IMG/VR virus record: IMGVR_UViG_3300017917_002466
Coordinates: 186,001 to 250,000 of that record
Direction: 5' to 3' (one strand)
Length of the DNA: 64,000 bases
Made by a program: the position numbers and the translations under genes. Of the stretch, positions 1-64,000 are shown piece after piece. The notes below the pieces were generated by a model. That model saw nothing but the letters and a program-made list of their open reading frames with translations. It was not told the origin of the DNA and searched no databases. The number at the start of each line of letters is the position of its first letter. The first letter of the stretch is position 1.

Positions 1-127
1 GTTTTTTAGTTTTAGCACAAAGAGTACTAACTAATGCAGAGTCAACCCCACCACTAATACCAATAACAAAACCATTGTAACTCTGTAGCCAATTAACAAT
101 TTGTTTTTCAACTTTAATGCAGTCCAT
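1..127 (-). CDS. nadE: NH3-dependent NAD+ synthetase, 5' part only (runs off the window)
   Basis: Manual translation from ATG at 127: MDCIKVEKQIVNWLQSYNGFVIGISGGVDSALVSTLCAKTKK; SGGxDS PP-loop in NadE context; directly downstream of pncA. Confidence 0.85.
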   Translation of the reverse strand, partial: MDCIKVEKQIVNWLQSYNGFVIGISGGVDSALVSTLCAKTKK

Positions 128-144
128 AACACTTTATTTTCGTA

Positions 145-675
145 TTAAAGTTTTGCTACTGCAAAGTGCGCTCCAGCAGCGCGCATTTCTTTGATTGCTA
201 CTTCGGTAGTTTCTGGAGCAACCCCAGCAATTGCATTCTCAAAGACGTAAGTCTTAATCCCAAGTTTACAAAGACCAAGAACAGCCGCCTTCACACAGTA
301 GTCAGTGGCAACTCCAGCGATCCAAGCATCAGTAATCTTATTCTTTTTCAACCAATCTACAATCTCCTTGCTTCCAAGTTCTGGATGAAAAACATCATAA
401 GTCTTTTTATTAAAAACCACTGCTTTATTAGCGGCACATTCTATTATACTAGCTTGTCCGCTGGTTTCTGTTATACAATGAGGTGGAAAAATCTTAAACT
501 CTGGATCGTTGACATCGTGACAGTCCATTGTCTTGATAAGAAGAATATTGTCTTCTTTAACCATTTCTGTAATTTTGGCAAGAACTGGCCTAATTTTATC
601 GGTATTCGGAACAGCCAGTGTTCCACCAAAAAAGAAATCATTTTGACAATCAACTAGAACAATTACCTTTTTCAT
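145..675 (-). CDS. pncA: Nicotinamidase/pyrazinamidase (isochorismatase family)
   Basis: VDCQNDF, D-x-H metal ligands, FPPHC, K, GVATDYCV (catalytic Cys) motifs. Confidence 0.92.
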   Translation of the reverse strand: MKKVIVLVDCQNDFFFGGTLAVPNTDKIRPVLAKITEMVKEDNILLIKTMDCHDVNDPEFKIFPPHCITETSGQASIIECAANKAVVFNKKTYDVFHPELGSKEIVDWLKKNKITDAWIAGVATDYCVKAAVLGLCKLGIKTYVFENAIAGVAPETTEVAIKEMRAAGAHFAVAKL

Positions 676-704
676 ACTATATACTCCTTTGTTGAGTTCA
701 CAAT

Positions 705-733
705 AATATAATATCTTGTAACAAGTTTGTCAA
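705..733 (-). promoter_or_regulatory. sigma70-type early promoter for pncA-nadE
   Basis: TTGACA-17 nt-TATATT on minus strand. Confidence 0.75.
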
Positions 734-741
734 GGACAATC

Positions 742-837
742 TATAAATACCTTTAGAAGTTGGGAGACAAGGGCCGTACACCTTTTTCTTGCCAATCCAA
801 GAATTACCTCAACTTCCTTACTTATACCTGATTGGAG
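742..837 (+). ncRNA. Late promoter box plus structured pseudoknotted 5' leader, copy A
   Basis: TATAAATA 742-749; P1 756-765/807-816; GACA; P2 770-784; P3 786-791/798-803; loop CCAATC 792-797 complementary to GATTGG 830-835, overlapping SD GGAG. Confidence 0.75.
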
Positions 838-843
838 AGCTAT

Positions 844-912
844 TGTCATAAAGATATTCATAAAAGATTTAGTAAATTTACAACAGAAGAATACTTAATT
901 CTGTTTATCTAG
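844..912 (+). pseudogene. C-terminal stub of an HNH endonuclease
   Basis: Translates CHKDIHKRFSKFTTEEYLILFI*, like the CHKAIHKQFG tail of 3404-4084; follows leader A; overlaps the stop of 895-1176 tail-to-tail. Confidence 0.6.
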
Positions 913-1176
913 TTTATTAGATTCGTCAAAATATTGTTTGATTATTTTCAAAACTTGAACCCAGAACACCTTTATTGAAAGTTCTTTGGATTCTCTCATA
1001 TTGTTATCCACGTATCTTATCCCTTTTTCAAAATCCAGAGTATCGTGCAAAAAACCTATAAGAATATAATCAAGTTTATTATTCATCTTATTTGGAACCA
1101 TAGACTGAAGTTCAGCTAATTCCTTTATCATCTTGATAACTAAATCTTTCTTAGTCTGATTTTTTCTTACGTTCAT
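895..1176 (-). CDS. Hypothetical protein
   Basis: 93 aa ORF in a translationally coupled minus-strand run. Confidence 0.65.
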   Translation of the reverse strand: MNVRKNQTKKDLVIKMIKELAELQSMVPNKMNNKLDYILIGFLHDTLDFEKGIRYVDNNMRESKELSIKVFWVQVLKIIKQYFDESNKLDKQN

Positions 1177-1284
1177 AGAATGTAGACCTTGACTGTTGTT
1201 TCACCAAAACATTCGTTAATCATCTTCTCAACGATTGACCACTCACCATTGGTCAACCCACAACCAATCTTTATACTTAATCAT
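1173..1284 (-). pseudogene. Macrodomain (Appr-1-p processing) gene reduced to N- and C-terminal stubs
   Basis: MIKYK start joined out of frame to KIGCGLTNGEWSIVEKMINECFGETTVKVYIL*, the typical macrodomain C-terminal motif (PxIGCGLxGGxW). Confidence 0.7.
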
Positions 1285-1520
1285 TAAAACAACACTCCCT
1301 CGTCCATAAGACGAATCTTTTTTTCTTTTTCACATTTTTCAATACATTCATCACATAGGGCTACTTGATAGACATTTCCATCAAAAAGACTTCCGTATGG
1401 CATTTGAAGAAGAAAAGTCACCCCACCGTTTACATTGTTGAATGATTTGTTAAGGATACTCTCAAGCTTCTTTCCGCAAATCATACAGACTGGCTTCTTA
1501 AATTTCTTCTTGTTGTTCAT
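1284..1520 (-). CDS. Hypothetical Zn-finger protein (CxxC...CxxC)
   Basis: Start moved from 1610 to 1520 (GGAGG RBS before MNNKKKF); CMIC and CDEC pairs. Confidence 0.65.
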   Translation of the reverse strand: MNNKKKFKKPVCMICGKKLESILNKSFNNVNGGVTFLLQMPYGSLFDGNVYQVALCDECIEKCEKEKKIRLMDEGVLF

Positions 1521-1552
1521 TTCTTCCTCCGTTAAATATTTATCATTAAAAA

Positions 1553-1649
1553 TATAAATACAAGTAGAAGTTAAAAGACAGCGTAGGCATACGTTTCTTT
1601 GCTCACTCAAAGATTATTTTAACTTCACTAACATAAACCTAGTGAGAGG
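1553..1649 (+). ncRNA. Late promoter box plus structured pseudoknotted 5' leader, copy C
   Basis: TATAAATA 1553-1560; P1 1567-1576/1617-1626; GACA; P2 GCGTA/TACGT; P3 1596-1601/1608-1613; loop CTCACT 1602-1607 complementary to AGTGAG 1641-1646 at SD AGAGG. Confidence 0.8.
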
Positions 1650-1656
1650 TATATCT

Positions 1657-2406
1657 ATGCGTCCTAAAATTATCAAAGATGAATTTATCCAGAAAGCTAA
1701 TTTTATTCATAATAATAAATTTAATTATGATTTAGTTGTTTTTAACAACGCAAATGATAAAATAACTATCAAATGTAATGATTGTCAAAATATATTTATT
1801 CAAAGATTAAGTTCACACATAGAAAAAAATCACCCTAAAGGATGCCCAAATTGTGCAATAAAACAACAATCCAATGTTCGTTTATATAAAGCATCAAACA
1901 AATTTCATAAAACTATTCAAATTAAACAACCAGATATTGATTTTTCAAAAGATACTTATAGTGGTTGGAATAAGCCTTATAAATGTATTTGTAAAAAATG
2001 TAATCATGTTTGGTTATCTACTCCCAATAATTTAATGAATGGTAAAGGTTGTCCAAAATGTAAATCTTCTAAAGGCGAAAAACAAATTGAACAATGGCTT
2101 AAAGAACATAGTATAAAGTTTATTCCACAAATGAAGTTTGATAAATGTAAAAATAAAAGAAAACTTCCTTTTGACTTTTATTTACCAGAACTTAATACTT
2201 GTATTGAATATGACGGTGAACAACATTTTAAACCTTTTGGTTTTGGTGAAAATCCACAAGAGAAATTTCAAAGAACTAAAATAAATGATGAAATTAAAAA
2301 TCAATTTTGCAAACAAAAAAGAATTAATTTATTAAGGATTAAATTTAATGAGAATATTAATTCTCGTCTAAATCATTATTTAAAACTTCTTTTTAAAATC
2401 TTCTAA
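1657..2406 (+). mobile_element. Free-standing putative homing endonuclease: Zn-ribbon repeats plus C-terminal PD-(D/E)XK (DUF559/Vsr-like) nuclease
   Basis: CNDC/GCPNC/GCPKC modules; SKGEKQI...LPFDFY...IEYDGEQH...LLRI; antisense insertion; ATG 1657 fits the SD. Confidence 0.85.
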
Positions 2407-2937
2407 ACTGATTGTATTCTTTTTAATTTCTTCTTCGCTCATATTCTTTATTTCTTCAACCCTCTGCTTGAGATCATCCATCTTATCCTGTATTTCTTCT
2501 TCTTCGTATCCAATGAATGTCATTTCGTATAAAATATGTGCCACGATGTCAGCTCTACTAAGTTCTATATTATTTGATGTTTCCGTATCAATTTCCATAC
2601 CCAAAAATTCGCACCATTTATTAAACTCAAGAGCCCAATTGACTTCAGAATTTAAAAACTCTTCATCGGCATTAGGAAACAGTTCAGCATCCTCAGTATC
2701 TTTGTGGAGCTTCCCATTCCTTCCGTGAACAGTCCAATATCCATTTTCATTGAATTCATCAGGCGGAACCCACTCAACACAAATTCTCATATCACTTTCT
2801 TTTGAATTCATTGTAGTAAGATTCTGAACAACACTCATATAATCTTCAAGATTATGTGGAGTGACTTCATAAAGCTTAATAAGAGATTCTTTAATTTCGC
2901 TCCAAGTTACGTCTTCCAAAAGTTCTTTGAACTTCAT
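2380..2937 (-). CDS. Hypothetical acidic protein
   Basis: 185 aa ORF with phage-like composition; 3' end overlaps the endonuclease 3' end. Confidence 0.7.
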   Translation of the reverse strand: MKFKELLEDVTWSEIKESLIKLYEVTPHNLEDYMSVVQNLTTMNSKESDMRICVEWVPPDEFNENGYWTVHGRNGKLHKDTEDAELFPNADEEFLNSEVNWALEFNKWCEFLGMEIDTETSNNIELSRADIVAHILYEMTFIGYEEEEIQDKMDDLKQRVEEIKNMSEEEIKKNTISLEDFKKKF

Positions 2938-3260
2938 TGGCTAAATCCTTCGCGAATCATATCCGCTATTTGAAATTCAGAATACCAGTGTCCATCCCAT
3001 CGTTTCTTTTCAACACCATCCACATAAACAACAGCAAAAGGCATTGCACGAATAGAAAGGACTTCTTTTATTTCGCTTGTCAACTGAAGAAGAAAATACA
3101 AACCACTCATAGGAGGATTCGCATTTTCTATTATTCCAATTGCGTTGTTAGTTGTATTGACAAACTTCTTACAAGGAGCCCGAAAGCCGTTGATAATGAC
3201 AACAACGACTTTGCCAGTTGTCGGAACCTTGCTTATACTATCAATCTCTGTAAGTGCCAT
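2934..3260 (-). CDS. Thioredoxin-fold protein with atypical RAPC motif
   Basis: VVVIINGFRAPCKKF at the WCxPC position; IRAMP cis-Pro; VDGVEKKRWDG. Confidence 0.7.
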   Translation of the reverse strand: MALTEIDSISKVPTTGKVVVVIINGFRAPCKKFVNTTNNAIGIIENANPPMSGLYFLLQLTSEIKEVLSIRAMPFAVVYVDGVEKKRWDGHWYSEFQIADMIREGFSQ

Positions 3261-3266
3261 ATAACT

Positions 3267-3294
3267 ATTATAACATTTACCACCAAAATGTCAA
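3267..3294 (-). promoter_or_regulatory. sigma70-type early promoter
   Basis: TTGACA-16 nt-TATAAT with TG upstream of the -10 box. Confidence 0.7.
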
Positions 3295-3302
3295 GATAAA
3301 TA

Positions 3303-3398
3303 TATAAATACTTTGGAAGTTAAGAGACAGGGAGTAATTAACCTTTCTTTACTTACTTAAAGATTATCTTAACTTCACCACACATTCTCAGTAAGGAG
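3303..3398 (+). ncRNA. Late promoter box plus structured pseudoknotted 5' leader, copy B
   Basis: TATAAATA 3303-3310; P1 GAAGTTAAGA/TCTTAACTTC 3316-3325/3367-3376; GACA; P3 3346-3351/3358-3363; loop CTTACT 3352-3357 complementary to AGTAAG 3390-3395 overlapping SD AAGGAG. Confidence 0.8.
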
Positions 3399-3403
3399 AA
3401 ATT

Positions 3404-4084
3404 ATGATTATTTCCAAAACAGTTCTAGTTAATATTAATTCATCAAATATTTATTACTTTGAGTCTAAAGGTTATTCTATTCCAAAACAAATTGATAAAC
3501 ATAAAAGAATCGTTGTCAAAAGAGGAAATAAAATAGAAGTCAAAGTTTCTGATTTGCCAAAAGGAAGTCATATTAAAGTTCTTTGTAAATGTGATGTTTG
3601 TAAAAAAGAGAAACTAATAATTTTCAAATCTTTAACTAATATATTTAAATATCTTTGTCATAGTTGTTCTCATAAAAAATTAATAGGAGATAAACGATTG
3701 AAGTTTTGGGAAAACAAAAATTTTTCACTAAGTCATAAAAATAAACTTTGTTCTAATAATTGGAATGCCAAACATACTGGTAAAAATAGTCCTCTTTGGA
3801 ACTTCAAATTATCTGATAAAGAAAGAGGAAAACAACATCAAATTTCTGGAATTAATCAATGGAAAAGAAAAGTTAAAGAAAGAGATAATCATACTTGTCA
3901 AAAATGTGGTTCAAAAGAATTTCTACAAGTCCACCATATAAATAACTTTAAAGATTTTGAAGAACAAAGAACTGATATTAATAACGGAATTACTTTGTGT
4001 CAAGAATGTCATAAAGCTATTCATAAACAGTTTGGTTTAAAAACTAAACTAAGTAATCTTTTAGAATTCTTAAATCATACTTAA
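3404..4084 (+). mobile_element. Free-standing HNH homing endonuclease
   Basis: C-terminal CQKCG...VHHINNF...NGITLCQECHKAIH HNH motif; antisense; overlaps the ligA stop. Confidence 0.88.
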
Positions 4085-5995
4085 AAATTCTTTTTCGTTG
4101 ATTACTTTAACTCCTATTTTAGATGCTTTTTCATTCTTAGCACTTCCAGAATCATTATCGTTAGTTACCAAATAATCAAGTCCTTTAGAAATAGTTGATT
4201 TATAAACTCCTCCGTTATCTTCAACCATTTTGATAAAATCATCTCTCTTTCCTAAAGATAAAGCACCAGTTACACAAAAAGACTTTCCATCAAGATTACT
4301 TCTTTTATTTGACTTTTTTTCCTTCTTCATAATTGTTATTCCAACCTCCATCAGTTCATTTATAACCTTCTGCTTCTTCTTCAATCCATCTATGATTGCC
4401 TCGGCTGTAACTCTTCCAATTCCCTTGATACCAGCCAAGTCTTCAACTCCCTGCGAAAGAATCTTGGTAACAGAATCCAAACCATTCTTTTCAAGAAGCT
4501 CTGCCGTCTTGTCACTGAAGTTCGGGATATTCAAACCTCCGACGAACTCCCCAAAAGACAGTTCTTTCTTTGCGTTCAAAGTATCCACAATCTTGTTTGC
4601 GGAACTAGAACCGAATCCTTCAAGCTCGCAAATCATATTCGGCTTCAATTTGTAAAGATCAGCAGGAGTCTTGACAAGACCCGCTTCATACAACTTCTCA
4701 AGTGTAGCAGAAGCAATCCCTTTCAGATCAAGCTTCTTCACCCACTTATTCAGATTGCCAATTTCTCCACCAGAGCATCCTTCATTTTCGCAAGTAAGGA
4801 AAATTCCACCAACAGAAACCTTCTCTCCACAAATAGGACAGTTCTTCGGAACGATAAGCTTATCTCCGCGTTTTGCTCCCGGATGATTACTCAAGTTCTC
4901 GCATATCTGTGGTATAACATCGTTTGCGCGCTCAACAAGAACTGTATCTCCCTTGTGGAAATTAAACTCATTGAACATTCCAAGATTGTGAACAGAAGCC
5001 CTTGATACCTTGACTCCTGCAAGTTCAACAGTCTCCATCACAAGAACTGGAGTGATTCTTCCCGAATTGCCCAACTGCCACTCAACCCCAAGAACCTTTG
5101 TCTGCTTCTTCATACTTGTAAACTTCCAAGCAATCATTCCACGATAGTTCTCACCCTTGAATCCAAGAGTCATAAGAACATCAATATCATTTGGCTCAAT
5201 CACAAGACCATCAATTTCGTGGTCAAGGCTTGCTCTCGTACTTTGTTCGTATTCATTGTAAACAAGTTTGGCTGTTTCAATATTGCCACAAAAATGCTTA
5301 CAAGTCCTCAGACCAAGCTTCTTCTCAATGAAGTCATACATTTCCTTCTTGGTCTTGAAATCTCCACTCGCAAAGTAATATTCAACATAAAGATACTCGG
5401 TATATTTTCCGTCATATCCCTTTGCGATACCAGAAGCTCCGTTCCTTACATTCTGATAAGGTCTTTCTCCGCGGATATTGCAGACCTGATTGACAGCCGA
5501 AAAATCGCCAGTCTTCATCATAATCTCACCACGAAGACTGCCGGTATAAGAATTAGGAACATTAGCTTTGACATTCTGCATCCGAAGAACATTCTGAGTA
5601 ATCACTTCACCAGTGATACCATCGCCCCTTGTGATTGCTTTTGTCAGCTTTCCATTGGTATATTCAATTTCAAGGGAGATACCATCAAGCTTCTCTGAAA
5701 CAATCATTTCCTCACCAGCAAGCCCATTATCCTTTGCCCAAGCAACGAACTCTTCAACAACGTTGACCTTGTTGCAACTGTGCATCGGAATCTTGTGCTT
5801 TGCCTTATCCCATTCAGAAGCTTCAGGAACAGGGGCACCAATCGTCTTCAAGAAGGGATCATTCGGATAAAGCCTTGTGAACTCATCTTTGAGTGCATCA
5901 AAATCCTTATCAGAAATTGTAGAAAATGACTTGTTGTAATAAGAGTCACAGGCTTCAACTAATTTTCTTTTCATTTCCTCATATTTCATAATCAA
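4070..5995 (-). CDS. ligA: NAD-dependent DNA ligase
   Basis: EKLDG adenylation motif, RGE, OB fold, C4 Zn finger, HhH repeats, C-terminal BRCT. Confidence 0.97.
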   Translation of the reverse strand: MIMKYEEMKRKLVEACDSYYNKSFSTISDKDFDALKDEFTRLYPNDPFLKTIGAPVPEASEWDKAKHKIPMHSCNKVNVVEEFVAWAKDNGLAGEEMIVSEKLDGISLEIEYTNGKLTKAITRGDGITGEVITQNVLRMQNVKANVPNSYTGSLRGEIMMKTGDFSAVNQVCNIRGERPYQNVRNGASGIAKGYDGKYTEYLYVEYYFASGDFKTKKEMYDFIEKKLGLRTCKHFCGNIETAKLVYNEYEQSTRASLDHEIDGLVIEPNDIDVLMTLGFKGENYRGMIAWKFTSMKKQTKVLGVEWQLGNSGRITPVLVMETVELAGVKVSRASVHNLGMFNEFNFHKGDTVLVERANDVIPQICENLSNHPGAKRGDKLIVPKNCPICGEKVSVGGIFLTCENEGCSGGEIGNLNKWVKKLDLKGIASATLEKLYEAGLVKTPADLYKLKPNMICELEGFGSSSANKIVDTLNAKKELSFGEFVGGLNIPNFSDKTAELLEKNGLDSVTKILSQGVEDLAGIKGIGRVTAEAIIDGLKKKQKVINELMEVGITIMKKEKKSNKRSNLDGKSFCVTGALSLGKRDDFIKMVEDNGGVYKSTISKGLDYLVTNDNDSGSAKNEKASKIGVKVINEKEFLSMI

Positions 5996-6405
5996 TCTTT
6001 TCCTTCTTCATCGTCTATATCTATTTCTTCTTCAATAAAAGTTCCAAATAAAAATTCAACATTTTCAGAATAAATAGTAAATTCTTTATTATTCATTAGT
6101 CCAAATTCTATTAATTGAAGTTCCATCTCTTTTTTGTGTTCGATTAATGATTTATTTTCATCAAGCAAAGTAATATCTTTTCCAAATAAAATAACCCCAT
6201 CAGGCCAACTAATAATATTATTCGAACTAACCCAACAAAAATTATCTTTAAGGTTATTTAATTCTTTTTCATTAAGTTTATCAATCCATTTTATAAAACA
6301 ACAATTGCAGATAACAATACCTAAAATAGAAATATCAGAAATACCTTTACAATTTCCTCTAACTTTTTCTTTAATAGTTATCATAAATTTATTTGTTCCT
6401 TTCAT
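5992..6405 (-). CDS. Hypothetical protein
   Basis: 137 aa ORF coupled to ligA. Confidence 0.6.
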   Translation of the reverse strand: MKGTNKFMITIKEKVRGNCKGISDISILGIVICNCCFIKWIDKLNEKELNNLKDNFCWVSSNNIISWPDGVILFGKDITLLDENKSLIEHKKEMELQLIEFGLMNNKEFTIYSENVEFLFGTFIEEEIDIDDEEGKD

Positions 6406-6640
6406 TAAAGTTGTGTTTTTCCACCCAATAAAATTTAGATTTAACAGTTTGATATGATTGATTTTTAAAATATTTATGAGTTATTTTTTCATTCATTTCA
6501 TTTGCTAAAAGAATTATATCTCTATATGCAAAACAAGCTACTATTCTATGATCATTATTACCAAAATAAATATCTTTTCCTTCTAGTCTTTTTTCACGAA
6601 TATTATTACAAAGCTCTTTCCATTGTTTTATAGTAATCAT
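6389..6640 (-). CDS. Hypothetical protein
   Basis: 83 aa ORF in operon. Confidence 0.55.
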   Translation of the reverse strand: MITIKQWKELCNNIREKRLEGKDIYFGNNDHRIVACFAYRDIILLANEMNEKITHKYFKNQSYQTVKSKFYWVEKHNFNERNK

Positions 6641-6642
6641 AA

Positions 6643-6948
6643 TTAGTCTTTAATTTTTTGAAAAATTTTATATATAATATCGTATGTTTCATTAAAAGTA
6701 GTATGATCTATAGGTTCACCCTTAATTTCCAAAGGTAAACCAGTAGAGAAAACTTGACTATGGAATTCATTAAACTTTTTACAGGCTTCAATAGCAAGGT
6801 CTATAACTTCAATCTTACGAAGATGATGGTCTCTAAAATACCTACGGAATTCATTTACAGAACAGTCAATAGTAACACGAACACGATTATCGGTTTGATT
6901 GACTCCTCTATCTTCCGATCTGTATGTGATAAAATTGGTTACTTTCAT
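6643..6948 (-). CDS. Hypothetical protein
   Basis: 101 aa ORF directly after a promoter. Confidence 0.6.
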   Translation of the reverse strand: MKVTNFITYRSEDRGVNQTDNRVRVTIDCSVNEFRRYFRDHHLRKIEVIDLAIEACKKFNEFHSQVFSTGLPLEIKGEPIDHTTFNETYDIIYKIFQKIKD

Positions 6949-6954
6949 ACAAAC

Positions 6955-6983
6955 AATATACTATATTGTATATATTTTGTCAA
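6955..6983 (-). promoter_or_regulatory. sigma70-type early promoter with inverted repeat
   Basis: TTGACA-17-TATATT; ACAATATA-C-TATATTGT inverted repeat 6953-6969. Confidence 0.75.
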
Positions 6984-6986
6984 GTC

Positions 6987-7208
6987 CTAAAATGCGTTAT
7001 TTTGACACAGCAATTCTTCTGTGATTTTTCGAATTCTCATTTGAGACTGCATATCAGCCATAACTCTATCACCCTTAACATTACCAAGAAATCGTTTGTA
7101 GGCTTTCTTGGCTTTGGCAAGAGTGGGTTCTTTATGAGAACCATACCATTGCCCATTACGATGATTCTCTAATTCAATCACGTAATAAGTCACCTTTTTC
7201 ATAAACAT
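6987..7208 (-). CDS. Hypothetical protein
   Basis: 73 aa ORF with AGGAG RBS. Confidence 0.6.
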   Translation of the reverse strand: MFMKKVTYYVIELENHRNGQWYGSHKEPTLAKAKKAYKRFLGNVKGDRVMADMQSQMRIRKITEELLCQNNAF

Positions 7209-7223
7209 CTCCTTTCAAATAAA

Positions 7224-7271
7224 AAATCCCTCGCAGAATATCAATATAACACTCTGCAAGGGATTTGTCAA
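7224..7271 (-). promoter_or_regulatory. sigma70-type promoter embedded in a long inverted repeat (possibly also the terminator of the upstream gene)
   Basis: TTGACA-17-TATATT; arms AAATCCCTCGCAGA / TCTGCAAGGGATTT followed by a T-run on the minus strand. Confidence 0.7.
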
Positions 7272-7307
7272 TAGTTATCTTTAAAATTTATTTAGAACTC
7301 TGCATCC

Positions 7308-8747
7308 TTAAACCGCATCAAAAGGATTTGGTTTCTTTACCTCTGGGGATTTGGCCTCTTTCTTCTTTTGCAAGAACTTCTTGAAACCTTGCTTAAGCTG
7401 ATCGGCTTTGGACTTTGCAGTATCACCAACTTCCTCAGCTCCCTTCTTAATTACTTCTCCAGCCTTCTCTACACCAGATTTGACCTTGGTTTCTATATCA
7501 CCTTTTTCGATTGCTTCTTTAGCTTTCTCTATACCAGCCTTTGTTTTAGCTTCTATTCCTTTACCAACTTCCTCAGCTCCCTTTTCAATTTCCTTACTAA
7601 CTTTTTTAGTACCTTTTTCAATTTCTTTACCAACTTTTTCGGCTCCTTGTGTTACTTTTTCTCCGGCCTTTGCTCCCTGTTCTTTTACAATCTCAACAAT
7701 CTTTTCAGCATTCTTCTGTGCCTTTTTAAAAGCTTCTTCACCAGTATCACTCTTAGCAAAGACGTGTTGGCCTGAACCCATAATCATTAATATAAGAGCG
7801 GCAGCAGTTAGAACTTTAGGACTCTTCTTAGCAACAAGGTCAAGAATGTTCTCCTTCAAAATTTCTCCACTAAGAATTTCTTCCTCAAAAGTCAACTGCT
7901 TCTTATCCATCATATGTCTTGCAATATCCATTGCGTGAACGAAATCTTCCTTATTATCATTTAGCCACTGTATCATTTCGTCCTTTGAAAGACCCATGAC
8001 TTCTCCACAAACACCCTTGATCTTTTCCTGAATCCTCTTGAATGCGGCTCTTGCGGCTCCTTTCAAAGCGTCTATTCCTTTTCCTTCTTCAAGAACTCCA
8101 AGCTTCTTTGCCTTGAACTCGGAGAAAGATTCGGTCTTGGTATCATAAGCCTTATCACCCTTTTCCAACTTATCTGTCTTACTTGTACCTGACATATGAG
8201 CTTTATTTGGCTTAATATCCTTTGGTAATTCATAATCAGGTTTAAACTTATCAGAAACAATTGCTTCTCTATCTTCTGTATCAACTACTTCTTGTGGAAC
8301 CATTTTAGTCCAAGTTATCTTACCAATTTCATTTCCTTTAATAACTTCTTTAGTTTCCTCATCCTTCCTATCAGCAGTATCATCTATTAAATTATATTTT
8401 TTAATTTTCTTTTTCATAGCTTCTAAAATAGACTTAATGGGTTGTATAGATGAACCATATGTAAAAAAACTAAAAGGATTTTTTTCTTTAATAAAATTAT
8501 TAACGGCTTCAGCAAAACTAGAAGCAATTTTAGAATTTGAATCGTTTATACTAATTCTATGAGAAATACTGTTTTCAAATTCCAGTATCCAAGTATTAAA
8601 ATCTTCTGAACCATTTCCACCAACAGAATTGCATAATAATGCGTATTCTACTCCATCAACAACAAATCTATTTTCCCATTTTCCAGCCATTCCATTATAA
8701 ATTTGTTGACTTTCTAGTTTTTCTATTAAAATATTTTTAAAAGACAT
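7308..8747 (-). CDS. Putative virion internal polyprotein; CTS-like N-terminus, internal signal-peptide-like segment, K/E/A/G-rich helical repeats
   Basis: MSFKNILIE; internal TESFSEFK; KKSPKVLTAAALILMIMGSGQHVFA; LEA/apolipoprotein-like repeats. Confidence 0.6.
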   Translation of the reverse strand: MSFKNILIEKLESQQIYNGMAGKWENRFVVDGVEYALLCNSVGGNGSEDFNTWILEFENSISHRISINDSNSKIASSFAEAVNNFIKEKNPFSFFTYGSSIQPIKSILEAMKKKIKKYNLIDDTADRKDEETKEVIKGNEIGKITWTKMVPQEVVDTEDREAIVSDKFKPDYELPKDIKPNKAHMSGTSKTDKLEKGDKAYDTKTESFSEFKAKKLGVLEEGKGIDALKGAARAAFKRIQEKIKGVCGEVMGLSKDEMIQWLNDNKEDFVHAMDIARHMMDKKQLTFEEEILSGEILKENILDLVAKKSPKVLTAAALILMIMGSGQHVFAKSDTGEEAFKKAQKNAEKIVEIVKEQGAKAGEKVTQGAEKVGKEIEKGTKKVSKEIEKGAEEVGKGIEAKTKAGIEKAKEAIEKGDIETKVKSGVEKAGEVIKKGAEEVGDTAKSKADQLKQGFKKFLQKKKEAKSPEVKKPNPFDAV

Positions 8748-8770
8748 TTTTAATCCTCCTTTGATAATCT

Positions 8771-8798
8771 TTAATAGTATTTATATAAATACTATTAA
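8771..8798. promoter_or_regulatory. Perfect 28-bp palindrome holding back-to-back T4-type late promoter boxes
   Basis: TTAATAGTATTTAT|ATAAATACTATTAA; TATAAATA on both strands (8778-8785 minus, 8784-8791 plus). Confidence 0.7.
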
Positions 8799-8867
8799 GA
8801 GATTAGACTTAATATTCGTTGTATTAAGTCAACAAGATGAGGTTTCATATCTTGCTGTTCCTCTTAA
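8795..8867 (+). ncRNA. Second type of three-way-junction leader (copy D) before an endonuclease pseudogene
   Basis: TTAAGAG/CTCTTAA; GACTTAATA/TATTAAGTC; CAAGAT/ATCTTG. Confidence 0.5.
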
Positions 8868-8888
8868 CAATATTTATAAAGGTTTCAA

Positions 8889-9162
8889 ATGAAAAAATCA
8901 CTACAGAAGAATTTATTCAAAAAGCTAAATAAGTCCGCGGTGATAAGTTCAATTACTCTAAAGTTAAATATATTAGTACTCATCAATTTGTATTGAATAT
9001 AACGGCAAACAACACGTTGATAAAGAAAGTAAATTTTATTCTGATGAAAATGTTAAAAACGAATATTGTCAGAAAAACAATATTCGCTTAATCAGAATTC
9101 CATATTGGGAAACTTCTAATATAGAAAAAATTCTTAAAAATTTAATTATACTAATATTTTAA
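8889..9162 (+). pseudogene. Degenerate PD-(D/E)XK homing endonuclease with internal deletion, frameshifts and an internal stop
   Basis: KITTEEFIQKAK*VRGDKFNYSKVKY joined to CIEYNGKQH...KNEYCQKNNIRLIRIPYW; homologous to 1657-2406 and 19837-20757. Confidence 0.85.
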
Positions 9163-9394
9163 GCATCTGCTGAATTAATCTAATATCAATTCCTTCTTGA
9201 ATAAGGAAAGAGGTAAATTGAGCTACTTCGCTAACAGTTTTCATCATTTTTTTAAAATCATCTATACTTCCTTGAAAATAAGTATTATATGCTTCATCTA
9301 AAGCGTCTTGAGTCATTCCCTTTGAAACTGTTTTTGTGTACTCCGCTACTTCATCATTGCCTAAAAATCTATTAAAATAAGTGTTATTTTTCAT
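9146..9394 (-). CDS. Hypothetical protein
   Basis: Start moved to 9394 (AGGAG RBS). Confidence 0.6.
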   Translation of the reverse strand: MKNNTYFNRFLGNDEVAEYTKTVSKGMTQDALDEAYNTYFQGSIDDFKKMMKTVSEVAQFTSFLIQEGIDIRLIQQMLKILV

Positions 9395-9398
9395 TTTA

Positions 9399-9734
9399 TT
9401 ACTCCTGTTTCTTTTTAGATTTATATGATTCATCGGCTAAATCTTGCATTCTAACTATTGCTTTCCTGAGTGAAACTTCAGCTTCAAATGCAGTTGTATT
9501 ACCTTCATCAGTTGTAAGTGTATCAATAAATTCAGCTGCTTTTTTAACATTATCAATATGCTTTAAAATTTCACCAACAGCACTACCAGATGATTTTTCT
9601 TCATTTTCTTCATCATCAACTACTTTAGATGCAATTTTCTTAATAGTTGGACTATTTTCTTTTTCATCCTCAATATCTTCAATATCTTCAATATCTCTTT
9701 CTACTAATTTTTCAAGATCGTTTAAAATACTCAT
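9399..9734 (-). CDS. Acidic hypothetical protein, weak CTS-like N-terminus
   Basis: MSILNDLEKLVE; IED x3 microrepeat. Confidence 0.6.
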   Translation of the reverse strand: MSILNDLEKLVERDIEDIEDIEDEKENSPTIKKIASKVVDDEENEEKSSGSAVGEILKHIDNVKKAAEFIDTLTTDEGNTTAFEAEVSLRKAIVRMQDLADESYKSKKKQE

Positions 9735-9791
9735 ATATTATAATCCCCTTATGTTTTAATTTTATAACAAAATATTTCAGAAGTATTTATA

Positions 9792-10112
9792 TTAATCAGT
9801 AGATTTTTTAGAAACTTCAATACTTGGATATTCTTTCTTAACAGCCCTTGCTACAGCCATCTTAAGTCCTTTAAGTGTTCCTTTATACCAAGATGGAACT
9901 TTATCAAATTGATTGGCTCTTGCCAAAGCATTTCTTGCCTGAGCAGCACTTCCAAGTGGAAAATGGTCTTTATCATCCTTAACACTTTTACTCTTAGCAT
10001 CAAAAACAGGATTTGGACGATTTCTAACCTTTGCCTTTTCACTTTTTTCTTTAGCTTCATTAACAACTATACCATCAATGTTCTCAAAAAGTTCTTCAAG
10101 CATTGTTGTCAT
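9792..10112 (-). CDS. Small basic virion-associated protein (HFP...ARNALARA motif, DUF6582-like)
   Basis: DHFPLGSAAQARNALARANQF motif recalled from phage head-associated proteins. Confidence 0.55.
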   Translation of the reverse strand: MTTMLEELFENIDGIVVNEAKEKSEKAKVRNRPNPVFDAKSKSVKDDKDHFPLGSAAQARNALARANQFDKVPSWYKGTLKGLKMAVARAVKKEYPSIEVSKKSTD

Positions 10113-10113
10113 A

Positions 10114-10533
10114 TTATCTCCTTGCTAAGAAAAGCTCATCATCATAGGTTTGAACTTCTCTATTTTCTATAAGACTATGTATTTCTTCTAAAGCTTCATT
10201 TTGATTTTTGAAAGTTCCATATTTAAGAACCAAGTTCTCATCAAATATTCCAAAAATATTATCTCTCTCAAACACAAATAGACGATTTCCTTTAGAGTGT
10301 GGTTTTCCATCTAAATCCAAATTATTTAAACTATCTTCGTATTCTGTAAAAAATACGCTACCGTCATTAGACAAAGGGTAATTACCTTGTCCATCAGTCA
10401 CAGTATATAGAGTGTATGGACCTTTTTCAAAATTCCAAGACCACATATCCAATTCAATTACTTGTCTTGGAGATTCTTCTTCCATCTTTTCAAGAAGAAA
10501 ATTGGCTTTGTTCATATAAAAGTCTGATTTCAT
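10114..10533 (-). CDS. Hypothetical protein
   Basis: 139 aa; TATAAATA upstream at 10579-10586. Confidence 0.65.
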   Translation of the reverse strand: MKSDFYMNKANFLLEKMEEESPRQVIELDMWSWNFEKGPYTLYTVTDGQGNYPLSNDGSVFFTEYEDSLNNLDLDGKPHSKGNRLFVFERDNIFGIFDENLVLKYGTFKNQNEALEEIHSLIENREVQTYDDELFLARR

Positions 10534-10644
10534 TGATTGATTCCTTTAATATTTTGTAATCTTTTCTTTATTATTAAGTATTTATAGTTTAACCAATCTT
10601 TCTAAACGGAAATAAGCACATAACAAAAGAAATGTTCGATAAAT

Positions 10645-12069
10645 TTATTTCCAGTCTTTTATAAACTTTTCAATTGATTTCATATCATTTATATCAATTT
10701 CATTATTAAGTACATAATCTATTGTGTCTTTAATAATTTTACCAAATTGAATTCCTTGTTTAATATCTGGTCTTAATTTCATTATTAAAGCACCATTAAT
10801 AACTTTTTTAACAGGATCAACAATATCTTTACCTTTAACCATATTTCTGACTTTTTCTATTTTTTCTTGAATATCATCCCATTCTTTTTGGTCAAATAAA
10901 CTACCTCTGCTTTTATTATCACAATATGCCGTCTTTTCTAATAAATCAAAATATGGCGATTTAACTAAAGTAGCAACAGTACTATTATTCATTTTTAAAA
11001 TATCAAAAAATTTCATATGATTTTCGGCTACCCATTTTATAGCAGAAATTGTATCATTATCCATCTTCATTCTTTTACCAATTTCTTCTATCATCTTACC
11101 AGATTGTTCAGCATGGCCATGATAAGAATGGGTTCCTTTATCTGTTAATGCATATGTTTTATTTTTACCCAAATCATGCATTAATAAACACCAATTTAAT
11201 AAAGCATTAGGTTCTTTATTTACTTTAAGAACTTCCATGACATGACCGAAAACATTTGGAGATTCTGGATGGTGGTCTGGTGAATGTAACATTGACTCTT
11301 GTTCCACCAATTCAGGAAGAACATATTTCAATATTCCAATATCCTTTAACATAATAATAGCATCTGCAAACTTTGATCCGGATTGTTTTGCCATAGATGT
11401 AAGTTCTTTTAGTATTCTTTCTTGTGCGACCTTCTTTATCTCTGGTGCGTGTGACTTCATTGCTTCTAATGTTTCTTTGTCAATATCAAATCCAAGACGA
11501 GAAGCAAAACGAATTCCACGAAGAACTCTTACTTCATCTTCCTTAAAGCGTAAATTAGGATCACCAACGGCAGCAACCACTTTCTTTTCAATATGGTCTA
11601 ATCCACCATGATGGTCTATAATATTACCATCTTTATCAATACCAAGTTGATTGATTGTAAAATCTCTACGAGAAGCATCATCCTTAAATGATGTTGTAAG
11701 TTCTACTTTGTCAGCTCCTTTACCACCTTCACCAGAATACAAATCTTTTCTATAGGTAGCAATTTCTACGTTTTGACCTTTGTATGGAATAACAGTAACG
11801 CCCATAGCCTTATTCTTTCCAATGTCAATAGTTCTTCCAAATATCTTTTCTATTTCATCTGGAGTAGCATTAGTAGTAATATCAACATCATTTGGATTAT
11901 TACCTAATACCAAATCTCTAACAACACCACCAACCATGAGGGCTTCAAAACCAGCAGCATTGATCTTATCTAAAATCTCAATAGCGTTTCTGATTTCGGG
12001 ATTGCTTTGTTTAATGGAATCCCAGTTATTTAATTTAGTTTCTTGAAAGTAATACTTTTCAAATCTCAT
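10645..12069 (-). CDS. cca: CCA-adding tRNA nucleotidyltransferase (class II) with HD domain; CTS-like N-terminus
   Basis: VGGVVRD, DVDITT, RRDFTIN, EDxxRxxRxIRF, HD motif MHDLGK; starts MRFEKYYFQE. Confidence 0.92.
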   Translation of the reverse strand: MRFEKYYFQETKLNNWDSIKQSNPEIRNAIEILDKINAAGFEALMVGGVVRDLVLGNNPNDVDITTNATPDEIEKIFGRTIDIGKNKAMGVTVIPYKGQNVEIATYRKDLYSGEGGKGADKVELTTSFKDDASRRDFTINQLGIDKDGNIIDHHGGLDHIEKKVVAAVGDPNLRFKEDEVRVLRGIRFASRLGFDIDKETLEAMKSHAPEIKKVAQERILKELTSMAKQSGSKFADAIIMLKDIGILKYVLPELVEQESMLHSPDHHPESPNVFGHVMEVLKVNKEPNALLNWCLLMHDLGKNKTYALTDKGTHSYHGHAEQSGKMIEEIGKRMKMDNDTISAIKWVAENHMKFFDILKMNNSTVATLVKSPYFDLLEKTAYCDNKSRGSLFDQKEWDDIQEKIEKVRNMVKGKDIVDPVKKVINGALIMKLRPDIKQGIQFGKIIKDTIDYVLNNEIDINDMKSIEKFIKDWK

Positions 12070-12620
12070 TTTAATTTTTCCACGTTTAATATTTTAATTA
12101 AAGAATCAGAATAAGCTACATAAATTTTTCCTCTTCCTTGTATATCATCAGCAATAGACCCATAAACATTTAAATCATAAAGAAATTCAGAAGCTTTTTT
12201 ATCACTTTTAAAAGTATCTCTTAATATTCCATAAGTTTGATCTAAATTATAAGTTTCTCTATAACTTTCTAATTCTTCTTTCATATTATTAGCATCTTCA
12301 TCATAACCATTTTCTTCGAGTTTATTAGCTATATCTAAATATATATTTTCAGGAATAAGTTGATCCCATTCATAAAAATTTTCTAATCCATTAATTTTAA
12401 CTTCATATAAAAACATTCCCTGATGTTTTTTACCTAAAAAATTTTCACGAGCATAATATTCAGCCAATTCTATATTATCGGCAAAATATAATCCAAATCC
12501 ATATTTATTTAATCCATCGCCAGTTCCAACTTTATTCAAATCAAATTTATTAAAAGAATAAGCTGATCCATGATAAAGGACTTTAGATTCTTCTGTTAAA
12601 TAATATTCATCGAATTTCAT
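12066..12620 (-). CDS. ADP-ribosyltransferase-like protein; CTS-like N-terminus
   Basis: LYHGS...YGFGLYFADNIELAEYYA...LYEVKI ART-fold motifs; starts MKFDEYYLTEE. Confidence 0.65.
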   Translation of the reverse strand: MKFDEYYLTEESKVLYHGSAYSFNKFDLNKVGTGDGLNKYGFGLYFADNIELAEYYARENFLGKKHQGMFLYEVKINGLENFYEWDQLIPENIYLDIANKLEENGYDEDANNMKEELESYRETYNLDQTYGILRDTFKSDKKASEFLYDLNVYGSIADDIQGRGKIYVAYSDSLIKILNVEKLK

Positions 12621-13141
12621 GATACATACCTTGAAAATCTAGAAGCAGCTAATTTAGCATCTTCTAATGTTTTAATATCTTTACTTCCGTGTTTAATGAA
12701 TGGAGTTTTATCATCATTACTAAAATATTCATCAAATAACTTATCTCCAATTTTAAATCCACAAATTGCACGATGACTCCACCCATACCATTTTTTACTA
12801 GTAGGTGAATAACCAATACTACAAACAGAATGTTTAGGACTTACTTTTTCAAATTGTTTTATTTTAAATTTATCTGATAAATGTTTAGCTGTTTTAGAAT
12901 CACCAATCCAATCACCATTTTCATTGTATGCATTTAGCATTTCAAGTTTACCATTTCCACCATATTCACTATCATCTATTAATTCTTTTTTAATAATATA
13001 ACTACCATGATTTCTAGTAAAAATAATTTCTTTTATTTTGAATGGACTCGCTTCTAATAATATATTTTTAAAAGCTGGTTCTAATAATGATAAAAAATAT
13101 TCAGTTGAGTCTTCATTAAAATATAATTCGTCAAATCTCAT
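12617..13141 (-). CDS. Conserved phage hypothetical protein (WYGWSHRA motif); CTS-like N-terminus
   Basis: MRFDELYFNE; SIGYSPTSKKWYGWSHRAICGF. Confidence 0.7.
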   Translation of the reverse strand: MRFDELYFNEDSTEYFLSLLEPAFKNILLEASPFKIKEIIFTRNHGSYIIKKELIDDSEYGGNGKLEMLNAYNENGDWIGDSKTAKHLSDKFKIKQFEKVSPKHSVCSIGYSPTSKKWYGWSHRAICGFKIGDKLFDEYFSNDDKTPFIKHGSKDIKTLEDAKLAASRFSRYVS

Positions 13142-13143
13142 TT

Positions 13144-13752
13144 TTAATATCCTCTCATTTTTTTTAGTCTTTCTGGGCTATTATTTACAACATTTTTACC
13201 ACTATTTGAAATACCCCCATTAGCTTTTATCAATCCTTTTTGTAATAATGACTGATGTATTTCTTCTGGTACTCTTGGTCTAGCCGATGAAATTAAACTT
13301 TGTTTATAATAAAGATGTTTGAACTCTTCATCGGAAACTTCAGTTGATATATCTGGTAAAAATTTAGAAGCATCAGAAGCGGTATAAATTTCTAATCTTG
13401 GAGGATATGTACCAACTACAGCCATAACAAAACCACTTGGAATTTCGGTTTCTCCGCCAATTTCTTTTCCAGTAATTGCTCCATCTCCTTCCATACCGCT
13501 TCTTGTAAAAGAAAAAGGTACTTCAATAGCTTTATTATTAGAAACCAATTTAAACATTTGATAATATTCTCTATCAGCTTCATGCCAAGGTATATCTACT
13601 TTTATAGTTCCTTTTTGAATTAATCTAATATGAGAATTAATTTTTTTATAAAGTTTTTCATCAGCCCATTTCAAAATTTCAATTGGAACTTGTTTTCTAT
13701 CTAAATTTACATTTTCTATTAAATATTTTTCTAGTTCTGATAAGAAACTCAT
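13144..13752 (-). CDS. Hypothetical protein; CTS-like N-terminus
   Basis: Start 13752 by RBS spacing; MSFLSELEKYLIE. Confidence 0.7.
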   Translation of the reverse strand: MSFLSELEKYLIENVNLDRKQVPIEILKWADEKLYKKINSHIRLIQKGTIKVDIPWHEADREYYQMFKLVSNNKAIEVPFSFTRSGMEGDGAITGKEIGGETEIPSGFVMAVVGTYPPRLEIYTASDASKFLPDISTEVSDEEFKHLYYKQSLISSARPRVPEEIHQSLLQKGLIKANGGISNSGKNVVNNSPERLKKMRGY

Positions 13753-13833
13753 AACCATTCTCCTATTAGTTCATATAATCTGGAAACTTCGCATTTGGAA
13801 ATAAATTTAATAAAATTGGTTTAATTTTTTTAA

Positions 13834-14313
13834 TTAATTTTTTTCTTCTTTTGGATATTCATTTATTTCCAAAACTTCATCTTCTTTAATATTTATATCT
13901 TCTTTAACCATAGTTACTTGTCCTTTCATTCTATTTTCTTCTTTAAATCCTTTTGCTAACAAAATCTTTTCCATTGTTGGATTAACAACATATGCTCTTA
14001 TTATAGGTTCATCAAAAGCTTCTTTGTCTTGATTATATGTATCAATTGCAATATCAACCAATCTCTTTCCAACTCCCTTACCTTGAAAATCATCACGAAC
14101 TACAACATCAAAAGAGAATTCTCCACTTAACCAAGTTGTCCAAAGTGCACCAACTACTTCATTATTTAAAATAGCAACTGTATGAATTTCTTTATCTGAT
14201 AGGACTCCAATATCATATTTCTTGGCCATTTTATAGGCATCATCTATATGCTTTGAGTCTAGCTCATCTGCATAAACATATGCAACATTTTCATAAAATT
14301 CTACAAAGTTCAT
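13834..14313 (-). CDS. GNAT N-acetyltransferase; CTS-like N-terminus
   Basis: VVVRDDFQGKGVGKRL motif A; MNFVEFYE. Confidence 0.85.
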   Translation of the reverse strand: MNFVEFYENVAYVYADELDSKHIDDAYKMAKKYDIGVLSDKEIHTVAILNNEVVGALWTTWLSGEFSFDVVVRDDFQGKGVGKRLVDIAIDTYNQDKEAFDEPIIRAYVVNPTMEKILLAKGFKEENRMKGQVTMVKEDINIKEDEVLEINEYPKEEKN

Positions 14314-14693
14314 GTTATATCTTTAAGTACCTTTTGGAAAACTTTCTTGCCCAAAGGAGTAAAACCGCCCGTCTTCTTCCTATGTTCTGGGTATTTTTCC
14401 CAAAACTCTTTAGCAAGCAAAGTTCCTATTCCCTGTTTTTGAAATTCTTGAACCACCGATAAATCAGTTTCATCACCACCAAGTTTAAGAATAAATCCGA
14501 CTTCTTGAATACCAATTTTTGCTATGATTCCTTCCCCATTATCATATAGCTTTACTTTTCCAACCATCTTATAAGGCTTCAATCCATCTGTCATACCTTC
14601 CATATCTCCGATATGCAGAACTGGTCTTGAAGAATTCGGAATATCTTTTCCGTAATCTTCTATATTTTCTTTATAAAAGCTTATAAAGTTCAT
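14310..14693 (-). CDS. GNAT-like acetyltransferase; CTS-like N-terminus
   Basis: VVQEFQKQGIGTLL motif A; MNFISFYKE. Confidence 0.7.
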   Translation of the reverse strand: MNFISFYKENIEDYGKDIPNSSRPVLHIGDMEGMTDGLKPYKMVGKVKLYDNGEGIIAKIGIQEVGFILKLGGDETDLSVVQEFQKQGIGTLLAKEFWEKYPEHRKKTGGFTPLGKKVFQKVLKDIT

Positions 14694-15322
14694 TTTGTTT
14701 CCTTCACCTTTCCTGGAATAAAAACTTCAAGATGATCTCTACTTATAAATCCACCCTTACCTCTTTTGTAAGGGTCTGCTATTGGTCTTGGCTTTCCTTT
14801 CTCTTGACCTAACCACTTATCACCTTTAAGTGACTTAATATCTCTTGATACAACTTTATTTAAAAGTAATGGTAAATCTTTAGTATCTACTTTAACCCAA
14901 GAACCTTTATATTCTTTACCAACTCCAAATTCTTTTGCCTCTTGAACAAAATGACACCAAATATCTCCGTGATGCTGAAACTTCTTAATAGGTGGAAATC
15001 TATACTCTGGTTCTCCATACTCGTCCGTTCCAATCTTAACCATCATTTCCTTATTCCACGCTGCAAGAAAAGGCTCAATATAAGGCCAGATATATGCATA
15101 GATTCCTCTATGCTCTGGTGCGTGATGGAATCCAACAATCGGACTTCCGAGTTCTTCACTTTTAGAAAACGCCTTTTCCTTTCTCTTATCTTGCTTGGGG
15201 TTCATATGACCCCAACGAGCAAACATAATTTTAGGAGCCTTCTCAGATTTTTCTCTTGCCTTTACTCTGATAGGCTCCTCGTCTTCATCGTCATAATAAT
15301 AGGCTTCAAATTGATTAATCAT
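14690..15322 (-). CDS. Hypothetical protein; CTS-like N-terminus
   Basis: MINQFEAYYYDD; coupled operon. Confidence 0.7.
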   Translation of the reverse strand: MINQFEAYYYDDEDEEPIRVKAREKSEKAPKIMFARWGHMNPKQDKRKEKAFSKSEELGSPIVGFHHAPEHRGIYAYIWPYIEPFLAAWNKEMMVKIGTDEYGEPEYRFPPIKKFQHHGDIWCHFVQEAKEFGVGKEYKGSWVKVDTKDLPLLLNKVVSRDIKSLKGDKWLGQEKGKPRPIADPYKRGKGGFISRDHLEVFIPGKVKETK

Positions 15323-15686
15323 AAAAATCTATTACGTCTGCCTCATTAAAAGCTATTTCCATATTATATTCATTTATTTGAACATCGCTTATATCTTTAT
15401 TTTGTAACAACTCGTTTTTTATCTTAACAATAGTTTCTGGTGGAACTCTACCATTATATGCTTTGCTCGTAATAGGAAATGAGATATATGCATCAAATTT
15501 ATGGATTCCAGTAGGAACATCTTTCTTTTTGATTTCTCCATCAATTTCAATTCCATATTGACTCAAGTATTCTTTTAATTCATTAACGCGAATGTCTGCT
15601 ATCATAAACATATCTTCATCAGCACCTACAGTAACAAAAGAAGATTTGGATTCAAGCGCCTCTTTTAAATATTCATTAAAACTCAT
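15315..15686 (-). CDS. Hypothetical protein; CTS-like N-terminus
   Basis: Start 15686 (MSFNEYLKEALES). Confidence 0.7.
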   Translation of the reverse strand: MSFNEYLKEALESKSSFVTVGADEDMFMIADIRVNELKEYLSQYGIEIDGEIKKKDVPTGIHKFDAYISFPITSKAYNGRVPPETIVKIKNELLQNKDISDVQINEYNMEIAFNEADVIDFYD

Positions 15687-15687
15687 A

Positions 15688-16293
15688 TTATGCTCCTTCA
15701 CTCTTTTCTTCCGGGTCTGAAAGGTGGAAATCTATTTGATCTTTGAACTTAAAGAAGTCTACAAGGTAAACATCGTTATCAGTCCAATTGATAAGCTCAA
15801 ACTTTTTCTCATCATCCATATCTTTAGGAAACGAAACCCATTCACTATTCTCATAATCCCAATACTTTTTGAAAGCATCTATTGGAACCATATGAGCAAC
15901 TGCTACAGAATGTCCCTGCTTTTCAATATCCATTGCCTTTGCGGAATCGTCTGTAACCATAACAAGCTTACCTTCTGTAAACTTATCATAAGAACCTTCT
16001 GGTCTATCCGCTGAATAGTAAACTATAAAAGTTCTCTTTGGTTTTTGTGTTACTTGTGGTTCAGATGGTGGTGTATTGAAATCTGTATTGCTTCTATCTC
16101 CACCAAGCTTCTGTTGTCTCTTGATTTTGACTTCCAATGGAGCATACTTCCACTGATCTTCTTTAGGAAGACTCTTTACCTTAATCTTATTACGCTGGCC
16201 GGATTTAGTCCTATGCCAAACATATCTTTGGCGCCAGTCGTCGTTAGGATTTCTTTCTTCTGTTAGTAAACAGAAAAATTGAAAATCATTCAT
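15688..16293 (-). CDS. Hypothetical protein; CTS-like N-terminus
   Basis: MNDFQFFCLLTEE; coupled operon. Confidence 0.7.
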   Translation of the reverse strand: MNDFQFFCLLTEERNPNDDWRQRYVWHRTKSGQRNKIKVKSLPKEDQWKYAPLEVKIKRQQKLGGDRSNTDFNTPPSEPQVTQKPKRTFIVYYSADRPEGSYDKFTEGKLVMVTDDSAKAMDIEKQGHSVAVAHMVPIDAFKKYWDYENSEWVSFPKDMDDEKKFELINWTDNDVYLVDFFKFKDQIDFHLSDPEEKSEGA

Positions 16294-17819
16294 TATTTAC
16301 CTAACTCCTTTTGAAGTCTTCCAAAAACTCCTGCGTGTTGCTTTGCAAGGGCTCCAGTAATCTTTGGCTGTTCACCCCTCTGAGCCTGCTCAATAGCATT
16401 ATTTAGAGCTTTGATTAATGAACCCCATTTCTTCTGTGCAGGTGCTTGGCCTTGTGCAATTGCTTGTTCTATTGCTTGCTCAAACTTTCCGGTAAGAGCA
16501 TCAACACTCTTTGCCAATCCTTCTGCACTTGCTTCCTGTGAAATAGGTACCTCAACATTTCCATCCTTTGGTCTGGAAACATATGCCTCAATTGCTTTCA
16601 TCAACACCTCTCTATTTCCTTGACTCTTTATAATCTTGGTAAAAAGGTCAGCTCTATCTTGACGAATTGGAACAAGTCTGGTAAACTTCTTTTTCATTTC
16701 CTCTGGAACCAATGCAAGGGCTTGTTCTCCTTTTTCGGCTGGCTTACCCTCCGCTGCATAAAGAGCAGCGAACTCGGGAGTTCCAACAACTGAAGTTAAT
16801 ATGTTTTCTAACTCTATCTGATAAGGAGTTCCTGAACCGTGAATAGGAAGGAAGATATGCTTCTTCTCTTTCTTCTTGCAATAGGAACACTTTCTACAGT
16901 CTCCCATACAATGAACCCCACGGGACACTGGTTCACCATTAAATTCCTTAAGCTCCTTCTTTTCAATCAAATCCATCACTCTGTTGAACTCTTCAAGCTC
17001 AAGAGGAACAAAGTTATTATCAAGCATAAATCCTGAACCATTTATACAAACATTGTCTCCCAAGTCTCCAATCTCTAAATCACTTCTATGTGTATATGTG
17101 TAAAGTGTAAGTGGGGCGCCCAATTTCTTAAGCTCATCACCAACTTGTTGTAACTTCTCAACATCGTTTACTTCAGCAAGCTTTGCTTTTCTTTCTTCTG
17201 GAACCCTTGCCAAAAGTTCTGGATTGGATGGAAGGTTTCTTATTTCTCCTGCTTCATTGATTCTGATGAACCTGATAGAAGGCATTACTTCGGCAATCTG
17301 TGCAATTCCCTGTGCAATTCCTCTTGCTGTCAAACAAGCCCACTGTTCTTCGTGTCTTAGGTTCTTTGCCAAAGCATCTTTCCATTGCTTCTCAAATCTA
17401 AGTGCATAACACTGACCATTCGGACCAAGCTTACAAGTTCCAAGGATTGCAGACATACAGTTACCGGCTGTTGACATATTAAGAAGAACTGTATCTCCAC
17501 CAATCTTTGCATTACCGGCGGCAACCTCAAAGTCTCTTTCAACTCCAGTCTCTGGGTCTTTCACCTTAGTTCTAAGCTTATTTGGCTTCTCTATCTTTTC
17601 TTCTTCGGAAAGATTATCAAAGTGTTCATAGGCTTCTTTAAGGCTCTTGAATATCTTGCCATCTCTTGACAATCTGATAACATCGTGTTCTATAAGCTCT
17701 GGAAGATACTTCAAAGGAATACCAATCTCAAGTTCACCCGTCTCGTTGATAGAGCAAAGGTCTAAATCAATGGGCATATAGAAAGTGTTATCTTTAAAGT
17801 AATGGTCTAAAAATCTCAT
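16293..17819 (-). CDS. Gp88-like Fe-S/radical-SAM-like protein with helical C-terminal extension; CTS-like N-terminus
   Basis: NMSTAGNCMSAILGTC...CYA, IRINEAGEI, YTYTH, CMGDCRKCSYC match the Gp88 family pattern; MRFLDHYFKD. Confidence 0.6.
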   Translation of the reverse strand: MRFLDHYFKDNTFYMPIDLDLCSINETGELEIGIPLKYLPELIEHDVIRLSRDGKIFKSLKEAYEHFDNLSEEEKIEKPNKLRTKVKDPETGVERDFEVAAGNAKIGGDTVLLNMSTAGNCMSAILGTCKLGPNGQCYALRFEKQWKDALAKNLRHEEQWACLTARGIAQGIAQIAEVMPSIRFIRINEAGEIRNLPSNPELLARVPEERKAKLAEVNDVEKLQQVGDELKKLGAPLTLYTYTHRSDLEIGDLGDNVCINGSGFMLDNNFVPLELEEFNRVMDLIEKKELKEFNGEPVSRGVHCMGDCRKCSYCKKKEKKHIFLPIHGSGTPYQIELENILTSVVGTPEFAALYAAEGKPAEKGEQALALVPEEMKKKFTRLVPIRQDRADLFTKIIKSQGNREVLMKAIEAYVSRPKDGNVEVPISQEASAEGLAKSVDALTGKFEQAIEQAIAQGQAPAQKKWGSLIKALNNAIEQAQRGEQPKITGALAKQHAGVFGRLQKELGK

Positions 17820-17822
17820 AAT

Positions 17823-18011
17823 TCATTCCTTTTGTATTGATGAAACTTCTGCTTTGGTTACTTGTTTCTTTTTCTTTCTTGCTTTATTTTCTGCTTCCTT
17901 TGCATTCTTGGCTTGTAAAAATCCAACTTTTGGTTTTCCTTTTTCAACGTAAGAAACTTTATATGTTAAATCTTTCTGAAAAGATTCTAAAAAATATTCT
18001 AAAAATGACAT
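17823..18011 (-). CDS. Small basic protein; CTS-like N-terminus
   Basis: MSFLEYFLES; TATAAATA at 18062-18069. Confidence 0.65.
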   Translation of the reverse strand: MSFLEYFLESFQKDLTYKVSYVEKGKPKVGFLQAKNAKEAENKARKKKKQVTKAEVSSIQKE

Positions 18012-18027
18012 TAGCTAACTATTCCAT

Positions 18028-19212
18028 TTAAGTTTTTAAATTATAATCAGTCTTATTATAGTATTTATAAATATTTCCTTCATAATTTTTGAGCAAAATA
18101 CTTTCATTTTCATAACCAACCACATAATCAGGATTGATTGGGATTTTACCTCCACCACCGGGAGCATCAATAACAAATTGAGGAATTGCGTATCCTGTAG
18201 TATAGCCCCTTAAACTTTTAATAATTTCAACTCCTTGAGATATAGGTACTTTAAAATGAAATCCTCCTTTTATTAAATCCATAGAATAAATATAATATGG
18301 TTTAATTCTTATTTTAAGTAAGTCTTTCATTAAGTTTCCCATTGTTTCAACATTATCGTTTATATCTTTTAAAAGAACTGTTTGACTGCCCAAAGGAATT
18401 CCAATATTAGCCAATTTATTACAAGCGATTGAAACTTCTTTAGTTAATTCATCCGGGTGAGTGAAATGAATACTCATATATAATGGATGATATTTTTTTA
18501 ATACTTTTAATAAACCTGAAGTTATTCTTTGTGGCAGAACTACTGGTACTTTAGTTCCAATTCTTATAATCTCAACGTGTTTTATTTTTCTAATTTTATT
18601 TAAAAGATTATCTATAATTTCATCTGAAAAAGTTAAAAAATCTCCTCCACTAAGTAAAACATCACGAACTTCTTTATGTCTTTGAATATATTCAATTGCT
18701 AAATCCCAATCTTTAATATTAGGAATTTCATCAAAATCATTACAATTAATCATTCTTGATCGAGTGCAATATCTACATCTTGCGGCACAAAAATGAGTAG
18801 TTAAAAATAAAACTCTATCTGGATATTTATGAACTAATCCCGGAATAACCATATCCGAGTCTTCGTCTAACGGATCGTCTAACTCTTCCGGTCTATTTTC
18901 CATTTCTTCAATTACAGGAATAACAGTCTTCCTAAGAGGATAATCAATTCCTTTATTATAAATCAGATTTAAAACATAAGGAGTAATTGAAATATTTGCT
19001 CCTTTTTTAAAGGCTTGAATTTCTTTTTCAGAAAGTTGAATAAATTTTTGAATTTGACTATAAGAAATAATCCTATTTCTTATTTGCCATTTCCAATCAT
19101 TCCATTCTTTTTTTGAAGCATTCAATTTTTTGATAAAATAATTTTTATAATTACTACCCGAAGGCTCTTCTTTGTCTGAGGAATATTCTTCCAATTTTTT
19201 ATTCTCTGGCAT
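18028..19212 (-). CDS. kamA: Lysine 2,3-aminomutase family radical SAM enzyme
   Basis: WNDWKWQIRNRI, GLVHKYPDRVL, CAARCRYC, LLSGGD, DAPGGGGKIP (PLP lysine). Confidence 0.9.
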   Translation of the reverse strand: MPENKKLEEYSSDKEEPSGSNYKNYFIKKLNASKKEWNDWKWQIRNRIISYSQIQKFIQLSEKEIQAFKKGANISITPYVLNLIYNKGIDYPLRKTVIPVIEEMENRPEELDDPLDEDSDMVIPGLVHKYPDRVLFLTTHFCAARCRYCTRSRMINCNDFDEIPNIKDWDLAIEYIQRHKEVRDVLLSGGDFLTFSDEIIDNLLNKIRKIKHVEIIRIGTKVPVVLPQRITSGLLKVLKKYHPLYMSIHFTHPDELTKEVSIACNKLANIGIPLGSQTVLLKDINDNVETMGNLMKDLLKIRIKPYYIYSMDLIKGGFHFKVPISQGVEIIKSLRGYTTGYAIPQFVIDAPGGGGKIPINPDYVVGYENESILLKNYEGNIYKYYNKTDYNLKT

Positions 19213-19239
19213 TTAAATAATTCTCTTTCTCCTATTTTA

Positions 19240-19269
19240 TTATTTGAAATAGTGATCTAAAAATCTTAA
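19240..19269 (-). pseudogene. Orphan copy of the N-terminal tag of the Gp88-like gene
   Basis: Encodes LRFLDHYFK*; differs from ATG AGA TTT TTA GAC CAT TAC TTT AAA (17793-17819) only at synonymous positions after codon 1. Confidence 0.65.
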
Positions 19270-19280
19270 CTTAATTAATT

Positions 19281-19508
19281 TTATTTCTTATTATATTCAT
19301 GTAATTGTCTAAGAGCAATTTCTGCGTTTGAAAAGCTTGTGTGCCAATTAGTAGTTAAACCACATGGACACGAATATCTATAATTTTGACCATACTTATC
19401 TTTTTCTTTTTTAATTTCTGGTTTAGCTTTATTATGGCATGAACTATATACAACACTTGGAATAGATTCTTTATTAATTTTTTCTTTTAAATATTCTTGA
19501 AAACTCAT
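19281..19508 (-). CDS. Small Cys/His protein; CTS-like N-terminus
   Basis: MSFQEYLKE; CH...CPCG. Confidence 0.65.
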   Translation of the reverse strand: MSFQEYLKEKINKESIPSVVYSSCHNKAKPEIKKEKDKYGQNYRYSCPCGLTTNWHTSFSNAEIALRQLHEYNKK

Positions 19509-19723
19509 TTAATTTTTCCTTGATTAAAATTTTTATTTATATGTTTATTTATTCTTTGTGCTATTGCGTGAAAGTCAATTCCCCAATCATCTTGTTTTCT
19601 ACCAATGAAAGTCTTTTCTTTCTTAGTTCCAGTAGTATCATCAACTTCAAAATAGTAATTATGGAAGTCTGGCGTATAGTGAAGCTTCTCGGTAGATGAG
19701 TTCTGAATCTTATCTTTCTTCAT
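19505..19723 (-). CDS. Hypothetical protein
   Basis: 72 aa; AGGA RBS; minus-strand TATAAATA at 19817-19824. Confidence 0.55.
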   Translation of the reverse strand: MKKDKIQNSSTEKLHYTPDFHNYYFEVDDTTGTKKEKTFIGRKQDDWGIDFHAIAQRINKHINKNFNQGKIK

Positions 19724-19783
19724 TCTATAACCTCAAATCCTTCATCTTTATGTAAGATTCCTATGATTTTTTCATTCTTTTTA

Positions 19784-19824
19784 TATAAATACTTATAACC
19801 AATAAACCTTTATACTTATTTATA
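19784..19824. promoter_or_regulatory. Face-to-face late promoter boxes
   Basis: TATAAATA on plus at 19784-19791 and on minus at 19817-19824. Confidence 0.55.
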
Positions 19825-19836
19825 GGAATATAAAAT

Positions 19837-20757
19837 ATGAAAAAACTTACTCAAAAAGAAGTCATTAAAAAATTTCAAAATATTCATAATACAAAGTATG
19901 ATTATAGTCTTGTTGATTATTCAAATGCTCATACTAAAATCTGTATTATTTGTCCGGAACACGGTGAATTTTGGCAAGAGCCAAATAGTCACTGGACTGG
20001 TTGTGGTTGCCCCAAATGTAAATCCGAAAAATTATCCTTAACATTTATTTCTAATCAAACGGATTTCGTTAATAAAGCCCTTAAAGTTCATAAAAAGTTT
20101 ATTTATGATAAAGTTCAGTATATCAATAGTCAAACTAAAGTTTGTATTATTTGTCCAGAACACGGTGAATTTTGGCAAACTCCATCCAAACATCTTTTCG
20201 GACAAGGATGTTCTAAATGTTCTAATATTATTAATTCAAACCAATTAAAATCCAATAAAGAAGAATTTATTAAAAAAGCTCAAAATAAACATAAACATCT
20301 TTATGAATACGATGTTGTTAAATATATTAATGCTTTGACTAAAGTCTGTATTATTTGTCCAGAACACGGTGAATTTTGGCAAACTCCAGCAAACCATTTA
20401 AGTGGTCAAGGATGTCCATTTTGTAAAAAATCTAAAGGCGAAAAACAAATTGAACAATGGCTTAAAGAAAATAGTATAGATTTTATACCACAAAAAAGAT
20501 TTGAAGATTGTAAAAATATTTACCGACTATCGTTTGATTTTTATATTCCTAGTCTCAATTTTTGTATTGAATACGATGGTCAACAACATTTTAAACCAAC
20601 CGGATTTGGTGGAAATCCCCAAGAAAAATTTCAAAGAACTATTGAAAACGATAGAATTAAAAATAATTACTGTCAACACAAAAATATTAAATTACTAAGA
20701 ATTTCTTATAAAGAACTTAAAAAGATAAAAGAAATTTTAAAAACCAAATTGCTTTAA
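19837..20757 (+). mobile_element. Free-standing putative homing endonuclease: three DUF723-like Zn repeats plus PD-(D/E)XK nuclease
   Basis: 3x KxCIICPEHGEFWQxPxxHxxGxGCxxC; FDFY...IEYDGQQH; antisense; overlaps the stop of 20737-21267. Confidence 0.88.
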
Positions 20758-21267
20758 CTGTTTAATTGTATTTTCAGCATTCTGGTGGTGTATGCCAATA
20801 CCGTCTCCGCGATTTATCCAGTCCATTATTTTCTTTTCGTAATCATCTATTAAAATACTATTCGTATCTGCATACTTGAACTTATCTTTCTCAAAAATAA
20901 AAGGAACTTTCGGTCCTAGTTCTCTTTTAATCCAAATCTCTTTTCCAGTTTTACTTGCTTTACTTTTTGCAGGGGTTGTAAGGATAGTTGGATTGTGCTT
21001 CTTTACATAATTCCAAAGCTTTCTACCATCATCCATCCAAGGCATTTCACTCCAAAATTCAACTCCACCACTATTAATAAGTTTCCAAAGAGCCTCGGTA
21101 CCATACTTATCTTCAAATTTCTTAGGAGAAAGACCTTTAGTCTGTTCCTTTCCGAAACTACTAAAAGCCTTTTCAAAGTCATTAATAGTTCCATCCATAT
21201 CAACATAGATTTTAAACTCTTTGCCTTTGTTACTTTCAAATAAACCAATCTGTTCTAGAATACCCAT
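20737..21267 (-). CDS. HAD-family 5'(3')-deoxyribonucleotidase
   Basis: YVDMDG, ILT, K, ILIDD HAD motifs. Confidence 0.88.
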   Translation of the reverse strand: MGILEQIGLFESNKGKEFKIYVDMDGTINDFEKAFSSFGKEQTKGLSPKKFEDKYGTEALWKLINSGGVEFWSEMPWMDDGRKLWNYVKKHNPTILTTPAKSKASKTGKEIWIKRELGPKVPFIFEKDKFKYADTNSILIDDYEKKIMDWINRGDGIGIHHQNAENTIKQLKQFGF

Positions 21268-21656
21268 TATGTGTTTCCTTTTGCAAAATAAGCTGATAAC
21301 TGAGACAAATCCATTGGCTCACATTCATCTGGTGGTTCTTTTGAAATAGATGAATCTGGCTTATATCCATTCGGGAAATTCTTTTTCATTATGTAATCAA
21401 GGTAGTCGGGAAATCTTGCTTCAAGTTTCTTTATGATTTCTTCTTCGTTCTTTGCAGTAAAAGTATTCCTTGCGTTTGGAACATTTTGGGGAATAGTAAA
21501 CATAAAAGTAATCTCTTGCCAACCATTTAGGATAAGCCCAAAACGATCTGCAAGCCTTTGACCAAATAAAACACAAGATTTATCTTTTTGTGTATCAATT
21601 GGCTCTCTAAGACTAATTGACTTTTCTGATAAGTAGAAATCCGAAAATAAAATCAT
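21267..21656 (-). CDS. Hypothetical protein; CTS-like N-terminus
   Basis: MILFSDFYLSE. Confidence 0.65.
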   Translation of the reverse strand: MILFSDFYLSEKSISLREPIDTQKDKSCVLFGQRLADRFGLILNGWQEITFMFTIPQNVPNARNTFTAKNEEEIIKKLEARFPDYLDYIMKKNFPNGYKPDSSISKEPPDECEPMDLSQLSAYFAKGNT

Positions 21657-21699
21657 TATAATATTCCTCTTTTAGTCAAACGCAGTATACTCTAAATTT

Positions 21700-22062
21700 T
21701 TATTCTACTTCTGATCCTCTTATTTTTGCAAATCCAATAGTAGGACTATCAGATTTAATAGCACTAACACTTCCATATCCCAATTCATCTCTTATAGAAT
21801 CTCTATTAACAAATTGAAATTTACCAAGATTTTCTTTTACTTTTGGGTAAATATCTCTTAAAAACTTTCCTTTCATTATAAAAATACCAGTATTACTGGC
21901 TTCAACCCATTCAACTTCACCATTTCTAGCATAATTAATATTAAGAAATTTACGTGAATTTCCTTCCTTTTCACGATCCATACTAACAACAGCTATATAA
22001 GAAGCTAAATCGGCTACTTGTGCTCTTGTCAACATTTCTTTAAGAATCTCCAAAAATGCCAT
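21700..22062 (-). CDS. Hypothetical protein; CTS-like N-terminus
   Basis: Start 22062 after GGAGG RBS; MAFLEILKE. Confidence 0.65.
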   Translation of the reverse strand: MAFLEILKEMLTRAQVADLASYIAVVSMDREKEGNSRKFLNINYARNGEVEWVEASNTGIFIMKGKFLRDIYPKVKENLGKFQFVNRDSIRDELGYGSVSAIKSDSPTIGFAKIRGSEVE

Positions 22063-22101
22063 AATATATCCTCCCATTGAAGTTATAGTTCATTATTAAC
22101 T

Positions 22102-22130
22102 ATTATAATATAATTATTTATAGTTATCAA
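22102..22130 (-). promoter_or_regulatory. Nested sigma70-like and late promoter
   Basis: TTGATA-17-TATAAT with TATAAATA (22115-22122) in the spacer. Confidence 0.6.
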
Positions 22131-22160
22131 TAGAAGATATTGTGAAGATTATCAAAAAAG

Positions 22161-23825
22161 TTAGGCTTTAAACTTAAGCATATAATTTGGAAAGTTTTCT
22201 AACATTTGATGGTTGCGGCAATATATTATATCAAAGAAGTCGTCCCAAAGCGGTTGTGTCTTTTTCCAGCTAAAGTTTTCTTCTACAAACCATCTATTTC
22301 TAATACCAACATCCCTTCTAAGAATTGGATTTTTGAAAAGAATATTAAGCTTTTCATTAGCTTGTTTAACCACTTCTTTCTCTGGGTTAGCATCAACTAT
22401 CCATTCTTTATCAAGTAACATACTCAAACATCCAACATTTGTAGCAACAACTGGTAATCCCATTGCCATTGCTTCTAAAACTACTCTTGGAATGCATTCT
22501 GTTATACTCAATAAAATAAGAACGTCAATAGATTGATAAAAATTCTTCATATGATCTTGGGTTTGCTGTACCCAAAACTTTTGGCCCCAATCACTTTTCT
22601 GTATTACTGGAAAATTAAGCTTATCAAATAAATAAGTTCTTTTAAGTGGGATTGGACTTCCTGCATATCCTACGTTGAATCTATTTGAATTAAAAGAAGA
22701 ATTTGATTTAAAGTAATCAGTATCAACTGATTCAGGAAGAAAGATTGTTGGACAGTCATATTTTTCTTTTGCATAATTATATGTCTCTGGGGAGATTGTA
22801 GCAATAACATCTGCATACTGATAGGTTGCACTCACAAGTCCACCATAACCTCCAATAACTGGAATACCTTTATCTTTACATTTTTGAATTAATTCATCAT
22901 TAATGCTTCTTGGAGCCATATCAGGGCCGTGGAAATATATTACATCAACATCATCAAGACTCATATTAAATTCAGTATACTTTTGTAATATAATATTATG
23001 CCTTGTAAATTTTTGTTGCTCTTTTCCAAGATAATAATAAGCCCATCCCCATTGGTCAATAACTTTAACAACATTAAGCTTCTTATCATCATTCATAAAA
23101 GTCTCCATCCTTATCAATTCTTTCTTCTTACCAAGAGTATAATCCTTTTCTTTATGTTCTATTTCTTCTTTAATTATACTTGTATAGGCTCCCAATAAAG
23201 CATAAAGGTTATTTTTGGTAGGATTCTTTTTCAGAATATTCCAAAGCTTAAGAGGAACTCTTTCTAACCAATTATACTTAAACTCTTTGTATTTCTCCAT
23301 CAAATTATAGTATCTTTCAAAAATAGTTTCATCAGTCCAATTTGGACTATGATCGCCAACAATTTTTTGCTTAGTAATAAAAGTATATCCATCTCTTTTC
23401 ATTCTATCAGTCTGTTCAACTTCACAGGATAAACAAGATAGATTATATGGATACTTCTTAAATATATCGTGCTTGTAAATTTTAACTCCACAGATAGGAA
23501 AATTCAAATGAACATCTTTAAGCATAAAAGCTACCATTGAAATCTCTTTTCTTGACTTAATAATCGCATTATACATATCTTCAATGGCATTTGGATAAAG
23601 AATCATATCATCATCAACTTGCACATAGTAAGGAGTCTGACATTGATTAATCATTTGCTGGAATGCTTTTGACATTGGATGATAGTTGCTAATAGCAAAA
23701 AGTTTAAATCCAACTGACTGATTCTTTAAAGCCTCGATACAGTCTTCGTAGTTTATACTTTTATCCGTCGTAATAACAAACACTGTCAAATCATTAATAA
23801 ACTTTTTCATACTTACTTTTTCCAT
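22161..23825 (-). CDS. Bifunctional glycosyltransferase (GT-A-like plus GT-B/GT4)
   Basis: QVDDDMIL DxD motif; ECIPRVVLEAMAMGLPVVATNVG. Confidence 0.85.
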   Translation of the reverse strand: MEKVSMKKFINDLTVFVITTDKSINYEDCIEALKNQSVGFKLFAISNYHPMSKAFQQMINQCQTPYYVQVDDDMILYPNAIEDMYNAIIKSRKEISMVAFMLKDVHLNFPICGVKIYKHDIFKKYPYNLSCLSCEVEQTDRMKRDGYTFITKQKIVGDHSPNWTDETIFERYYNLMEKYKEFKYNWLERVPLKLWNILKKNPTKNNLYALLGAYTSIIKEEIEHKEKDYTLGKKKELIRMETFMNDDKKLNVVKVIDQWGWAYYYLGKEQQKFTRHNIILQKYTEFNMSLDDVDVIYFHGPDMAPRSINDELIQKCKDKGIPVIGGYGGLVSATYQYADVIATISPETYNYAKEKYDCPTIFLPESVDTDYFKSNSSFNSNRFNVGYAGSPIPLKRTYLFDKLNFPVIQKSDWGQKFWVQQTQDHMKNFYQSIDVLILLSITECIPRVVLEAMAMGLPVVATNVGCLSMLLDKEWIVDANPEKEVVKQANEKLNILFKNPILRRDVGIRNRWFVEENFSWKKTQPLWDDFFDIIYCRNHQMLENFPNYMLKFKA

Positions 23826-24664
23826 TTTCTAAACTTATTATGAATTATCATTGCAATATCATTATAGTCCGTACATTTAAGAATTGAGGATTCCCAATAA
23901 TCTTCAATTGGGTTTCTAAGTATAGAAAGCAATTCTTGCTTATTTGAGAAGACTGGAATGTTTAATCTATCAATCATACATTTTGGAAGAAAATTAGGCG
24001 GAGTACAAATCCTCGTTCCCCTACACGCCATATCAATTACTCCATAAGCATAACTTTCTTTATGAGTAATGATATAGGTTTCAATAAATTCGGTATTCTT
24101 CAAATAAGTTTCATAGTCTGAATAAAAGATAGGATTCTCAAAAAGCTTAATATTATTTTCTTCCCCTTTGAAACGAATCATTCTATAGAACTTATATCCT
24201 TCATCCAACAATTCTTCTACAGCGATTTCAATTTGATATGTCCAATCATCAAAAGTATTAAGATATTTTTCCCAGTAATGATCTATAAGGATAGTCTTCT
24301 TATCTTTTTCTGTTGGGAATAAAACTTTCTTATCAGCTGGTAATGGAATAACAGTATAATTTTCAGAAGATTCATCGCCATTAAAAAGAAAAGAATGGTC
24401 TAGAAAAGGAAATATGCACTCCATCAAAGAACAAACTTTAAGACATTGAGTCTTATGTTTAATAATTTGGCTTTTAATATCAACTTCATCACTGAAATAA
24501 CTAACTATCAAAACAAAATCAACTTTAGGTAAATCTTGAAAATTAGTAAAAGGCGAATTAAAAACTTTAACATTCAGATTTTCAAAAGCCTTTCTAATGT
24601 TCCTTGTAATCATTTGAACACTATCATTAGCTCCTTCATCACCCATTATCAAAAGTTTGTACAT
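23813..24664 (-). CDS. Putative GT-B glycosyltransferase-like protein
   Basis: ESYAYGVIDMACRG resembles the GT4 E-x7-E region; context. Confidence 0.5.
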   Translation of the reverse strand: MYKLLIMGDEGANDSVQMITRNIRKAFENLNVKVFNSPFTNFQDLPKVDFVLIVSYFSDEVDIKSQIIKHKTQCLKVCSLMECIFPFLDHSFLFNGDESSENYTVIPLPADKKVLFPTEKDKKTILIDHYWEKYLNTFDDWTYQIEIAVEELLDEGYKFYRMIRFKGEENNIKLFENPIFYSDYETYLKNTEFIETYIITHKESYAYGVIDMACRGTRICTPPNFLPKCMIDRLNIPVFSNKQELLSILRNPIEDYWESSILKCTDYNDIAMIIHNKFRKWKK

Positions 24665-24666
24665 AC

Positions 24667-25104
24667 TTATAGCCCTATAAATTGTTTCATATGGTTAACG
24701 AATAATTCGTGTCTTTCTATGTCTCTGGGTAGTTCGTTCAACTTCCTAACAACTTTTGCAGGATTGCCTACCACCAATGAATTATCGGGGATTGGATGAG
24801 CCTTGGTAACAACAGTTCTCGCTCCAATCACGCAATTATTACCAATGACTGCACCGGGACAAATGAAAGCACCATATCCAATATAACAATTATCCCCAAT
24901 AGTTACTGGAAGCCAATCTAATGGGTAGCCGTGACATAACACAACAGCTTCAGATGCTATCATAGTACAAGTACCAATTGTTATAAGTTCAGGTCTTGTT
25001 CCCGGCCCAATATCTAATCTTCCAAATATCAAAGTACCTGTTCCAATCTTTGAACCCTCTGCTCTTGCATTATCCGCATTTATTATTGCTTGACTTTTAC
25101 TCAT
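24667..25104 (-). CDS. Hexapeptide-repeat O-acetyltransferase
   Basis: VTIGDNCYIGYGAFI...VVGNPAKV. Confidence 0.9.
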   Translation of the reverse strand: MSKSQAIINADNARAEGSKIGTGTLIFGRLDIGPGTRPELITIGTCTMIASEAVVLCHGYPLDWLPVTIGDNCYIGYGAFICPGAVIGNNCVIGARTVVTKAHPIPDNSLVVGNPAKVVRKLNELPRDIERHELFVNHMKQFIGL

Positions 25105-25107
25105 TTA

Positions 25108-25674
25108 TTAACTCCTGTATGCTAAAGCAATTCCCACTAAATGTCCATCACCTTCTATATATCTTGTCGGAAAATTCAAAATGTTCCAACCGTCTTCTTT
25201 GAATTTCTTAAAATAGAATGATTCAGCTAAACTAGAATCGTGGAACATAATCAGATTGGAAAAGTTTTTACAGTTATTATAATCAGCAATAATAGCTTCA
25301 TCTGAATGATCTCCGTCAATAAATATCAAATCCACCTTTCCTATCTTTTCAAAGAGCTTTGGAATCTCTACTTTAGAATCTCCTTGTATCATATTAATGT
25401 ACCAATCAAATCCAGCCTTTTGAAAATTGGATTGTGCTACTACTTTCATATCAGCCTGAATCCAACTATCTACTGAATAGATTTTTGGAATCTTCTTATT
25501 ATCAAGAATGGCTTGACAAAAGGTAATTGAGGAGCCTCCCTTATGAGTTCCTATCTCTACAACCTTTTCAACTTGGAAAGTCCTTGCAATAGTGTACATC
25601 ACATCATAACACTGATTGGAACTTCCAAGGTTTCTATCCCTATTGATTTCATCTAATACTGCATTGATTTTCAT
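25108..25674 (-). CDS. Class I SAM methyltransferase (Methyltransf_24-like)
   Basis: VEIGTHKGGS; DLIFIDGDH; HD. Confidence 0.85.
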   Translation of the reverse strand: MKINAVLDEINRDRNLGSSNQCYDVMYTIARTFQVEKVVEIGTHKGGSSITFCQAILDNKKIPKIYSVDSWIQADMKVVAQSNFQKAGFDWYINMIQGDSKVEIPKLFEKIGKVDLIFIDGDHSDEAIIADYNNCKNFSNLIMFHDSSLAESFYFKKFKEDGWNILNFPTRYIEGDGHLVGIALAYRS

Positions 25675-26390
25675 TATCTACTTCTCCCTAAAAGGTCTTG
25701 ATGCTTTTGTTTCAAATATTCTCTTATCTTTTGAAGCTTAATATCTTTATCATTATGAACTTGTGAGAACTGAGAATCTCCCCTTCTATACAACAAATAA
25801 GTTGTATCACACTTTTTAAACTTAAATCCTTTCTCATATGCCATCATCCAGAAGTCATAATCTTCCCAACCATCAACCATTGATTCGTCGTATCCACCAA
25901 CCACTTCCCAAACTTCCTTTCTGAACATTGATGCACAATGGATAAAAGGACTCTGTAACATTCTACCTATTTCAAAAGGTGGCCAGTTATAAAGCTTATC
26001 AGATGATCCAAAGCATTGAGAATTGGAATAAGAAATATCTACTTTATTATATATGAGATTGTCATAGTTCGCTTGTATATAGTTATCTGGAATCTTATCG
26101 TCTGCATCCAAACAAATGATAAAATCTCCATTACAACTTTCAATAGCTTTATTTCTTGTTGTAGGTAACTTCAGATTCTTTTCATTTCTTATAACTTGAC
26201 AACCAAGGAGTTGAGCTTCATTATAGGAATCATCTGAACTATAATCATCAACTACAATAATCTCATACTTCAAACTAGTTATATTTAAAGTAATAGAGCC
26301 AATACAATCTTTCAGGTACTGGCTCTTATTAAAGCAAGGGATGATTATTGAGATCATAACAAATTTCCGAAACAATACAAACATCAACAC
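25674..26390 (-). CDS. GT2 glycosyltransferase
   Basis: SIIIPCFN, VVDDYS, LDADD, EDYDFW; probable start at MISIII. Confidence 0.92.
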   Translation of the reverse strand: MLMFVLFRKFVMISIIIPCFNKSQYLKDCIGSITLNITSLKYEIIVVDDYSSDDSYNEAQLLGCQVIRNEKNLKLPTTRNKAIESCNGDFIICLDADDKIPDNYIQANYDNLIYNKVDISYSNSQCFGSSDKLYNWPPFEIGRMLQSPFIHCASMFRKEVWEVVGGYDESMVDGWEDYDFWMMAYEKGFKFKKCDTTYLLYRRGDSQFSQVHNDKDIKLQKIREYLKQKHQDLLGRSR

Positions 26391-26444
26391 ATGCTATGGG
26401 CTTGTATTAAAGTAAGAAGTTATATTCTCTTTGTGGTATTAATT

Positions 26445-27206
26445 CTATAAACATATCCAACCTTCTCTATAAATATCTTGATAGTCCTTTGGCCCTGTTT
26501 CTCCAAACCAATTCTTTGGAGCAATTACTTTTTCTTTATCTTTTCCAAGGTATGCTCCCCACCAAGAAAAGCTACTATTACAAATAACCAAAGAATCACA
26601 TTGAGAAAGTAAGTATAAATCTTCTATTTCATTAGTAAAAGGTGAATTAATCGCATTAGTAAACTTCATTTCCTTTTGAACAGAAGCCCAATCATCTGTA
26701 CAAATAATAGCTTGACTTTTGCCAAGTACTTTTGAGGCTTCTATATAGTAGTCTGATTTCTGTACTTTATGATAGTTTGAAAGTCTTATATAGTCTCCCC
26801 TTCGAATATGAATACCAACTATGGGATGGTTTAAGTTCTTTATAAATTGGTCTACTTTAAGTTTACATTCTTTTGAAAAAGTAAACAATTCTTTAACTTC
26901 ATTTGAATAGTCCCCAAAGTATTTTTCAGACTGAAAGAATCCATCTAATAAGATATTATCAATGGCCGGTATTGGATCAAAGTTAAATCTTGGTTCATTA
27001 TAAATTGATGGTGGTTGAAAATCTATTGATGGAATCTTTTGATAGAAGTTATCTTTATACTTATGTGCGGTATTACCTTGATTCGGACAAAAACTAAAGT
27101 TGTAATTGATTCCCCAATTAAAACTATTTCTCTTAGCAAATGCAAAAGCATTAGCTATTTGAAACATTTGATTTCCTAAACCGCCTTTTAATATTGGAAC
27201 TATCAT
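26445..27206 (-). CDS. GT11 alpha-1,2-fucosyltransferase-like
   Basis: GGLGNQMFQ, HIRRGDY, NSSFSWW. Confidence 0.92.
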   Translation of the reverse strand: MIVPILKGGLGNQMFQIANAFAFAKRNSFNWGINYNFSFCPNQGNTAHKYKDNFYQKIPSIDFQPPSIYNEPRFNFDPIPAIDNILLDGFFQSEKYFGDYSNEVKELFTFSKECKLKVDQFIKNLNHPIVGIHIRRGDYIRLSNYHKVQKSDYYIEASKVLGKSQAIICTDDWASVQKEMKFTNAINSPFTNEIEDLYLLSQCDSLVICNSSFSWWGAYLGKDKEKVIAPKNWFGETGPKDYQDIYREGWICL

Positions 27207-28148
27207 TTAAGCTCCTAATATTTCAATCAATATTTTAGCTCTATTAATATAAGTATGATTCTCTTTAACATATAACATCATTCTTTTCATATTTTCTTTT
27301 GATAGGGAAGCATAAGATTGTTCAGTAGTATAAAAAAGAGTATATGGGTTATTATCATAGGCTATATATCCTTTAAGAATATTACCAATATGTGGTGAAT
27401 TAGTTCCTGTAAACTTACCATAGCTAATATTTTTCCATATCCTACAAGGTATATAACCGCATTGTTGGTGCCAATTTCCACGAATATCTACTGAAATATA
27501 AGAGTTCTGAATTAGCTTTTTATTTTCTTCAAAGCTAATATTTCCTTGTCCAACTTTTATATTTTTCCCATTCTGTTGACAACATTGAGCAAACATTTGA
27601 AACTTAGGTAAAATATTATCGTGATTAGTACTTCCTATATAATAAACTGTTGGAATATTGGGATTGAATCTTATAGGATTTTCAACGTCTATTTCATGTG
27701 GAAGTAAATCGGTTGCCCAAGGTTGATAAATCGCATTATTCTTTTTATCCCAAAAACAAAAATCCCTTATTTTTTCAACTGTTGGCGTATTAGCAGTTTT
27801 AACTAAAAGATTATTAGGATCATTATAATTCATACTAATTCCACGTTCACAAGGCTCAACATAATTACAAAGATTGATTTGTTTACAACCAATGGCAACA
27901 TATTTGTCTGGATTACAATGATGAGTTATATATTTTATATTCTTAAAAAGAGGAACTTGTTGGTCTACTTGACCTTCTGTAAAAATAACAGTATCATTAA
28001 AATCAAAGTCTTTTACTTTTTCAACATCGCTATTATCAAACCAATAAGGTGTATATCCAAGATATTCAAATGCACGAAAGTATCCATAATAAACATAGCT
28101 ATTAGTATGCGTATGTAACTTATGACCCCATATCATAAACTTTTTCAT
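27207..28148 (-). CDS. Putative glycosyltransferase-associated protein
   Basis: Island context; YIPCRIWKNISYG...HTYINR tail like CgeB-type GT-B proteins. Confidence 0.55.
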   Translation of the reverse strand: MKKFMIWGHKLHTHTNSYVYYGYFRAFEYLGYTPYWFDNSDVEKVKDFDFNDTVIFTEGQVDQQVPLFKNIKYITHHCNPDKYVAIGCKQINLCNYVEPCERGISMNYNDPNNLLVKTANTPTVEKIRDFCFWDKKNNAIYQPWATDLLPHEIDVENPIRFNPNIPTVYYIGSTNHDNILPKFQMFAQCCQQNGKNIKVGQGNISFEENKKLIQNSYISVDIRGNWHQQCGYIPCRIWKNISYGKFTGTNSPHIGNILKGYIAYDNNPYTLFYTTEQSYASLSKENMKRMMLYVKENHTYINRAKILIEILGA

Positions 28149-29107
28149 ATTAACTCTCCAACTCTGTTTTTAATTTTATTATACAAACAATCTTTAATAT
28201 CTATGTCACCAAAATACTTAATAAACTCGCTATTTGAAAAAACGTAATGACCACAAACTTTAATTAGCTTTAATTTATTTTCAAACGGATTAAAGGTATT
28301 GTCGCCTTTAAGCCACTTAACCCACATATTAGAATTATAACATATTTCAAAAAATTTATCAAAGCTTTTTTCATCCATTTTATCTAAATAACATTCAGTT
28401 TCCATTCTACCAATTTCTGGAGCAATATTAATAGCATCTAATCCTTTTTGAAATTTAGACTGAATTAACGAACTATCTAAGTAATCTCCGTTATGTTCTT
28501 TACTCAAAATATTATAAAGTTTACAAATTTCAATCATTTCTCTAAGTTTATTTTCTTCATACTTACCAGTATTCATATCAAGTTTTAAATTTGTTCCAGA
28601 TTGTATAACAGCATATTTAATTTGATTAAAGCATTTAACATTCTTTTTCATAAAAGTAAGCATATACATTAATTGATCTGGTTTAAAACTTCTTATAGAT
28701 TCTTCAGTTCCAATTTCAAACATTATTTTTGAATTTTTTTTATTACAAAAATTTATGAAATTCGCTGTTATTTCAAAACATTTCATAAAATCTTCATCAA
28801 GCTTCCAAGGGTCAATATGAATCAAATCCATATATTCACAATCAGTAATTAAAGAAGCAATACCAAAGTCTTCTTGAATTCCTTGTTTTGGTCCTCCATG
28901 ATCTCTGCATATAACAATATCTTTATTTCTTTCTTTAACATATTGTACAAATTCTTCAGTAGTCCAATTATTAACATAACCACCATTAAAATCTATTTGT
29001 CTTCTTGAGGGAATCAAACCAATATTCAAACCAAAATTATTTAAGTTAATAATTACATCAACTATATTCTTACTCATTGGACCTAAAAACAACTTGGGAA
29101 AATTCAT
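28145..29107 (-). CDS. GatZ/KbaZ-like TIM-barrel aldolase/epimerase
   Basis: IPSRRQID..GGY, RDHGGP, IHIDP, KEHNGDY. Confidence 0.6.
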   Translation of the reverse strand: MNFPKLFLGPMSKNIVDVIINLNNFGLNIGLIPSRRQIDFNGGYVNNWTTEEFVQYVKERNKDIVICRDHGGPKQGIQEDFGIASLITDCEYMDLIHIDPWKLDEDFMKCFEITANFINFCNKKNSKIMFEIGTEESIRSFKPDQLMYMLTFMKKNVKCFNQIKYAVIQSGTNLKLDMNTGKYEENKLREMIEICKLYNILSKEHNGDYLDSSLIQSKFQKGLDAINIAPEIGRMETECYLDKMDEKSFDKFFEICYNSNMWVKWLKGDNTFNPFENKLKLIKVCGHYVFSNSEFIKYFGDIDIKDCLYNKIKNRVGELI

Positions 29108-29124
29108 ATTGGATTCCTTTAAGT

Positions 29125-29484
29125 CTAAATATTAACGTCTTTAATTCCATGATTTCTAGGAACGGTAATAGAAACTGATGTATTTTCTCCATCAAGTTTA
29201 CAATCATTAATAACAACTCTGATTCCTCCCCCAATTCCCATAATAAGTTGGTCATATATTATACCCGATTCGGCTAATTGTTTTTCAGTTGCTTTTCTAG
29301 TTGACTCTCTCCTACCAGTTGTCAAAATAATGTTATAACCTTTAATATCCCACTCTAATAATTTTTCTTTTGTGCCTTCTAACAATTCTAATTTGAAACT
29401 TTCTGAAGTAGTCTCAGTAGGTGGATTATGTCTAACTAATGTACCATCTATATCACAAAAAATTGTTTTAGGTCTGGAATCCAT
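29125..29484 (-). CDS. Small HAD phosphatase (capsule-biosynthesis type)
   Basis: FCDIDGTL, LTTGR, IND. Confidence 0.8.
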   Translation of the reverse strand: MDSRPKTIFCDIDGTLVRHNPPTETTSESFKLELLEGTKEKLLEWDIKGYNIILTTGRRESTRKATEKQLAESGIIYDQLIMGIGGGIRVVINDCKLDGENTSVSITVPRNHGIKDVNI

Positions 29485-29497
29485 ATAAACTCCTTTT

Positions 29498-30676
29498 TCA
29501 TTCCCATATTATTATACTTTCATTTTGTTTTTTCAAATTATTTACAATTTCTTCTTTATAAGCTCCAACTTTTAATATTATAGCCGAGTCGTTTTTAATT
29601 TCAATCTGATTAGGTGTTCTGATCTTTAAATTATAGCCGTATAATCTTGTATTATTTTTCATTTCAGAATTGTCAAGTATTAACTTAATCCTACTTTTAT
29701 TCAGTCCCAAGTTTAATAAAAATTGAGAAAATATATGGGCTCCAAATAAGTAAACATCTCCTTCAAACTTCTCTAATTTTTGATTGATTTCTGCCACAAA
29801 GTCTTGATAATATTTGATGCAAGACAGATACATTTCTTTATACTCATTATATTTATTAATGACAATACTATTGATTTTTTCATTGGTTTTTCTAGTCACA
29901 TATATTATGCTATGATTCGTATAATAAGTTTTATAAAGTATCTTAAAACTATTTTGGGCTAATAAAAAATCAGTAATTTCTTCAGTCAAAAATATTGTGT
30001 GCTCAAAATTAATAGTATTAATGAACTTATTTTTCAAAAAATCATAAAGATTTGGAATAGAGAATATATGTAAGCCTTCATCATTTAAAGACTGATTAAT
30101 CAAAGATAGAAAAGAGTTAATATCATAAGTATGCTCTAAAGTGTGCGAGTGCACTATTATATCCTTTTTTGATACTTTTAAGTCTTCAAAAAAAGAATCA
30201 ATGTATTTAATTTTGATATTTAAGTCTTTGGGCTTAAAAATATTTGGCTCAATAATTGTCCAATTTTTAATTTGTGGATTACTGCTCAAAACCATTGAAG
30301 CCAATTTTCCATTAGACCCACCAATTTCTAAAATATCAGGTTCTAATACTTTTTCTTTTTGAAGTATTTCATTGATTACATCTACAAAACAATTCCTATG
30401 TTTTTCCCACACTTCTCCAATTGATTCGGAATGATACTTAGAATAGATTAAATCTGGCTTTAAAACATTTCTTAGTTGAATGATTCCAGTATCTTTGCAA
30501 ATATCCCATATCATATCACAGAACAAATCTTTCTCAAAAGGCTCTTTAGTATGACCAATAAAAACCGGAAATTCTTTAATCGTAATTAAATGTTCTAAGC
30601 TGTCCAAACCCGTAACTATACTTTTAGTTCGGGTTTGATGTATGTAATTTTTATCCATCATATTTGATTCTCGCAT
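29498..30676 (-). CDS. NDP-sugar C-methyltransferase-like protein
   Basis: LEIGGSNG, HSHTLEH, FEH, C-terminal FGAH...ILDN Rossmann domain. Confidence 0.75.
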   Translation of the reverse strand: MRESNMMDKNYIHQTRTKSIVTGLDSLEHLITIKEFPVFIGHTKEPFEKDLFCDMIWDICKDTGIIQLRNVLKPDLIYSKYHSESIGEVWEKHRNCFVDVINEILQKEKVLEPDILEIGGSNGKLASMVLSSNPQIKNWTIIEPNIFKPKDLNIKIKYIDSFFEDLKVSKKDIIVHSHTLEHTYDINSFLSLINQSLNDEGLHIFSIPNLYDFLKNKFINTINFEHTIFLTEEITDFLLAQNSFKILYKTYYTNHSIIYVTRKTNEKINSIVINKYNEYKEMYLSCIKYYQDFVAEINQKLEKFEGDVYLFGAHIFSQFLLNLGLNKSRIKLILDNSEMKNNTRLYGYNLKIRTPNQIEIKNDSAIILKVGAYKEEIVNNLKKQNESIIIWE

Positions 30677-32231
30677 TAATTTCTTTCAATTTCCTATTTA
30701 AGTTAAATTTTCCAAAATTGAATAAAAATGTACTCAAAGGTTTTTCATGCAAAGGAGCCATATTAATCCAAATTATACTTGTCAATATTTCAACTTTATT
30801 GAAATCATAATGATTTTTAAGTATAAAATTATGAAGTACTTCTTTACAATTAATCAAATTTTTACTGCATAACAAATCACAGTATATTTTGTTATCTTGT
30901 TTTTCAATAGTGTATAATTTTCTATTGATTATGTCGTGATTGAAAATTAAGTTATGATTAAGCTTAGCCAAGTCATAATAAATATCTCCATTAATCAAAT
31001 CACCGGCAAAATCTTGTCGCCAGTCTAATAAAACAAAATCCTCTTTACTTCGACAAATTATATTATCTAAGATGTAATCACCATGATATTGGTATGGTTG
31101 TTCTGAGCATAACCAGTCCCTATCTATTGATTCTATTAATACTTTGGCGCTTGGTACTAAAACTTCATTGATAATATTAGGTTTATCTGTATCGTTTTCT
31201 TGTTCCAAGTATTTTTTAATTCTTTGAAGAGTCTTATCAAAATAAAAACTCTCGCATAGTTTTTTGAACTGATTATTTTTGGGCTTAACAATCCAAAGAT
31301 TGTTCTTACTCCAATTCAGAAAAGTTAAAAAAAAATCATCATTAACTACTTTGGATAATAACTCCCCTTCTGAATACTCATACTTATAAAAATTATTACG
31401 ATAGTCGATCAATTTCGGAGTAAGTGGTTCTAATTGTTTACATCTTTGAACTCTATTTAAGCACATTTTTTCGTCAAAAAAGAACTTTATAACAAAACCA
31501 TCAAAGATAAAAATGGACTCATCTACTTTATCTAATATTTCAAACTTATCGCTTATATGACTTCTAGCAAATTTTAACTCAGAAGAAGTACCAACATCAA
31601 ACCATGTCTTAAATTCCAGTATTTTAAAATCTTTATTCATATTGTTTATCCCATCACAGTCAGACAATTCTTGACAAGATGGGTTCTTGTTATAACAATT
31701 CTCCAATGCTTTCCAAAAAACATCATAATCCTTAATACCACACAATCCAATATAACAAAAAGTTGAATCGTGCAACTGACCTTTATCAAAGATTTTGAAC
31801 TTTCCTTGACTATTAATCATCCTATATTGTGAAGTATTGTTTTTATTACAACCAACCACATAGTTGTATTTTGGTTTAGGTATGGATTCAACAACAATGG
31901 TATCTGCGGCATGGAAGATAAATGGACATTGTAATCTATCCTTTGCTTTCAACATTGAATATCCTAAACTACTACCTTCACCTGAAAACTTATCAACTTC
32001 TACAAACTCAAAATGTCTATCATTATAAGCTAAAGTTAAAAAATCACGAACCTGATTCCCAAAATGTCCTAAGGTTATTACAAACTTAGTATCTTTAGGA
32101 TAGTTTTCTATGATATAAGATATGGATGGCTTCTTTCCAATTCTAACCAAGGATTTATTTGTATACTTAGTTAAATCACCAAGTCTACTTCCCAATCCAC
32201 CAGTAGTTATTAATACTTTAAACTCTTCCAT
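30651..32231 (-). CDS. Fusion of sugar-phosphate nucleotidyltransferase and choline/aminoglycoside-type kinase
   Basis: TGGLGSRLGDLT...NKSL; YHGDYILDNI, LLDWRQ. Confidence 0.85.
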   Translation of the reverse strand: MEEFKVLITTGGLGSRLGDLTKYTNKSLVRIGKKPSISYIIENYPKDTKFVITLGHFGNQVRDFLTLAYNDRHFEFVEVDKFSGEGSSLGYSMLKAKDRLQCPFIFHAADTIVVESIPKPKYNYVVGCNKNNTSQYRMINSQGKFKIFDKGQLHDSTFCYIGLCGIKDYDVFWKALENCYNKNPSCQELSDCDGINNMNKDFKILEFKTWFDVGTSSELKFARSHISDKFEILDKVDESIFIFDGFVIKFFFDEKMCLNRVQRCKQLEPLTPKLIDYRNNFYKYEYSEGELLSKVVNDDFFLTFLNWSKNNLWIVKPKNNQFKKLCESFYFDKTLQRIKKYLEQENDTDKPNIINEVLVPSAKVLIESIDRDWLCSEQPYQYHGDYILDNIICRSKEDFVLLDWRQDFAGDLINGDIYYDLAKLNHNLIFNHDIINRKLYTIEKQDNKIYCDLLCSKNLINCKEVLHNFILKNHYDFNKVEILTSIIWINMAPLHEKPLSTFLFNFGKFNLNRKLKEINARIKYDG

Positions 32232-32568
32232 AACTATCCTCCAACCTAATTACATCATCCAAGAAGTTTGTAGAGCTTTCTAAATAAAGACTATCAACCA
32301 ATGCTTCCATTCTATGAATTACTAAAGGCTCTATTGTATAGAAGTCTTTTTTGTTCAGCAATATCTCTGATAGATTTTCTTTGCTATCTCCGACATAAAA
32401 CTTTAAACACCCCTCTATAACATAAAAAGATTCATGCTTCTTTTTATGGTATTGTAAACTACAACGATGACCAGCTTTCATAAACAGTTCTTTAACAACA
32501 TAACCTTTATTAACTTCAATCCACTTTTCCCAACCCCAAGGTTTTTCCTTCAGTATAATATTTTTCAT
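32218..32568 (-). CDS. Cupin (mannose-6-phosphate isomerase type II-like)
   Basis: KPWG, SLQYHKKKHE, HR, DVIRLEDSYGR. Confidence 0.88.
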   Translation of the reverse strand: MKNIILKEKPWGWEKWIEVNKGYVVKELFMKAGHRCSLQYHKKKHESFYVIEGCLKFYVGDSKENLSEILLNKKDFYTIEPLVIHRMEALVDSLYLESSTNFLDDVIRLEDSYGRV

Positions 32569-34074
32569 TTATTCCTTTCCTATTCTCATTAGCTTTTCAA
32601 ACATCATTTGACCTTCTTCATTATTTTTCTCAGCTATTTTAATATCTAAGTAATATGATTCTGGCAATGTCACATAAAGCACAAAAGTTTTCTCTAAGCC
32701 ATATATTTCATCTTTATTCATAGTAGGCATGTTTAGTATGCTTCTATCAAAAAACGAAATTGGAATATCTTCTTCTCCTGTTATATATCCTTTCTCAATT
32801 GAAAGATTTCTTAATTGAGTACCAGAAAACGGAATGAATGTAAATACATTCAAATGACATTTTCCTTTAAGGATTTCAAAGGCTTTTTTAGTTAATCCTA
32901 TTGTTTCAAAAACTTCTTCTCTTGTTTCATCCGGCAGCCCAATCATACAGTTGATAACTGGAATAATATCATACTTAGCCAATTCTTTAAAAGCCGATAT
33001 AATTTGGATATTTGATAAACGCTTATCTAATAATTCTTTCCTTATTCTTTCTGAACCATGTTCCAAACCAACTGCAATAGATTTACAACCCATTTCGGCC
33101 AATAATTTAGTCTTTTCTTCAGTAAGAGTATCTAATCTACTTTGACAAAAGAATGGTAAGCCAACTTCTTTTTTGTAGCGAATAGCAAAATCTTTAAAAT
33201 CTTTCCTTGATAAAGCTGTAAAAGTTTCAGAAAAAAATGACAAATAGTCAATATCAAATTCCTTAACTAAGTATTTGATTTCATCGAAAATCTTATCGTA
33301 CTTTTTAACTCTATAATATCGACCAATATTTTCAGCCTTACATAAATTTTTGATAGCGGGTGCGGCACAATATGTACACCACCACGGACAACCCCTATCA
33401 GTATCAATGGGCATTACCCTAACAACCTTTCCAGAAAAAGGTCTATAAAACCTATAATTCTCATATATTGAAAAATCAGGCATAGGAGTTTTGTTTATAT
33501 CAACCAATGCCCTTAATGGATTTTTAACTATCCCACCATCTTTAATTGTGTAGATATTCTTAATTTTTGAGCAGTCTTTATTTTCCATGATATTAGTGGC
33601 TAATTCAACTATTGTTTCTTCACCTTCACCAATACAAACATAATCAACTAACCCACTTTTTAGAATCCTTTCATATGCAAAAGTTGCTCCTACACCTCCA
33701 AAAACTACTGGTATTTTCTTATCTTTAATCAGCTTTAAAAAATCTAATGAAAAGAAAATCGTACTATCAATAACCGATATTCCGATTAAGTCTGGTTGAT
33801 AATCGTTGATAGTTTTTACAAAATCCTCATAAATATTTTCAGTTTTACCTTTAAAGTAATTCTCAATATTTGTTTTCTTAACGTGTCCTAATTTGGTTCG
33901 CACATCATCATTAGTTTCAGTTTTAGACTTATAAATGCTACAATCAAATAACTTAGTTATAAATCCGGCTTGTTTTAAACAAGCCGATAATATAGCTAAA
34001 TGAGTGGGAGCAATTCCTAATAATGATTGATTAGGATAGAATAATAAGACTTTAAAATCTTTTTTAGTATCCAT
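32569..34074 (-). CDS. Cobalamin-binding radical SAM enzyme (copy 1)
   Basis: N-terminal B12 domain (GGVGAT, GEGE); RGCPWWCTYC; VGLEHG. Confidence 0.9.
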   Translation of the reverse strand: MDTKKDFKVLLFYPNQSLLGIAPTHLAILSACLKQAGFITKLFDCSIYKSKTETNDDVRTKLGHVKKTNIENYFKGKTENIYEDFVKTINDYQPDLIGISVIDSTIFFSLDFLKLIKDKKIPVVFGGVGATFAYERILKSGLVDYVCIGEGEETIVELATNIMENKDCSKIKNIYTIKDGGIVKNPLRALVDINKTPMPDFSIYENYRFYRPFSGKVVRVMPIDTDRGCPWWCTYCAAPAIKNLCKAENIGRYYRVKKYDKIFDEIKYLVKEFDIDYLSFFSETFTALSRKDFKDFAIRYKKEVGLPFFCQSRLDTLTEEKTKLLAEMGCKSIAVGLEHGSERIRKELLDKRLSNIQIISAFKELAKYDIIPVINCMIGLPDETREEVFETIGLTKKAFEILKGKCHLNVFTFIPFSGTQLRNLSIEKGYITGEEDIPISFFDRSILNMPTMNKDEIYGLEKTFVLYVTLPESYYLDIKIAEKNNEEGQMMFEKLMRIGKE

Positions 34075-34076
34075 TA

Positions 34077-34748
34077 TTATTGTCTTCCCAAAAATATTTT
34101 TTGAAAATATTCTAATTGATTATTTACAACTTGAGGGACTTTAGCTAAATAATCACCTTCAACTGAATACTTATGAAGGTCGACTTCTTCTTGTGATAAG
34201 CAAATTCCAACTATTCTTTCTTTCATTTGTGATTCAAATTTATCATTAGGAAGTAAAGCTTTATGTAAACCCTTTTCAAAAAACTTTTTCATAATATCTT
34301 GCTTATAAATTCCAGCAGCAGCAAATACTCCAATATGTCCAGTATTTGGAATAGAATTGTATTTGGTCATTGATAATACTTTAGTTGCATAATTTAATTC
34401 TCTTGATAAAAAAGGCCCCTCATTAAAATACATAAGGTTCCAAGTTTTATCATCATATAAGAATTTATCAAATGATTTCTTTAAAAGCATACTATCTTGC
34501 ATCAAGAAATAAAAATGTTCATTGGGATATTCTTCATATGCTTTCCATAATGATCCTGCTCCACGATGAGGATTTATATAATCTGAAACTATTACGTTTG
34601 GATACTTTTTTACTTTTTCTATATAGGTTTTATCATCCGAATTTGAATCATATATTATCGTTCGTTCGTTTGGATGAAATTGAAATATAGCATCTAAACA
34701 TATAAAAATTGGACTTCTTTCTGTATATTTGGATGGTATAATAAACAT
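34077..34748 (-). CDS. GT-A-like glycosyltransferase
   Basis: IYDSNSDD, LMQDS; context. Confidence 0.55.
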   Translation of the reverse strand: MFIIPSKYTERSPIFICLDAIFQFHPNERTIIYDSNSDDKTYIEKVKKYPNVIVSDYINPHRGAGSLWKAYEEYPNEHFYFLMQDSMLLKKSFDKFLYDDKTWNLMYFNEGPFLSRELNYATKVLSMTKYNSIPNTGHIGVFAAAGIYKQDIMKKFFEKGLHKALLPNDKFESQMKERIVGICLSQEEVDLHKYSVEGDYLAKVPQVVNNQLEYFQKIFLGRQ

Positions 34749-36257
34749 TTATCCTCCCATAATTTTTTTAAGTTTTTCAAACATCCTTTGACCTTCTTCA
34801 TCATTTTTTTCGGCTATTTTAATATCTTTCCAATATTTCTTATCTAACTTAATATATAAATGTACTGTTTTCTCTAACCCTAATATTTCTTCTTTACTTA
34901 AATTTGGCATATTAAGTATACTTTCTTTATACCAAGAAAAATTAATTTCATCTTCTGGTGAAATATATCCTCTATCTAAAGCTATTTGTCTTAGTTTAGT
35001 TCCAGAAAAAGGTATAAAAGTAAATACATTGATATTGTGATTACCCTTTAATATCTTGGATATTTTTCTATTCATTTTAATTGTTTCAAATATTAGTTCT
35101 CTATTTTCATCTGGTAATCCAATCATGCTATTAATTGTTGGCTTAATACCATATTTTGCCAACAATCTAAATCCTTTAAGTACTGATTTATTAGTTAGCT
35201 TTTTATTAAGTATTTTAGTTCTAAATTCTTCATCTCCATGTTCTAATCCAACTGAAATAGCTACACAACCAATTTCTTTAAGAAGTTTAGTTTTTCCATC
35301 TGTAAAACTATCCAATCTTGTTTGACACCAGAATGGAAGATTAATTTCTTTCTTATATCTTTCAGCAAAAATTCTAAATTTTTCAAAAGGTAAAGCTAAC
35401 AAAGTTTCTGAACTTATATAAAGAAAGTTAATATTATATTTTTCTATAATCTCTTTAGAATCAGAAAAAAATTTGTCTAAACTCTTAACTCTATAATATC
35501 GGCCTGACTTTTCTGTTTTAAAGAAAGATTTTAAACCTTCAGCAGCACAATATGAACAAGAAAATGGACACCCTCTATCAATATCAAATTGAGCCATTCT
35601 AACAATATTACCGTCAAATGGACGATAAAACCTTTCATTATCATAAATTGAAAAATCTGGAGTTGGAAGATCATCTAAGTTAGATAATTTTCTAGATGGA
35701 TTTTTAATTATCTTATCATTTTCAATATAACACATATTCATAACTGTTTTAGGATTTTCTTGATTCTTAATTCTATTACACAATTCTGGTAAAGCTTCTT
35801 CTCCTTCTCCAAGACAAACAAAATCAACATAACCGGACTTAAGTATTTTTTCATATGAAAATAAAGCTCCAACACCACCAACAACTACTGGTATTTTTTT
35901 ATCTTTGATTTTTTCTATGAAAGAATAAGATATTTGTATCGTACTATCAACTAAAGTTATAGCTAAAAGATTTGGTTTATAAGAATTAACTAAGTCTATA
36001 AAATCATTATAGATATTTGAAGTTTTTAATGGCGCGATTTCATCTATATTAGTTTTCTTTACATGACCTAATTTTTCTCTTATATCATCTTGCTTTTCGT
36101 TAATAGATTGATAAGTTGAACAATCAAATAACTTAATATCATATCCGGCTTTTTTCAGACAAGCGGCCAACATAGCAATGTTACTTGGAACAACTCCAAC
36201 ACGAGGATCATTTGGAAATAGAAATAATACTTTAAATTTTTCAATTGGTTTTTTCAT
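34749..36257 (-). CDS. Cobalamin-binding radical SAM enzyme (copy 2)
   Basis: B12 domain; RGCPFSCSYC; colinear paralog of 32569-34074. Confidence 0.9.
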   Translation of the reverse strand: MKKPIEKFKVLFLFPNDPRVGVVPSNIAMLAACLKKAGYDIKLFDCSTYQSINEKQDDIREKLGHVKKTNIDEIAPLKTSNIYNDFIDLVNSYKPNLLAITLVDSTIQISYSFIEKIKDKKIPVVVGGVGALFSYEKILKSGYVDFVCLGEGEEALPELCNRIKNQENPKTVMNMCYIENDKIIKNPSRKLSNLDDLPTPDFSIYDNERFYRPFDGNIVRMAQFDIDRGCPFSCSYCAAEGLKSFFKTEKSGRYYRVKSLDKFFSDSKEIIEKYNINFLYISSETLLALPFEKFRIFAERYKKEINLPFWCQTRLDSFTDGKTKLLKEIGCVAISVGLEHGDEEFRTKILNKKLTNKSVLKGFRLLAKYGIKPTINSMIGLPDENRELIFETIKMNRKISKILKGNHNINVFTFIPFSGTKLRQIALDRGYISPEDEINFSWYKESILNMPNLSKEEILGLEKTVHLYIKLDKKYWKDIKIAEKNDEEGQRMFEKLKKIMGG

Positions 36258-36259
36258 TT

Positions 36260-37675
36260 TTAGTCCAATTTAATAGCTGACCAACTAGTATCTTTAAATA
36301 CTAAGATTTTACTTATACCTTTTTCTCTAAAAAATTCGTTAACAGCTTTTTTAACTCCTTCTTGATTATAATCGTGACCAGCTAAAATTCCACCCTTTTT
36401 AACTTTACTATACCAAGATTCTAAATCAGCTTTAACATATTCATATGAATGGTTGCCATCAATATATATCATATCAATAGAATCATTCTTAACTTGTTCA
36501 CAATATTTTTCTCCATATTCTTTAATCAATTCAACATGAGGATATTTTAAAAGTCTTTCTCTTGCTTTTTGTTCAATAATTGGCCAATAATTTCTTGGAT
36601 TTTCACCACCTTCATAAGATAAATCCATCCCCCATAAATCAATTGAAAAAACTTTTTTACAAAAAATAGCAAAAAGTTCAGTTGAAATTCCTAAATAACA
36701 TCCAATTTCTATTACTGTTTTTCCTTCCAACTTATAATGATTAATCAAATCTAATAATCCACCAGTAGTATTTTCTGGTGATCTGACATTAGAATTTGGC
36801 CCCATCCTAGGTTCTTTAATAATAGCTTCAATTCTTCTAGATGGTTTATTTTCATCATTACATAAAAGATGTTCGTACTTTATTAGATTACTTAAAATAT
36901 ACTTTGAACAATTTCTTTCGTCTAAAATTATTTTAGAAGGATTCCAACCAGGTCTTGAAATAACATCTTCCAAATTAGATATTTTTCTATCCATTGAATT
37001 TTTATAAAAGTCATTATTATATTCTACGTGTCCAAAAGATTTTAATTTAAGTTTAGCTTTTTCTGCACCACCTAACCAAGTATAATGCCAACCTGTTACT
37101 TTTCCATATTTTTCTTTGTTCACATAAAGAATTTCATCTGTATGATTTTTCCAATAATTCCCACTATAACTTCTAAAAGAATCAAAAGAATATTGTTTAA
37201 AATAACTATAATTACAAAGTCTTGTTCCACGCCAAGGTTGATTTACTATCGCATCTATGAAATAAGAATAAAGATCAACATTAAAAACAAATAATTTATT
37301 AGCTTGAAAATCATTCTTTAATAATTCTCTAAGTACTTCTGGATTTGGAATTTCATCCAAATCTGACATAAGAATAATATCATCATCTTTACAATTAACA
37401 AGAGATTGGGCTATACTATTTTTATGGTTTACATCTCTATCCCAATGATTCCATTTATTACCCATGTCATCTATAAACTTATTATGAATAATTTTATCTT
37501 CAAACTTTTTAAACCTATCTTTATTTTCTAAATAATAAAATGGTTTATCGTTTCCTTGAAAAGTTTTGTTACATTCCCCAATAACAAAATAATCAACATA
37601 AGGATCAAGCATTTCCATCCTAATTTCAAGTAAATCTAATTCATTTAGAAAAGGGAAGACATCATAAACTTTCAT
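36260..37675 (-). CDS. GT17-like (beta-1,4-GlcNAc transferase) fused to a Methyltransf_24-like domain
   Basis: FLNELDLLEIR, SDLDEIP, GWHYTW; then IEIGCYLG, IDGNH, GHDY. Confidence 0.88.
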   Translation of the reverse strand: MKVYDVFPFLNELDLLEIRMEMLDPYVDYFVIGECNKTFQGNDKPFYYLENKDRFKKFEDKIIHNKFIDDMGNKWNHWDRDVNHKNSIAQSLVNCKDDDIILMSDLDEIPNPEVLRELLKNDFQANKLFVFNVDLYSYFIDAIVNQPWRGTRLCNYSYFKQYSFDSFRSYSGNYWKNHTDEILYVNKEKYGKVTGWHYTWLGGAEKAKLKLKSFGHVEYNNDFYKNSMDRKISNLEDVISRPGWNPSKIILDERNCSKYILSNLIKYEHLLCNDENKPSRRIEAIIKEPRMGPNSNVRSPENTTGGLLDLINHYKLEGKTVIEIGCYLGISTELFAIFCKKVFSIDLWGMDLSYEGGENPRNYWPIIEQKARERLLKYPHVELIKEYGEKYCEQVKNDSIDMIYIDGNHSYEYVKADLESWYSKVKKGGILAGHDYNQEGVKKAVNEFFREKGISKILVFKDTSWSAIKLD

Positions 37676-37800
37676 TTTTTAACTCCTCTTATTAAAATTA
37701 AATCCACCGAAAACAAATTACTTTTATAATACCATTTATTCATTAATTTATTATATTCAATTTATTGTTCATCGCAAAATATTTTTATATTCTTAAATTT

Positions 37801-38676
37801 TTATTTGTAGCACTCAAAATTATACAAATAAGCATATTTACTTTCTTTAACTTCTTTTATAACTTCATCATAAGATTCTAATTTTTCTTTCCTACTTAAA
37901 TACATCCAACCCTTTGTAAAAATATTACTATTAGCCCAATAACCATCCGAAACATTATATCTTGCCCAATACTTAGGAGCAATAGTTAATTTTGACCTTT
38001 CATTTAACCAAGCTGGAAAATAAGCAAAAGATGAATTAGAAAGAATTAAATAATTAGCCTGATAAATCATAAAAAAATCAGTATTAATTCCAGTATGATA
38101 ACATTTCAAAGGAAATTCAGGAAACAAAGTTCTTGCATATGAAACATCATCAGTAATCACAGTAAACTTCACATCTGGATTTATTTTTCTTATTTGAGTA
38201 ATTGCATTATCCCAATATGATTTAGGGAGAAGTACTTCTCTAATTCCTTTATACTCTCCTCCACGAACATTAATAATACACTCATTATCATCAGTTCTCA
38301 TATTTTTATATGAATCTATATTTTTAATTTGAATCCATTGTCTAACTTTCTCTTTATCCAAATATTGTTCAGTCTGCCAACATCCTATTAATTTTGAATT
38401 ATCTTGAAGATCATCAAAATTATGATATAAATGTATATTCACCTCATCAACATGATGAATTTGAACTACTTTCTCTTTATATTCTCGTTCTATTTCAACA
38501 ACATCTTTACCATAATCCAAATCAAGAAAATCTATCTGTGATTGTCCACCGTAATAATCTCCATAAATTTTTTTAGTAAATCCCCATTCAAATCCTTTTC
38601 TTTCGGCTATTGAACGTAAAACAACATACTGCCAAATATGATTACCAAAATTACCTGTAAAATCAGTTGTTATCAT
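37801..38676 (-). CDS. GT11 fucosyltransferase-like (copy 2)
   Basis: GNFGNHIWQY, NVRGGEY, NSSFAYFPAWL. Confidence 0.85.
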   Translation of the reverse strand: MITTDFTGNFGNHIWQYVVLRSIAERKGFEWGFTKKIYGDYYGGQSQIDFLDLDYGKDVVEIEREYKEKVVQIHHVDEVNIHLYHNFDDLQDNSKLIGCWQTEQYLDKEKVRQWIQIKNIDSYKNMRTDDNECIINVRGGEYKGIREVLLPKSYWDNAITQIRKINPDVKFTVITDDVSYARTLFPEFPLKCYHTGINTDFFMIYQANYLILSNSSFAYFPAWLNERSKLTIAPKYWARYNVSDGYWANSNIFTKGWMYLSRKEKLESYDEVIKEVKESKYAYLYNFECYK

Positions 38677-39320
38677 ACTTTTCCCAATACAAAAACGTGA
38701 TTTCCTTTTCCGTAGGCAAAATCTTGCCAGTTATCTTTTAATCCTTGAACATGATTACAATGTTTAATAACTTTCCATTTATTCAATTCAAAATTCTTTA
38801 TCCACCAATCTTCATTTTCTGCAATTAAATGTGAAATTTCTAAATGATATTCATCAATCCTATATTTTCCATTATCTCCCATTGGAATAACACACATAAT
38901 TTTCGAACATACTTTAGAAATATTATCTAACATATCTATAAGCTGTTCTTTTGTTAAATGTTCCAAAACATCTTTCATAATAACATGAGTATAACCAGTA
39001 TTAGAATGTTTATCCCAAGAACTTTTATCTGAACAATTCCAACAACCTTCTGGGGCAAATGATAAAGCATAATCACTTATATCGCATCCATCTGCTTTAA
39101 TTTCTAATTGTCTAAAAGCTTTTACAATAAATCCTTTAGCACATCCAACATCAAGAACATAACTATTAGAATCTAAACCAAAATAATCAATAAAAGATAA
39201 AGCTTCTTTACAACTACGAATTGGCATCCATCTATAGTTAGTTAACCAACCTTTTCCTGATTGTCTTCCTCTTTCGTAATAATCAGCGTCATAAAAATCT
39301 CCTGTATATTTTTCAAACAA
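38673..39320 (-). CDS. Class I SAM methyltransferase
   Basis: LDVGCAKG, DVLEH. Confidence 0.85.
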   Translation of the reverse strand: MFEKYTGDFYDADYYERGRQSGKGWLTNYRWMPIRSCKEALSFIDYFGLDSNSYVLDVGCAKGFIVKAFRQLEIKADGCDISDYALSFAPEGCWNCSDKSSWDKHSNTGYTHVIMKDVLEHLTKEQLIDMLDNISKVCSKIMCVIPMGDNGKYRIDEYHLEISHLIAENEDWWIKNFELNKWKVIKHCNHVQGLKDNWQDFAYGKGNHVFVLGKV

Positions 39321-40245
39321 AATCTATATCCTCCATTTTTTGTAATAAATTATGTATGTATTCATTTTCATCTTTACCACAATTACAGAAAGTGCATCTA
39401 TATCCCAAATCATACACAGGATTATTTTCTAACCAGTTTTCTAAATCTTTAATTTTACAAAGTGCAAAATCTTCTGGTAATTTTCCTGGTGATTCAAAAG
39501 AAAGTTCCATAGATGGGCATGGTAGAAAATTACCTTTCCAATCAATTGCTGCTCTCAACCAAACCATATAACATCCCGAAGGTGTTCCAAATTCTTTACG
39601 AAAGAATATTAAAGGATTTCCATATTTACTTACTTCATTTACAACTTCATCTTCCCAAGATTTTTCACAAGGTCTATTTGGTGCAACTCTAACTATAGTA
39701 TTATTTTCTTTTGCAAAATTATATATGTTTTTAATTTCTTCAAGACTTTTCTGGTTATATACTATAAATGACATACTTCTTTTAACATTTGATGGAATAT
39801 GATTTAAGTTTATTTTCTTTGCATAGCTTGCAGATTGTACGCTGACTCTTATCCAACTAAAATTACTAAATAATTCTGGCTTATATTTCTCTAAATCTAA
39901 ACCATTAGTAACTAATGACAATTTTAAATTCTTACTATGTGCATATTCAATAGCAGATTCAAAATGTGTCCATAAAAGCGGATCACCACCACCACTAAAT
40001 TCAAGAGCTTTTAATCCTTTCTTTGTAAGAACATCAACTACTAGTTTAAAATCTTCAATTGATAATTCAGACGAATCTTTATTTTCATTTTTAAAACAAC
40101 AATACTTACATTTTAATTGACATCTTATATTTGGAAAAACTGAAATATGAATCGGTGAAACAATTTCTCTTTTCTCTAACTTTGCAAGATGTTCTTGGTG
40201 ATGAATTAATTTATGTACTCCAGGTGAAAAACTTTTTAAGCTCAT
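39313..40245 (-). CDS. Radical SAM enzyme with C-terminal Cys cluster
   Basis: CQLKCKYC, FSGGGDP, GNFLPC, CTFC. Confidence 0.88.
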   Translation of the reverse strand: MSLKSFSPGVHKLIHHQEHLAKLEKREIVSPIHISVFPNIRCQLKCKYCCFKNENKDSSELSIEDFKLVVDVLTKKGLKALEFSGGGDPLLWTHFESAIEYAHSKNLKLSLVTNGLDLEKYKPELFSNFSWIRVSVQSASYAKKINLNHIPSNVKRSMSFIVYNQKSLEEIKNIYNFAKENNTIVRVAPNRPCEKSWEDEVVNEVSKYGNPLIFFRKEFGTPSGCYMVWLRAAIDWKGNFLPCPSMELSFESPGKLPEDFALCKIKDLENWLENNPVYDLGYRCTFCNCGKDENEYIHNLLQKMEDIDFV

Positions 40246-40916
40246 TTTAATTCCTCCACAGCTTGAAGTTCACCTTTTAGAATCATCCATAAAGCCCTTT
40301 CTATAATATGACCTTCTGTTGGATTTTTAGCAACAAGATGATCTTTTAAATTCTGCCAAAAAGAAATAGAATAAAATAAAGCCTGTCTTTTTTCAATTAA
40401 GTATTGTGAACCTGGACAAAATCTTATCCAATCGACATGATTGTAGTTAGCAAAAATTGTATTCATAAACTCATCAAACGAACTATATTTACATCCTTGA
40501 CTATAAGTTTTATTACATTCTGGTATATACCAGGAATTATTTATTTCCATATATCCACCATCTTCAGCTTTTTTATGGCATCCTTCTGCTTTAACATGAC
40601 TATAATCTTCTAATGAAGTAAATTCATTATTTAAAATAAGTTTATCGAAAGTTTCTTTTTTACAATGGTCAAAAGGAAAAGCTTGAACAAATGCCATTAA
40701 ATTTGGTAAGTTATCATAATTACTTATTATAAAATCAAAAATATCTCTTTGATTTCCACCAAGATTTTCTACATTCAAAATATGATTATTATTTTCTATT
40801 ACTTCTCCTTTATTGTAAACAACATAATTATCAGTATATTCTTCAACCCAAGAATAATCTTCTTTAAATCTACTTATAATTATTTTAGCTTTAATTTCCA
40901 TTTTTATTTTCTCCAA
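40242..40916 (-). CDS. DUF3431-like glycan-associated protein
   Basis: IISRFKED, VYNKG, PFDHC, GHIIERAL. Confidence 0.7.
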   Translation of the reverse strand: MEKIKMEIKAKIIISRFKEDYSWVEEYTDNYVVYNKGEVIENNNHILNVENLGGNQRDIFDFIISNYDNLPNLMAFVQAFPFDHCKKETFDKLILNNEFTSLEDYSHVKAEGCHKKAEDGGYMEINNSWYIPECNKTYSQGCKYSSFDEFMNTIFANYNHVDWIRFCPGSQYLIEKRQALFYSISFWQNLKDHLVAKNPTEGHIIERALWMILKGELQAVEELK

Positions 40917-41101
40917 TAACTATATATATTTTATCAATTTCATACTTCACAAATTTTTGTTCTCGTCTTGGTTGTTTCGTGGCTCAATTAAACATTTCAT
41001 AAACTACTTTCTCAATATCAGTTTTATCTTTCAAATATCAAGTAAGTATCTTGAAAAGTTATTTTTATTAAATCAGCAACACCAGTAATAAATATATTCA
41101 T
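40904..41101 (-). pseudogene. NAD-dependent epimerase/dehydratase reduced to head and tail stubs
   Basis: MNIFITGVA (Rossmann start) coupled by ATGA to the upstream gene; tail KTDIEKVVYEMFN*ATKQPRREQKFVKYEIDK plus frameshifted IYSYWRK*. Confidence 0.65.
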
Positions 41102-41760
41102 TGAACAACTTCTCTAAAATGTGAACCATATTCATTCCATCCATGAAAACCAAAAGGTGTAATGCCTTGAATCTCTGGTACATTTTTTTCATGTGAAAAA
41201 TACTTAGCAACTTCTATTGGGGCATATTTAATACCAGCTTTAAGAAAAGCTTCTCTATTATACACACAAACATTTCCATCTTCATTATAAAAACCTCTTT
41301 CGTGAGTAAATCCAATATTGTATTTTTTAGGAGCTTCAAGAAGCTTTTTACTTCTTAAAGTAAAACCTCCATTTCCAACTCTAACATGCTCTCCTTGTGG
41401 AGAAATATATGAATCTTCTGAATAAGGCCATATAGCGCCAATATAATCATACTGTAAAAATTCTTCTCTCCATAAATGAGGATTCGTAATAAACCCATCA
41501 TATTGAACCAATATACAAAAATCAGTATCAATATAGTCTACTAAATCTTCAAATACAAAACGATTATACTTAATATAAGTATCCATTGGATAACATTCAC
41601 AAAATTGAATATTAGATGGTAAATTTTTAGGCCAAATATGACTTACAAATTTAACAGTACCAAAGTTAATTCCTTGCATACTATACAACATTGCTTTAAT
41701 AGTATCTTCAATATGAGAACCTGTTGGAGCTACTAAAGTAATATTAGATAAATTCAACAT
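41098..41760 (-). CDS. DUF5672-like GT-A protein
   Basis: VQYDGF..NP..W..EFLQYDYIGA.W, VGNGGFTLRSK, NED, FGFHG. Confidence 0.8.
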   Translation of the reverse strand: MLNLSNITLVAPTGSHIEDTIKAMLYSMQGINFGTVKFVSHIWPKNLPSNIQFCECYPMDTYIKYNRFVFEDLVDYIDTDFCILVQYDGFITNPHLWREEFLQYDYIGAIWPYSEDSYISPQGEHVRVGNGGFTLRSKKLLEAPKKYNIGFTHERGFYNEDGNVCVYNREAFLKAGIKYAPIEVAKYFSHEKNVPEIQGITPFGFHGWNEYGSHFREVVQ

Positions 41761-41765
41761 AATTA

Positions 41766-42467
41766 TTAACTCCTATTTTTATATTTTAACAATATATATT
41801 GTGTTTCTCTATTGACTAATTCTTTATTTATTATTGAATTTGTAACACTTCCACTCCAAGTTCTATTGACTATTGTTATTTCATTGAGAATTAACGGCAA
41901 CCCATACTTTTCTTTAATTCTTTTATAAAATTCACAATCCATAAACCATATCAAATTTTCATCAAAAAATATTGAACCTTCATTTATAAAACTTAAACAA
42001 CTATGAGTTCCTATAGTATTATGAAAATGAATATTATCATTCCATTCTGGAATGTGTTCTCTATAATAATTGATTCCATCGTTAGAATGTATATACTTTG
42101 AAACCAACCATTTTGCATTAGGATTTTTATTTAGGATTTCATAAGTATTTAACAAAGATTCTGTATTAAAAAGAAAATCGTCTTGACAAAGAACTTTAAT
42201 AAACTTACCTTGACTTTTTCTTATACAATTATTAACATTTGCCGATGAATTCCCTCTTTTTTCTTCAAACTTAAAATACTTAATATCTAAACATTTGCTC
42301 CAAGATGCACACAATCCTTTTATTGATTCATCAACTGAATGATCTGAAACAATAACTTCAAAATCTTTAAAAGTTTGTTTTTCTAATATAGCAAGCGATT
42401 GGTTTAAAAAATTCAAACCAAATCCGTGCATCTCATAACAAGGTATTACAACACTTATTAATATCAT
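41766..42467 (-). CDS. GT2 glycosyltransferase
   Basis: SVVIPCYE, VSDHS, LCQDD, MDCE. Confidence 0.88.
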   Translation of the reverse strand: MILISVVIPCYEMHGFGLNFLNQSLAILEKQTFKDFEVIVSDHSVDESIKGLCASWSKCLDIKYFKFEEKRGNSSANVNNCIRKSQGKFIKVLCQDDFLFNTESLLNTYEILNKNPNAKWLVSKYIHSNDGINYYREHIPEWNDNIHFHNTIGTHSCLSFINEGSIFFDENLIWFMDCEFYKRIKEKYGLPLILNEITIVNRTWSGSVTNSIINKELVNRETQYILLKYKNRS

Positions 42468-43195
42468 AATTTCTCATATGGTTTTTTGTTTTTAATTTCA
42501 TTAGCAGAATTCAACTGTTGCATTACATTTTTTCTAAAGTCATTGATTGGATTATTGTCGTTATAAACATACAACGTCTTTTCTATAAATCGGATTCTTT
42601 CAGCCCCACTCATTTCAAGCAAAGGATACATTATAGCCATATCCCACGCCATTGCATAATATCTTCCAAACGCATCTCTCAAATCCTTATCTTCTATCTT
42701 TTTCCATAGCCAATATTTGAATGTTCTTAAGTGTGAAGTTACCCAGGAGTCTTTTCTATAATTTTGAATACTTGGAATTGGTTTACAAAAGCCATTATGC
42801 ATACCAGATTCGCTTACAAAAGAGCCATAAGTCATCCAATTTTTCTCTTTAGTATAAACTTCATCTAAATAGCTTAAAACGTATTGGTCATAAAGCCAAT
42901 CATCACCATCTAATAAAACTATTACTTCTTCATCATCTTTACAAATACTTTGAATTCCATAAACTATATTTTCCATTGCTCCAATATTTAAACTTCTTTT
43001 CATTACCTTAAAAAATTCTTTTAAGTTATGACTTTTAATAGTTTCCTTAATAGATTCAATCGTTTTATCCGTTGAGTTATCATCTATTATAATTGCTTTC
43101 CAATTCTTATATTCTTGGTTTATTAGTGATTCAATACACTTAGAAATCCATTTCTCTGAATTATAAACTGGTATTATTATTCTAAAGCTTATCAT
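42464..43195 (-). CDS. GT2 glycosyltransferase
   Basis: IIIPVYN, IDDNSTD, LDGDD. Confidence 0.92.
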   Translation of the reverse strand: MISFRIIIPVYNSEKWISKCIESLINQEYKNWKAIIIDDNSTDKTIESIKETIKSHNLKEFFKVMKRSLNIGAMENIVYGIQSICKDDEEVIVLLDGDDWLYDQYVLSYLDEVYTKEKNWMTYGSFVSESGMHNGFCKPIPSIQNYRKDSWVTSHLRTFKYWLWKKIEDKDLRDAFGRYYAMAWDMAIMYPLLEMSGAERIRFIEKTLYVYNDNNPINDFRKNVMQQLNSANEIKNKKPYEKL

Positions 43196-43998
43196 ATTCT
43201 AAGTTCCTTTATCCATTTTTCAACAATTTTTTGCTTATCAAATTCATACTCAATATTCAAATAGTTTTTTCCTTCAATAACATGAAGCTTTTTATCTGCC
43301 ATTCTAGCCTCACCAGGAACATAAGGAGCACATTCTCTAATAGAAGAAAAGTAAAGATCAGTAAAGGAATCATACATCTTTTGCTTGTTTTCTTCGTATC
43401 CTTTATAAACTACTTTATTTCCATCCACTAATTTTGAAACTTCGGTCTGCCAATACCAAGGGTCTGTTATTGCTCCATATATATAAATCTTTTCACAACC
43501 ATCTTCTAATGCTCTCTTGATAGAAAGATGGACTTGTTTATTCTTATCTACAGAACCAACTATTCCTCCAATTTTTCCTTGAAGATTAGAATTGGGCTTT
43601 AAATCTTCAAGAATATTGGGAAGTATGAAGTATGGATGATCTAGTCCATGATAATTCCTCTGGTGTTCGCTAACATAATGAATCTTGTCAAATATCTCAT
43701 ACTTTATATTTACGAGTGGAAATATGTCTTGTTCGTGGCAGGAAAGGAAAAAACCTTTGATTGGTGGTCTTTCAATGAAGTTACTTCTAAAATGGACTAC
43801 TAAAGTATCTTCTTTATTAACTTTAAGTCTACTATTTGGAGTATACTGTTCTGCTTTGCACTTATTCAAATGCCATGAGTGGGGCCCCATGAATACTGTT
43901 TCATAGCCGGACTCGTTCAAAGCATTAGTCAAATTTATGAAAGAAACAGTTGATCCACCTTGAGCACTCCACCCACTGAGTATAATTATTTTTCCCAT
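43192..43998 (-). CDS. GT-B-like glycosyltransferase
   Basis: GGSTVSFINLTNAL, ECAPYVPGEA; context. Confidence 0.65.
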   Translation of the reverse strand: MGKIIILSGWSAQGGSTVSFINLTNALNESGYETVFMGPHSWHLNKCKAEQYTPNSRLKVNKEDTLVVHFRSNFIERPPIKGFFLSCHEQDIFPLVNIKYEIFDKIHYVSEHQRNYHGLDHPYFILPNILEDLKPNSNLQGKIGGIVGSVDKNKQVHLSIKRALEDGCEKIYIYGAITDPWYWQTEVSKLVDGNKVVYKGYEENKQKMYDSFTDLYFSSIRECAPYVPGEARMADKKLHVIEGKNYLNIEYEFDKQKIVEKWIKELRI

Positions 43999-44174
43999 TA
44001 AACACCCTCTAATATTTTAGAAGCTCTTGAACTCATAAACTTTAATAAAGTTTTATTCCATTTTTCTCCGTTAAACAATCTTGAAGCAATATTATTATTT
44101 TGAATAATATGTTGTATTTTTCCAATAATATCTTCCATGAAATAATTAGAATAGTCAAATGTACCACCGCTCAT
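43998..44174 (-). CDS. Small hypothetical protein (MSGGTFDY), possibly truncated
   Basis: Manual translation, 58 aa, stop coupled to the next start. Confidence 0.5.
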   Translation of the reverse strand: MSGGTFDYSNYFMEDIIGKIQHIIQNNNIASRLFNGEKWNKTLLKFMSSRASKILEGV

Positions 44175-44190
44175 AAAAACCCCTAAAAAT

Positions 44191-44226
44191 GAAAAGAAAG
44201 GAATAAAGTCATTACAACTTTATTCC
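44191..44226 (-). terminator. Intrinsic terminator
   Basis: GGAATAAAGT/ACTTTATTCC stem then TTTCTTTTC. Confidence 0.7.
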
Positions 44227-44241
44227 CCTCTAATACGAAGA

Positions 44242-44394
44242 TCAGGCAGACTCTTGAATGATCTCATGAACTCTTGACTTACTCACTCCGGTGATCTCCG
44301 CAATCTGCCTAGTACTCTTACCCTTATCATGGTAAAGCTTACAAATCCTCTCGTCACGCTTCGCCCTCTGCTTCTCAGTCAACACCTTTGCCAT
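44242..44394 (-). CDS. 50-aa helix-turn-helix DNA-binding protein (below ORF-track cutoff)
   Basis: MAKVLTEKQRAKRDERICKLYHDKGKSTRQIAEITGVSKSRVHEIIQESA; GGAGG RBS; own promoter and terminator. Confidence 0.8.
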   Translation of the reverse strand: MAKVLTEKQRAKRDERICKLYHDKGKSTRQIAEITGVSKSRVHEIIQESA

Positions 44395-44465
44395 ACAAAC
44401 CTCCTATCAAAAAAGTGAAAGTGATTAATAAAATGGTTCAAACACTTCTATGAACCAACAATATA

Positions 44466-44494
44466 ATGATAACATTTTCTTTTATATATGTCAA
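44466..44494 (-). promoter_or_regulatory. sigma70-type promoter for the HTH gene
   Basis: TTGACA-17-TATCAT. Confidence 0.65.
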
Positions 44495-44501
44495 TGGTTT
44501 T

Positions 44502-44882
44502 TTATGAAACAACAAATAATCTTACAAAAAATATTTCAGCCTTATTATAATCTTCAACCCAATCATAAATAATAGCTTCTGGATTTCCTTCTTCATCATC
44601 ATAAGTTACTTCTGTTGCCAACTCTTTTAAAGTTTTATCACAAAACTCTTTATATTGCTTAGTATCCATTTCATAAAGATAGACAAGTCCATTAAGAGCT
44701 TTAACATCTTTAAAAAAGTCATCATTTTTCAATTCCTCTAAAGAATTCCATTTAAATATTTTAGCAGCTAATGGTACATTATTAATTAGTGTTACCGGAG
44801 CAAAAGCTACTTCAACTTTTTCAACACCGAGTTCTTTCTGAATAAATTCTTTTGTTAGATAAAAAGTATTTACATATTTCAT
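44502..44882 (-). CDS. Hypothetical protein
   Basis: 126 aa; AGGAGG RBS. Confidence 0.65.
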   Translation of the reverse strand: MKYVNTFYLTKEFIQKELGVEKVEVAFAPVTLINNVPLAAKIFKWNSLEELKNDDFFKDVKALNGLVYLYEMDTKQYKEFCDKTLKELATEVTYDDEEGNPEAIIYDWVEDYNKAEIFFVRLFVVS

Positions 44883-44979
44883 TATAAGCCTCCTATTTCG
44901 GGATTATATTTCCCCAAACAAAATATTGCTTCTTTAGAAACTTCGGATAAGCTATCTATAGTTTTATATTCAAAAAATT

Positions 44980-45153
44980 TCATATTCCCTCCATATGTTT
45001 GATATGTTTTTCAAACCCTTCATAATTTTCTTTGGCTATCTTTCTAGTTTCTTCATCTGGAGCCATTTCTATTTGTTTCCCCATCATAGAAAGAATTGAT
45101 TTAGCATTCTCAATTTCCTTTTTCAGTTCTTCTTTTTGAGTTTCAGTTATCAT
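44980..45153 (-). CDS. Small coiled-coil hypothetical protein
   Basis: Manual translation MITETQKEELKKE..., 57 aa, GGAG RBS. Confidence 0.55.
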   Translation of the reverse strand: MITETQKEELKKEIENAKSILSMMGKQIEMAPDEETRKIAKENYEGFEKHIKHMEGI

Positions 45154-45201
45154 AATTTAAACTCCTTTGTAAAATTGTATCAATACTAACTATTGAAAAT
45201 A

Positions 45202-45747
45202 TTAAAAAATACGATCATTTAGTTTTATAAAAATATCATCAATCAAAATTGGTTTAAATCCTATCATTTCAACGGAACAATTAAACATATTACTTTTTAG
45301 TTTATCATTTGCTTCTTTATCATTATGAATATGCCCACACAATTCAATATCTTCATCAAAATCATAAATTGGTTCGTGACAAAGTAATATTGTTTTATCT
45401 TTATATTTAAGACTAATAGGACCATCATACGCATTAATTGTAGTATATTCGTTCAAATAAGTATCGTGATTTCCTAGAAGAAATTTTTTAATACCTGGTA
45501 AACTATCATAAAGTATTTGTGCGGTGGCATATTTGTTTGGATGACCAATTACCCAATCGCCCAAATGAAATATAATATCTTCTGGTGATACTGTTTCACA
45601 CCAATTCATATACATCAGTTCATTCATTTGTTCAATGCTTATAAATTGCTTTCTAAGCCCAAAATCAAATGCTAAACGACTATGAAACCAATGACAATCA
45701 CTAATAACATAAAAAGGTTTATCAAATTCTCCAATAAAATTAATCAA
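45202..45747 (-). CDS. Calcineurin-like metallophosphoesterase
   Basis: SDCH, HLGD, GNHD, HEP, GHIH. Confidence 0.92.
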
Positions 45748-46265
45748 TGAAAACTCCTTTCAAGTTGTTCTTTATAAACTTGTAACTTCAAAAATTTCTC
45801 TGTACTTCCACCCTTATCTGGATGGTATTTCAAAACAAGTGATCTATAGCTTCTTACTAATTCTTCCTTTGTAAAGTTTGGTTTCAATCCCAAGAAAACT
45901 AAAGCTTCATTCTTTACTTCAGCAATATTAATCTTCGTTGTAGAGTATCTAAACTCTAAGTCTAGAAACTTCTTATTGATGATGAAGATATAATAGTTCA
46001 ATCCAATGTTTCTAATTCTACTGAATACAGATACCCAAATCAAATTACAGTTGGCATTCTTTACAGAATTATATATAGTATCCATATACTTCAAGGTTTT
46101 ATTAACGGCTTCAACAAAATTATGTGGACAACCTAAAATTATCTTACCGTTCTCATCAGAAATCTCATTGTAGAAATCTATCCACAACTGGTCTATGATA
46201 TAGGATGTTTGATCTGGGTGTGCGCGTAAGTAGTTAACCAACTCAACTACATTCAACATTATCAA
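45744..46265 (-). CDS. Protein with C-terminal DnaJ (J) domain
   Basis: LGL...[15 protein letters not shown]. Confidence 0.85.
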
Positions 46266-46275
46266 CCTCTTTCAA

Positions 46276-46860
46276 TTATCTTTTGAACGAATAATAGAAG
46301 TCTACTAAACTTCTATCCTTCTTTACTTTTTCAAATACTTCCTTGGAGTCTTTATTGGTTCTTATGATTTTGTAATCTTCTACGGGGTTTCTTTCGCCGG
46401 TTTCTGATCTTTGCTGGGATTGCTTGATTGCGACTTCTTCGGGAACATCTATGTGAATGAGCACTGTTGTAAATCCATTTGCCTTTGCAAGCTGAAGTTT
46501 CGCAATAGTTCCATTTAGATTTGCATTAGTACCAGTATGAATGAAGGATTCTTTTTTAGTAAAGGCTATTGGGAGTTCTTTTTTAAACTGAGAGGTAGCT
46601 TTACCGGCGAGTTCTCTTTTGTATTCTCCGCCGCCTATCTTAGAAGCTAAAATATCTACATCATAAACTGGTAAGTTACCAACTACTTTCTTTAGAACAT
46701 TATCAATGAAGTATGTCTTTCCTGAACCAATTCCACCACCAACGGAAATAAAGAGCTTATCTTCTAAATAGGTCTTCAAGTCGTCAATATTGTTTAACGA
46801 CCTACCATAAAAGGTATCGCTCTCGTAAAACTCAATAAAGTTATGGATTTGGTAGGTCAT
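46276..46860 (-). CDS. P-loop kinase (zeta-toxin/AAA_33-like); CTS-like N-terminus
   Basis: GGIGSGKT, DVD, R-x3-R lid; HNFIEFYES; start moved to MTYQ. Confidence 0.75.
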   Translation of the reverse strand: MTYQIHNFIEFYESDTFYGRSLNNIDDLKTYLEDKLFISVGGGIGSGKTYFIDNVLKKVVGNLPVYDVDILASKIGGGEYKRELAGKATSQFKKELPIAFTKKESFIHTGTNANLNGTIAKLQLAKANGFTTVLIHIDVPEEVAIKQSQQRSETGERNPVEDYKIIRTNKDSKEVFEKVKKDRSLVDFYYSFKR

Positions 46861-47257
46861 AAGAAGAATCCCCTCGCATTGCATCATCTACGGCTAAAGG
46901 TTTATAACTCTGTGGTGGTTTTGGTTCTTCCTTTGGAAGTATCTTTACCTTCTCCACCTTATCTTGAATGTTTCGCAGAAATTTACTCTTTGCTTTATTA
47001 ATGATTTCGTGAATTCTCTGCTTGACCTTCTTTATATATGAGTTATCACCTTGCATATACTGTCGGATTTCGTTTCCAACAGCCACATCAAAATCGCCGT
47101 AGTTAGGGAATCTTCTTTCAAGATAGTTACAAAGTCTTGAAACAAATGCAGGATTTAAACCAACTGAAGCAGACTCTTCCTCTATCAGAAGTTTTACTTC
47201 ATTGGTGAAAGCTTTGGCTTCGCTTTCTTGAAAATAATGATCTTGAAATTTCTTCAT
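46841..47257 (-). CDS. Hypothetical protein; CTS-like N-terminus
   Basis: MKKFQDHYFQES. Confidence 0.7.
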   Translation of the reverse strand: MKKFQDHYFQESEAKAFTNEVKLLIEEESASVGLNPAFVSRLCNYLERRFPNYGDFDVAVGNEIRQYMQGDNSYIKKVKQRIHEIINKAKSKFLRNIQDKVEKVKILPKEEPKPPQSYKPLAVDDAMRGDSSYDLPNP

Positions 47258-48204
47258 TATAGCATTGTCTTTTCTGAAAGGTATATAGTAGATTCTTTCA
47301 AATGACTTTCAAGATTACTTCTTAACCTCTTTATAACTTCGTCTTCATTCTGTTTCAAACAAAATGCCGATACAATGAATTCTCTTAGCTGTGCAAAGGT
47401 GAAATCCTTTGTCTTCTCAGCCAACTCCATAATCCTCTTTTCATCCTGATGTTCCTTTAGCTTTGCTTTTAAGTAGGCATATCTTCCAGTTGTTGGTGGA
47501 TTTCCAATCTCTATCTTCCTATCAAATCTGGAAGCTCTAAGAATTCTAGGAGGAAGTCTATCAATATAGTTAGTTGTTCCAAGAAACAATACATTGTTGG
47601 TCTGTGCATCACCATCAAAAAGCTCAAGGATAGCGTGTTCTCCATACTTTACAATCTCGTCAATGTCTTCCATAATGACAAGAATCTTTCTCTCTGGCTC
47701 AACTTCTCTTACAACTTTAAGTGCTTCAACAAGGTCGTGTGCTTCTCTAGTAATGAAAACTATGTTACCCTTACTTACCATATCTTCCATTGCTAACTTC
47801 AAAAGTGCACTCTTACCACTTCCCGGTTGACCATAAAGAAGAACTCCTCTCTTATGAGTGAATCCATACTTCTTAAAATCATCCTTCAATGTCCAGAAGT
47901 TATCAATCTCTTGAAGTATCTTAGTATAACGAGAATCTTCAAAGCGAAGAATATCATCAGTATTAATATCGTGAACTTCAAAGAAAACACCAGACATATT
48001 TCTCTGTATTCTGAAAACACCAGCGGGAATAGTCTTCTCGGTTACTACTTCACCAACAGGCTGAAAAGAATTACCTTGCACGATATACTTCTTGTAAATC
48101 TGCTTTCTCTTACTTGGTTGTGTTGAAAGAACCTTTGGACCAATATCAATTGGTTCAGCCTTTAAACAGGATTGATTTTCTTTGATAAATTCTCTAAAGC
48201 TCAT
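47257..48204 (-). CDS. AAA+ ATPase; CTS-like N-terminus
   Basis: GQPGSGKS, MEDID, TTN, RASRFD; MSFREFIKE. Confidence 0.92.
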   Translation of the reverse strand: MSFREFIKENQSCLKAEPIDIGPKVLSTQPSKRKQIYKKYIVQGNSFQPVGEVVTEKTIPAGVFRIQRNMSGVFFEVHDINTDDILRFEDSRYTKILQEIDNFWTLKDDFKKYGFTHKRGVLLYGQPGSGKSALLKLAMEDMVSKGNIVFITREAHDLVEALKVVREVEPERKILVIMEDIDEIVKYGEHAILELFDGDAQTNNVLFLGTTNYIDRLPPRILRASRFDRKIEIGNPPTTGRYAYLKAKLKEHQDEKRIMELAEKTKDFTFAQLREFIVSAFCLKQNEDEVIKRLRSNLESHLKESTIYLSEKTML

Positions 48205-48503
48205 ATTAAAACCCCCTTTCCTAAAATATCTTCAACCATCCATCTTGCTCTTGTTTGAATCTTTGCAATAAGCTCTTCTTTATCTTGAACTACTGCACCT
48301 TTCTTAATGGCTATTCCAATTGCTTCAGCAGCTTCTCTTGCCTTTATCATAGCGTTACTTAACTTTATAACATTTGAATTAAGCAACTTTTGATAGTCTT
48401 TTCCTTTTGGTTGTTGTGCCAAAGGGGATTCTATTGGCTCTTCACCAATGGCTTCACCTAGGTATCTTTCAGCTTCACCTAGGTATTTTTTGTAATCTTT
48501 CAT
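48201..48503 (-). CDS. Hypothetical protein; CTS-like N-terminus duplicated in tandem
   Basis: MKDYKKYLGEAERYLGEA; 15-bp repeat GCTTCACCTAGGTAT; TATAAATA at 48522-48529. Confidence 0.65.
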   Translation of the reverse strand: MKDYKKYLGEAERYLGEAIGEEPIESPLAQQPKGKDYQKLLNSNVIKLSNAMIKAREAAEAIGIAIKKGAVVQDKEELIAKIQTRARWMVEDILGKGVLI

Positions 48504-48524
48504 ATTACTTACCCCGTATAATAT

Positions 48525-49937
48525 TTATAAATTCTTTAATCTTATAATATTAGCTATTTCTTCTTTTTCTTCGGTTGTTAAAATCTCTGGTGTCCATTTC
48601 ATTGATTTTAGATATTCCAAATTGTTTCTTATATTAGAAGCTGAAATTTTTTCATCCGATTCTTCGCCCACTCTACCGAATTCCATAATCCGTACTTTAG
48701 AGTATTTATCTTTATGTTTTACAAAATAATCATACTTCTTCGTATCGCCTTCTGTTCCTCCGATAAGAACCTGACTAACTTCGTTCTGGTGAGTATCCAC
48801 CCAATCGTATATATCTTTAACCGGTGTTATTTTACTTAACAATATTTCAACTGGTTTGTTGATATGCCTTATATAAACTTCCCATATCTTTTTAGATTGT
48901 TCGGCTGTGATAGTTTCTCCTTCTCTCAGCTTATGACCAATAAAAATGATTATCTTATCAGACTGTTTTGATAGTTGTTCAACTATACTAAAATGTCCTT
49001 TGTGTGGTGGTTTAAACCCACCGGCATACAATCCTATAATTCCAGCATCACTACTTTCCCAAAAGTAATGTTCAACAAAGTTGCCAGAGAAAGCCTGTTT
49101 GATTTTATTAATGGCTCCCAATTTCATTTTTTCTTTTGCTGTTCCAACTTCACCAGATTTAACTGATACTAAAGATTGAAAGGTACCAGGGATTCTTCTT
49201 CTTGATCTTGGCTGTTTAACTTGTTTATTAACTGAATCTAATAGTTCATCGAAGCTACTATATATGTTATAATTGTGAAACAGTTTTTCCACATCAGGCC
49301 AATTAGTTGTAGACCAAACATCTATATGTCCAACATCTCTACTATCTTTAACATCAACGACTCTTAAAGTTAACTTATTAGAGGAAAGATTAAATTCATA
49401 CTCTTGATCTTTTTCTAATGCGGGCACTTTTCTAATTCCTAATTTCTTAAAAACAGTATTGTAATCTTCTTCTAACAACAACACTTTAGCCAAAGCCACC
49501 AGTATGCCTTGTTTATCTGCCGGTAGATTTAGGAACTGTTCTTTGAAATCATATTCCTCTGTGGACAAAGCAATGATATTATCTATTTGAATATTACCTT
49601 CAGCCCCAACAATAGGATACAAAATCGTAATTATTTCACCTGAATTATAATACTTACGTCCTTTATATAGTGAAGATTGGAAAGGAACAATAACTCTATC
49701 TGGCATAGATGATACATAATCTATAATTGCTTTTTTGACTGCTTTCTTATCGTTTCCCTTAAAATGAACTACTATATCTAAATCACCATAATCATCTTTG
49801 GATTTTATTTTAGCACTACCTGTTAATTTGGCATTTTGAAAATCAGGAATATTTTGTAGTACTTTTCTCTGATAATCAGCAAAAGTTCTATCAACATTGC
49901 TTTTTAGTATTCTGGAACCACCAGCAACTCCACTCAT
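48525..49937 (-). CDS. Pol-beta-superfamily nucleotidyltransferase fused to an HxGH cytidylyl/adenylyltransferase domain
   Basis: TGS...YGDLDIV...QIDN; GGFKPPHKGH; internal NFVEHYFWES at the junction. Confidence 0.8.
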   Translation of the reverse strand: MSGVAGGSRILKSNVDRTFADYQRKVLQNIPDFQNAKLTGSAKIKSKDDYGDLDIVVHFKGNDKKAVKKAIIDYVSSMPDRVIVPFQSSLYKGRKYYNSGEIITILYPIVGAEGNIQIDNIIALSTEEYDFKEQFLNLPADKQGILVALAKVLLLEEDYNTVFKKLGIRKVPALEKDQEYEFNLSSNKLTLRVVDVKDSRDVGHIDVWSTTNWPDVEKLFHNYNIYSSFDELLDSVNKQVKQPRSRRRIPGTFQSLVSVKSGEVGTAKEKMKLGAINKIKQAFSGNFVEHYFWESSDAGIIGLYAGGFKPPHKGHFSIVEQLSKQSDKIIIFIGHKLREGETITAEQSKKIWEVYIRHINKPVEILLSKITPVKDIYDWVDTHQNEVSQVLIGGTEGDTKKYDYFVKHKDKYSKVRIMEFGRVGEESDEKISASNIRNNLEYLKSMKWTPEILTTEEKEEIANIIRLKNL

Positions 49938-50890
49938 TATATTCTCCTATCTTCAAAATAAATATCTTCAAACTTTAGCGATTCGGTTTTATACTTTATA
50001 AGTTTAGAATTGTCTGGTAAAAACTTTCCTTTTAATCCAAGTCTATCTTGGTTTTTAATCCAGTATTCTTGAAGGTCTTCTGGTATATCTGCTCTTGTAC
50101 TATCTAATATCTTTAGGTAAGTATCGTACAATTTATTCAAATCTTCTTTAGATAGATTAGCTCTTACAAATTTTTGTAGCTTAAAATAGTCTTCCAGTAT
50201 ATTTTCGTTTATATCAAACTTATATATTTTGTTTAAAAGTTCAATAGCTTCTTTTGGATTGGAAGCTGCCATCTCTTGCGTTTCTTTATTCTTCACACCA
50301 TAATTATGCGAGAAGGTATATCCCTTGATTGCATAAAGGGCTAACATAAGTTGTGTTCTGTGCAATCCTTTTACATTACCGCTATATGTCGATGAATAAT
50401 ATGCGAAACTAAGCCAATCAATATTACCAACATTCAAATCTATTTGAACCCAATCTTTGAGTTTCTTTCCCGAAGAATCGAATTGTGGGAAAGCAAAAAA
50501 CAAAGAACCACCAATACTACCTTTAGTATCTAAATGAATATCCTTGACTTTTTCAAGAATTTTTTCTGATAGAGCCACTAAAATAGCTCTTTTCATAATT
50601 TGCTGGTCTGTGGAAGTTTTTGACCTTTTCTTAAAATTATTGAAAAGACTATTGATATGTTCTTGGTCTAAATTCCATTCTTTGATGTTCTTAAAAATAT
50701 CTTCGGATATAGCCAAGTCTATATCACCAGAAACATCCTTCTTTCCTACTGAACCCAGTGTTCTAATATCTTTAAAGTATTTCCGAGCTTTAGGAAAAAC
50801 AGTGGCCAACTCTTCATAGAACTTGGCAAGAGTTGGTTCAATGTTTTCCTTGCGAATCGAAGTTGTTAAATCAAAAACATTTCCACCCAT
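49937..50890 (-). CDS. Pol-beta-superfamily nucleotidyltransferase (MGGNVF type)
   Basis: LGSVGKKDVSGDIDLA...VQIDL. Confidence 0.75.
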   Translation of the reverse strand: MGGNVFDLTTSIRKENIEPTLAKFYEELATVFPKARKYFKDIRTLGSVGKKDVSGDIDLAISEDIFKNIKEWNLDQEHINSLFNNFKKRSKTSTDQQIMKRAILVALSEKILEKVKDIHLDTKGSIGGSLFFAFPQFDSSGKKLKDWVQIDLNVGNIDWLSFAYYSSTYSGNVKGLHRTQLMLALYAIKGYTFSHNYGVKNKETQEMAASNPKEAIELLNKIYKFDINENILEDYFKLQKFVRANLSKEDLNKLYDTYLKILDSTRADIPEDLQEYWIKNQDRLGLKGKFLPDNSKLIKYKTESLKFEDIYFEDRRI

Positions 50891-50930
50891 TATTAGTTCC
50901 TTTCTTTAATAGATAATAACATTTTCTTTT

Positions 50931-50975
50931 TCAAAAATCAACAAGCCAACCAAATTATTAGTTTGATTGGCTTGT
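50931..50975 (-). terminator. Intrinsic terminator
   Basis: ACAAGCCAATCAAA/TTTGGTTGGCTTGT stem then TGATTTTT. Confidence 0.7.
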
Positions 50976-51025
50976 CTTCAAATCAATTCCTCTCTTTTTG
51001 TTTATTTCAACTTGAAGCCATTTCC

Positions 51026-53074
51026 TTATCCCTTGAAACCACCTTTCTTATATTCTGGTGGCAAAGCTGGTGCACTAATCTTCTCTACTTTTTGACCAGT
51101 CTTACCCGGCTTAGCTGTAAAGCTTCCCTTTGGAGCAGCCTTGGAAGGAGCCTTTGGTGCACTACCAACCTTCTCAATCTTCTTTGGTGGTGCTTTTGGC
51201 TTTGCTGTCAATGCTGTTGATGGGCCTTTCTTAGCAGGAGAAGATGGTGCAGATGGAATCTTCTCAATCTTCTCACCTGGCTTGCTTGGCTTTGCTGTCA
51301 ACGCTGCTGTTGGGCCCTTGACAACTGGTGCCTTTGGAGCTGGCTTAATTGAAGCAATAGTCTGATTGATAACACCTGGCTTAGAAGTTAATCCACCACC
51401 TTGAGTAGTTGCCATCTTTGGAGGTGTCAATGCATCTTCGTCAAGATCAAAGTATTTATTAGCGGCAATCTTTACAAAGCTAAGAGACTCTTCCTGACTT
51501 CCAGAGGCTTCTTCATCATCGTCTTCTGATTCCTCTCCCTCTTTTTCATCATCCTCAGATTCCTTTGGTTTCTCTGCTTCTTCTTCAGCAGGAGCAGCTT
51601 CTTCCTCACCACCAAGTTCAGCAGAAGTCTTCTGAAGCAACCATTCAAACGGGTCGCCAGTTCTTGCCTTCATTGTTCCATATGGCATTTCATCTGCATA
51701 GTAATCCATCAATGCCTGATAAAGCTCATCTGATGGATCGTTCTGTGGGTCTGCTATCCAAGCCTTAAGCTCTTCAAACTGTTCAGGAGAAAGGGCTTTC
51801 TGAAGTCCAACTGATCCTAGCTCTTCCTCACCCTTATCACAAGGAACACATTCTTCTGCACCGGCTGGGCAAGACTTTTCCTCTGCTTTCTCAGAATCTT
51901 CTAATTTTTCTGTTTCTTCTTCAGCATTAGGTGAAACTGCACTCTTTGCTAGTTCACCAAGGGTCTGTTCCATTTCTTCAATCTGCTCAAGATCAAAATA
52001 GTTTTCTGTTCCTTCCTTATCAATACAAATAACTTCGTTATTCTCAGTAATAGAATTGACCTTATACCACTTGCTTTCAACCTTTACAAGAGTATTGATA
52101 AGCTTTTGAAGATCAAGACTCTCAAGTTCAGTAGAACCAATTACACGAACAGGAGCAACGATACATTCTTCTGCATCGCCTTCTTCCTCACCTTCACCGG
52201 CGGCAATATCTTCCCAATCAATTTCCCCAGCATCCTCAGGCTCTTCACCTGCATCCTCTGGTTCCTCGCCAGCATCCTCAGGCTCTTCACCTGCGTCTTC
52301 TGGCTCTTCACTAACATCCTCTGATTCATCACCAAACTCATCAGCTTCAGAAACAAGCTTCTTATTACTTGAAGTAGATTCTTCTTCAGTTCCAGAAATT
52401 TCTTCCTCGGATGCACCGGCTCCCTCTGATTCTCCCTCGGCCGGTTCTTCCTCGGACTCTCCCTTCTCAACCTTAAATCCCTTGAAAAGATTCTCAAGTG
52501 AATCTACAAATGCCTTTGCTTCTTCTTCGTCTTCAAAATCGTGTTCAGACTTTTCAAGACCAGTGTTTTCAGAAGGCTCAACCGTTACTTTGTTATCCAC
52601 AACGGAAACTTTTACTACCTTCTCATCTTCTCCTTCTCCACCAACCGATCCTCCCATTTCTGTTCCAAGTTCCTCAGTTGGCTCTACCTCGTCCATTTCT
52701 TCCTTGACTACATCCTTCTTACCTTTCTTACTTTCAGTTTCCATTCCAGTAACAGAAGTACGTGTTGAACCCTTCTGAACATCTCCTGTATTAATAATAA
52801 TTTTAACATCCCCTTCTTCTAAAGAGTTTATTTTTTCAATAATATAATTCAAATTTTCTTTAACAAAAATAGAATCTATATTTTTAGGAGAAATTTTTGG
52901 ATTTACAAACTCATTTTGAATTTTAAAGATAGCATTCTTTTTATCAATATATGGTTCGTCAAATGCTGCTTTAATTACTTCAATTACTTTATTCCATTTT
53001 TCAGAAATAATCTTCTCAGTAGAAGAAACATCTTCTTTATAATTTTCCTTTAAATAGCTTAAAAATTCCAACAT
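51026..53074 (-). CDS. Large acidic low-complexity protein with P/K/A-rich C-terminal repeats; CTS-like N-terminus (head core/scaffold-like)
   Basis: Start 53074 (AGGAG RBS, MLEFLSYLKE); E/D-rich body; basic repeats KGPxxALTAKPxxPxxKIEK. Confidence 0.7.
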   Translation of the reverse strand: MLEFLSYLKENYKEDVSSTEKIISEKWNKVIEVIKAAFDEPYIDKKNAIFKIQNEFVNPKISPKNIDSIFVKENLNYIIEKINSLEEGDVKIIINTGDVQKGSTRTSVTGMETESKKGKKDVVKEEMDEVEPTEELGTEMGGSVGGEGEDEKVVKVSVVDNKVTVEPSENTGLEKSEHDFEDEEEAKAFVDSLENLFKGFKVEKGESEEEPAEGESEGAGASEEEISGTEEESTSSNKKLVSEADEFGDESEDVSEEPEDAGEEPEDAGEEPEDAGEEPEDAGEIDWEDIAAGEGEEEGDAEECIVAPVRVIGSTELESLDLQKLINTLVKVESKWYKVNSITENNEVICIDKEGTENYFDLEQIEEMEQTLGELAKSAVSPNAEEETEKLEDSEKAEEKSCPAGAEECVPCDKGEEELGSVGLQKALSPEQFEELKAWIADPQNDPSDELYQALMDYYADEMPYGTMKARTGDPFEWLLQKTSAELGGEEEAAPAEEEAEKPKESEDDEKEGEESEDDDEEASGSQEESLSFVKIAANKYFDLDEDALTPPKMATTQGGGLTSKPGVINQTIASIKPAPKAPVVKGPTAALTAKPSKPGEKIEKIPSAPSSPAKKGPSTALTAKPKAPPKKIEKVGSAPKAPSKAAPKGSFTAKPGKTGQKVEKISAPALPPEYKKGGFKG
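52227..52310 (-). repeat. 4 x 21-bp coding tandem repeat (EEPEDAG)
   Basis: Units 1 and 3 identical (CCAGCATCCTCAGGCTCTTCA on plus). Confidence 0.95.
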
Positions 53075-53160
53075 ATCTTTTCTCCTTTTTGGTCGTTTTC
53101 TAAAGCTTTCAATTTTTTCTTTTTCTATTTTACAAATATTACAATTTTTTTTCATACAAT

Positions 53161-53238
53161 CCCCCAAGACAAGGAAATCTCCAAGACTTTTAGTATTTTA
53201 AAGGAAAAAGTAAAGTCTTGGTTCTACTTCTTGTCGGG
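53161..53238 (-). promoter_or_regulatory. Long hairpin occluding the RBS of a short Cys-containing upstream frame
   Basis: CCAAGACTTT/AAAGTCTTGG plus GACAAG/CTTGTC and CTCCC/GGGGG arms. Confidence 0.5.
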
Positions 53239-53255
53239 AGCTACCCTATCCTTTT

Positions 53256-53441
53256 TTAACCATCAATTTCTTCAGTTCCTTCTCTGTCTAAAGAACAATC
53301 TCCAACTAATTTATTTTCAGTGTTGCTAAAGTCCAATTCACTTGGTTCTTCTTCAACTTTCTGTTCTAACCCATAAAACTCTTCAAAATCCTCAAAGTCT
53401 TCAAAGTCATTCTCATCACAATAGTATTTATCTTTAACCAT
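53256..53441 (-). CDS. Small highly acidic protein
   Basis: 61 aa, 23 D/E against 5 K/R; AGGAG RBS; TATAAATA at 53460-53467. Confidence 0.6.
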   Translation of the reverse strand: MVKDKYYCDENDFEDFEDFEEFYGLEQKVEEEPSELDFSNTENKLVGDCSLDREGTEEIDG

Positions 53442-53862
53442 TTGAAGACTCCTTACTTGTATTTATAGAATTTATACTTCTAAAATTGAACTTATGACTA
53501 ACTTTCCAATCTTGTTTCTGATTATAAGGAAGAACAAATACAAATTTATTATGTGGTTCTATTCTTTCATTCGCAACTTCTATTAAACCCCACGATTTTA
53601 AACAAAAAGCAATTGCATTTCTTCTAAGTATATCATCCTCACAAATAGCATTATAAGCAAAATCTCTTGTTAAAAGAAACATCTGTTTAAAATGAACTAA
53701 ATATTTTTTATTATCTTGGTCATAAAGATAACAAGAAGGATACAAAATCTTCTTTTTCTTATTAGCGATACCAATACGATTAAGTGTTTCTTTAATAACT
53801 TTATCGTCAACTAAAACTTTTATTTCCAATAAGTCCTTTTCAATTTCCATATTTTCCTCCAA
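53434..53862 (-). CDS. regA: T4-type RegA translational repressor
   Basis: KETLNRIGIANKKKKILYPSC...YLVHFKQM...RRNAIAFCLKSWGLIE matches T4 RegA. Confidence 0.92.
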   Translation of the reverse strand: MEENMEIEKDLLEIKVLVDDKVIKETLNRIGIANKKKKILYPSCYLYDQDNKKYLVHFKQMFLLTRDFAYNAICEDDILRRNAIAFCLKSWGLIEVANERIEPHNKFVFVLPYNQKQDWKVSHKFNFRSINSINTSKESSNG

Positions 53863-53888
53863 TTTAAAAAATTCAAATATCTTCTAAT

Positions 53889-55589
53889 TTATTTATAAGA
53901 AACACCTTTCATTCTTTCAATAATAGGATTTAATGTTGTAGCAAAATAAAAACAATCGCCAAATATACCAAAACCAATAATATCACTATTTCTTTCAAGC
54001 AAAATACTATATCCATCAAAAGGATCAAAAGTATTAATATTTAATACGCTAATATATGTTCCATTAGAATAATAAGTATTAATAGGATATAATAATAACA
54101 AATTTTTATAATGTGTCATACTATAACACGAATAAAAATTAGAATTAAACTTTAAAACATCAACTGACCTTATAGATTCTACATTAAAGTTTTTAGTATC
54201 AATTCTATTAATAATACCATTATATACTTTCGTAAATGAATCGAAAATTTTATGATCAGAAGGACTCATATAAATATATCTACCATCAAAAGTAGCACCA
54301 TAACAAGGACTAAAAGAACTCACCGATGGACATTTAATAGCATCAATATAACTAAAATCTGAACATCTAATTCTCGGAATATATATAGCTGATAATGATT
54401 CTGGTTGAGGAAAGAAAATATTATCTGCTAATGGTATCATATAAACATATTTACCATCAGTAATAACATTACCAAATGATTTCATATCTGGATTTATAGA
54501 TTTTAAATCTAAAAATGTAGCTGATCCTGTAAAATTATTTTTATCAATTCTAGCAACTAATCCATTATCCATTTCAAATAAAGAATTATAATTTGGTGCT
54601 AAATAAATATATCTATTATCTTGTGTCATTGAATTATATCCAACTGCTGATATATTATCAGATTGAAGGTCTTTAACTACCATTGAAGCTGAATTTCCAA
54701 ACATAGTTAAATCTATTCTAGCAACTTTACCATATACTAATGGATTAATGTTATCAAATTGTATTAATACATAAAGATATTTACCATCACTTAACATATC
54801 AATAACATAAGTTAATGTTGGGTCTATATCAGTTAAACTCATTATAGTACAACCAGATATTGTAAAATTATTAGGGTCTATCCTAACAATAGAATTTTGT
54901 TCTCCTGTATTTAAAAAAGCATCATAATATATGTATCTTCCATCTGATGCCATCGCAATAGAAGCAAAAAATGTAGGTAATATTGCGCTTAAATTAAGTT
55001 CTACTGGTTTTCCAAAAGGTATTAATTCTTGTGGTATTGTTGATTTTTGACCTATATCTCCATTATAAGTATATCCAGTAATCTTAAATGGTTTAGAAAA
55101 GAAAGCCGTACTTCCGCCAAATATTAAAATACCAGTTTGATAATTAAATAGCCAATTACAAGGATCAGTGGGAAATATTTCATTATTATCAGCATCATAT
55201 AAATGAATAGTATAATCTAAACCATACTTATCACTTATCCAATTTTTAATTCTAGTTCCACCTTCAAAAGCAAAATAACATTGTTGGTTTGCAACAGAAG
55301 TATCTTCTGTTAATGCAAATAATACTCTTTGTGATGCTTTACCTGCGCTTACAGCAATATTAGAATTAGAATTAATACTATCTACCCAAACTTCATCTAA
55401 AGTTGTATTAATAGTAAAATCACCAAATTCTTCGTAAAACATTTTTGAAGATGTTGTTACTCTTTTATTAATTAATTCTTTAAAAGATAAATCTTCTTGA
55501 GTCCACATAATAGGGTCCGATAAAAGTGAAATACCTGAATTATTACCACCATTAGTATATAATGACGCATATATATTTATGTTATTCAT
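53889..55589 (-). CDS. Tail/structural protein with C-terminal beta-propeller (xDGRYIY repeats)
   Basis: WLFNYQTGILIF N-domain; SDGRYIY, SDGKYLY, QDNRYIY, TDGKYVY, FDGRYIY blades. Confidence 0.65.
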   Translation of the reverse strand: MNNINIYASLYTNGGNNSGISLLSDPIMWTQEDLSFKELINKRVTTSSKMFYEEFGDFTINTTLDEVWVDSINSNSNIAVSAGKASQRVLFALTEDTSVANQQCYFAFEGGTRIKNWISDKYGLDYTIHLYDADNNEIFPTDPCNWLFNYQTGILIFGGSTAFFSKPFKITGYTYNGDIGQKSTIPQELIPFGKPVELNLSAILPTFFASIAMASDGRYIYYDAFLNTGEQNSIVRIDPNNFTISGCTIMSLTDIDPTLTYVIDMLSDGKYLYVLIQFDNINPLVYGKVARIDLTMFGNSASMVVKDLQSDNISAVGYNSMTQDNRYIYLAPNYNSLFEMDNGLVARIDKNNFTGSATFLDLKSINPDMKSFGNVITDGKYVYMIPLADNIFFPQPESLSAIYIPRIRCSDFSYIDAIKCPSVSSFSPCYGATFDGRYIYMSPSDHKIFDSFTKVYNGIINRIDTKNFNVESIRSVDVLKFNSNFYSCYSMTHYKNLLLLYPINTYYSNGTYISVLNINTFDPFDGYSILLERNSDIIGFGIFGDCFYFATTLNPIIERMKGVSYK

Positions 55590-55591
55590 AT

Positions 55592-57676
55592 TTAGCTTGC
55601 ATTATTTAAACCAGTTAATTTAATTTTACCCATAGTAATATCAACTTGTGGTGCGAAATTAAATCTACTTCCTATTGTTTTAGGTTTCCATTCCAGATTA
55701 GAAGTAGTATTACCAATATCACCTGGTTTAAACGATGGTAATATCCATTTAGAATTATTTAAAGTTTCCCAAGTTATAATTTGACCAGGAGTTTTTGCTT
55801 GTAAATTTGCTATTTGATCTTGTGTTATAGAAATTTCTGAATTTGATCCTTCTAAAATAATTTTAGTATACTCAAAACCAAAAGGATTATAACCAAAATA
55901 ACCTTTTATTATATTTAAATTATTTTTAATTTTAAGATTATTCGGTTGTAAATTACTTAAAAATCCTAATGATGCATTACTTATTAAAGTATTTGATGTC
56001 ATATTAACTGTTAAACTTTTAATTGAAGCTAAATCTAATTCAGTCATTCCATAACCATTATTAATAGTAATTTTAACATAAGAATCTTTATTATCTTGTG
56101 ATTCAAAATATATATCGTATGGATAATAATTCATATTACTAACTGTCAATGATAAATTCTGATATGGAAAAGTATCTTCTATTGGTACATATGATAACAT
56201 TCTAATAGTTTGTAAATTTGGTGCATTTAAAGTAAAAATAGCATCGTTTCTATATGATCCAATAATAAAATCTTTATTTAAAATTCTTATTTCTGTTGCA
56301 CTTATATTTACTGTTAAATTTTCATTAGAAAGTATATTTATTGAATCAAAAGTTATAATATTTTCAGAAAATAAATCTATTGTTGAACTTATTGATGGAA
56401 GTGCTATTGTTGGATAATATTGTATTCCAACTCCTGATATATTTCCTAAAAATCTCCATTTAGTACCAGTTGCACTAATTTCATCTGGAATAATATTAAT
56501 TATATTAGATGTTGATTCACCTATATTTTTTGTTTTTGCCAATATTATTTCTGAAAAATCAAAAGTTATATTATTAGAAATATTATATGGTATTATATTA
56601 AATTGCAAAAATCCATAAAAATTAAAACCTGAATATGCTGAAATTATATATCCTGATTCTTTAGGATAAATTGAAAAAACTTTTTCTTCTCCAAAAATAC
56701 CTGAACTTGGGAATCCTTCTTTAATAATTAAAGATTTCATATTAACATTATTATTAATAGTACAATGACCAATACCATTTTCATTAAATTCAATATCATT
56801 TGTACTATCAGGAATAATACCCAAAGACCAATTTAAAGAATTATTCCATAAACCAGATGTATTTGCTATCCAATAATTTTTAGGTCCAAATTGAAGAGTT
56901 CCATTTACTGGATGTGTATATCCTTTTAATCCACCAAGATCAGCGCTTAATGTATAAATATTATAAACTTCTTCATCTGATAATACTCGATTATAAATTA
57001 TTATATTATAAGTATCAATAGATTGATTATTATTAGTAGTTTGGAAAAAATTTCCAATTGAAATATCTGATAAAATAGCGTCATTAAATGGTATTGTATT
57101 TATAGGAGTGGAATATATTGTTGATTTATTACTAATGCCATCAATATAAAATTTATATTCTCCAATAGAATTTCTTATAACTGTAATTGCGTGAATTCCT
57201 AATGGAATTCTGCCTTCCAATGTATAATCAATATATACGTTTTCTTGATATATTTCAAATGGTTCCCAATTTCCTACTAATATAATTAAATTAACATTTT
57301 TTTGACCTTGAGTAATTATAAATTGTAATGACCCAAAATCATAATTTCCAAATGGAAGAAAATTACCAGCATTTAAAATATAAAACTCAGCTGTATTAGT
57401 AATATTAACTATACTATGAATTGTAAAACCATCATTGCCCCAAATAATTTTACCATTTGTTTGTAAATATTTTGCTATAATTGTATCAGTTTGGGACGTT
57501 AAAAGAATACCATTATCATAAACTAAGTTATTAACCATCGTTCCACTTATATTAGCACTAGGACTATAAATTGGAAAAGTAGTTCCTGAAAATGGTGGTG
57601 GATTTTGACCATTCTTCAAACATTCCGGAAGAATAGCAAAATTACAACCAGAAGCATTCCAATTACCTATAAACAT
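55592..57676 (-). CDS. Tail fibre/adhesin-like protein with LamG-like domain
   Basis: FYIDG...SIGN...IYNRVLSDEEVYNIY; WxxSxNWSxGxIP motif; N/S/I-rich. Confidence 0.65.
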   Translation of the reverse strand: MFIGNWNASGCNFAILPECLKNGQNPPPFSGTTFPIYSPSANISGTMVNNLVYDNGILLTSQTDTIIAKYLQTNGKIIWGNDGFTIHSIVNITNTAEFYILNAGNFLPFGNYDFGSLQFIITQGQKNVNLIILVGNWEPFEIYQENVYIDYTLEGRIPLGIHAITVIRNSIGEYKFYIDGISNKSTIYSTPINTIPFNDAILSDISIGNFFQTTNNNQSIDTYNIIIYNRVLSDEEVYNIYTLSADLGGLKGYTHPVNGTLQFGPKNYWIANTSGLWNNSLNWSLGIIPDSTNDIEFNENGIGHCTINNNVNMKSLIIKEGFPSSGIFGEEKVFSIYPKESGYIISAYSGFNFYGFLQFNIIPYNISNNITFDFSEIILAKTKNIGESTSNIINIIPDEISATGTKWRFLGNISGVGIQYYPTIALPSISSTIDLFSENIITFDSINILSNENLTVNISATEIRILNKDFIIGSYRNDAIFTLNAPNLQTIRMLSYVPIEDTFPYQNLSLTVSNMNYYPYDIYFESQDNKDSYVKITINNGYGMTELDLASIKSLTVNMTSNTLISNASLGFLSNLQPNNLKIKNNLNIIKGYFGYNPFGFEYTKIILEGSNSEISITQDQIANLQAKTPGQIITWETLNNSKWILPSFKPGDIGNTTSNLEWKPKTIGSRFNFAPQVDITMGKIKLTGLNNAS

Positions 57677-57689
57677 TTTTATCTCCTAA

Positions 57690-57935
57690 TCAAATTTCTA
57701 GTTTATTTAAAATATTCATTAATATTGGAATAAATGCTATAAAAGGTATTGGTAAAAATTTAAACAGAATTTTTTCATCACCAACTTTAGTTAATATTAT
57801 TATATTATTCGTTAAATCTAATTTATAATTTTCTTTATTAATTTTTCCTTTAAAAATTATTTCTGTATCACTTGAACTAACTATTTCATATTCTTTCTTT
57901 CTAAAAAATTCTATAATCATTGAAGAATTAATCAT
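57690..57935 (-). CDS. Hypothetical protein
   Basis: 81 aa; AGGAG/GGGG RBS; hydrophobic C-terminus. Confidence 0.55.
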   Translation of the reverse strand: MINSSMIIEFFRKKEYEIVSSSDTEIIFKGKINKENYKLDLTNNIIILTKVGDEKILFKFLPIPFIAFIPILMNILNKLEI

Positions 57936-57945
57936 AACCCCTCCT

Positions 57946-60339
57946 TTATAAACCTACTATTAACATTTGTGATGCTTTAGCTATACTATTATTTAATAAT
58001 GTTACTCTAATAAAAACTATTCCATTTGAATTTGAAGATGTAAATGTTCCAAATGAAAGGTTAAAAATATTTCCAGACGAAGAACCTAATTTACAACCAT
58101 TACCATCTCCAAATGATTTACCACAATCTAACCAACCAGATTCATTAGGTAATCTTATTTCTATATTTAAATTTCCTGTTCCAACAGGAGATACGTCTGA
58201 AACTGTAACACCTGTAAAAGTTATTCTCATACTAGAATGAGCCATTCCAATATTGGAAGCCCATACACCGACTTGATTTCCTGTAAATCCAGAATAATTA
58301 ACTGATTGTAATGGTAAATATCCACTAGAATAATTAATTGAAGGATAATCCCAAACGCTATTAAATAATACTAAATTTCCATTTGTTAATGGAAGATTAC
58401 TATTCCAGTTTCCTGTTATAGAAATAGGAATTATTGAAAAATCTGCTGATAATGGAAATCTATAATTTTCATCAAACATTGTAATATTTCCATTAGTACT
58501 ATTAAATGGTGAATATGTATTAACTAATCTATTTTCAGAAATAGATTGTGATGTTGCTGTTATTCCATTTGGTTTTTTTGCTGTAATTATAATTCTATCA
58601 TTAATTGAATATGCACTTAATACATTAAGAGCAACTGATAAATCATTTAAAGTATAAACTCCATTGTAAGCAAAAGAACTACCAGATATCGCTTTATTAA
58701 CATTATTTAAACCTTCCATAATATAAGAAATGGGATCAATTGGTCTAATTGCTCTATTTGCTATATTTGTTACTTGTGCACTAATATCAAATGTATCACC
58801 TAAATAATAATATCTAATACCAGAAAGGTATCTTGAACTTGATATTACATTTTGAACAATTGTTGCAATTGTAGAAAATGATGGAGTTGAATTAACATTA
58901 TCATATCTAACAGCAATATCTCCTGTTTGTAATATTGTAGCACCATCAATATATTTCATAGAATGCTTTTTAAATCCTTCTGTTGATTGAACCGCATTAA
59001 TACGTGCATTTGCTTTTTGCCATATAGAGTTATATGTTGTAAGGGATGTAATTTGAAGCTGACCTGTAACTCCTACTCCGGCTGAAATAGCTCTACTTTC
59101 ATTATTAATTCCATCTTCTATATGAATTAATGTTCCTCTTGCTGTTTCAAAAGCAGTACCAACCATAAAAGCAGAAGTTATATTTGGTGTTTCCATTATT
59201 GATGTATTAGAAACCATATAATCAGTTATTGTATTTCCGGCTATACTTCCATCAGCATACCAAGCTGAAGTTAATCCTGTTGGAAGAATAGCGCTATATT
59301 TTGTTCCTGTAAAATTAAGAGTTCCTCCGAACGCTAATGGTGCTGCCGGAGATATAGCATTTATAATAGTTTGAAGTTGACTTATTTCATTCTCTGTAAT
59401 TATATCTTGGGCGCTTAATGCTGATATTTCTGATTGAAGAAAATTATCCATAGCACTTAATGCGCTTAATTCAATATTAACAGCGCTTGAACTTCCACCA
59501 CTTATAACTATATTTTGAATAGCGGCACTTAATTGATTAATTTCATTTTGTAAATTTATATCATTAGCACTAACTTGAACAATTAAATTATCAACATATC
59601 TTTTATTAGCTGCATCAGTTGGATTAACTGGATTAGCTAAATTAATAATTCTAAAATTACCAATACTTAAATTAGCAATCATCGGAATGCTACCATCTGA
59701 TAAAATAGCATTTGATGTTCTATTAACAACTACGCCTGGAACTGTTACTACAGGTGATTCTCCACCAGTAGAACATTCATTATTTGTTGATAAAAGTTTA
59801 GATTCAAATAATATTTCTTCATAACTAAAATTACATAAAAATGTAATTTCATCACTAATACCTTGATTTAATGAAATAGGACCAAGACTTAAAAGAAAAG
59901 CTTCTGAAAATCTCCAAAAAGCTATTGGTCTTTTTTTATTATCAAGAATACTTAAATTAATAGATTTAATTGTATATTTACGAAAAAATTCTTCTTCTTT
60001 ATTAAAATTTTCTACTTTTCCATATTTTAAAGATTGCATCCAATTAAATAAATTGGAATAATTCTTCATATCTTCTGAAAGTTTAAATTCTATTGAAATT
60101 TGAGAAAGATCAGTATTTGCTTTAATACCACCAACAGGATGTCTGATACGAAATCCCATTGTATCAGAGTATATTTCATTCATTGTATATTCTGGAAAAC
60201 TAACACTTTTAACAAAATTATCATAAATTCTCATATCACGAATAGATTCTAATGTTGGTAAATTAGAAAAACTTACTTGCCAACGATCACTATGAAAAAG
60301 ATTCGGATAGACATTAGATGGTAAAACTATTTTATTCAT
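57946..60339 (-). CDS. T4 gp3-like tail terminator/tube-fold domain fused to a fibre-like extension
   Basis: N-terminal ~170 aa tube-fold (SIEFKLSEDMKNYSNLFNWM...LSILDN...FSEAFLLSLG); then DAANKRYVD, coiled coil and beta-rich domain. Confidence 0.7.
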   Translation of the reverse strand: MNKIVLPSNVYPNLFHSDRWQVSFSNLPTLESIRDMRIYDNFVKSVSFPEYTMNEIYSDTMGFRIRHPVGGIKANTDLSQISIEFKLSEDMKNYSNLFNWMQSLKYGKVENFNKEEEFFRKYTIKSINLSILDNKKRPIAFWRFSEAFLLSLGPISLNQGISDEITFLCNFSYEEILFESKLLSTNNECSTGGESPVVTVPGVVVNRTSNAILSDGSIPMIANLSIGNFRIINLANPVNPTDAANKRYVDNLIVQVSANDINLQNEINQLSAAIQNIVISGGSSSAVNIELSALSAMDNFLQSEISALSAQDIITENEISQLQTIINAISPAAPLAFGGTLNFTGTKYSAILPTGLTSAWYADGSIAGNTITDYMVSNTSIMETPNITSAFMVGTAFETARGTLIHIEDGINNESRAISAGVGVTGQLQITSLTTYNSIWQKANARINAVQSTEGFKKHSMKYIDGATILQTGDIAVRYDNVNSTPSFSTIATIVQNVISSSRYLSGIRYYYLGDTFDISAQVTNIANRAIRPIDPISYIMEGLNNVNKAISGSSFAYNGVYTLNDLSVALNVLSAYSINDRIIITAKKPNGITATSQSISENRLVNTYSPFNSTNGNITMFDENYRFPLSADFSIIPISITGNWNSNLPLTNGNLVLFNSVWDYPSINYSSGYLPLQSVNYSGFTGNQVGVWASNIGMAHSSMRITFTGVTVSDVSPVGTGNLNIEIRLPNESGWLDCGKSFGDGNGCKLGSSSGNIFNLSFGTFTSSNSNGIVFIRVTLLNNSIAKASQMLIVGL

Positions 60340-60392
60340 TTAAACTCCAATCTAAAATACCATAGAATTTATGAAAAGCAATACTATATTCT

Positions 60393-60899
60393 TTAAAGTA
60401 TATTTTCAATTTCTTCATCTGTTTCTTTAACTAAAATACGAAGAATATCAAAATTAAAATCATTTGGAAGAGCCTCAAATTTACACTGTACAATATCTAC
60501 TTCGACTTCTTGTTCCAAAATTTCATTAAAAATATTAATTTCTTTAGAACGTTCTTCAAGAACATTCGCATATTCTTTTGCCAACTGATTAACTTCTTCT
60601 TGACACTTTTGTTTTTCTTCATCTGACTTAAATTCTCCGTTAATTATATAATTGTTTATAATTATTTGTTTTCTTTCTTCAAACTCCTTAAACTTTGGTA
60701 ATCCTGATTCTCTTGCTTTTAAAATATCAGAAGCAATTGGTTGAAGATATGTAAGAGTTCTACTAATAGCAAAATTAAATCTTTTATCAAACTTCTCTAA
60801 ATCAGGATATTTATTCCTTAAAAGATATACAATATTAAATATTTTTTCATTAGTTAACCGAGTTTTCATAAACAAAACCTCCTTATTGTTCACACTCAT
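60393..60899 (-). CDS. Helical hypothetical protein, possible tail-fibre chaperone
   Basis: Position between fibre genes; charged helical composition. Confidence 0.5.
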   Translation of the reverse strand: MSVNNKEVLFMKTRLTNEKIFNIVYLLRNKYPDLEKFDKRFNFAISRTLTYLQPIASDILKARESGLPKFKEFEERKQIIINNYIINGEFKSDEEKQKCQEEVNQLAKEYANVLEERSKEINIFNEILEQEVEVDIVQCKFEALPNDFNFDILRILVKETDEEIENIL

Positions 60900-63825
60900 A
60901 AATTATAGTATAATAAAAATTAGTTGGTAAATTATCTGATCCTTGTGCTATAAATGTAAATAAACTATTATCATTTTCAAAAATCATTATATCAATATTT
61001 GATAATGATTTGCGTGTATTAATTGAATTAAACTGTATTATTGAATAACAGTTAAAATTAAATAAAGGATTATCTTGATTAAAATAAAGTTGTTCTGGTA
61101 AATTAACTGTAATAGAATGTACTACTTCATTTGTTAATACCATTCCGTGAACAATTGCAGTTTTTCCTACTTTAGTATATTTAAAAGGAGCAATATTTGT
61201 ATTTCCAATTTGTAAAGATGGATTAAGAGTTAATTCTCTCAATGGACCACCAGTACCTCTAATATTACTGTTAGGAAAATTAATTTGAAAAGTAATAATA
61301 TCAACTTTAAAAGACCCTTCTATATATCCTCTAACTTTAACATAACCATTTTCTAAAGAAACTTCAAAATTTGATGGAAATTCTTCTCCGGTTCCATTTG
61401 ATGTTGGATTTTGTAATATATTATTAACTTCTGATTTAATATTTGATAATAAATTTTCAATAGTAGTATTACTATTAATACTTACTGAAATATTTGATTT
61501 ATTTAAAGATGTTATAGATGATCCGTGTGTAAGATATAAAATAAAAGAAAAAGTTAAATTACTTGTTGTAGTTCCTACTTGAGCATCTATATTACCTAAA
61601 AATAATTCAGAAAGAGTTCCATTACTATTAGTTTTATCTTGTATATAATTTTGGAGATCAGCAATTAAAAAAGTTTGAGTAGTATTATTTAATGATCCAT
61701 CCCATTCTCCAACTGCTACCGATCTCTTTCTCTCATAAAAACCTGAATTTGAAAATGTTGCCATAGTAGCATATATGTTATGATAACTACGAATATTTTC
61801 CATAGCTATAATTTCACTATCGCTAACAATATTATCAGTTGCACTAATATTTTCTGCTAGAATTCTTTTTGAAAAAAGATTATTCCAACGAATATTTTGA
61901 GTTCCTAAATCACATATTTCATTTGATATTGGCTGTATTGTTGAATCAACATAAATTTTCTTACTAATAAGAAATAATTTTGAATTATTATCTAATAAGT
62001 CTTGCATTGTTTCTATTGAATTAGCTTTTTCAATAATATCTGTAAATGCAATAACTTTTTTAAATCCTGCTCCAACAACTAAATTAAAGTCTCCTGCATA
62101 TCCAGAATCTTCTACTTTAGATATCAATAAAGCTGTATTATAAGTTGTTCCAATATTTCTTAACTCAACAGGACCAAATAATCCGATTTTTCCTTTCGAT
62201 CCAAGTATAAGCTCAGCAGAAGTTGAAAGATTAGTATTTTGGCTATTAAATAAACCAGGAGACTTCCTTTCAATTTCATAAACAATATTTTTATGAGTTG
62301 CTCCAGTTTGACCAGCTAATGAAGCATATGAAGCTGAAGTATCAAGACCAGCAAAAATGTAAATATTTTCTACATTATATTCTTTACCAAGATTTTTATA
62401 ATAAGTATTATATATAAGAAGATTTTGTTTTTCTCTCCATAAATCTCCTCCTTTAAAAGCACCGATCAAATAAGAAGATTGAATTTCGGAAAAATCAATT
62501 ATATCAATTCCTCTTAATTGTAAGGTAATTCCAAAAGGGTCTTTTTCTGGTGGAACCGAAGTTCCTCGAACTCCTCCTATTGTAATACTACCATAATTAA
62601 CACTAATAGCATGATTATACCAACTAATTACATTAAGTGGAATTATATTCGTTGTATCTTTTGATCCTGTATGTGATCCATTTTCAAGATATAATTCTCT
62701 AAAACGGTACTCATCTGTTCCAAGAGCAATTGATTGAGTTATTTTTGGACGAATAGATATAGCATCTCCACAATATGTATTCCAATTTGCAACATTAAGA
62801 ATAATATCTGCTCCAATTTTTCCATCAGTACTTTCAGTAACATCATATTGATTTGGACTAATATCAATACTATCAAATCTATTATTATCGTAATCCATTC
62901 TAAGAATTGGAATACCTGTATCCAAATCTTGTCTAGCATATCTAAGATGCATTGCTGCACTTATTTCACTAGTATTTCCATCAAATTGTCCAACTCCAAT
63001 TCTATTTGGAAAGTATAATCCACCCGGAGAATGTGACCAATAATCAGCAGAAGATGAGAAAAATATTTCTTCCCACGTTGCATCTACTCCACTAATATCT
63101 AATTGAATATCAAATTCAAATTGACTATATCCAGTTTCTGTTCTTGAAATTTGTGCTGGAAAAGCTGATAAATAAGCTTCTCCAAAAAAGACTGAGGTTC
63201 CTAATGATGGCGGAGCCTCTGAAGCAAATAAAGCTATCTTATTAAACTTAAAAGAACCTTTACTATTATCAATAATACATTTTATTGAACCTCTAAGTTG
63301 AGTTAAACTTGGTCCTTCATAAACTGGGTAATAATCACCAGCAGACCAATATTCTGAATATGTTGAAGGAGAATCTTCAAGAGGAGTAACTCCAGAAACA
63401 ACTTGAGCATTAGTAGCCGACCAATTAAATAATCCACCACCAACATTTATTGAAGTCCATTCTGAAGCACTAATTTGATCTGAAAGTGGTTGGTTATTTA
63501 AAAGGTTTACAGGAACAGTTGATTTTTGATAAGAATTATATAAAGTATTTGGACTCCATAGACCAGCACTTGTAATATAACTTTCAGTATTATCAATAGA
63601 ATATCCATTTTTTCTCCAAATTACTTCACCATATGGTACTAGTCTATGAATACCATCTTCAGCAACTTGTTGAACAGAAGACAAAGTACTTGATTCAGTT
63701 CTAATATATGGGTCTATTCTATCATCATAAACTGGTACAAAATACTTCAAGTAAATGAAGATACCTTCATCCTTTGCATACTTAACGAAATTCAATCCAC
63801 CCTGTGTTAGCATTACATTTGGCAT
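60883..63825 (-). CDS. Large tail/baseplate-associated structural protein
   Basis: 980 aa; S/T/N-rich; C-terminal YTKVGKTAIVHG fibre-tip-like motif; TATAAATA at 63864-63871. Confidence 0.6.
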   Translation of the reverse strand: MPNVMLTQGGLNFVKYAKDEGIFIYLKYFVPVYDDRIDPYIRTESSTLSSVQQVAEDGIHRLVPYGEVIWRKNGYSIDNTESYITSAGLWSPNTLYNSYQKSTVPVNLLNNQPLSDQISASEWTSINVGGGLFNWSATNAQVVSGVTPLEDSPSTYSEYWSAGDYYPVYEGPSLTQLRGSIKCIIDNSKGSFKFNKIALFASEAPPSLGTSVFFGEAYLSAFPAQISRTETGYSQFEFDIQLDISGVDATWEEIFFSSSADYWSHSPGGLYFPNRIGVGQFDGNTSEISAAMHLRYARQDLDTGIPILRMDYDNNRFDSIDISPNQYDVTESTDGKIGADIILNVANWNTYCGDAISIRPKITQSIALGTDEYRFRELYLENGSHTGSKDTTNIIPLNVISWYNHAISVNYGSITIGGVRGTSVPPEKDPFGITLQLRGIDIIDFSEIQSSYLIGAFKGGDLWREKQNLLIYNTYYKNLGKEYNVENIYIFAGLDTSASYASLAGQTGATHKNIVYEIERKSPGLFNSQNTNLSTSAELILGSKGKIGLFGPVELRNIGTTYNTALLISKVEDSGYAGDFNLVVGAGFKKVIAFTDIIEKANSIETMQDLLDNNSKLFLISKKIYVDSTIQPISNEICDLGTQNIRWNNLFSKRILAENISATDNIVSDSEIIAMENIRSYHNIYATMATFSNSGFYERKRSVAVGEWDGSLNNTTQTFLIADLQNYIQDKTNSNGTLSELFLGNIDAQVGTTTSNLTFSFILYLTHGSSITSLNKSNISVSINSNTTIENLLSNIKSEVNNILQNPTSNGTGEEFPSNFEVSLENGYVKVRGYIEGSFKVDIITFQINFPNSNIRGTGGPLRELTLNPSLQIGNTNIAPFKYTKVGKTAIVHGMVLTNEVVHSITVNLPEQLYFNQDNPLFNFNCYSIIQFNSINTRKSLSNIDIMIFENDNSLFTFIAQGSDNLPTNFYYTIIYECEQ

Positions 63826-63893
63826 ATTTCTTTATACTCCTTAAAAACTCCTTATCTTTCAATTATTTATATTTCTTATAGAGTATCAACTAA

Positions 63894-64000
63894 TTATTCT
63901 GGATAAATATAACCATTCCAATCATTAGAGTATCCATTTGAATCAATTTTAATATAAACTGAAGACCTTACCCAACAAGCGACTTCAAGCTCGAAAACTC
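63894..64000 (-). CDS. 3' end of an upstream gene (partial)
   Basis: Open frame VFELEVACWVRSSVYIKIDSNGYSNDWNGYIYPE* entering from the window edge. Confidence 0.55.
   Translation of the reverse strand, partial: VFELEVACWVRSSVYIKIDSNGYSNDWNGYIYPE

What the first reader, a model, noticed from the sequence alone, without database searches (positions are those of the whole stretch)
1..675. Phage-encoded deamidating NAD+ salvage (PncA plus NadE) beside an NAD-dependent ligase
Seen: pncA followed in-operon by the nadE 5' end under a sigma70 early promoter; ligA lies 3.4 kb away and a macrodomain relic 0.5 kb away. Established: the phage NAD-reconstitution pathways NARP1 (Adps/Namat) and NARP2 (Nampt/NMNAT) counter NAD-depleting defences (Thoeris, SIR2/DSR, TIR); PncA-PncB-NadD-NadE is the deamidating salvage route. 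Inference: a different NARP-type route that recycles the nicotinamide released by NADases.
Basis: partly seen in the sequence, partly recalled or inferred. Interest (0 to 1): 0.6.

Follow-up and report, generated by a model that had tools for sequence, protein, structure and literature searches.

The report
Phage nicotinamide-to-NAD+ salvage operon
A 254-kb T4-like phage carries all four enzymes that turn nicotinamide back into NAD+, plus an ADP-ribose-cleaving enzyme, next to its NAD-dependent DNA ligase; such gene sets are already reported in giant phages, but nobody has tested whether this route defeats bacterial NAD-destroying defences.

Summary
Window 145-675 (-) encodes a nicotinamidase (PncA) with its catalytic triad and metal site intact. 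Window 2-127 (-) is the start of a 260-aa NH3-dependent NadE, 17 nt downstream. A TTGACA-N17-TATATT promoter sits at 733-705. LigA is at 4070-5995. A genuine macrodomain remnant lies at 1176-1280.

The window is bases 186001-250000 of a 253,664-bp distant T4-like myovirus. The DNA just outside the window completes the pathway: nadE, a conserved 102-aa ORF, nadD, an ADP-ribose-pyrophosphatase-like Nudix, then pncB 2.3 kb further under the same promoter type.

The same gene order recurs in a 107-kb relative. PncA lies within 4 kb of pncB, nadE or nadD in 9 of 11 IMG/VR PncA loci, and similar clusters occur in a 735-kb megaphage and in cultured phages Phosso and Atu_ph07.

A counter-defence role is plausible but untested. 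General NAD+ supply for LigA fits equally well.

The concept is not new. "NAD-jumbo phages" with pncB-nadD-nadE clusters, LigA and a counter-defence hypothesis were published in 2024. What this locus adds is PncA and the ADPR hydrolase. It is a new member of a known kind.

The parts
2..127 (-). 5' end (42 codons) of nadE, an NH3-dependent NAD+ synthetase. The full gene is G000:185345-186127 (L006:15345-16127), 260 aa.
   Evidence: PF02540 E 1.5e-6 for the fragment and 7e-47 for the full gene. TIGR00552 scores 166.7 against a cut-off of 63.65. SGGVDS P-loop present and no glutaminase domain. Best solved relative is 3fiu, 6e-33.
145..675 (-). pncA, a nicotinamidase of 176 aa; first gene of the operon.
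   Evidence: PF00857 1.7e-25. Solved nicotinamidases 1ilw 6e-25 and 3pl1 9e-17. The D9/K90/C127 triad and D51/H53/H66 metal site are conserved.
684..689 (-). Shine-Dalgarno sequence AAGGAG, 8 nt upstream of the pncA ATG.
   Evidence: Read directly from the sequence.
705..733 (-). Sigma-70-type promoter TTGACA-N17-TATATT in front of pncA.
   Evidence: 11 of 12 consensus matches. It is one of 51 perfect sites in the genome against 0.55 in shuffles, all co-oriented with genes between 55 and 193 kb. The same type stands in front of pncB at L006:11600-11572.
895..1176 (-). Conserved 93-aa ORF of unknown function, upstream of the pncA promoter.
   Evidence: 69% identical to the 90-aa ORF that lies between Macro and pncA in relative L018. 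No Pfam, PHROG or NCBIfam hit.
1176..1280 (-). Macrodomain gene remnant: only the C-terminal ~32 codons survive, with no start codon.
   Evidence: tblastn against the intact Macro genes of L018 (E 5e-11, 69% identity) and L017 (E 7e-8). DNA alignment; translation.
1284..1610 (-). 108-aa Cys-rich ORF of unknown function.
   Evidence: 46% identical to the 89-aa ORF preceding Macro in L018. No family hit.
1642..2406 (+). Free-standing endonuclease-like gene (zinc-finger DUF4379/DUF723 plus a PvuRts1I-like N-terminal region), inserted on the opposite strand.
   Evidence: Pfam hits. It is absent at this position in L017 and L018.
2380..2937 (-). DUF6557 protein, syntenic between ligA and pncA in all relatives.
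   Evidence: PF20194 1.9e-33. 70% identical to the L018 homologue.
3404..4084 (+). HNH homing-endonuclease-like gene abutting the 3' end of ligA.
   Evidence: PF01844 5e-10.
4070..5995 (-). ligA, an NAD+-dependent DNA ligase of 641 aa, intact.
   Evidence: Adenylation, OB, HhH and BRCT domains. TIGR00575 scores 463.5 against 444.45 and NF005932 scores 430 against 369.

Best explanation
The window opens inside a phage operon that encodes the complete four-step deamidating (PncA plus Preiss-Handler) route from nicotinamide to NAD+.

The steps are:
- PncA hydrolyses nicotinamide to nicotinate and NH3.
- PncB joins nicotinate to PRPP to give NaMN.
- NadD adenylates NaMN to NaAD.
- The single-domain, NH3-dependent NadE amidates NaAD to NAD+.

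A co-transcribed Nudix enzyme of the ADP-ribose/ADP-sugar pyrophosphatase type is inferred to split ADP-ribose into AMP and ribose-5-phosphate. The host's Prs can turn ribose-5-phosphate back into PRPP.

The genes are read from host sigma-70-type promoters. One stands before pncA-nadE-orf102-nadD-nudix and one before pncB.

The net effect is that the infected cell can rebuild NAD+ from both products of NAD+ cleavage. This would sustain the phage's own NAD-dependent ligase and buffer the infection against NAD+ loss, including loss caused by NADase defence systems.

Shown here: gene identities, intact active-site motifs, gene order, the promoter class and recurrence in other phages. Inferred: enzyme activities, the fate of ADPR, timing of expression and any counter-defence effect.
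For: Gene identities:
- PncA.
- NadE: TIGR00552 above its cut-off.
- NadD: TIGR00482 scores 114.9 against 112.45; best solved relative is B. subtilis NadD 1kam, 5e-18; the SSTYIR motif is present.
- Nudix: canonical G-x5-E-x7-REffEE-x-G box; best solved relatives are NUDT5 and ADPR pyrophosphatases.
- PncB: NF003704 scores 417 against 379 and TIGR01514 scores 362 against 269.55.

Operon structure:
- Gaps of 17, 23 and 8 nt or overlaps on one strand.
- Promoters of one class lie before pncA and pncB.

Conservation:
- A relative with only 58% PncA identity keeps the order ligA-DUF6557-Macro-pncA-nadE-orf102-nadD-nudix...pncB.
- 9 of 11 IMG/VR PncA loci have pncB, nadE or nadD within 4 kb. Another phage-like contig has nadD-like, pncA and a PRTase in a row.
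- Independent lineages carry PncA-like genes in such clusters. The 735-kb LR756501 has PncA, NadE and PncB within 8 kb. The cultured Sinorhizobium phage Phosso has NadE, PncB, Nudix, NMNAT and a PncA-like 'hydrolase'. Agrobacterium phage Atu_ph07 has PncA-like, ADPR pyrophosphatase and PncB.

Rarity and age:
- Among 50,697 GenBank phage records, PncA matches 10, PncB 13 and NadE 39, so the clustering is not chance.
- The cluster's GC (30-36%) equals the genome's 33.5%, so it is not a recent acquisition or an assembly chimera.

Precedent:
- Ordinary salvage enzymes do defeat NADase defences. NARP2 is Nampt plus NMNAT (10.1101/2024.02.11.579819) and NARP3 is PnuC plus NadR (PMC13464706).
Against: - No activity, expression or infection data exist.
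- The route costs PRPP and about 3 ATP per NAD+ and needs four enzymes. It may be too slow to outrun a NADase.
- The phage encodes no Prs.
- The macrodomain gene that accompanies the cluster in relatives has decayed here, and NADAR is absent. An ADP-ribose-centred anti-defence island is therefore not under uniform selection.
- The PncA and Nudix scores are below NCBIfam equivalog cut-offs, so their substrate assignments rest on motifs, solved relatives and context.
- The host is unknown.
Confidence: 0.6

Rival explanations
1. The cluster is an auxiliary metabolic module with no defence role. It raises or maintains the NAD+ pool for the phage's NAD-dependent ligase and for host redox metabolism during a long jumbo-phage infection, perhaps in a host with weak salvage.
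For: - ligA is syntenic with the cluster in the window and in both relatives.
- LigA is the only NAD+ consumer found. There is no SIR2, no exotoxin-type ADP-ribosyltransferase and no Tpt1.
- The published view of NAD-jumbo phages stresses self-sufficient NAD+ synthesis and use (PMC11662467).
- NARP2 raises NAD+ even without a defence system.
Against: - PncA and an ADPR pyrophosphatase act on exactly the two products of NADase cleavage.
- Relatives place Macro and NADAR, which are ADP-ribose-removing domains, in the same neighbourhood.
- The two roles are not exclusive.
Confidence: 0.3
2. The end product is the same but the last two steps run in the other order. NadE acts as an NMN synthetase (NaMN to NMN), as in Francisella, and the NadD-like enzyme adenylates NMN.
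For: - The best solved relative of the phage NadE is 3fiu (6e-33), against 2e-17 for B. subtilis NadE. From memory, 3fiu is the F. tularensis NMN synthetase; FtNadE activity is cited in PMC11197623.
- The protein is short (260 aa), like FtNadE.
- TIGR00482 covers both nicotinate- and nicotinamide-nucleotide adenylyltransferases.
Against: - The adenylyltransferase is closest to NaMN-preferring bacterial NadD (1kam, 3dv2, 2qtr).
- The second-best NadE relative is an ordinary archaeal NAD synthetase (2e18).
- The specificity-determining residues could not be checked because the primary paper is not held.
Confidence: 0.12
3. The isochorismatase-family protein is not a nicotinamidase but another cysteine hydrolase, so the phage has only a nicotinate-dependent Preiss-Handler route.
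For: The score against the E. coli-type PncA equivalog NF008623 is 86 bits, below the cut-off of 174. PHROG 19305 is annotated 'unknown function'.
Against: - The top solved matches are all nicotinamidases.
- The PncA-specific metal ligands D51/H53/H66 are conserved alongside the D-K-C triad.
- There is tight, repeated linkage to pncB, nadD and nadE in unrelated phages.
Confidence: 0.05

Closest known systems
Preiss-Handler clusters of 'NAD-jumbo phages' (pncB-nadD-nadE, e.g. Kuafu_71; Li et al. 2024, PMC11662467)
   Same: A phage larger than 200 kb with physically clustered pncB, nadD and nadE. An NAD-dependent ligase is in the same genome. The same hypothesis applies: self-sufficient NAD+ supply and possible counter-defence.
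   Different: - This cluster starts with PncA, so it begins from nicotinamide rather than nicotinate, and it includes an ADPR-pyrophosphatase-like Nudix.
- The phage is a distant T4-like myovirus with sigma-70 promoters and strong Shine-Dalgarno sites, not a Bacteroidota-infecting Kuafu-clade phage.
- That paper mentions phage pncA only in passing.
NARP2 (Nampt plus bifunctional NMNAT/Nudix of Vibrio phage KVP40; 10.1101/2024.02.11.579819)
   Same: Classical salvage chemistry: nicotinamide plus PRPP plus ATP gives NAD+. It is found in a large T4-like phage, a Nudix enzyme is associated, and it is PRPP-dependent.
   Different: NARP2 takes two amidated steps through NMN. This locus takes four steps through nicotinate, NaMN and NaAD. 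The only NAPRTase-family gene is a PncB equivalog, not a Nampt. NARP2 is validated experimentally; this route is not.
NARP1 (Adps plus Namat)
   Same: It would reuse the products of NAD+ cleavage.
   Different: There is no Prs-like Adps and no Namat. ADPR is predicted to be hydrolysed, not pyrophosphorylated.
NARP3 (PnuC plus NadR; PMC13464706)
   Same: A phage-borne version of a standard bacterial NAD+ salvage branch.
   Different: There is no PnuC. The substrate is intracellular nicotinamide, not imported nicotinamide riboside.
Bacterial PncA-PncB-NadD-NadE salvage pathway
   Same: The same four enzyme families with intact motifs.
   Different: Here they are encoded by a virus, clustered, and driven by phage promoter copies. 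The PncA is a short, archaeal-like 176-aa form whose closest relatives (45-79% identity) are on metagenome contigs; where context was looked up these are phage-like.

Membership tests
Nicotinamidase PncA (isochorismatase-like cysteine hydrolase) | Isochorismatase fold domain above the Pfam threshold | tested here: met
   PF00857 scores 90.6 bits against a cut-off of 27.
Nicotinamidase PncA (isochorismatase-like cysteine hydrolase) | Asp-Lys-Cys catalytic triad | tested here: met
   D9, K90 and C127 align with D10/K94/C133 of 1ilw. D9 and C127 are invariant and K90 is nearly invariant in 32 homologues.
Nicotinamidase PncA (isochorismatase-like cysteine hydrolase) | Asp/His/His metal-binding site that sets nicotinamidases apart from other family members | tested here: met
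   D51, H53 and H66 align with D52/H54/H71 of 1ilw and are conserved in the alignment.
Nicotinamidase PncA (isochorismatase-like cysteine hydrolase) | Score above the NCBIfam equivalog NF008623 (E. coli-type PncA) | tested here: not met
   86 bits against a cut-off of 174. The protein is of the short archaeal-like type.
Nicotinamidase PncA (isochorismatase-like cysteine hydrolase) | Nicotinamide deamidase activity | not testable with these tools
   Needs an enzyme assay.
NH3-dependent NAD+ synthetase NadE | Equivalog-domain score, SGGxDS ATP pyrophosphatase loop, no glutaminase domain | tested here: met
   TIGR00552 scores 166.7 against 63.65. ISGGVDS is present. The protein is 260 aa with a single domain.
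NaMN adenylyltransferase NadD | Equivalog score and nucleotidyltransferase motifs (H-x-G-H, S-x-T-x-x-R) | tested here: met
   TIGR00482 scores 114.9 against 112.45, which is marginal. The first motif reads PPHISH (Ser in place of Gly). SSTYIR is present.
Nicotinate phosphoribosyltransferase PncB | Equivalog score with both the N-terminal and catalytic domains | tested here: met
   TIGR01514 scores 362.1 against 269.55 and NF003704 scores 417 against 379. PF17767 and PF04095 are both present.
ADP-ribose pyrophosphatase (Nudix) | Canonical Nudix box plus the ADPRase-type N-terminal extension | tested here: met
   The GLIDKNESIEEAARREFFEEVG box is present. The alignment to NUDT5 covers residues 24-176.
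ADP-ribose pyrophosphatase (Nudix) | Score above an ADPRase equivalog cut-off (NudE, NudF) | tested here: not met
   NF008736 scores 51.9 against 169 and NF008003 scores 35.4 against 248. The substrate is inferred only.
NAD-dependent DNA ligase LigA | Equivalog score and the full domain set (Ia/adenylation, OB, HhH, BRCT) | tested here: met
   TIGR00575 scores 463.5 against 444.45. The domain Ia motif SYY...SDKDFD is read from the sequence.
NARP1 | Prs-like Adps plus Namat | tested here: not met
   No Pribosyltran_N match in the genome. The only NAPRTase-family gene is PncB.
NARP2 | Nampt (nicotinamide PRTase) plus NMNAT | tested here: not met
   The PRTase passes the nicotinate-specific equivalogs. 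It matches the Nampt PHROG 448 only at 1.2e-8.
NARP3 | PnuC transporter plus NadR | tested here: not met
   No PF04973 match. The NadR model TIGR01526 scores only 16.8 bits on NadD.
NAD+-reconstitution counter-defence (functional class) | Restores NAD+ and phage growth in cells carrying NADase defence systems | not testable with these tools
   Needs co-expression and infection assays.
Macro domain protein | Complete ~150-aa Macro fold with its ADP-ribose binding loops | tested here: not met
   Only the last 32 of 151 residues remain. Pfam Macro finds nothing in the genome.

The most novel reading that the evidence does not exclude
The pncA-nadE-orf102-nadD-nudix plus pncB set is a fourth, deamidating NAD+-reconstitution route used as a broad counter-defence. 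PncA and the ADPR pyrophosphatase would capture both NADase products. The NH3 released by PncA could feed the adjacent NH3-dependent NadE. The route would let phages escape Thoeris, DSR and SIR2-type defences in hosts where Nampt-type salvage is unavailable. The conserved 102-aa ORF between nadE and nadD could be a new accessory factor.
Probability: 0.35. Interest if true: 0.6.

Novelty: new member of a known kind. Interest (0 to 1): 0.42.

Why it matters
NAD+ depletion is one of the commonest bacterial anti-phage strategies, and three phage routes that rebuild NAD+ have been validated (NARP1, NARP2 and NARP3). The deamidating route is the only major bacterial salvage branch not yet tested in that role.

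This locus is a compact, apparently intact example. It has six genes, two promoters of the same type, all catalytic motifs present, and the nicotinamidase and ADPR hydrolase that link it directly to NADase products. It would make a good construct for the test.

The comparison also shows that cultured phages (Sinorhizobium phage Phosso and Agrobacterium phage Atu_ph07) carry unannotated PncA-like genes in similar clusters. The question can therefore be addressed genetically.

If the route only provisions LigA, that is still useful. It would show that not every phage NAD+ pathway is an anti-defence device.

Tried and rejected
I therefore used no read or transcript evidence and did not use read laying.
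- Megablast of the 9-kb cluster against GenBank phages found nothing.
- Pfam Macro on the whole genome found nothing. The relic only became visible by comparison with relatives.
- I tested for a T4-type late-promoter signature to support the 'early' label. TATAAATA occurs 84 times against about 75 in shuffles, so it says nothing.
- The ESM Atlas look-ups for the 102-aa and 146-aa ORFs gave no usable lead. Pfam, NCBIfam and PHROGs were also blank for them.
- I considered NrtR, the Nudix-type NAD regulator, as an identity for the Nudix gene and rejected it. The Nudix box is canonical and the architecture matches ADPRases.
- I could not check the NMN-synthetase specificity residues because PMC2651253 is not held.
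- The supplementary tables of PMC11662467 are not held, so I could not see how many of their phages carry pncA.
- Searches for Prs, Nampt, PnuC, NADAR, SIR2, exotoxin-type ADP-ribosyltransferase and Tpt1 in the genome were all negative.

Full report
**Where the window lies**

The window is bases 186001-250000 of a 253,664-bp virus record with direct terminal repeats. GC content is 33.5%. The phage has a tail sheath, baseplate wedge, portal and a gp23-type major head protein. That head protein is about 34% identical to those of T4-like cyanomyoviruses. It is therefore a distant T4-superfamily myovirus of jumbo size. The host is unknown. Perfect sigma-70-type promoters and AAGGAG ribosome-binding sites are visible. 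From general knowledge, that pattern argues against a Bacteroidota host.

**Checking the observation**

- **pncA.** Window 145-675 (-) is a 176-aa isochorismatase-family protein (PF00857, E 1.7e-25). Its best solved relatives are all nicotinamidases: P. horikoshii 1ilw at 6e-25 and M. tuberculosis PncA 3pl1 at 9e-17. The alignments place Asp9, Lys90 and Cys127 on the catalytic triad. They place Asp51, His53 and His66 on the metal ligands. In an alignment of 32 homologues these six residues are invariant or nearly invariant.
- **nadE.** Seventeen bases downstream, window 127-2 (-) encodes the first 42 residues of NadE, including the SGGVDS loop. The full gene continues outside the window and is a 260-aa single-domain NH3-dependent NAD+ synthetase. 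TIGR00552 scores 166.7 against a cut-off of 63.65.
- **Promoter.** Upstream of pncA lie TTGACA (733-728), a 17-nt spacer, TATATT (710-705) and AAGGAG 8 nt before the ATG. The genome has 51 perfect TTGACA-N17-TATA[AT]T sites against 0.55 in shuffles. All lie between 55 and 193 kb and all point with the genes. This is a genuine promoter class, but nothing here shows that it is early.
- **ligA.** Window 4070-5995 (-) passes the LigA equivalog cut-offs.
- **Macrodomain relic.** In close relatives an intact 151-aa Macro gene sits between DUF6557 and pncA. In the window only the last 32 codons remain, at 1176-1271, with 69% identity and E 5e-11. The frame opens right after a stop codon and has no start.

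**What the adjacent DNA adds**

On the same strand, in L006 coordinates (window coordinate plus 16000), the genes run in this order:

| Gene | L006 coordinates | Notes |
|---|---|---|
| pncA | 16145-16675 | |
| nadE | 15345-16127 | |
| conserved ORF | 15013-15321 | 102 aa, unknown function |
| nadD | 14408-15004 | TIGR00482 scores 114.9 against 112.45; closest solved relative is B. subtilis NadD 1kam |
| Nudix | 13819-14457 | canonical Nudix box; best solved relatives are ADP-sugar/ADP-ribose pyrophosphatases |
| small ORFs | | several, unknown function |
| pncB | 10323-11489 | TIGR01514 scores 362 against 269.55; NF003704 scores 417 against 379 |

Gaps between genes from pncA to the Nudix gene are 17, 23 and 8 nt or overlaps. 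pncB has its own TTGACA-N17-TATATT promoter. All four enzymes of the nicotinamide to nicotinate to NaMN to NaAD to NAD+ route are therefore present within 6.4 kb, plus an ADPR hydrolase.

The genome has no Prs, no second NAPRTase-family gene (Nampt or Namat), no PnuC, no NADAR and no intact Macro. The route is therefore distinct from NARP1, NARP2 and NARP3.

**Is it more than chance, and is it conserved?**

- Among 50,697 GenBank phage records, PncA matches 10, PncB 13 and NadE 39.
- A 107-kb metagenomic relative has only 58% PncA identity. It keeps the order ligA-DUF6557-Macro-pncA-nadE-orf102-nadD-nudix, then a vault-shoulder-like protein, then NADAR, then pncB.
- Of 11 IMG/VR contigs with a PncA homologue, 9 have pncB, nadE or nadD within 4 kb.
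- Another phage-like contig has a nadD-like gene, pncA and a PRTase in a row.
- Unrelated giant phages show the same association. The 735-kb LR756501 has PncA, NadE and PncB within 8 kb.
- Cultured Sinorhizobium phage Phosso has NadE, PncB, a MutT-like Nudix, an NMNAT and a 'hydrolase' that is PncA-like. Its sequence shows the DTQYDF, DTHH, HC and GVAADFC motifs.
- Cultured Agrobacterium phage Atu_ph07 has a PncA-like 'hypothetical protein', an ADP-ribose pyrophosphatase and PncB.
- The cluster's GC matches the rest of the genome.

**Mechanism**

The most likely function is NAD+ regeneration from nicotinamide in the infected cell. The Nudix enzyme would remove ADP-ribose and return ribose-5-phosphate to the host's PRPP supply. 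Both substrates are the products of TIR, SIR2 and SEFIR NADases. Two experimentally validated precedents show that ordinary salvage enzymes carried by phages defeat such defences: NARP2 and NARP3. That makes a counter-defence role plausible.

The pairing of PncA, which releases NH3, with an NH3-dependent NadE is suggestive but remains inference.

The main rival explanation is plain provisioning of NAD+ for the phage's own LigA. LigA is syntenic with the cluster in all three related genomes. It is also the only NAD+ consumer found among those I searched for. The two roles are compatible, and the data here cannot separate them.

A minor variant concerns the order of the last two steps. The phage NadE is closest to 3fiu. 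From memory, that is the Francisella NMN synthetase (its activity is cited in PMC11197623). NaMN to NMN to NAD+ is therefore possible. The NadD-like enzyme, however, resembles NaMN-preferring NadDs.

**Comparison with the literature**

- Li et al. 2024 (PMC11662467) described 174 'NAD-jumbo phages' with complete salvage or Preiss-Handler sets. Their examples include clustered pncB-nadD-nadE, frequent NAD-dependent ligases, and the hypothesis that this counteracts NAD+ depletion. They mention phage pncA only in passing.
- A 2026 paper on Xanthomonas phage X1 makes the same suggestion for pncB, nadM, nadD and nadE.
- The NARP1/2 preprint does not mention PncA, NadE or the deamidating route. The NARP3 paper does not mention PncA or NadE and names the Preiss-Handler route only in a reference title. 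No phage 'NARP4' exists in the searched literature.

The idea is therefore published at the bioinformatic level and is untested experimentally. This locus is a clean new member of that class. Its added points of interest are the nicotinamidase at the head of the operon, the ADPR hydrolase, the T4-like background and the identified promoters.

**Verdict**

The locus is a new member of a known kind, of moderate interest mainly as a ready-made candidate for testing a deamidating NAD+-reconstitution route.

Noticed in passing
window 4070-5995 versus L017:4470-7492 and L018:105-3205: ligA is a single 641-aa gene in the window. In both relatives it is split into an adenylation/OB gene (372-391 aa) and an HhH/BRCT gene (268-278 aa), with one or two ORFs between them; in L018 one of these is DUF723 endonuclease-like. 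In the window an HNH endonuclease gene (3404-4084, +) abuts the 3' end of ligA instead.
   Followed up: partly
window 1547-1659: The region around the start of the 108-aa ORF and upstream of the endonuclease-like gene (1642-2406) recurs at 76-81% identity at G000:158796-158881, 159835-159911 and 171334-171444. It is a repeated element of unknown role.
   Followed up: no
window 735-895: About 220 bp, including a 43-codon ORF at 730-861, lies between the 93-aa ORF and the pncA promoter. This stretch is absent in relative L018, where the promoter follows the upstream gene almost directly.
   Followed up: no
window 48525-49937 (-): A 470-aa protein has a C-terminal cytidylyltransferase-like domain (residues 303-438) that weakly resembles archaeal/NadM-type NMN adenylyltransferases (E about 1e-6, far below cut-offs). 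Its N-terminal 300 residues are unassigned. It may be a second nucleotidyltransferase related to NAD metabolism.
   Followed up: partly
L006:15013-15321 and G000:182823-183011: The 102-aa ORF between nadE and nadD is conserved at the same position in relative L017 (49% identity). It has a paralogue-like match 2 kb downstream in this genome (41% over 69 residues). No family or structural lead was found.
   Followed up: partly
L017:13047-16513: The 107-kb relative carries a 908-aa protein with vault/MVP-shoulder domains and a NADAR-domain protein between the Nudix gene and pncB. The window's genome matches neither the NADAR protein nor the vault/MVP-like protein.
   Followed up: partly
L006:2596-6108 (G000:172596-176108): An RNA-repair-like group lies about 10 kb from the NAD cluster: a Thg1-like tRNA-His guanylyltransferase, an RlaP nucleotidyltransferase and an R2K ATP-grasp protein.
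   Followed up: no
G000:55229-193271: All 51 perfect TTGACA-N17-TATA[AT]T promoters lie in this span and switch strand with the genes near 105 kb. A dense run of about 25 between 125 and 142 kb shares an extended gggcTTGACAa...tgTATATT form in front of very small ORFs.
   Followed up: partly
L024:12726-16229 (G000:72726-76229): The ribonucleotide reductase large subunit is 1167 aa. Its family matches fall in two blocks (residues 26-264 and 666-1166), which suggests an inserted element such as an intein.
   Followed up: no
L006:7989-9188 (G000:177989-179188): A gene for a 399-aa SPFH/Band-7-like protein just beyond pncB sits in a stretch of 41-46% GC, well above the genome's 33.5%.
   Followed up: no
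L037:11566-12213 (Sinorhizobium phage Phosso) and L020:3350-3958 (Agrobacterium phage Atu_ph07): Genes annotated 'hydrolase' and 'hypothetical protein' in these cultured jumbo phages are PncA-like (tblastn 2e-8 and 5e-9; motifs are visible in the Phosso translation). They sit in clusters with PncB and a Nudix gene (plus NadE and an NMNAT in Phosso). The deposited annotation does not identify them as nicotinamidases.
   Followed up: partly

What the first reader, a model, noticed from the sequence alone, without database searches (positions are those of the whole stretch)
742..3398. Unassigned pseudoknotted RNA leader, in three covarying copies, that pairs a loop onto the ribosome-binding site of homing-endonuclease genes
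Seen: copies at 742-837, 1553-1649 and 3303-3398 share TATAAATA, a 5-6 nt spacer, P1 (GAAGTTRRRA / YYYYAACTTC), invariant GACA, hairpin P2, 6-bp P3 with a 6-nt loop, invariant TTA, a 13-14 nt linker, then a hexamer overlapping the SD. P1 and P3 carry compensatory changes (P3: TTCTTG/CAAGAA, TCTTTG/CAAAGA, TCTTTA/TAAAGA). The P3 loops differ, yet each is the exact reverse complement of its own SD-overlapping hexamer: CCAATC/GATTGG, CTCACT/AGTGAG, CTTACT/AGTAAG. Copy C precedes a PD-(D/E)XK nuclease; B precedes an HNH nuclease and A an HNH stub, so the leader travels independently of nuclease family. Established: T4 homing endonucleases (e.g. I-TevI) use late promoters and simple RBS-occluding hairpins; T4 late transcripts start a few nt after TATAAATA, which would place the 5' end near P1. 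Inference: a portable translational switch (protein- or ligand-responsive riboswitch-like element, or ribozyme/scaffold RNA) that limits toxic nucleases. I cannot match it to an RNA class I know.
Basis: partly seen in the sequence, partly recalled or inferred. Interest (0 to 1): 0.92.

Follow-up and report, generated by a model that had tools for sequence, protein, structure and literature searches.

The report
Kissing-hairpin leader locking homing-endonuclease ribosome sites
A previously uncatalogued ~85-nt RNA leader, found only in a group of uncultured marine giant phages, folds into a three-way junction whose hairpin loop 'kisses' a second small hairpin that holds the ribosome-binding site of selfish nuclease genes, most likely keeping their translation low.

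Summary
The three window copies (756-839, 1567-1650, 3316-3399, + strand) belong to a family of at least 25 distinct intact leaders in about 17 viral or metagenomic contigs, with at least 8 copies in the 253-kb source phage contig. Every intact copy has a T4-late-type promoter (T/C)ATAAATA 2-7 nt before P1, a three-way junction and a 6-nt P3 loop complementary to the hexamer before the Shine-Dalgarno (SD) sequence. In the aligned set, 132 of 132 cells pair, across 17 different loop sequences.

The 3-4 nt before the hexamer pair with the SD after it. So the 'pseudoknot' is an intramolecular kissing complex between the P3 hairpin and an SD-holding hairpin.

Downstream ORFs are always homing endonucleases, of three families: HNH, GIY-YIG and zinc-finger/Vsr-like.

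Rfam 15 has no match. I found the leader in no cellular genome and no GenBank phage. Eighty other phage loci with the same Vsr-like nuclease lack it.

Most likely function: a cis-acting translational attenuator of late endonuclease mRNAs. A ligand- or protein-gated switch is neither shown nor excluded. Verdict: a new structural variant of a known regulatory theme.

The parts
742..749 (+). Copy A: late-promoter-like TATAAATA, 6 nt before P1
   Evidence: The same (T/C)ATAAATA lies 2-7 nt upstream in all of the 25 intact family members that could be parsed (6 of the 22 could not, because of P1 bulges), although the models R1 and R2 do not include it.
756..839 (+). Copy A leader RNA. P1 756-765/807-816; J1/2 GACA 766-769; P2 770-785; P3 786-791/798-803; loop 792-797 (CCAATC); J3/1 TTA 804-806; G-free linker 817-825; P4 826-829/836-839 (weak here, 2 bp); hexamer 830-835 (GATTGG).
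   Evidence: CM 92 bits; parsed; the nested MFE fold recovers P1, P2 and P3.
832..912 (+). HNH C-terminal remnant after copy A (..CHKDIHKRF..). The endonuclease ORF is internally deleted, leaving an orphan leader.
   Evidence: compare the CQECHKAIHKQF motif at the end of ORF C.
1553..1560 (+). Copy B: TATAAATA
1567..1650 (+). Copy B leader RNA. P1 1567-1576/1617-1626; GACA 1577-1580; P2 1581-1595; P3 1596-1601/1608-1613; loop 1602-1607 (CTCACT); TTA 1614-1616; linker 1627-1636; P4 1637-1640 (ACCT)/1647-1650 (AGGT, the SD); hexamer 1641-1646 (AGTGAG).
   Evidence: CM 89.6 bits.
1657..2406 (+). Homing-endonuclease ORF B (249 aa): treble-clef zinc fingers (DUF4379/DUF723) plus a C-terminal Vsr-like/PD-(D/E)XK nuclease (FDFY..CIEYDG.QH).
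   Evidence: Pfam; PHROG phrog_559/9084; alignment A6; weak match of the A6 profile to AbaSI, E 0.043.
3303..3310 (+). Copy C: TATAAATA
3316..3399 (+). Copy C leader RNA. P1 3316-3325/3367-3376; GACA 3326-3329; P2 3330-3345; P3 3346-3351/3358-3363; loop 3352-3357 (CTTACT); TTA 3364-3366; linker 3377-3385; P4 3386-3389 (TCTC)/3396-3399 (GAGA, the SD); hexamer 3390-3395 (AGTAAG).
   Evidence: CM 88.5 bits. The nested MFE fold shows P1 and P4.
3404..4084 (+). Homing-endonuclease ORF C (226 aa), HNH family.
   Evidence: Pfam HNH, E 5e-10; PHROG HNH families.

Best explanation
The element is the 5' leader of late mRNAs for free-standing homing-endonuclease genes in one lineage of uncultured marine jumbo phages. 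Transcription from a T4-late-type promoter, (T/C)ATAAATA, would start at or within the first bases of P1.

The RNA folds into a three-way junction. P1 is 6-12 bp with a free sequence. P2 is a variable hairpin. P3 is the conserved stem UCUUUR/YAAAGA. The junction strands are GACA, U and UUA. A G-free, pyrimidine- and A-rich linker of about 7-17 nt leads to a short hairpin, P4. The 3' strand of P4 is the 3' part of the Shine-Dalgarno sequence (AGG or GAG). The 6-nt loop of P4 ends in the first two SD purines. That loop pairs base for base with the 6-nt P3 loop, as in TAR-TAR*-type kissing complexes.

The SD GGAGG therefore straddles two helices, the kiss and P4, and both must open before a 30S subunit can bind. 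P4 alone is marginal (+0.5 to -3.2 kcal/mol). The kiss (-3.7 to -8.4 kcal/mol of stacking) is what locks it. The three-way junction acts as a scaffold that presents the P3 loop to P4.

The net effect is inferred, not shown: low, attenuated translation of potentially toxic nucleases from a strong late promoter. The single-stranded linker may serve as a standby site that allows a trickle of initiation. The 5'-terminal P1 helix may also stabilise the mRNA.

Shown here: the structure, its covariation, the promoter association, the exclusive association with endonuclease genes, and the lineage restriction. Inferred: the transcription start, the repression itself, and whether repression is constitutive.
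For: - Family: 25 distinct intact copies.
- Kissing helix: 132 of 132 cells paired on 22 sequences. The central positions use all four Watson-Crick pair types, and 17 distinct loops occur. The three later members also comply, including one variant with a 7-nt loop.
- P4: the core pairs 80-91 and 81-90 are paired in 21 of 22 and 22 of 22 sequences. CCU/AGG changes to CUC/GAG in 3 sequences.
- P1: all 10 pairs change on both sides. P3 is 100% paired. P2 folds as a hairpin in 20 of 22 copies although its sequence is free.
- Strand: G-U pairs are frequent (for example pair 17-33 is G-U in 20 of 22), so the fold is specific to the sense RNA strand.
- Promoter: the motif lies upstream of every copy although it is outside the models. 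In the window the same octamer sits 28-46 nt before at least 6 minus-strand ORF starts.
- Downstream ORFs: all are homing-endonuclease families or their remnants.
- Energies.
- Precedent: RBS-sequestering hairpins in T4-family endonuclease genes (PMC2988022, section 12).
Against: - There are no expression data. The phages are uncultured, so the transcription start and the repression are inferences.
- The promoter lies upstream of the whole structure, so the T4 escape route, in which late transcripts lack the inhibitory arm, does not apply. How any translation occurs is therefore unexplained.
- The strong sequence conservation of P3 and the junction (GACAG, UUUCUUUG, CAAAGAUUA) goes beyond what base pairing needs. 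It hints at an extra partner, either a protein or a tertiary contact, that this explanation does not account for.
- Nested MFE predictions recover the full fold in only about half of the copies tested, and their z-scores are unremarkable.
- A fourth endonuclease in the window (19837-20757), of the same family as B, uses the late promoter without this leader. The leader is therefore not obligatory.
Confidence: 0.68

Rival explanations
1. It is a protein-gated operator. A phage-lineage-specific (or host) RNA-binding protein recognises the conserved junction and P3 stem, or the kissing complex itself as Rop does. It would either stabilise the lock (repression) or open it (timed activation). This adds a regulator to the best explanation rather than replacing it.
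For: P3 and the junction strands are nearly invariant in sequence across genomes, while P1, P2 and the loops drift freely. Pair 17-33 is a conserved G-U. The leader is restricted to one phage lineage and absent from 80 other loci with the same nuclease family, as expected if a lineage-encoded factor is needed. Three unrelated nuclease families share it, so any factor is not the nuclease itself.
Against: No candidate protein was identified. The sequence conservation could equally reflect RNA tertiary contacts or recent common descent.
Confidence: 0.22
2. It is a small-molecule or ion riboswitch. A ligand bound in the three-way junction would set the P3 orientation and so control the kiss and SD access.
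For: It has a three-way junction with about 11 conserved unpaired or junction-adjacent nucleotides and an SD-sequestering 3' module, a layout seen in many riboswitches.
Against: There is no conserved alternative (anti-) pairing. P1 is long and stable rather than a switching helix. The kiss is plain Watson-Crick with a free sequence and needs no ligand. The controlled genes are selfish nucleases, not transporters or enzymes. No Rfam aptamer matches.
Confidence: 0.07
3. It is an activator or stabiliser rather than a repressor. The 5' three-way junction would protect the mRNA from 5'-end-dependent decay. The loop contact next to the SD would enhance initiation, as the repZ/repA pseudoknot of IncI-alpha and IncB plasmids does.
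For: P1 sits at the predicted 5' end. Pseudoknots adjacent to an RBS that activate translation are known (own knowledge).
Against: Here the SD itself is inside both helices, 2 nt in the kiss and 3 nt in P4. That is occlusion, not presentation. No upstream leader peptide or competing inhibitory stem is present.
Confidence: 0.08
4. It is a self-cleaving ribozyme or another catalytic or processing RNA.
For: It is a compact pseudoknotted fold with invariant junction nucleotides, in a phage context where small ribozymes are common.
Against: No match to any ribozyme model, even at E up to 10. The conserved nucleotides do not resemble hammerhead, twister, pistol or hatchet cores.
Confidence: 0.02
5. 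It is a DNA-level repeat, such as recombination homology or a homing-site relic, and its RNA fold is incidental.
For: There are at least 8 copies in one genome, including orphan and truncated copies. Within a genome the P1 sequences are similar, which suggests gene conversion or duplication.
Against: Compensatory changes in five helices, abundant G-U pairs that would be A-C mismatches on the other strand, and perfect loop-hexamer complementarity across 17 loop sequences all require selection on the sense RNA.
Confidence: 0.03

Closest known systems
RBS-sequestering hairpins of T4-family homing-endonuclease genes (I-TevI, I-TevII, I-TevIII, segB, Aeh1 mobE)
   Same: Same gene class (homing endonucleases in phages with TATAAATA late promoters) and same principle: the SD is buried in RNA structure to limit translation (PMC2988022, section 12; Gibb & Edgell 2009, cited there).
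   Different: Those are single hairpins with the late promoter inside the hairpin, so late transcripts lack the inhibitory arm. Only read-through early or middle transcripts are repressed. Here the promoter precedes the whole fold. The fold is a three-way junction plus a kissing hairpin. The cassettes are often antisense to their neighbours, so no read-through transcript exists.
Conserved 5'-UTR hairpins of free-standing Vsr-like and GIY-YIG endonucleases in marine 'fractured genes' (Dassa et al. 2009, PMC2677866)
   Same: Marine metagenomic phage-like loci, the same nuclease families, TATAAATA, and two conserved complementary motifs upstream of the endonuclease ORF.
   Different: They are described as simple hairpins that contain the promoter. 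No three-way junction or loop-loop contact is described. The figure and supplement could not be read here, so an overlap with this family is unresolved.
TAR-TAR* and ColE1 RNA I-RNA II kissing complexes
   Same: Two hairpins whose 6-7-nt loops pair over their full length to form a quasi-continuous stacked helix (own knowledge).
   Different: Those are intermolecular or engineered. Here the kiss is intramolecular, tethered by a three-way junction, and one partner holds an SD.
Guanidine-II (mini-ykkC) riboswitch
   Same: Translation is controlled through a kiss between two hairpin loops in one leader (own knowledge).
   Different: mini-ykkC loops are the conserved ACGR sequence and need a ligand to kiss. 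Here the loops have free sequence and are fully Watson-Crick complementary. There is no Rfam match.
SD-sequestering pseudoknot riboswitches (preQ1-II, SAM-II, SAM-V)
   Same: The SD is drawn into a pseudoknot helix.
   Different: Those have H-type pseudoknots with ligand-binding triplexes and conserved sequences, and they sit upstream of metabolic genes. There is no model match.
HEARO / omega-RNA of IscB (HNH-associated RNA)
   Same: A structured RNA next to HNH nuclease genes.
   Different: HEARO is a large guide RNA for an RNA-guided nuclease, with an unrelated fold and no Rfam match here. The present element is a short mRNA leader shared with non-HNH nucleases.

Membership tests
Any Rfam 15 family (4227 models) | Score at or above the family gathering threshold, or at least a suggestive E-value, over the element | tested here: not met
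   No gathering-level hit in the 64-kb window. Between 650 and 3500, at E up to 10, none of the 5 listed hits is on the leader strand over a leader; the only overlaps are minus-strand snoRNA-model matches, taken as chance, that cover the first bases of copy B and the last bases of copy C. No hit at E up to 1 in five other loci that carry family members.
T4-type endonuclease RBS hairpin (I-TevI / mobE type) | The SD is base-paired in a local hairpin | tested here: met
   The P4 anti-SD/SD stem is present in the 22 aligned copies. Its core pairs are paired in 21-22 of 22 and covary CCU/AGG to CUC/GAG. P4 is only 3-4 bp and needs the kiss.
T4-type endonuclease RBS hairpin (I-TevI / mobE type) | The late promoter lies inside the hairpin, so late transcripts cannot form it | tested here: not met
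   The promoter lies 2-7 nt upstream of P1 in the copies that could be parsed, so the whole fold is downstream of the predicted start.
T4-type endonuclease RBS hairpin (I-TevI / mobE type) | The inhibited transcripts are read-through from upstream early or middle promoters on the same strand | tested here: not met
   In the window and in 7 of 12 other leader sites examined the cassette is antisense to the flanking genes.
Riboswitch (generic) | A conserved aptamer pocket plus mutually exclusive expression-platform pairings | tested here: inconclusive
   Conserved junction nucleotides exist. No conserved alternative pairing was found by inspection or in the MFE and centroid folds. Ligand binding cannot be tested with these tools.
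Guanidine-II (mini-ykkC) | Two hairpins with conserved ACGR tetraloops | tested here: not met
   The loops are 6 nt with variable sequence (17 variants) and no ACGR.
Small self-cleaving ribozymes (hammerhead, twister, pistol, hatchet) | A match to the family covariance model or core nucleotides | tested here: not met
   No such model hit at E up to 10. Cleavage itself cannot be tested here.
Loop-loop kissing complex (structural class) | Two hairpin loops with full-length complementarity that covaries | tested here: met
   Columns 41-46 pair with 83-88 in 132 of 132 cells. Both partners are closed by stems, P3 and P4. Permutation test: 0 of 100,000.

The most novel reading that the evidence does not exclude
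The leader could be a gated riboregulator of a new class. The conserved three-way-junction core (GACAG, U, UUA and the invariant P3 stem) would bind a phage-lineage-specific protein or a small molecule. That partner would open or clamp the P3-P4 kiss, timing homing-endonuclease synthesis to a particular state of the infected cell.
Probability: 0.2. Interest if true: 0.85.

Novelty: new variant of a known kind. Interest (0 to 1): 0.62.

Why it matters
- It adds a well-supported, uncatalogued structured-RNA family. Its covariation is about as clean as comparative data allow.
- It shows that phage homing endonucleases can be restrained by an architecture quite different from the T4 paradigm. That architecture works on the late transcript itself and on cassettes inserted antisense to their neighbours.
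- It is a natural example of an intramolecular kissing lock on a ribosome-binding site in which four loop positions are freely reprogrammable. That is of interest for RNA structural biology and for designing orthogonal translational regulators.
- The leader marks a clade of uncultured marine jumbo phages. It is a compact handle for finding endonuclease cassettes and their decayed relics in metagenomes.
- If the conserved junction binds a factor, it would open a new regulatory circuit in phages that cannot yet be cultured.

Tried and rejected
1. The first collection pattern (GAAGTT N4 GACA .. ATTA N4 AACTTC) returned 76 loci. About 70 were an unrelated conserved coding sequence (..YEVAGQLIK..). 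Only the source contig held true copies.
The metagenome scan gave 4 true members among 120 loci. The genome scan gave none among 120. Absence from cellular genomes is therefore only sampled.
3. A protein-guided search with the Vsr-like nuclease gave 80 loci, none with the leader under R1 or R2. The single 29.9-bit hit, L270:1056-1148(-), has a junction-like GACAG..ATTA fold. It has no kissing partner and precedes a methyltransferase-like ORF, so I did not count it as a member. L485, L448 and L419 were weak chance hits.
4. blastn of copy B against 50,697 GenBank phage records gave no match. The nearest GenBank relative of a window protein, Marine virus AG-345-E15, has no leader in its 66 kb.
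5. I tested whether loop diversity enforces orthogonality between copies in one genome, and rejected it. Contig 3300029286_000101 reuses CCACAU and CCAUAC in two copies each, and window B and C differ by one base.
6. I looked for a conserved alternative (switching) pairing that involves the SD, the linker or the P3 5' strand. None was consistent across copies.
7. I checked for a conserved P2 loop motif. There is none. Three copies have a T-loop-like UUCGAAA and the others are unrelated.
8. The supplements of Dassa 2009 and of the 2023 catalogue of viral structured RNAs are not held as text. Prior unnamed listing of this motif cannot be excluded.
Full report
**The observation**

The window carries three copies of the element on the + strand, at 742-839, 1553-1650 and 3303-3399. 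Each has the following parts, in order:
- TATAAATA and a 5-6 nt spacer;
- a 10-bp helix P1 (GAAGTTRRRA / YYYYAACTTC);
- GACA;
- a variable hairpin P2;
- a 6-bp helix P3 with a 6-nt loop;
- TTA, then the 3' strand of P1;
- a linker of 9-10 nt;
- a hexamer that is the exact reverse complement of the P3 loop, followed directly by the Shine-Dalgarno (SD) purines.

I built a covariance model from five copies: the three in the window and two found elsewhere in the same contig. It scores the window copies 88-92 bits, and nothing else in the 64 kb scores above 18.5 bits.

Copy B precedes a 249-aa ORF (1657-2406). This ORF has treble-clef zinc fingers (DUF4379/DUF723) and a C-terminal FDFY..CIEYDG.QH nuclease. 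The nuclease is of the Vsr-like/PD-(D/E)XK type. The support is weak PvuRts1I-like_N and DUF5889 hits and a weak match of the family profile to AbaSI.

Copy C precedes an HNH ORF (3404-4084; Pfam HNH, E 5e-10).

Copy A is followed only by a remnant..CHKDIHKRF.., which matches the C-terminal HNH motif of ORF C. It is an orphan leader left by an internal deletion.

**The family**

The window is bases ~186001-250000 of IMG/VR contig 3300017917_002466, which is 253,664 bp long. Pattern scans followed by model searches recovered more copies in that contig:
- L036, L050 and L088 have intact leaders.
- L111 and L092 are truncated just after P1.

The scans also recovered copies in about 16 other viral or metagenomic contigs. 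In all I have 25 distinct intact leaders.

Flanking genes recur among these contigs: a tRNA nucleotidyltransferase, phrog_21938, glycosyltransferases and nicotinamide phosphoribosyltransferase. Several contigs are 220-250 kb. The nearest GenBank relative of one window protein is a marine single-cell virus. The carriers are therefore related, uncultured, probably marine jumbo phages.

The leader was not found in several other searches:
- 80 other viral loci that encode the same Vsr-like nuclease family;
- 120 pattern-selected cellular genome loci;
- GenBank phages, searched by blastn;
- the marine relative itself.

**Structure**

I aligned 22 distinct copies in register (A8) and counted pairs.
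- P1: all 10 pairs change on both sides. Unpaired cells come from copies with one-base bulges.
- P2: the base pairs 17-33 and 18-32 are 98% paired, and 17-33 is a conserved G-U. The rest of P2 folds as a hairpin in 20 of 22 copies although its sequence and length are free.
- P3: 100% paired, and nearly invariant in sequence (UCUUUR/YAAAGA).
- Loop-hexamer helix: 132 of 132 cells paired. Five of its six pairs change on both sides, and the central positions use A-U, U-A, C-G and G-C.

Seventeen distinct loop sequences occur. Permuting hexamers among them never reached the observed complementarity in 100,000 trials. The three members found later also comply. One of them has a 7-nt loop but keeps six pairs.

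The 3-4 nt just 5' of the hexamer pair with the 3-4 nt just 3' of it. ACCU, UCCU, ACUU, UCUC and ACUC pair with AGGU, AGGA, GGGU, GAGA and GAGU. The core pairs are paired in 21-22 of 22 copies. They switch from CCU/AGG to CUC/GAG in three copies.

The hexamer is thus the 6-nt loop of a small hairpin, P4, whose 3' strand is the SD. The tertiary contact is therefore a loop-loop kiss between P3 and P4. Formally this is a pseudoknot. Geometrically it resembles the TAR-TAR* complex, in which all six loop bases pair (own knowledge).

The SD (GGAGG, AAGGAG or GAGAGG) lies across the boundary. Its first two purines are in the kiss, which explains why loops always begin C-C or C-U. Its next three are in P4.

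**Strand and level**

G-U pairs are common in the model. Examples are pair 17-33 in 20 of 22 copies, several pairs in P1 and P4, and one in the kiss. On the other strand these would be A-C mismatches. Selection therefore acts on the sense RNA, not on DNA or on an antisense transcript.

**Promoter and context**

Every intact copy that could be parsed has (T/C)ATAAATA 2-7 nt upstream of P1; one copy has TATAAACA. The models do not include this region.

In the window the same octamer sits 28-46 nt before the start codons of at least six minus-strand ORFs. Other genes have sigma-70-type promoters, including a 12 of 12 consensus promoter that diverges from copy C. This fits a T4-like early/late programme.

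By the T4 rule, the start lies about 6 nt after the octamer (own knowledge). That would place the 5' end of the RNA at the first bases of P1.

Nearly all genes in the window are on the minus strand, so the endonuclease cassettes are antisense inserts. The same holds at 7 of 12 other leader sites examined. At about 95-105 nt from promoter to start codon, the endonuclease leaders are also much longer than other late leaders in the window.

**Cargo**

Every intact leader precedes a homing-endonuclease ORF or its remnant. Three families occur:
- HNH, with NUMOD3 in L036;
- GIY-YIG (phrog_314; match to the I-TevI catalytic domain, E 0.003);
- the zinc-finger/Vsr-like family (phrog_559).

The sequence GGAGGUAUCUUAUG, running up to the start codon, is shared across families. 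The module therefore runs from the promoter to the AUG.

Within a genome the copies share P1 sequence, although their nuclease families differ. This indicates intragenomic spread or gene conversion of the module. Pseudogenised cargo (L050 with 15 codons, L088 with 43 codons) and orphan or truncated leaders (A, L111, L092) fit the usual decay cycle of homing endonucleases.

**Mechanism**

P4 alone is marginal, at +0.5 to -3.2 kcal/mol. The kiss contributes -3.7 to -8.4 kcal/mol of stacking. The simplest reading follows from this.
- The three-way junction is a scaffold that holds the P3 loop against P4.
- This locks the SD in two stacked helices and lowers initiation on an mRNA made from a strong late promoter.
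- With J3/1 (3 nt) longer than J2/3 (1 nt), the junction falls in the class where P3 folds back along P1, towards the 3' tail. This rests on the Lescoute-Westhof rule, from own knowledge, and is an inference.
- The linker contains no G in the 22 aligned copies. It would stay single-stranded and could serve as a 30S or S1 standby site.

I rate this attenuator model at about 0.68. Some observations remain unexplained. P3 and the junction are conserved in sequence far beyond what pairing needs, and the leader is lineage-restricted. Both would fit an additional lineage-encoded RNA-binding factor, which I rate at about 0.2 as an add-on.

A metabolite riboswitch is unlikely. There is no alternative pairing, P1 is stable, the kiss needs no ligand, and the cargo is non-metabolic. 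A ribozyme has no support.

**Comparison with what is known**

T4-family endonuclease genes (I-TevI, I-TevII, I-TevIII, segB, Aeh1 mobE) are restrained by simple RBS hairpins (PMC2988022). In those, the late promoter lies inside the hairpin, so late transcripts escape repression.

The present element shares the purpose and the promoter type, but it fails two defining features of that scheme. The promoter is outside the fold, and there are no same-strand read-through transcripts.

Dassa et al. 2009 (PMC2677866) reported conserved hairpins with TATAAATA upstream of marine Vsr-like and GIY-YIG endonucleases. I could not read their figure or supplement, so an overlap is possible but unresolved. 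A 2023 catalogue of more than 10,000 candidate viral RNAs (PMC10690425) might also list the motif without a name, and its tables are not held either.

Rfam 15 has nothing that matches.

**Verdict**

This is a real, strongly supported and uncatalogued RNA family. It is a new structural variant, a three-way junction with a kissing-hairpin SD lock, of a known regulatory theme: translational restraint of phage homing endonucleases. Its function is inferred, not shown.

Noticed in passing
window 19784-20757 (+): A fourth homing-endonuclease ORF (306 aa, phrog_559, the same family as ORF B) has TATAAATA 45 nt upstream. Its leader is short, A/U-rich and lacks the three-way junction, with at most a weak CCUUUAUA..UUAUAGG hairpin over the SD. 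The leader is therefore not obligatory for this nuclease family in this genome.
   Followed up: partly
window 3267-3294 (-) and 705-733 (-): A perfect (12 of 12, with TG) and a near-perfect (11 of 12) sigma-70-type promoter drive the minus-strand genes and diverge from leader copies C and A. Their -35 boxes account for the 'GTCAAG' shared just upstream of A and C. The cassettes sit back-to-back with early-type promoters.
   Followed up: partly
window 1284-2937: Cassette B lies between two co-oriented minus-strand genes with no room for a separate promoter for the downstream one. Minus-strand read-through should therefore produce RNA antisense to the whole endonuclease cassette and leader. The 3' ends of ORFs B and C also overlap the convergent minus-strand ORF ends by 27 and 15 nt.
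   Followed up: no
L111:94-240; L092:1700-1789(-); L050:4717-4761; L088:842-970 (all in the source contig): These are decayed copies. Two leaders are truncated right after P1, one of them fused to the middle of an HNH ORF (..HLQAHHINN). Two intact leaders are followed by nuclease ORFs cut to 15 and 43 codons.
   Followed up: partly
L270:1056-1148 (-): A junction-like fold (P1 AACGAG/CUCGUU, GACAG, P2, a longer P3, AUUA) scores 29.9 bits. It has no complementary hexamer, lies upstream of a TATAAATA, and precedes a methyltransferase-like ORF. It could be a distant relative or a chance match.
   Followed up: partly
window 28000-37700 and 18028-19212 (-): A dense block of auxiliary genes: two B12-binding radical-SAM enzymes, a lysine-2,3-aminomutase-like radical-SAM enzyme, glycosyltransferase and methyltransferase fusions, and a cytidylyltransferase. 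Elsewhere there are a CCA-adding/poly(A)-polymerase-like enzyme (10645-12069), an NAD-dependent DNA ligase (4070-5995) and an isochorismatase (145-675).
   Followed up: no
window 62193-62299 (both strands): A palindromic hairpin (GAAGTTGAAAGA..TTTCAATTTC) inside the 980-aa ORF gives weak model hits (16-18 bits) on both strands. It is probably unrelated.
   Followed up: no
L001-L076 (most): A conserved marine-phage coding sequence (..YEVAGQLIKNVADATDKLMELQKK..) matches the first search pattern by chance in about 70 viral contigs. It is unrelated to the leader.
   Followed up: no
L095, L160, L091 (P2 loops): Three family members carry a tRNA T-arm-like GGGUUCGAAACC or UUCGAAA sequence in P2. Other members have unrelated P2 loops.
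   Followed up: no

What the first reader, a model, noticed from the sequence alone, without database searches (positions are those of the whole stretch)
7308..53074. About 24 genes share an N-terminal capsid-targeting-like peptide: a putative packaged and injected enzyme arsenal
Seen: N-termini in 7.3-22 kb and 46-53 kb fit M-x(1-2)-F-x-[ED]-[YF]-[YFL]-x-E: MRFEKYYFQE (CCA), MKFDEYYLTEE (ART-like), MRFDELYFNE, MNFVEFYE and MNFISFYKE (GNATs), MSFNEYLKE, MRFLDHYFKD (Gp88-like), MSFLEYFLES, MSFQEYLKE, MILFSDFYLSE, MAFLEILKE, HNFIEFYES (kinase), MKKFQDHYFQE, MSFREFIKE (AAA), MKDYKKYLGE, MLEFLSYLKE, plus weaker cases. The motif is essentially absent from early, glycan-island, tail and endonuclease genes, and several blocks follow TATAAATA boxes. 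Established: T4 internal proteins IPI-III carry the 10-aa CTS MKTYQEFIAE, removed by prohead protease gp21 after Glu, and are ejected with the DNA. Inference: this phage loads many catalytic proteins into its head for immediate host takeover or anti-defence, a far larger cargo set than T4's.
Basis: partly seen in the sequence, partly recalled or inferred. Interest (0 to 1): 0.85.

Follow-up and report, generated by a model that had tools for sequence, protein, structure and literature searches.

The report
Capsid-targeting tag on ~20 phage proteins
An uncultured 250-kb relative of phage T4 puts the same 9-10-residue N-terminal peptide, a close match to T4's capsid-targeting sequence, on about 17-21 unrelated proteins, including several enzymes and an anti-defence protein, which suggests it pre-loads them into its head; this enlarges a known T4 mechanism rather than revealing a new one.

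Summary
A weight matrix trained only on tags from other phages puts 15 of 79 window proteins above the 99.9th percentile of internal positions (0.3 expected). Two more qualify with a different start or offset, and about four are weak. The tagged proteins share nothing but the tag, codons vary freely, and upstream DNA is not conserved.

The window is part of a 253,664-bp T4-like metagenomic contig. Elsewhere on that contig I found a T4-type portal, a gp21-type prohead protease, a gp22-type scaffold and gp23. Four further tagged small genes sit between gp13 and gp15. The T4 gp23 cleavage site (L-T-E) is conserved in this phage's gp23.

The tag keeps the four T4 CTS positions mapped as functional: aromatic, aromatic, aliphatic, Glu. 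TATAAATA late-promoter boxes sit 19-53 nt upstream of the tagged operons. Glycan-island, tail, baseplate and early-type genes lack the tag. Relatives carry the same tag on other cargo.

Best reading: these are T4-type capsid-targeting propeptides, cut by the gp21 homologue. The cargo includes a CCA-adding enzyme, an ADP-ribosyltransferase, a Tad6 Thoeris inhibitor, GNATs, an AAA ATPase and a kinase. Packaging, cleavage and ejection are inferred, not shown. I rate it a new variant of a known kind.

The parts
51026..53074 (-). 682-aa protein of unknown function, N-terminus MLEFLSYLKE (exact T4 register: F4, Y7, L8, E10). JGI called an upstream start at 53155.
   Evidence: PWM score 15.2. AAGGAG lies 7 nt upstream of the ATG at 53074. 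No Pfam or NCBIfam hit.
48522..48529 (-). TATAAATA late-promoter-like box, 19 nt upstream of the first gene of the 48.5-46.3 kb tagged operon
48201..48503 (-). 100-aa tagged protein, MKDYKKYLGE, with a duplicated YLGEA
   Evidence: PWM 11.3; sequence
47257..48204 (-). 315-aa AAA ATPase, tag MSFREFIKE
   Evidence: PF00004 6e-16; PWM 14.9; matches the strict T4-derived regex
46841..47257 (-). 138-aa tagged protein, MKKFQDHYFQE. It belongs to a conserved family whose orthologues in relatives also carry the tag, some of them near head modules.
   Evidence: PWM 11.1. Orthologues start MNFAEHYFNE, MIKFSQYYLVE and MEKIYEAFLDE.
46276..46860 (-). 194-aa P-loop kinase (AAA_33/zeta-toxin-like) with an offset tag, MTYQIHNFIEFYES
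   Evidence: Pfam; PWM 8.9 at offset 7; orthologue in L011
22115..22122 (-). TATAAATA box 53 nt upstream of the tagged gene at 22062
21700..22062 (-). 120-aa tagged protein, MAFLEILKE
   Evidence: PWM 10.5; strict regex hit
21267..21656 (-). 129-aa tagged protein, MILFSDFYLSE
   Evidence: PWM 11.5
19281..19508 (-). 75-aa basic tagged protein, MSFQEYLKE, with a TATAAATA box at 19534-19541
   Evidence: PWM 20.5
17823..18011 (-). 62-aa basic tagged protein, MSFLEYFLES, with a TATAAATA box at 18062-18069
   Evidence: PWM 7.7
16293..17819 (-). 508-aa GP88/DUF7227-like protein, tag MRFLDHYFKD (Asp in place of the terminal Glu)
   Evidence: PWM 8.6. Atlas hits to PF17338 are a lead only. The orthologue in L005 starts MRFTEHYNQPE, 47% identical overall.
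15315..15686 (-). 123-aa tagged protein, MSFNEYLKE
   Evidence: PWM 19.3. An identical tag sits on a gene between gp15 and the terminase gene in L097.
14310..14693 (-). 127-aa protein with a weak GNAT match, tag MNFISFYKE
   Evidence: PF13508 5e-4, below the Pfam cut-off; PWM 10.7
13834..14313 (-). 159-aa GNAT acetyltransferase, tag MNFVEFYEN
   Evidence: PF13508/PF00583; PWM 9.4
12617..13141 (-). 174-aa Tad6-family protein (type I Thoeris inhibitor), tag MRFDELYFNE followed by a ~35-aa linker
   Evidence: PF25188 1.4e-36, covering residues 47-174 = profile 8-145; PWM 12.3
12066..12620 (-). 184-aa ADP-ribosyltransferase (ART-PolyVal), tag MKFDEYYLTE
   Evidence: PF18760 2.8e-7; PWM 17.6
10645..12069 (-). 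474-aa CCA-adding/poly(A) polymerase-type nucleotidyltransferase with an HD domain, tag MRFEKYYFQE followed by a ~30-aa linker
   Evidence: PF01743 4e-28 starting at residue 45. phrog_2244 covers residues 41-448 = profile 3-378. PWM 12.3.
7308..8747 (-). 479-aa coiled-coil-like protein with a weak tag, MSFKNILIEK, and a TATAAATA box at 8778-8785
   Evidence: PWM only 1.4
13144..16293 (-). Three interleaved weak candidates: 13144-13752 (MSFLSELEKYLIE), 14690-15322 (MINQFEAYYYDD) and 15688-16293 (MNDFQFFCLLTEE)
   Evidence: Loose pattern only; PWM <5. The orthologue of 16293 in L005 starts MSILDHLLNE.
2380..2937 (-).
   Evidence: PWM 7.9; Pfam listing

Best explanation
The shared N-terminal peptide is this phage lineage's version of the T4 capsid-targeting sequence (CTS). 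It comes in two lengths: M-x-F-x-E-[YF]-[LI]-x-E, and a form one residue longer, M-x-F-x-[DE]-[YHL]-Y-[FL]-x-E.

Proposed mechanism. Late in infection the tagged proteins are made from TATAAATA-type promoters together with the head proteins. The tag binds them to the gp22-type scaffolding core while the gp23 shell closes around it. The gp21-type prohead protease then cuts after the terminal Glu ([LIFY]-x-E), which releases the mature cargo inside the head. The cargo leaves with the DNA at the next infection, so it can act before any phage gene is expressed.

Shown here: the tag and its statistics; its restriction to two late-promoter-headed blocks plus the head module; the presence of gp20, gp21, gp22 and gp23 in the same genome; conservation of the gp23 cleavage motif; and conservation of the tag across a clade.

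Inferred: binding to the core, cleavage, retention in the head, ejection, and action at the start of infection.
For: Statistics: (15 of 79 proteins against 0.3 expected; Fisher p=2.5e-7 for block against non-block genes).

Selection acts on the peptide, not the DNA. There is no paralogy between tagged proteins at E<=1e-3. Ser uses five codons from both codon families. F, Y and E codon use mirrors genome usage. Upstream DNA is 35% identical, the level of unrelated sequence.

Match to T4. IPII and IPIII start MKTYQEFIAE and IPI starts MKTFKEF (PMC8442874). This phage has MSFQEYLKE, MSFREFIKE and MSFKEFIRE. Residues 4 and 7 (targeting) and 8 and 10 (processing) are the mapped determinants in T4, and gp21 cuts after L/I-x-E (PMC9026906).

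Same contig. It encodes Portal_T4 9e-97, Peptidase_S77 5e-23, T4_CASP 1e-12 and Gp23 5e-85. Four tagged genes (MSYKKYLKE, MSFKYYLRE, MSFKEFIRE, MSFKDFVKE) lie between gp13 and gp15. JGI's own gene call gives the same start for the second of these.

Protease and cleavage site. The gp21 homologue is 33% identical to T4 gp21 and keeps the GEL-HP and S-RG-G-L blocks. The T4 gp23 cleavage site FLTE|A aligns with VLTE|T.

Late promoters. Ten of 14 gene-strand TATAAATA boxes end 19-53 nt upstream of starts, including 48503, 22062, 19508, 18011 and 8747. The same box precedes head and sheath genes in L105.

Clade-wide use. The relaxed tag occurs on 31 of 465 ORFs in the gp23 loci of relatives, all on the gp23 strand. 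In other T4-like loci it occurs on 13 of 832, several of which are gp15 false positives. Tagged blocks are seen in L005, L008, L011 and L097. Orthologue pairs keep the tag pattern while its sequence drifts.

The tag is appended. Family profiles begin at residue ~41-47 in the CCA enzyme and Tad6.

Precedent for cargo type: T4 Alt is a packaged ADP-ribosyltransferase, and IPI* is an injected anti-restriction protein.
Against: There is no direct evidence of packaging, cleavage or ejection, because the phage is known only from metagenomes.

T4's own IP tags score 5.6-6.4 with the clade matrix, just under my threshold of 7. The similarity is therefore one of pattern and is not proof of common descent.

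The longer tag class ends in F-x-E or Y-x-E rather than T4's L/I-x-E. One cargo ends in Asp, which in T4 blocks processing.

Mature cargo is not uniformly basic as T4 IPs are (pI 4.4-10).

The total TATAAATA count is only modestly above shuffles (24 against 16.1±3.7), so the promoter argument rests on placement. A gp55-type late sigma factor was not located.

About half of the contig was not examined.
Confidence: 0.7

Rival explanations
1. The tag does target proteins to the prohead core, but these proteins are assembly components. They would be extra scaffold or core proteins, like T4 gp67/gp68, that are degraded and expelled, not delivered cargo acting in the next host.
For: The four tagged genes in the head module are small, acidic or E-rich after the tag, and sit between gp13 and gp15. 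The 479-aa coiled-coil-like protein at 7308-8747 resembles a scaffold.
Against: At least eight tagged proteins have enzyme or anti-defence domains (CCA, ART, Tad6, GNAT, AAA, kinase). Such domains have no obvious role in shell assembly. T4 shows that enzymes carrying such propeptides (Alt) are retained and ejected.
Confidence: 0.1
2. The motif is a shared N-terminal helix with a function unrelated to the virion, for example a recognition peptide for a phage chaperone (a DnaJ-domain gene follows one tagged operon), a degron, or an oligomerisation or localisation signal.
For: A DnaJ-domain protein lies at 45744-46265, next to the tagged operon. No direct virion data exist.
Against: This does not explain three things: why the tag matches T4's CTS at exactly the mapped positions and ends in the gp21 cleavage motif; why it occurs on genes embedded in the head/neck module of this and related phages; or why the operons carry late-promoter boxes.
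Confidence: 0.1
3. The similarity is a nucleotide-level feature, such as a translation-initiation enhancer or a recombination cassette at gene starts like the mobile regulatory cassettes of T4-type phages, and is not a peptide signal.
For: AT-rich codons for F, Y, K, E and N are favoured at 5' ends in a 30% GC genome. Shuffling cassettes are known in T4-type phages (PMC2839356, listed).
Against: Upstream regions are not conserved (35% identity). Ser in the tag uses AGT, AGC, TCA, TCT and TCG, and Leu uses four codons. Third-position identity (0.44) is no higher than first- and second-position identity (0.49). Relatives with 42-44% GC keep the same peptide.
Confidence: 0.03
4. Chance or compositional artefact of an AT-rich proteome.
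For: F, Y, K, E, I and L are common residues here.
Against: Shuffling residues 2-14 gives a mean of 0.11 (strict) and 1.4 (relaxed) hits, against 5 and 17 observed. The independent matrix gives 15 against 0.3 expected. The tag is absent from 44 early-type ORFs and from tail and baseplate genes of the same genome.
Confidence: 0.01

Closest known systems
[quoted passage not shown]
   Same: Both are ~10-residue N-terminal peptides with aromatic, aromatic, aliphatic and Glu residues at equivalent positions, ending in the gp21 motif [L/I]-x-E. Both are carried by otherwise unrelated proteins. Both occur with gp21 and gp22 in the genome and with late promoters. Cargo in both includes an ADP-ribosyltransferase and anti-defence proteins.
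   Different: Most tags here are one residue shorter (M-x-F against M-K-T-Y). A second class, one residue longer, ends in F/L-x-E. There are about 19-25 tagged genes per genome against 4-5 in T4. The cargo includes a CCA-adding enzyme, Tad6, GNATs, an AAA ATPase, a kinase and a 508-aa GP88-like protein. The cargo is not uniformly basic. Nothing has been verified experimentally.
Polymorphic internal-protein loci of T-even phages (diverse IPs sharing only the CTS; PMC3012670, PMC9026906)
   Same: The same principle applies: a portable tag lets new proteins, presumed to act against host defences, be recruited into the head. Cargo sets differ between relatives (L005, L011 and L097 against the window).
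   Different: The known cases are small basic proteins in coliphages. Here the tag is spread over two operon blocks plus the head module in an uncultured jumbo-sized lineage at 30-44% GC, and it is fused to recognisable enzymes.
Ejection proteins of phiKZ-like and SPN3US giant phages (PMC5694885, PMC7411985)
   Same: Many head-internal proteins, including enzymes (virion RNA polymerase), are processed by a gp21-related protease after Glu and delivered to the host.
   Different: Their propeptides are long (often >100 residues), no short shared tag is known, and no gp22 counterpart has been confirmed. Here the machinery is canonical T4-type and the tag is short and portable.
Phage P1 Dar system, and the 'polyvalent proteins' of phages and conjugative elements (the source of the ART-PolyVal Pfam family)
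   Same: Both are anti-defence or enzymatic proteins delivered along with the DNA.
   Different: P1 uses ordered incorporation dependent on DarA/Hdf, not an N-terminal tag (PMC9024508, PMC12810830). Polyvalent proteins fuse many domains into one giant polypeptide. Here each domain is a separate gene with its own tag.

Membership tests
T4-type CTS / prohead-core targeting system | A short (~10 aa) N-terminal peptide shared by otherwise unrelated proteins | tested here: met
   15-17 proteins carry it. They show no pairwise BLASTP similarity beyond the tag.
T4-type CTS / prohead-core targeting system | Targeting determinants: aromatic residues at the positions equivalent to T4 CTS residues 4 and 7 | tested here: met
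   F or Y is followed three residues later by Y, F or H in all robust tags. Three tags (53074, 48503, 47257) are in the exact T4 register. The determinants come from PMC9026906.
T4-type CTS / prohead-core targeting system | Processing determinants: an aliphatic residue at position 8, Glu at position 10, and the gp21 motif L/I-x-E | tested here: met
   The short class ends in [LI]-x-E. The longer class ends in [FL]-x-E. One tag ends in Asp (17819) and a few are irregular (14313, 18011).
T4-type CTS / prohead-core targeting system | A gp21-type prohead serine protease and a gp22-type scaffold encoded by the same phage | tested here: met
   On the same contig at 17-39 kb: Peptidase_S77 5e-23, T4_CASP 1.4e-12, Portal_T4 and Gp23. 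The protease is 33% identical to T4 gp21.
T4-type CTS / prohead-core targeting system | The protease specificity is conserved, as judged from the major capsid protein propeptide junction | tested here: met
   T4 FLTE(65)|A aligns with VLTE(50)|T in this phage's gp23. The relative L097 has VLGE|A.
T4-type CTS / prohead-core targeting system | Late expression together with the head proteins | tested here: inconclusive
   TATAAATA boxes end 19-53 nt upstream of the tagged operons and of the head and sheath genes. No transcript data exist, and gp55 was not located.
T4-type CTS / prohead-core targeting system | Physical incorporation into proheads, removal of the tag, and ejection with the DNA | not testable with these tools
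   The phage is uncultured. This needs virion proteomics or reconstitution.
T4-related phages (gp20, gp21, gp22 and gp23 head module; RegA) | Core head genes in T4 order, together with regA | tested here: met
   The order is gp20, a small ORF, gp21, gp22, gp23, gp13, gp15, terminase, sheath, tube, baseplate. RegA matches phrog_242 at 2.6e-30.
Tad6 (type I Thoeris inhibitor, PF25188) | A Pfam match above the gathering score | tested here: met
   126 bits against a cut-off of 27, over residues 47-174. ThsB binding was not tested.

The most novel reading that the evidence does not exclude
A clade of uncultured, roughly 250-300-kb T4-related phages has turned the CTS into a general loading system. 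More than 20 separately encoded proteins per genome would be pre-packed in the head and injected. They include a Thoeris inhibitor, a tRNA CCA-repair enzyme, an ADP-ribosyltransferase, acetyltransferases, an AAA ATPase and a kinase. Two tag length classes may sort abundant small internal proteins from low-copy enzymes. If so, much of this phage's anti-defence and takeover activity would act before any transcription, and the tag could serve as a sequence-only predictor of injected proteins in metagenomes.
Probability: 0.5. Interest if true: 0.75.

Novelty: new variant of a known kind. Interest (0 to 1): 0.62.

Why it matters
If the tag works as in T4, a 9-10-residue motif predicts from sequence alone which proteins a whole lineage of large environmental phages injects with its DNA.

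Predicted cargo would then include a member of a known anti-defence family (Tad6) and a tRNA-repair enzyme. That would mean counter-defence can be delivered as protein, before the window in which early genes must be expressed.

It would also give phage engineers a second, naturally diversified set of packaging tags. And it would mark the unknown tagged proteins (508 aa, 682 aa and several small ones) as candidates for new anti-defence or takeover functions.

Tried and rejected
- Megablast of 35 kb of the window against 50,697 phage records found nothing. tblastn with the 508-aa protein found only a weak haloarchaeal virus hit. There is therefore no cultured relative with a virion proteome.
- Walking along the contig 10 kb at a time from the window reached only more small early-type genes, so I stopped.
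- I tried to reach the head module through a sheath protein of a tagged relative. As a single query it did not return this contig. The gp23 of relative L097 as a single query did find it.
- One look-up failed because the ORF I called differs from the gene on record.
- NCBIfam gave nothing for ten unknown tagged proteins. The atlas gave only a lead (GP88/DUF7227) for the 508-aa protein and nothing for the 682-aa one.
- Paralogy as the source of the shared N-terminus was rejected. A DNA-level signal was rejected. Compositional chance was rejected.
- T4 IP tags were not recovered above threshold by the clade matrix. I therefore do not claim sequence homology of the tags, only the same pattern at the mapped positions.
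- No structure prediction was run. The tools fold single chains only, so they cannot test whether the tag binds the scaffold.

Full report
WHAT THE WINDOW IS. The window is bases 186,001-250,000 of JGI metagenome contig Ga0192394_135657, which is the same record as IMGVR_UViG_3300017917_002466 (253,664 bp). It has about 30% GC, and nearly all genes lie on the minus strand. No phage in GenBank is close at the DNA level. It encodes a RegA translational repressor (phrog_242, 2.6e-30). The best tblastn matches to RegA are only 41-43% identical and fall in T4-related phages.

THE OBSERVATION. I tested them in three ways.

First, I used a regex written from T4's CTS alone, [FYW]-x-[ED]-hydrophobic-hydrophobic-x-E. 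It hits 16 times in six frames, and five hits directly follow M-S or M-A at an ORF start. That is 5 N-terminal hits against 0.13 expected from the internal rate and 0.11 from shuffling residues 2-14.

Second, a relaxed pattern gives 17 against 0.75-1.4 expected.

Third, to avoid circularity, I trained two weight matrices only on tags from other contigs. I then scored every position of the 79 window proteins. Fifteen N-termini exceed the 99.9th percentile of 19,190 internal positions (0.3 expected). Scores drop from 7.7 to 2.5 with nothing in between.

Two more proteins qualify on closer inspection. MLEFLSYLKE at 53074 scores 15.2 and has a perfect AAGGAG 7 nt upstream, whereas JGI's start is 27 codons further up. 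The kinase has the tag five residues in (score 8.9). Four or five others (8747, 13752, 15322, 16293, 9734) fit only a loose hydrophobic pattern. So the count is 15-17 robust and about 21 with weak cases, which makes 'about 24' a mild over-count.

With the loose pattern, 19 of 30 genes in the two blocks hit, against 4 of 49 elsewhere (Fisher p=2.5e-7). No score of 7 or more occurs in any of these:
- the 22-46 kb sugar-modification island;
- the tail-fibre-like genes at 53.9-63.8 kb;
- the + strand endonuclease genes;
- 44 ORFs at contig 156-177 kb;
- the sheath, tube and baseplate genes.

THE SIGNAL IS A PEPTIDE. The tagged proteins show no BLASTP similarity to one another at E<=1e-3. Within the tags, Ser is encoded by AGT, AGC, TCA, TCT and TCG. 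Leu uses four codons. F, Y and E codon use mirrors the genome. The 30 nt upstream are 35% identical, no more than unrelated sequence. Relatives at 42-44% GC keep the same peptide. In the CCA-type nucleotidyltransferase and the Tad6-family protein, the family profiles start only at residue 41-47. The tag plus a linker is therefore an addition to the catalytic body.

THE HEAD MACHINERY OF THE SAME PHAGE. A DNA pattern for M-S-F-x-E-[YF]-[LI]-K-E found the three window genes plus tagged genes in other IMG/VR contigs. In two of those contigs the tagged small genes sit between gp15 and the terminase gene, or next to a Gp23-family gene.

Fetching around that gp23 (L097, from a 264-kb relative) showed this gene order: Portal_T4, a 62-aa ORF, Peptidase_S77, T4_CASP, Gp23, gp13, three tagged genes, gp15, one tagged gene, terminase, sheath.

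Using that gp23 as the query returned this contig at 17-39 kb with 86% identity (L105). There I found:
- Portal_T4 (9e-97), Peptidase_S77 (5e-23), T4_CASP (1.4e-12) and Gp23 (5e-85);
- four tagged genes between gp13 and gp15, starting MSYKKYLKE, MSFKYYLRE, MSFKEFIRE, and MSFKDFVKE (a cupin-domain protein);
- JGI's own gene call, which gives the same start for the second of these.

The protease is 33% identical to T4 gp21 across the conserved His and Ser blocks. BLASTP of the two major capsid proteins aligns T4's cleavage site FLTE|AEIGG (residue 65) with VLTE|TSQG (residue 50). I take this to mean that the L-x-E specificity is retained.

COMPARISON WITH T4. These T4 N-termini come from the T4 record itself:
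- IPII and IPIII: MKTYQEFIAE|A
- IPI: MKTFKEF...
- gp24: MAKINELLRE|S
- gp21: ...LLIE|T

PMC8442874 gives the same CTS. PMC9026906 reports three relevant findings. Targeting depends mainly on CTS residues 4 and 7, and processing on residues 8 and 10. Asp at position 10 blocks processing but not targeting. gp21 cuts after L/I-x-E.

The tags here keep aromatic, aromatic, aliphatic and Glu at exactly those relative positions. Most have one residue fewer before the first aromatic, and three are in the exact T4 register. A second class carries one extra aromatic (F-x-[DE]-[YHL]-Y-[FL]-x-E). It sits mostly on the larger enzymes, while the short class sits on small proteins and in the head module.

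T4's own tags score 5.6-6.4 with the clade matrix. That is in the top 0.3% of positions but below my cut-off. I therefore claim the same pattern, not demonstrable homology.

TIMING. Fourteen TATAAATA boxes lie on the gene strand. Ten end 19-53 nt upstream of a start codon, although only 5.3% of the window is intergenic. They precede the tail-fibre-like gene at 63825 and the first genes of the tagged operons (48503, 22062, 19723/19508, 18011), as well as 10533, 9734 and 8747. The same box precedes head and sheath genes in L105 and in L097. The sugar-modification island has none on the gene strand. This fits late expression but does not prove it.

CARGO. These tagged proteins have a recognisable domain:
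- a CCA-adding/poly(A)-polymerase-type enzyme with an HD domain (474 aa);
- an ART-PolyVal ADP-ribosyltransferase (184 aa);
- a Tad6-family Thoeris inhibitor (174 aa, 126 bits);
- one clear and one weak GNAT;
- an AAA ATPase;
- a zeta/AAA_33-type kinase;
- a DUF6557 protein.

The 508-aa protein resembles GP88/DUF7227 by language-model features only, which is a lead and not a finding. The remaining tagged proteins are unknown. Tad6 is reported to bind ThsB (PMC13728456). T4 provides the precedent for a packaged ADP-ribosyltransferase (Alt) and an injected anti-restriction protein (IPI*).

A CLADE-WIDE FEATURE. In the gp23-centred loci of 28 relatives, 31 of 465 ORFs carry the relaxed tag, all on the gp23 strand. 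In 79 other T4-like loci the figure is 13 of 832, and several of those are the conserved gp15 start. L005 (47% identical in the 508-aa protein) has its own block of eight tagged genes next to glycosyltransferases. L011 has five in a row, two of them orthologues of window genes. Orthologue pairs keep the pattern while the residues drift. For example, MKKFQDHYFQE corresponds to MNFAEHYFNE, MIKFSQYYLVE and MEKIYEAFLDE.

VERDICT. The best explanation (confidence about 0.7) is a T4-type capsid-targeting propeptide that is removed by the gp21 homologue. In this lineage it has been extended to about 19-25 genes per genome, several of them enzymes or anti-defence proteins.

The principle is established for T-even phages. 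PMC3012670 states that their internal proteins are diverse defence proteins sharing only a CTS. PMC9026906 suggests the CTS is an evolutionary device for loading varied proteins. What is new here is the scale, the kinds of cargo, the two tag classes, and the occurrence in an uncultured jumbo-sized lineage.

Packaging, cleavage and ejection remain inferences. About half of the contig was not examined.

Noticed in passing
window 22161-44174: A large sugar-modification island without tags or late-promoter boxes. It holds a GT2+GT1 fusion (22161-23825), a hexapeptide acyltransferase (24667-25104) and an O-methyltransferase (25108-25674). It also holds a C-methyltransferase (29498-30676) and two paralogous B12-binding radical SAM genes (32569-34074 and 34749-36257, 54% identical). 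Further genes are a GT17+methyltransferase fusion (36260-37675) and another radical SAM gene (39313-40245). It may build a methylated or acylated glycan for DNA or the virion surface.
   Followed up: partly
window 1642-2406 and 19837-20757 (+ strand); 3404-4084 (+); L105 17131-20247: The few + strand genes are endonuclease-like. Two are paralogues (48% identical; DUF723/DUF4379 zinc-finger type) and one is an HNH gene. In the head module, the terminase large-subunit gene is split into N- and C-terminal ORFs by a 333-aa DUF7487 ORF.
   Followed up: partly
window 145-675 and contig 166-186 kb (L002, L006): Just beyond the window start lies an NAD salvage set (nicotinamidase/isochorismatase, NAD synthase, NMNAT-like, NUDIX, NAPRTase). 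Next to it are tRNA-repair-type genes (RlaP, Thg1, PTH2) and a patatin. RlaP starts MIYTDLFVQE, which is a weak tag-like N-terminus.
   Followed up: no
window 48201-48503: The 100-aa tagged protein begins MKDYKKYLGEAERYLGEAIGEE. The YLGEA unit is duplicated, giving two possible cleavage sites in tandem. YLGE|A matches the VLGE|A propeptide junction of gp23 in relative L097.
   Followed up: no
window 45744-46265: A DnaJ-domain protein (173 aa) directly follows the tagged operon at 48.5-46.3 kb, and a calcineurin-like phosphoesterase follows it at 45202-45747. A co-chaperone role for the cargo is only a guess.
   Followed up: no
window 10645-22062 compared with L105 13544-15389: There are two tag length classes. 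The 7-residue core (F-x-E-Y-L-K-E) sits on small proteins and on all four head-module genes. The 8-residue core (F-x-[DE]-[YHL]-Y-[FL]-x-E) sits mainly on larger enzymes (CCA, ART, Tad6, GP88-like, kinase). Relatives L005, L011 and L125 show the same split.
   Followed up: partly
window 53434-53897: The regA gene is preceded by a TATAAATA box ending 40 nt upstream of its likely ATG (53850). It lies next to tail-fibre-like genes rather than the clamp-loader and polymerase genes that flank regA in T4.
   Followed up: no
L051 982-2415, L023 5172-6608, L054 8487-9920: In unrelated T4-like metagenomic loci, a 477-478-aa protein just upstream of the sheath gene starts MERFTKFLTEE, MKLFNNFLEEE or MEKFNQYFTEK. 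These score 8-15 with the tag matrix. The protein has no BLASTP match to T4 gp15-gp24.
   Followed up: partly
window 18028-19212: A lysine-2,3-aminomutase-like radical SAM gene (394 aa, LAM_C 3e-21) sits untagged inside the tagged block.
   Followed up: no
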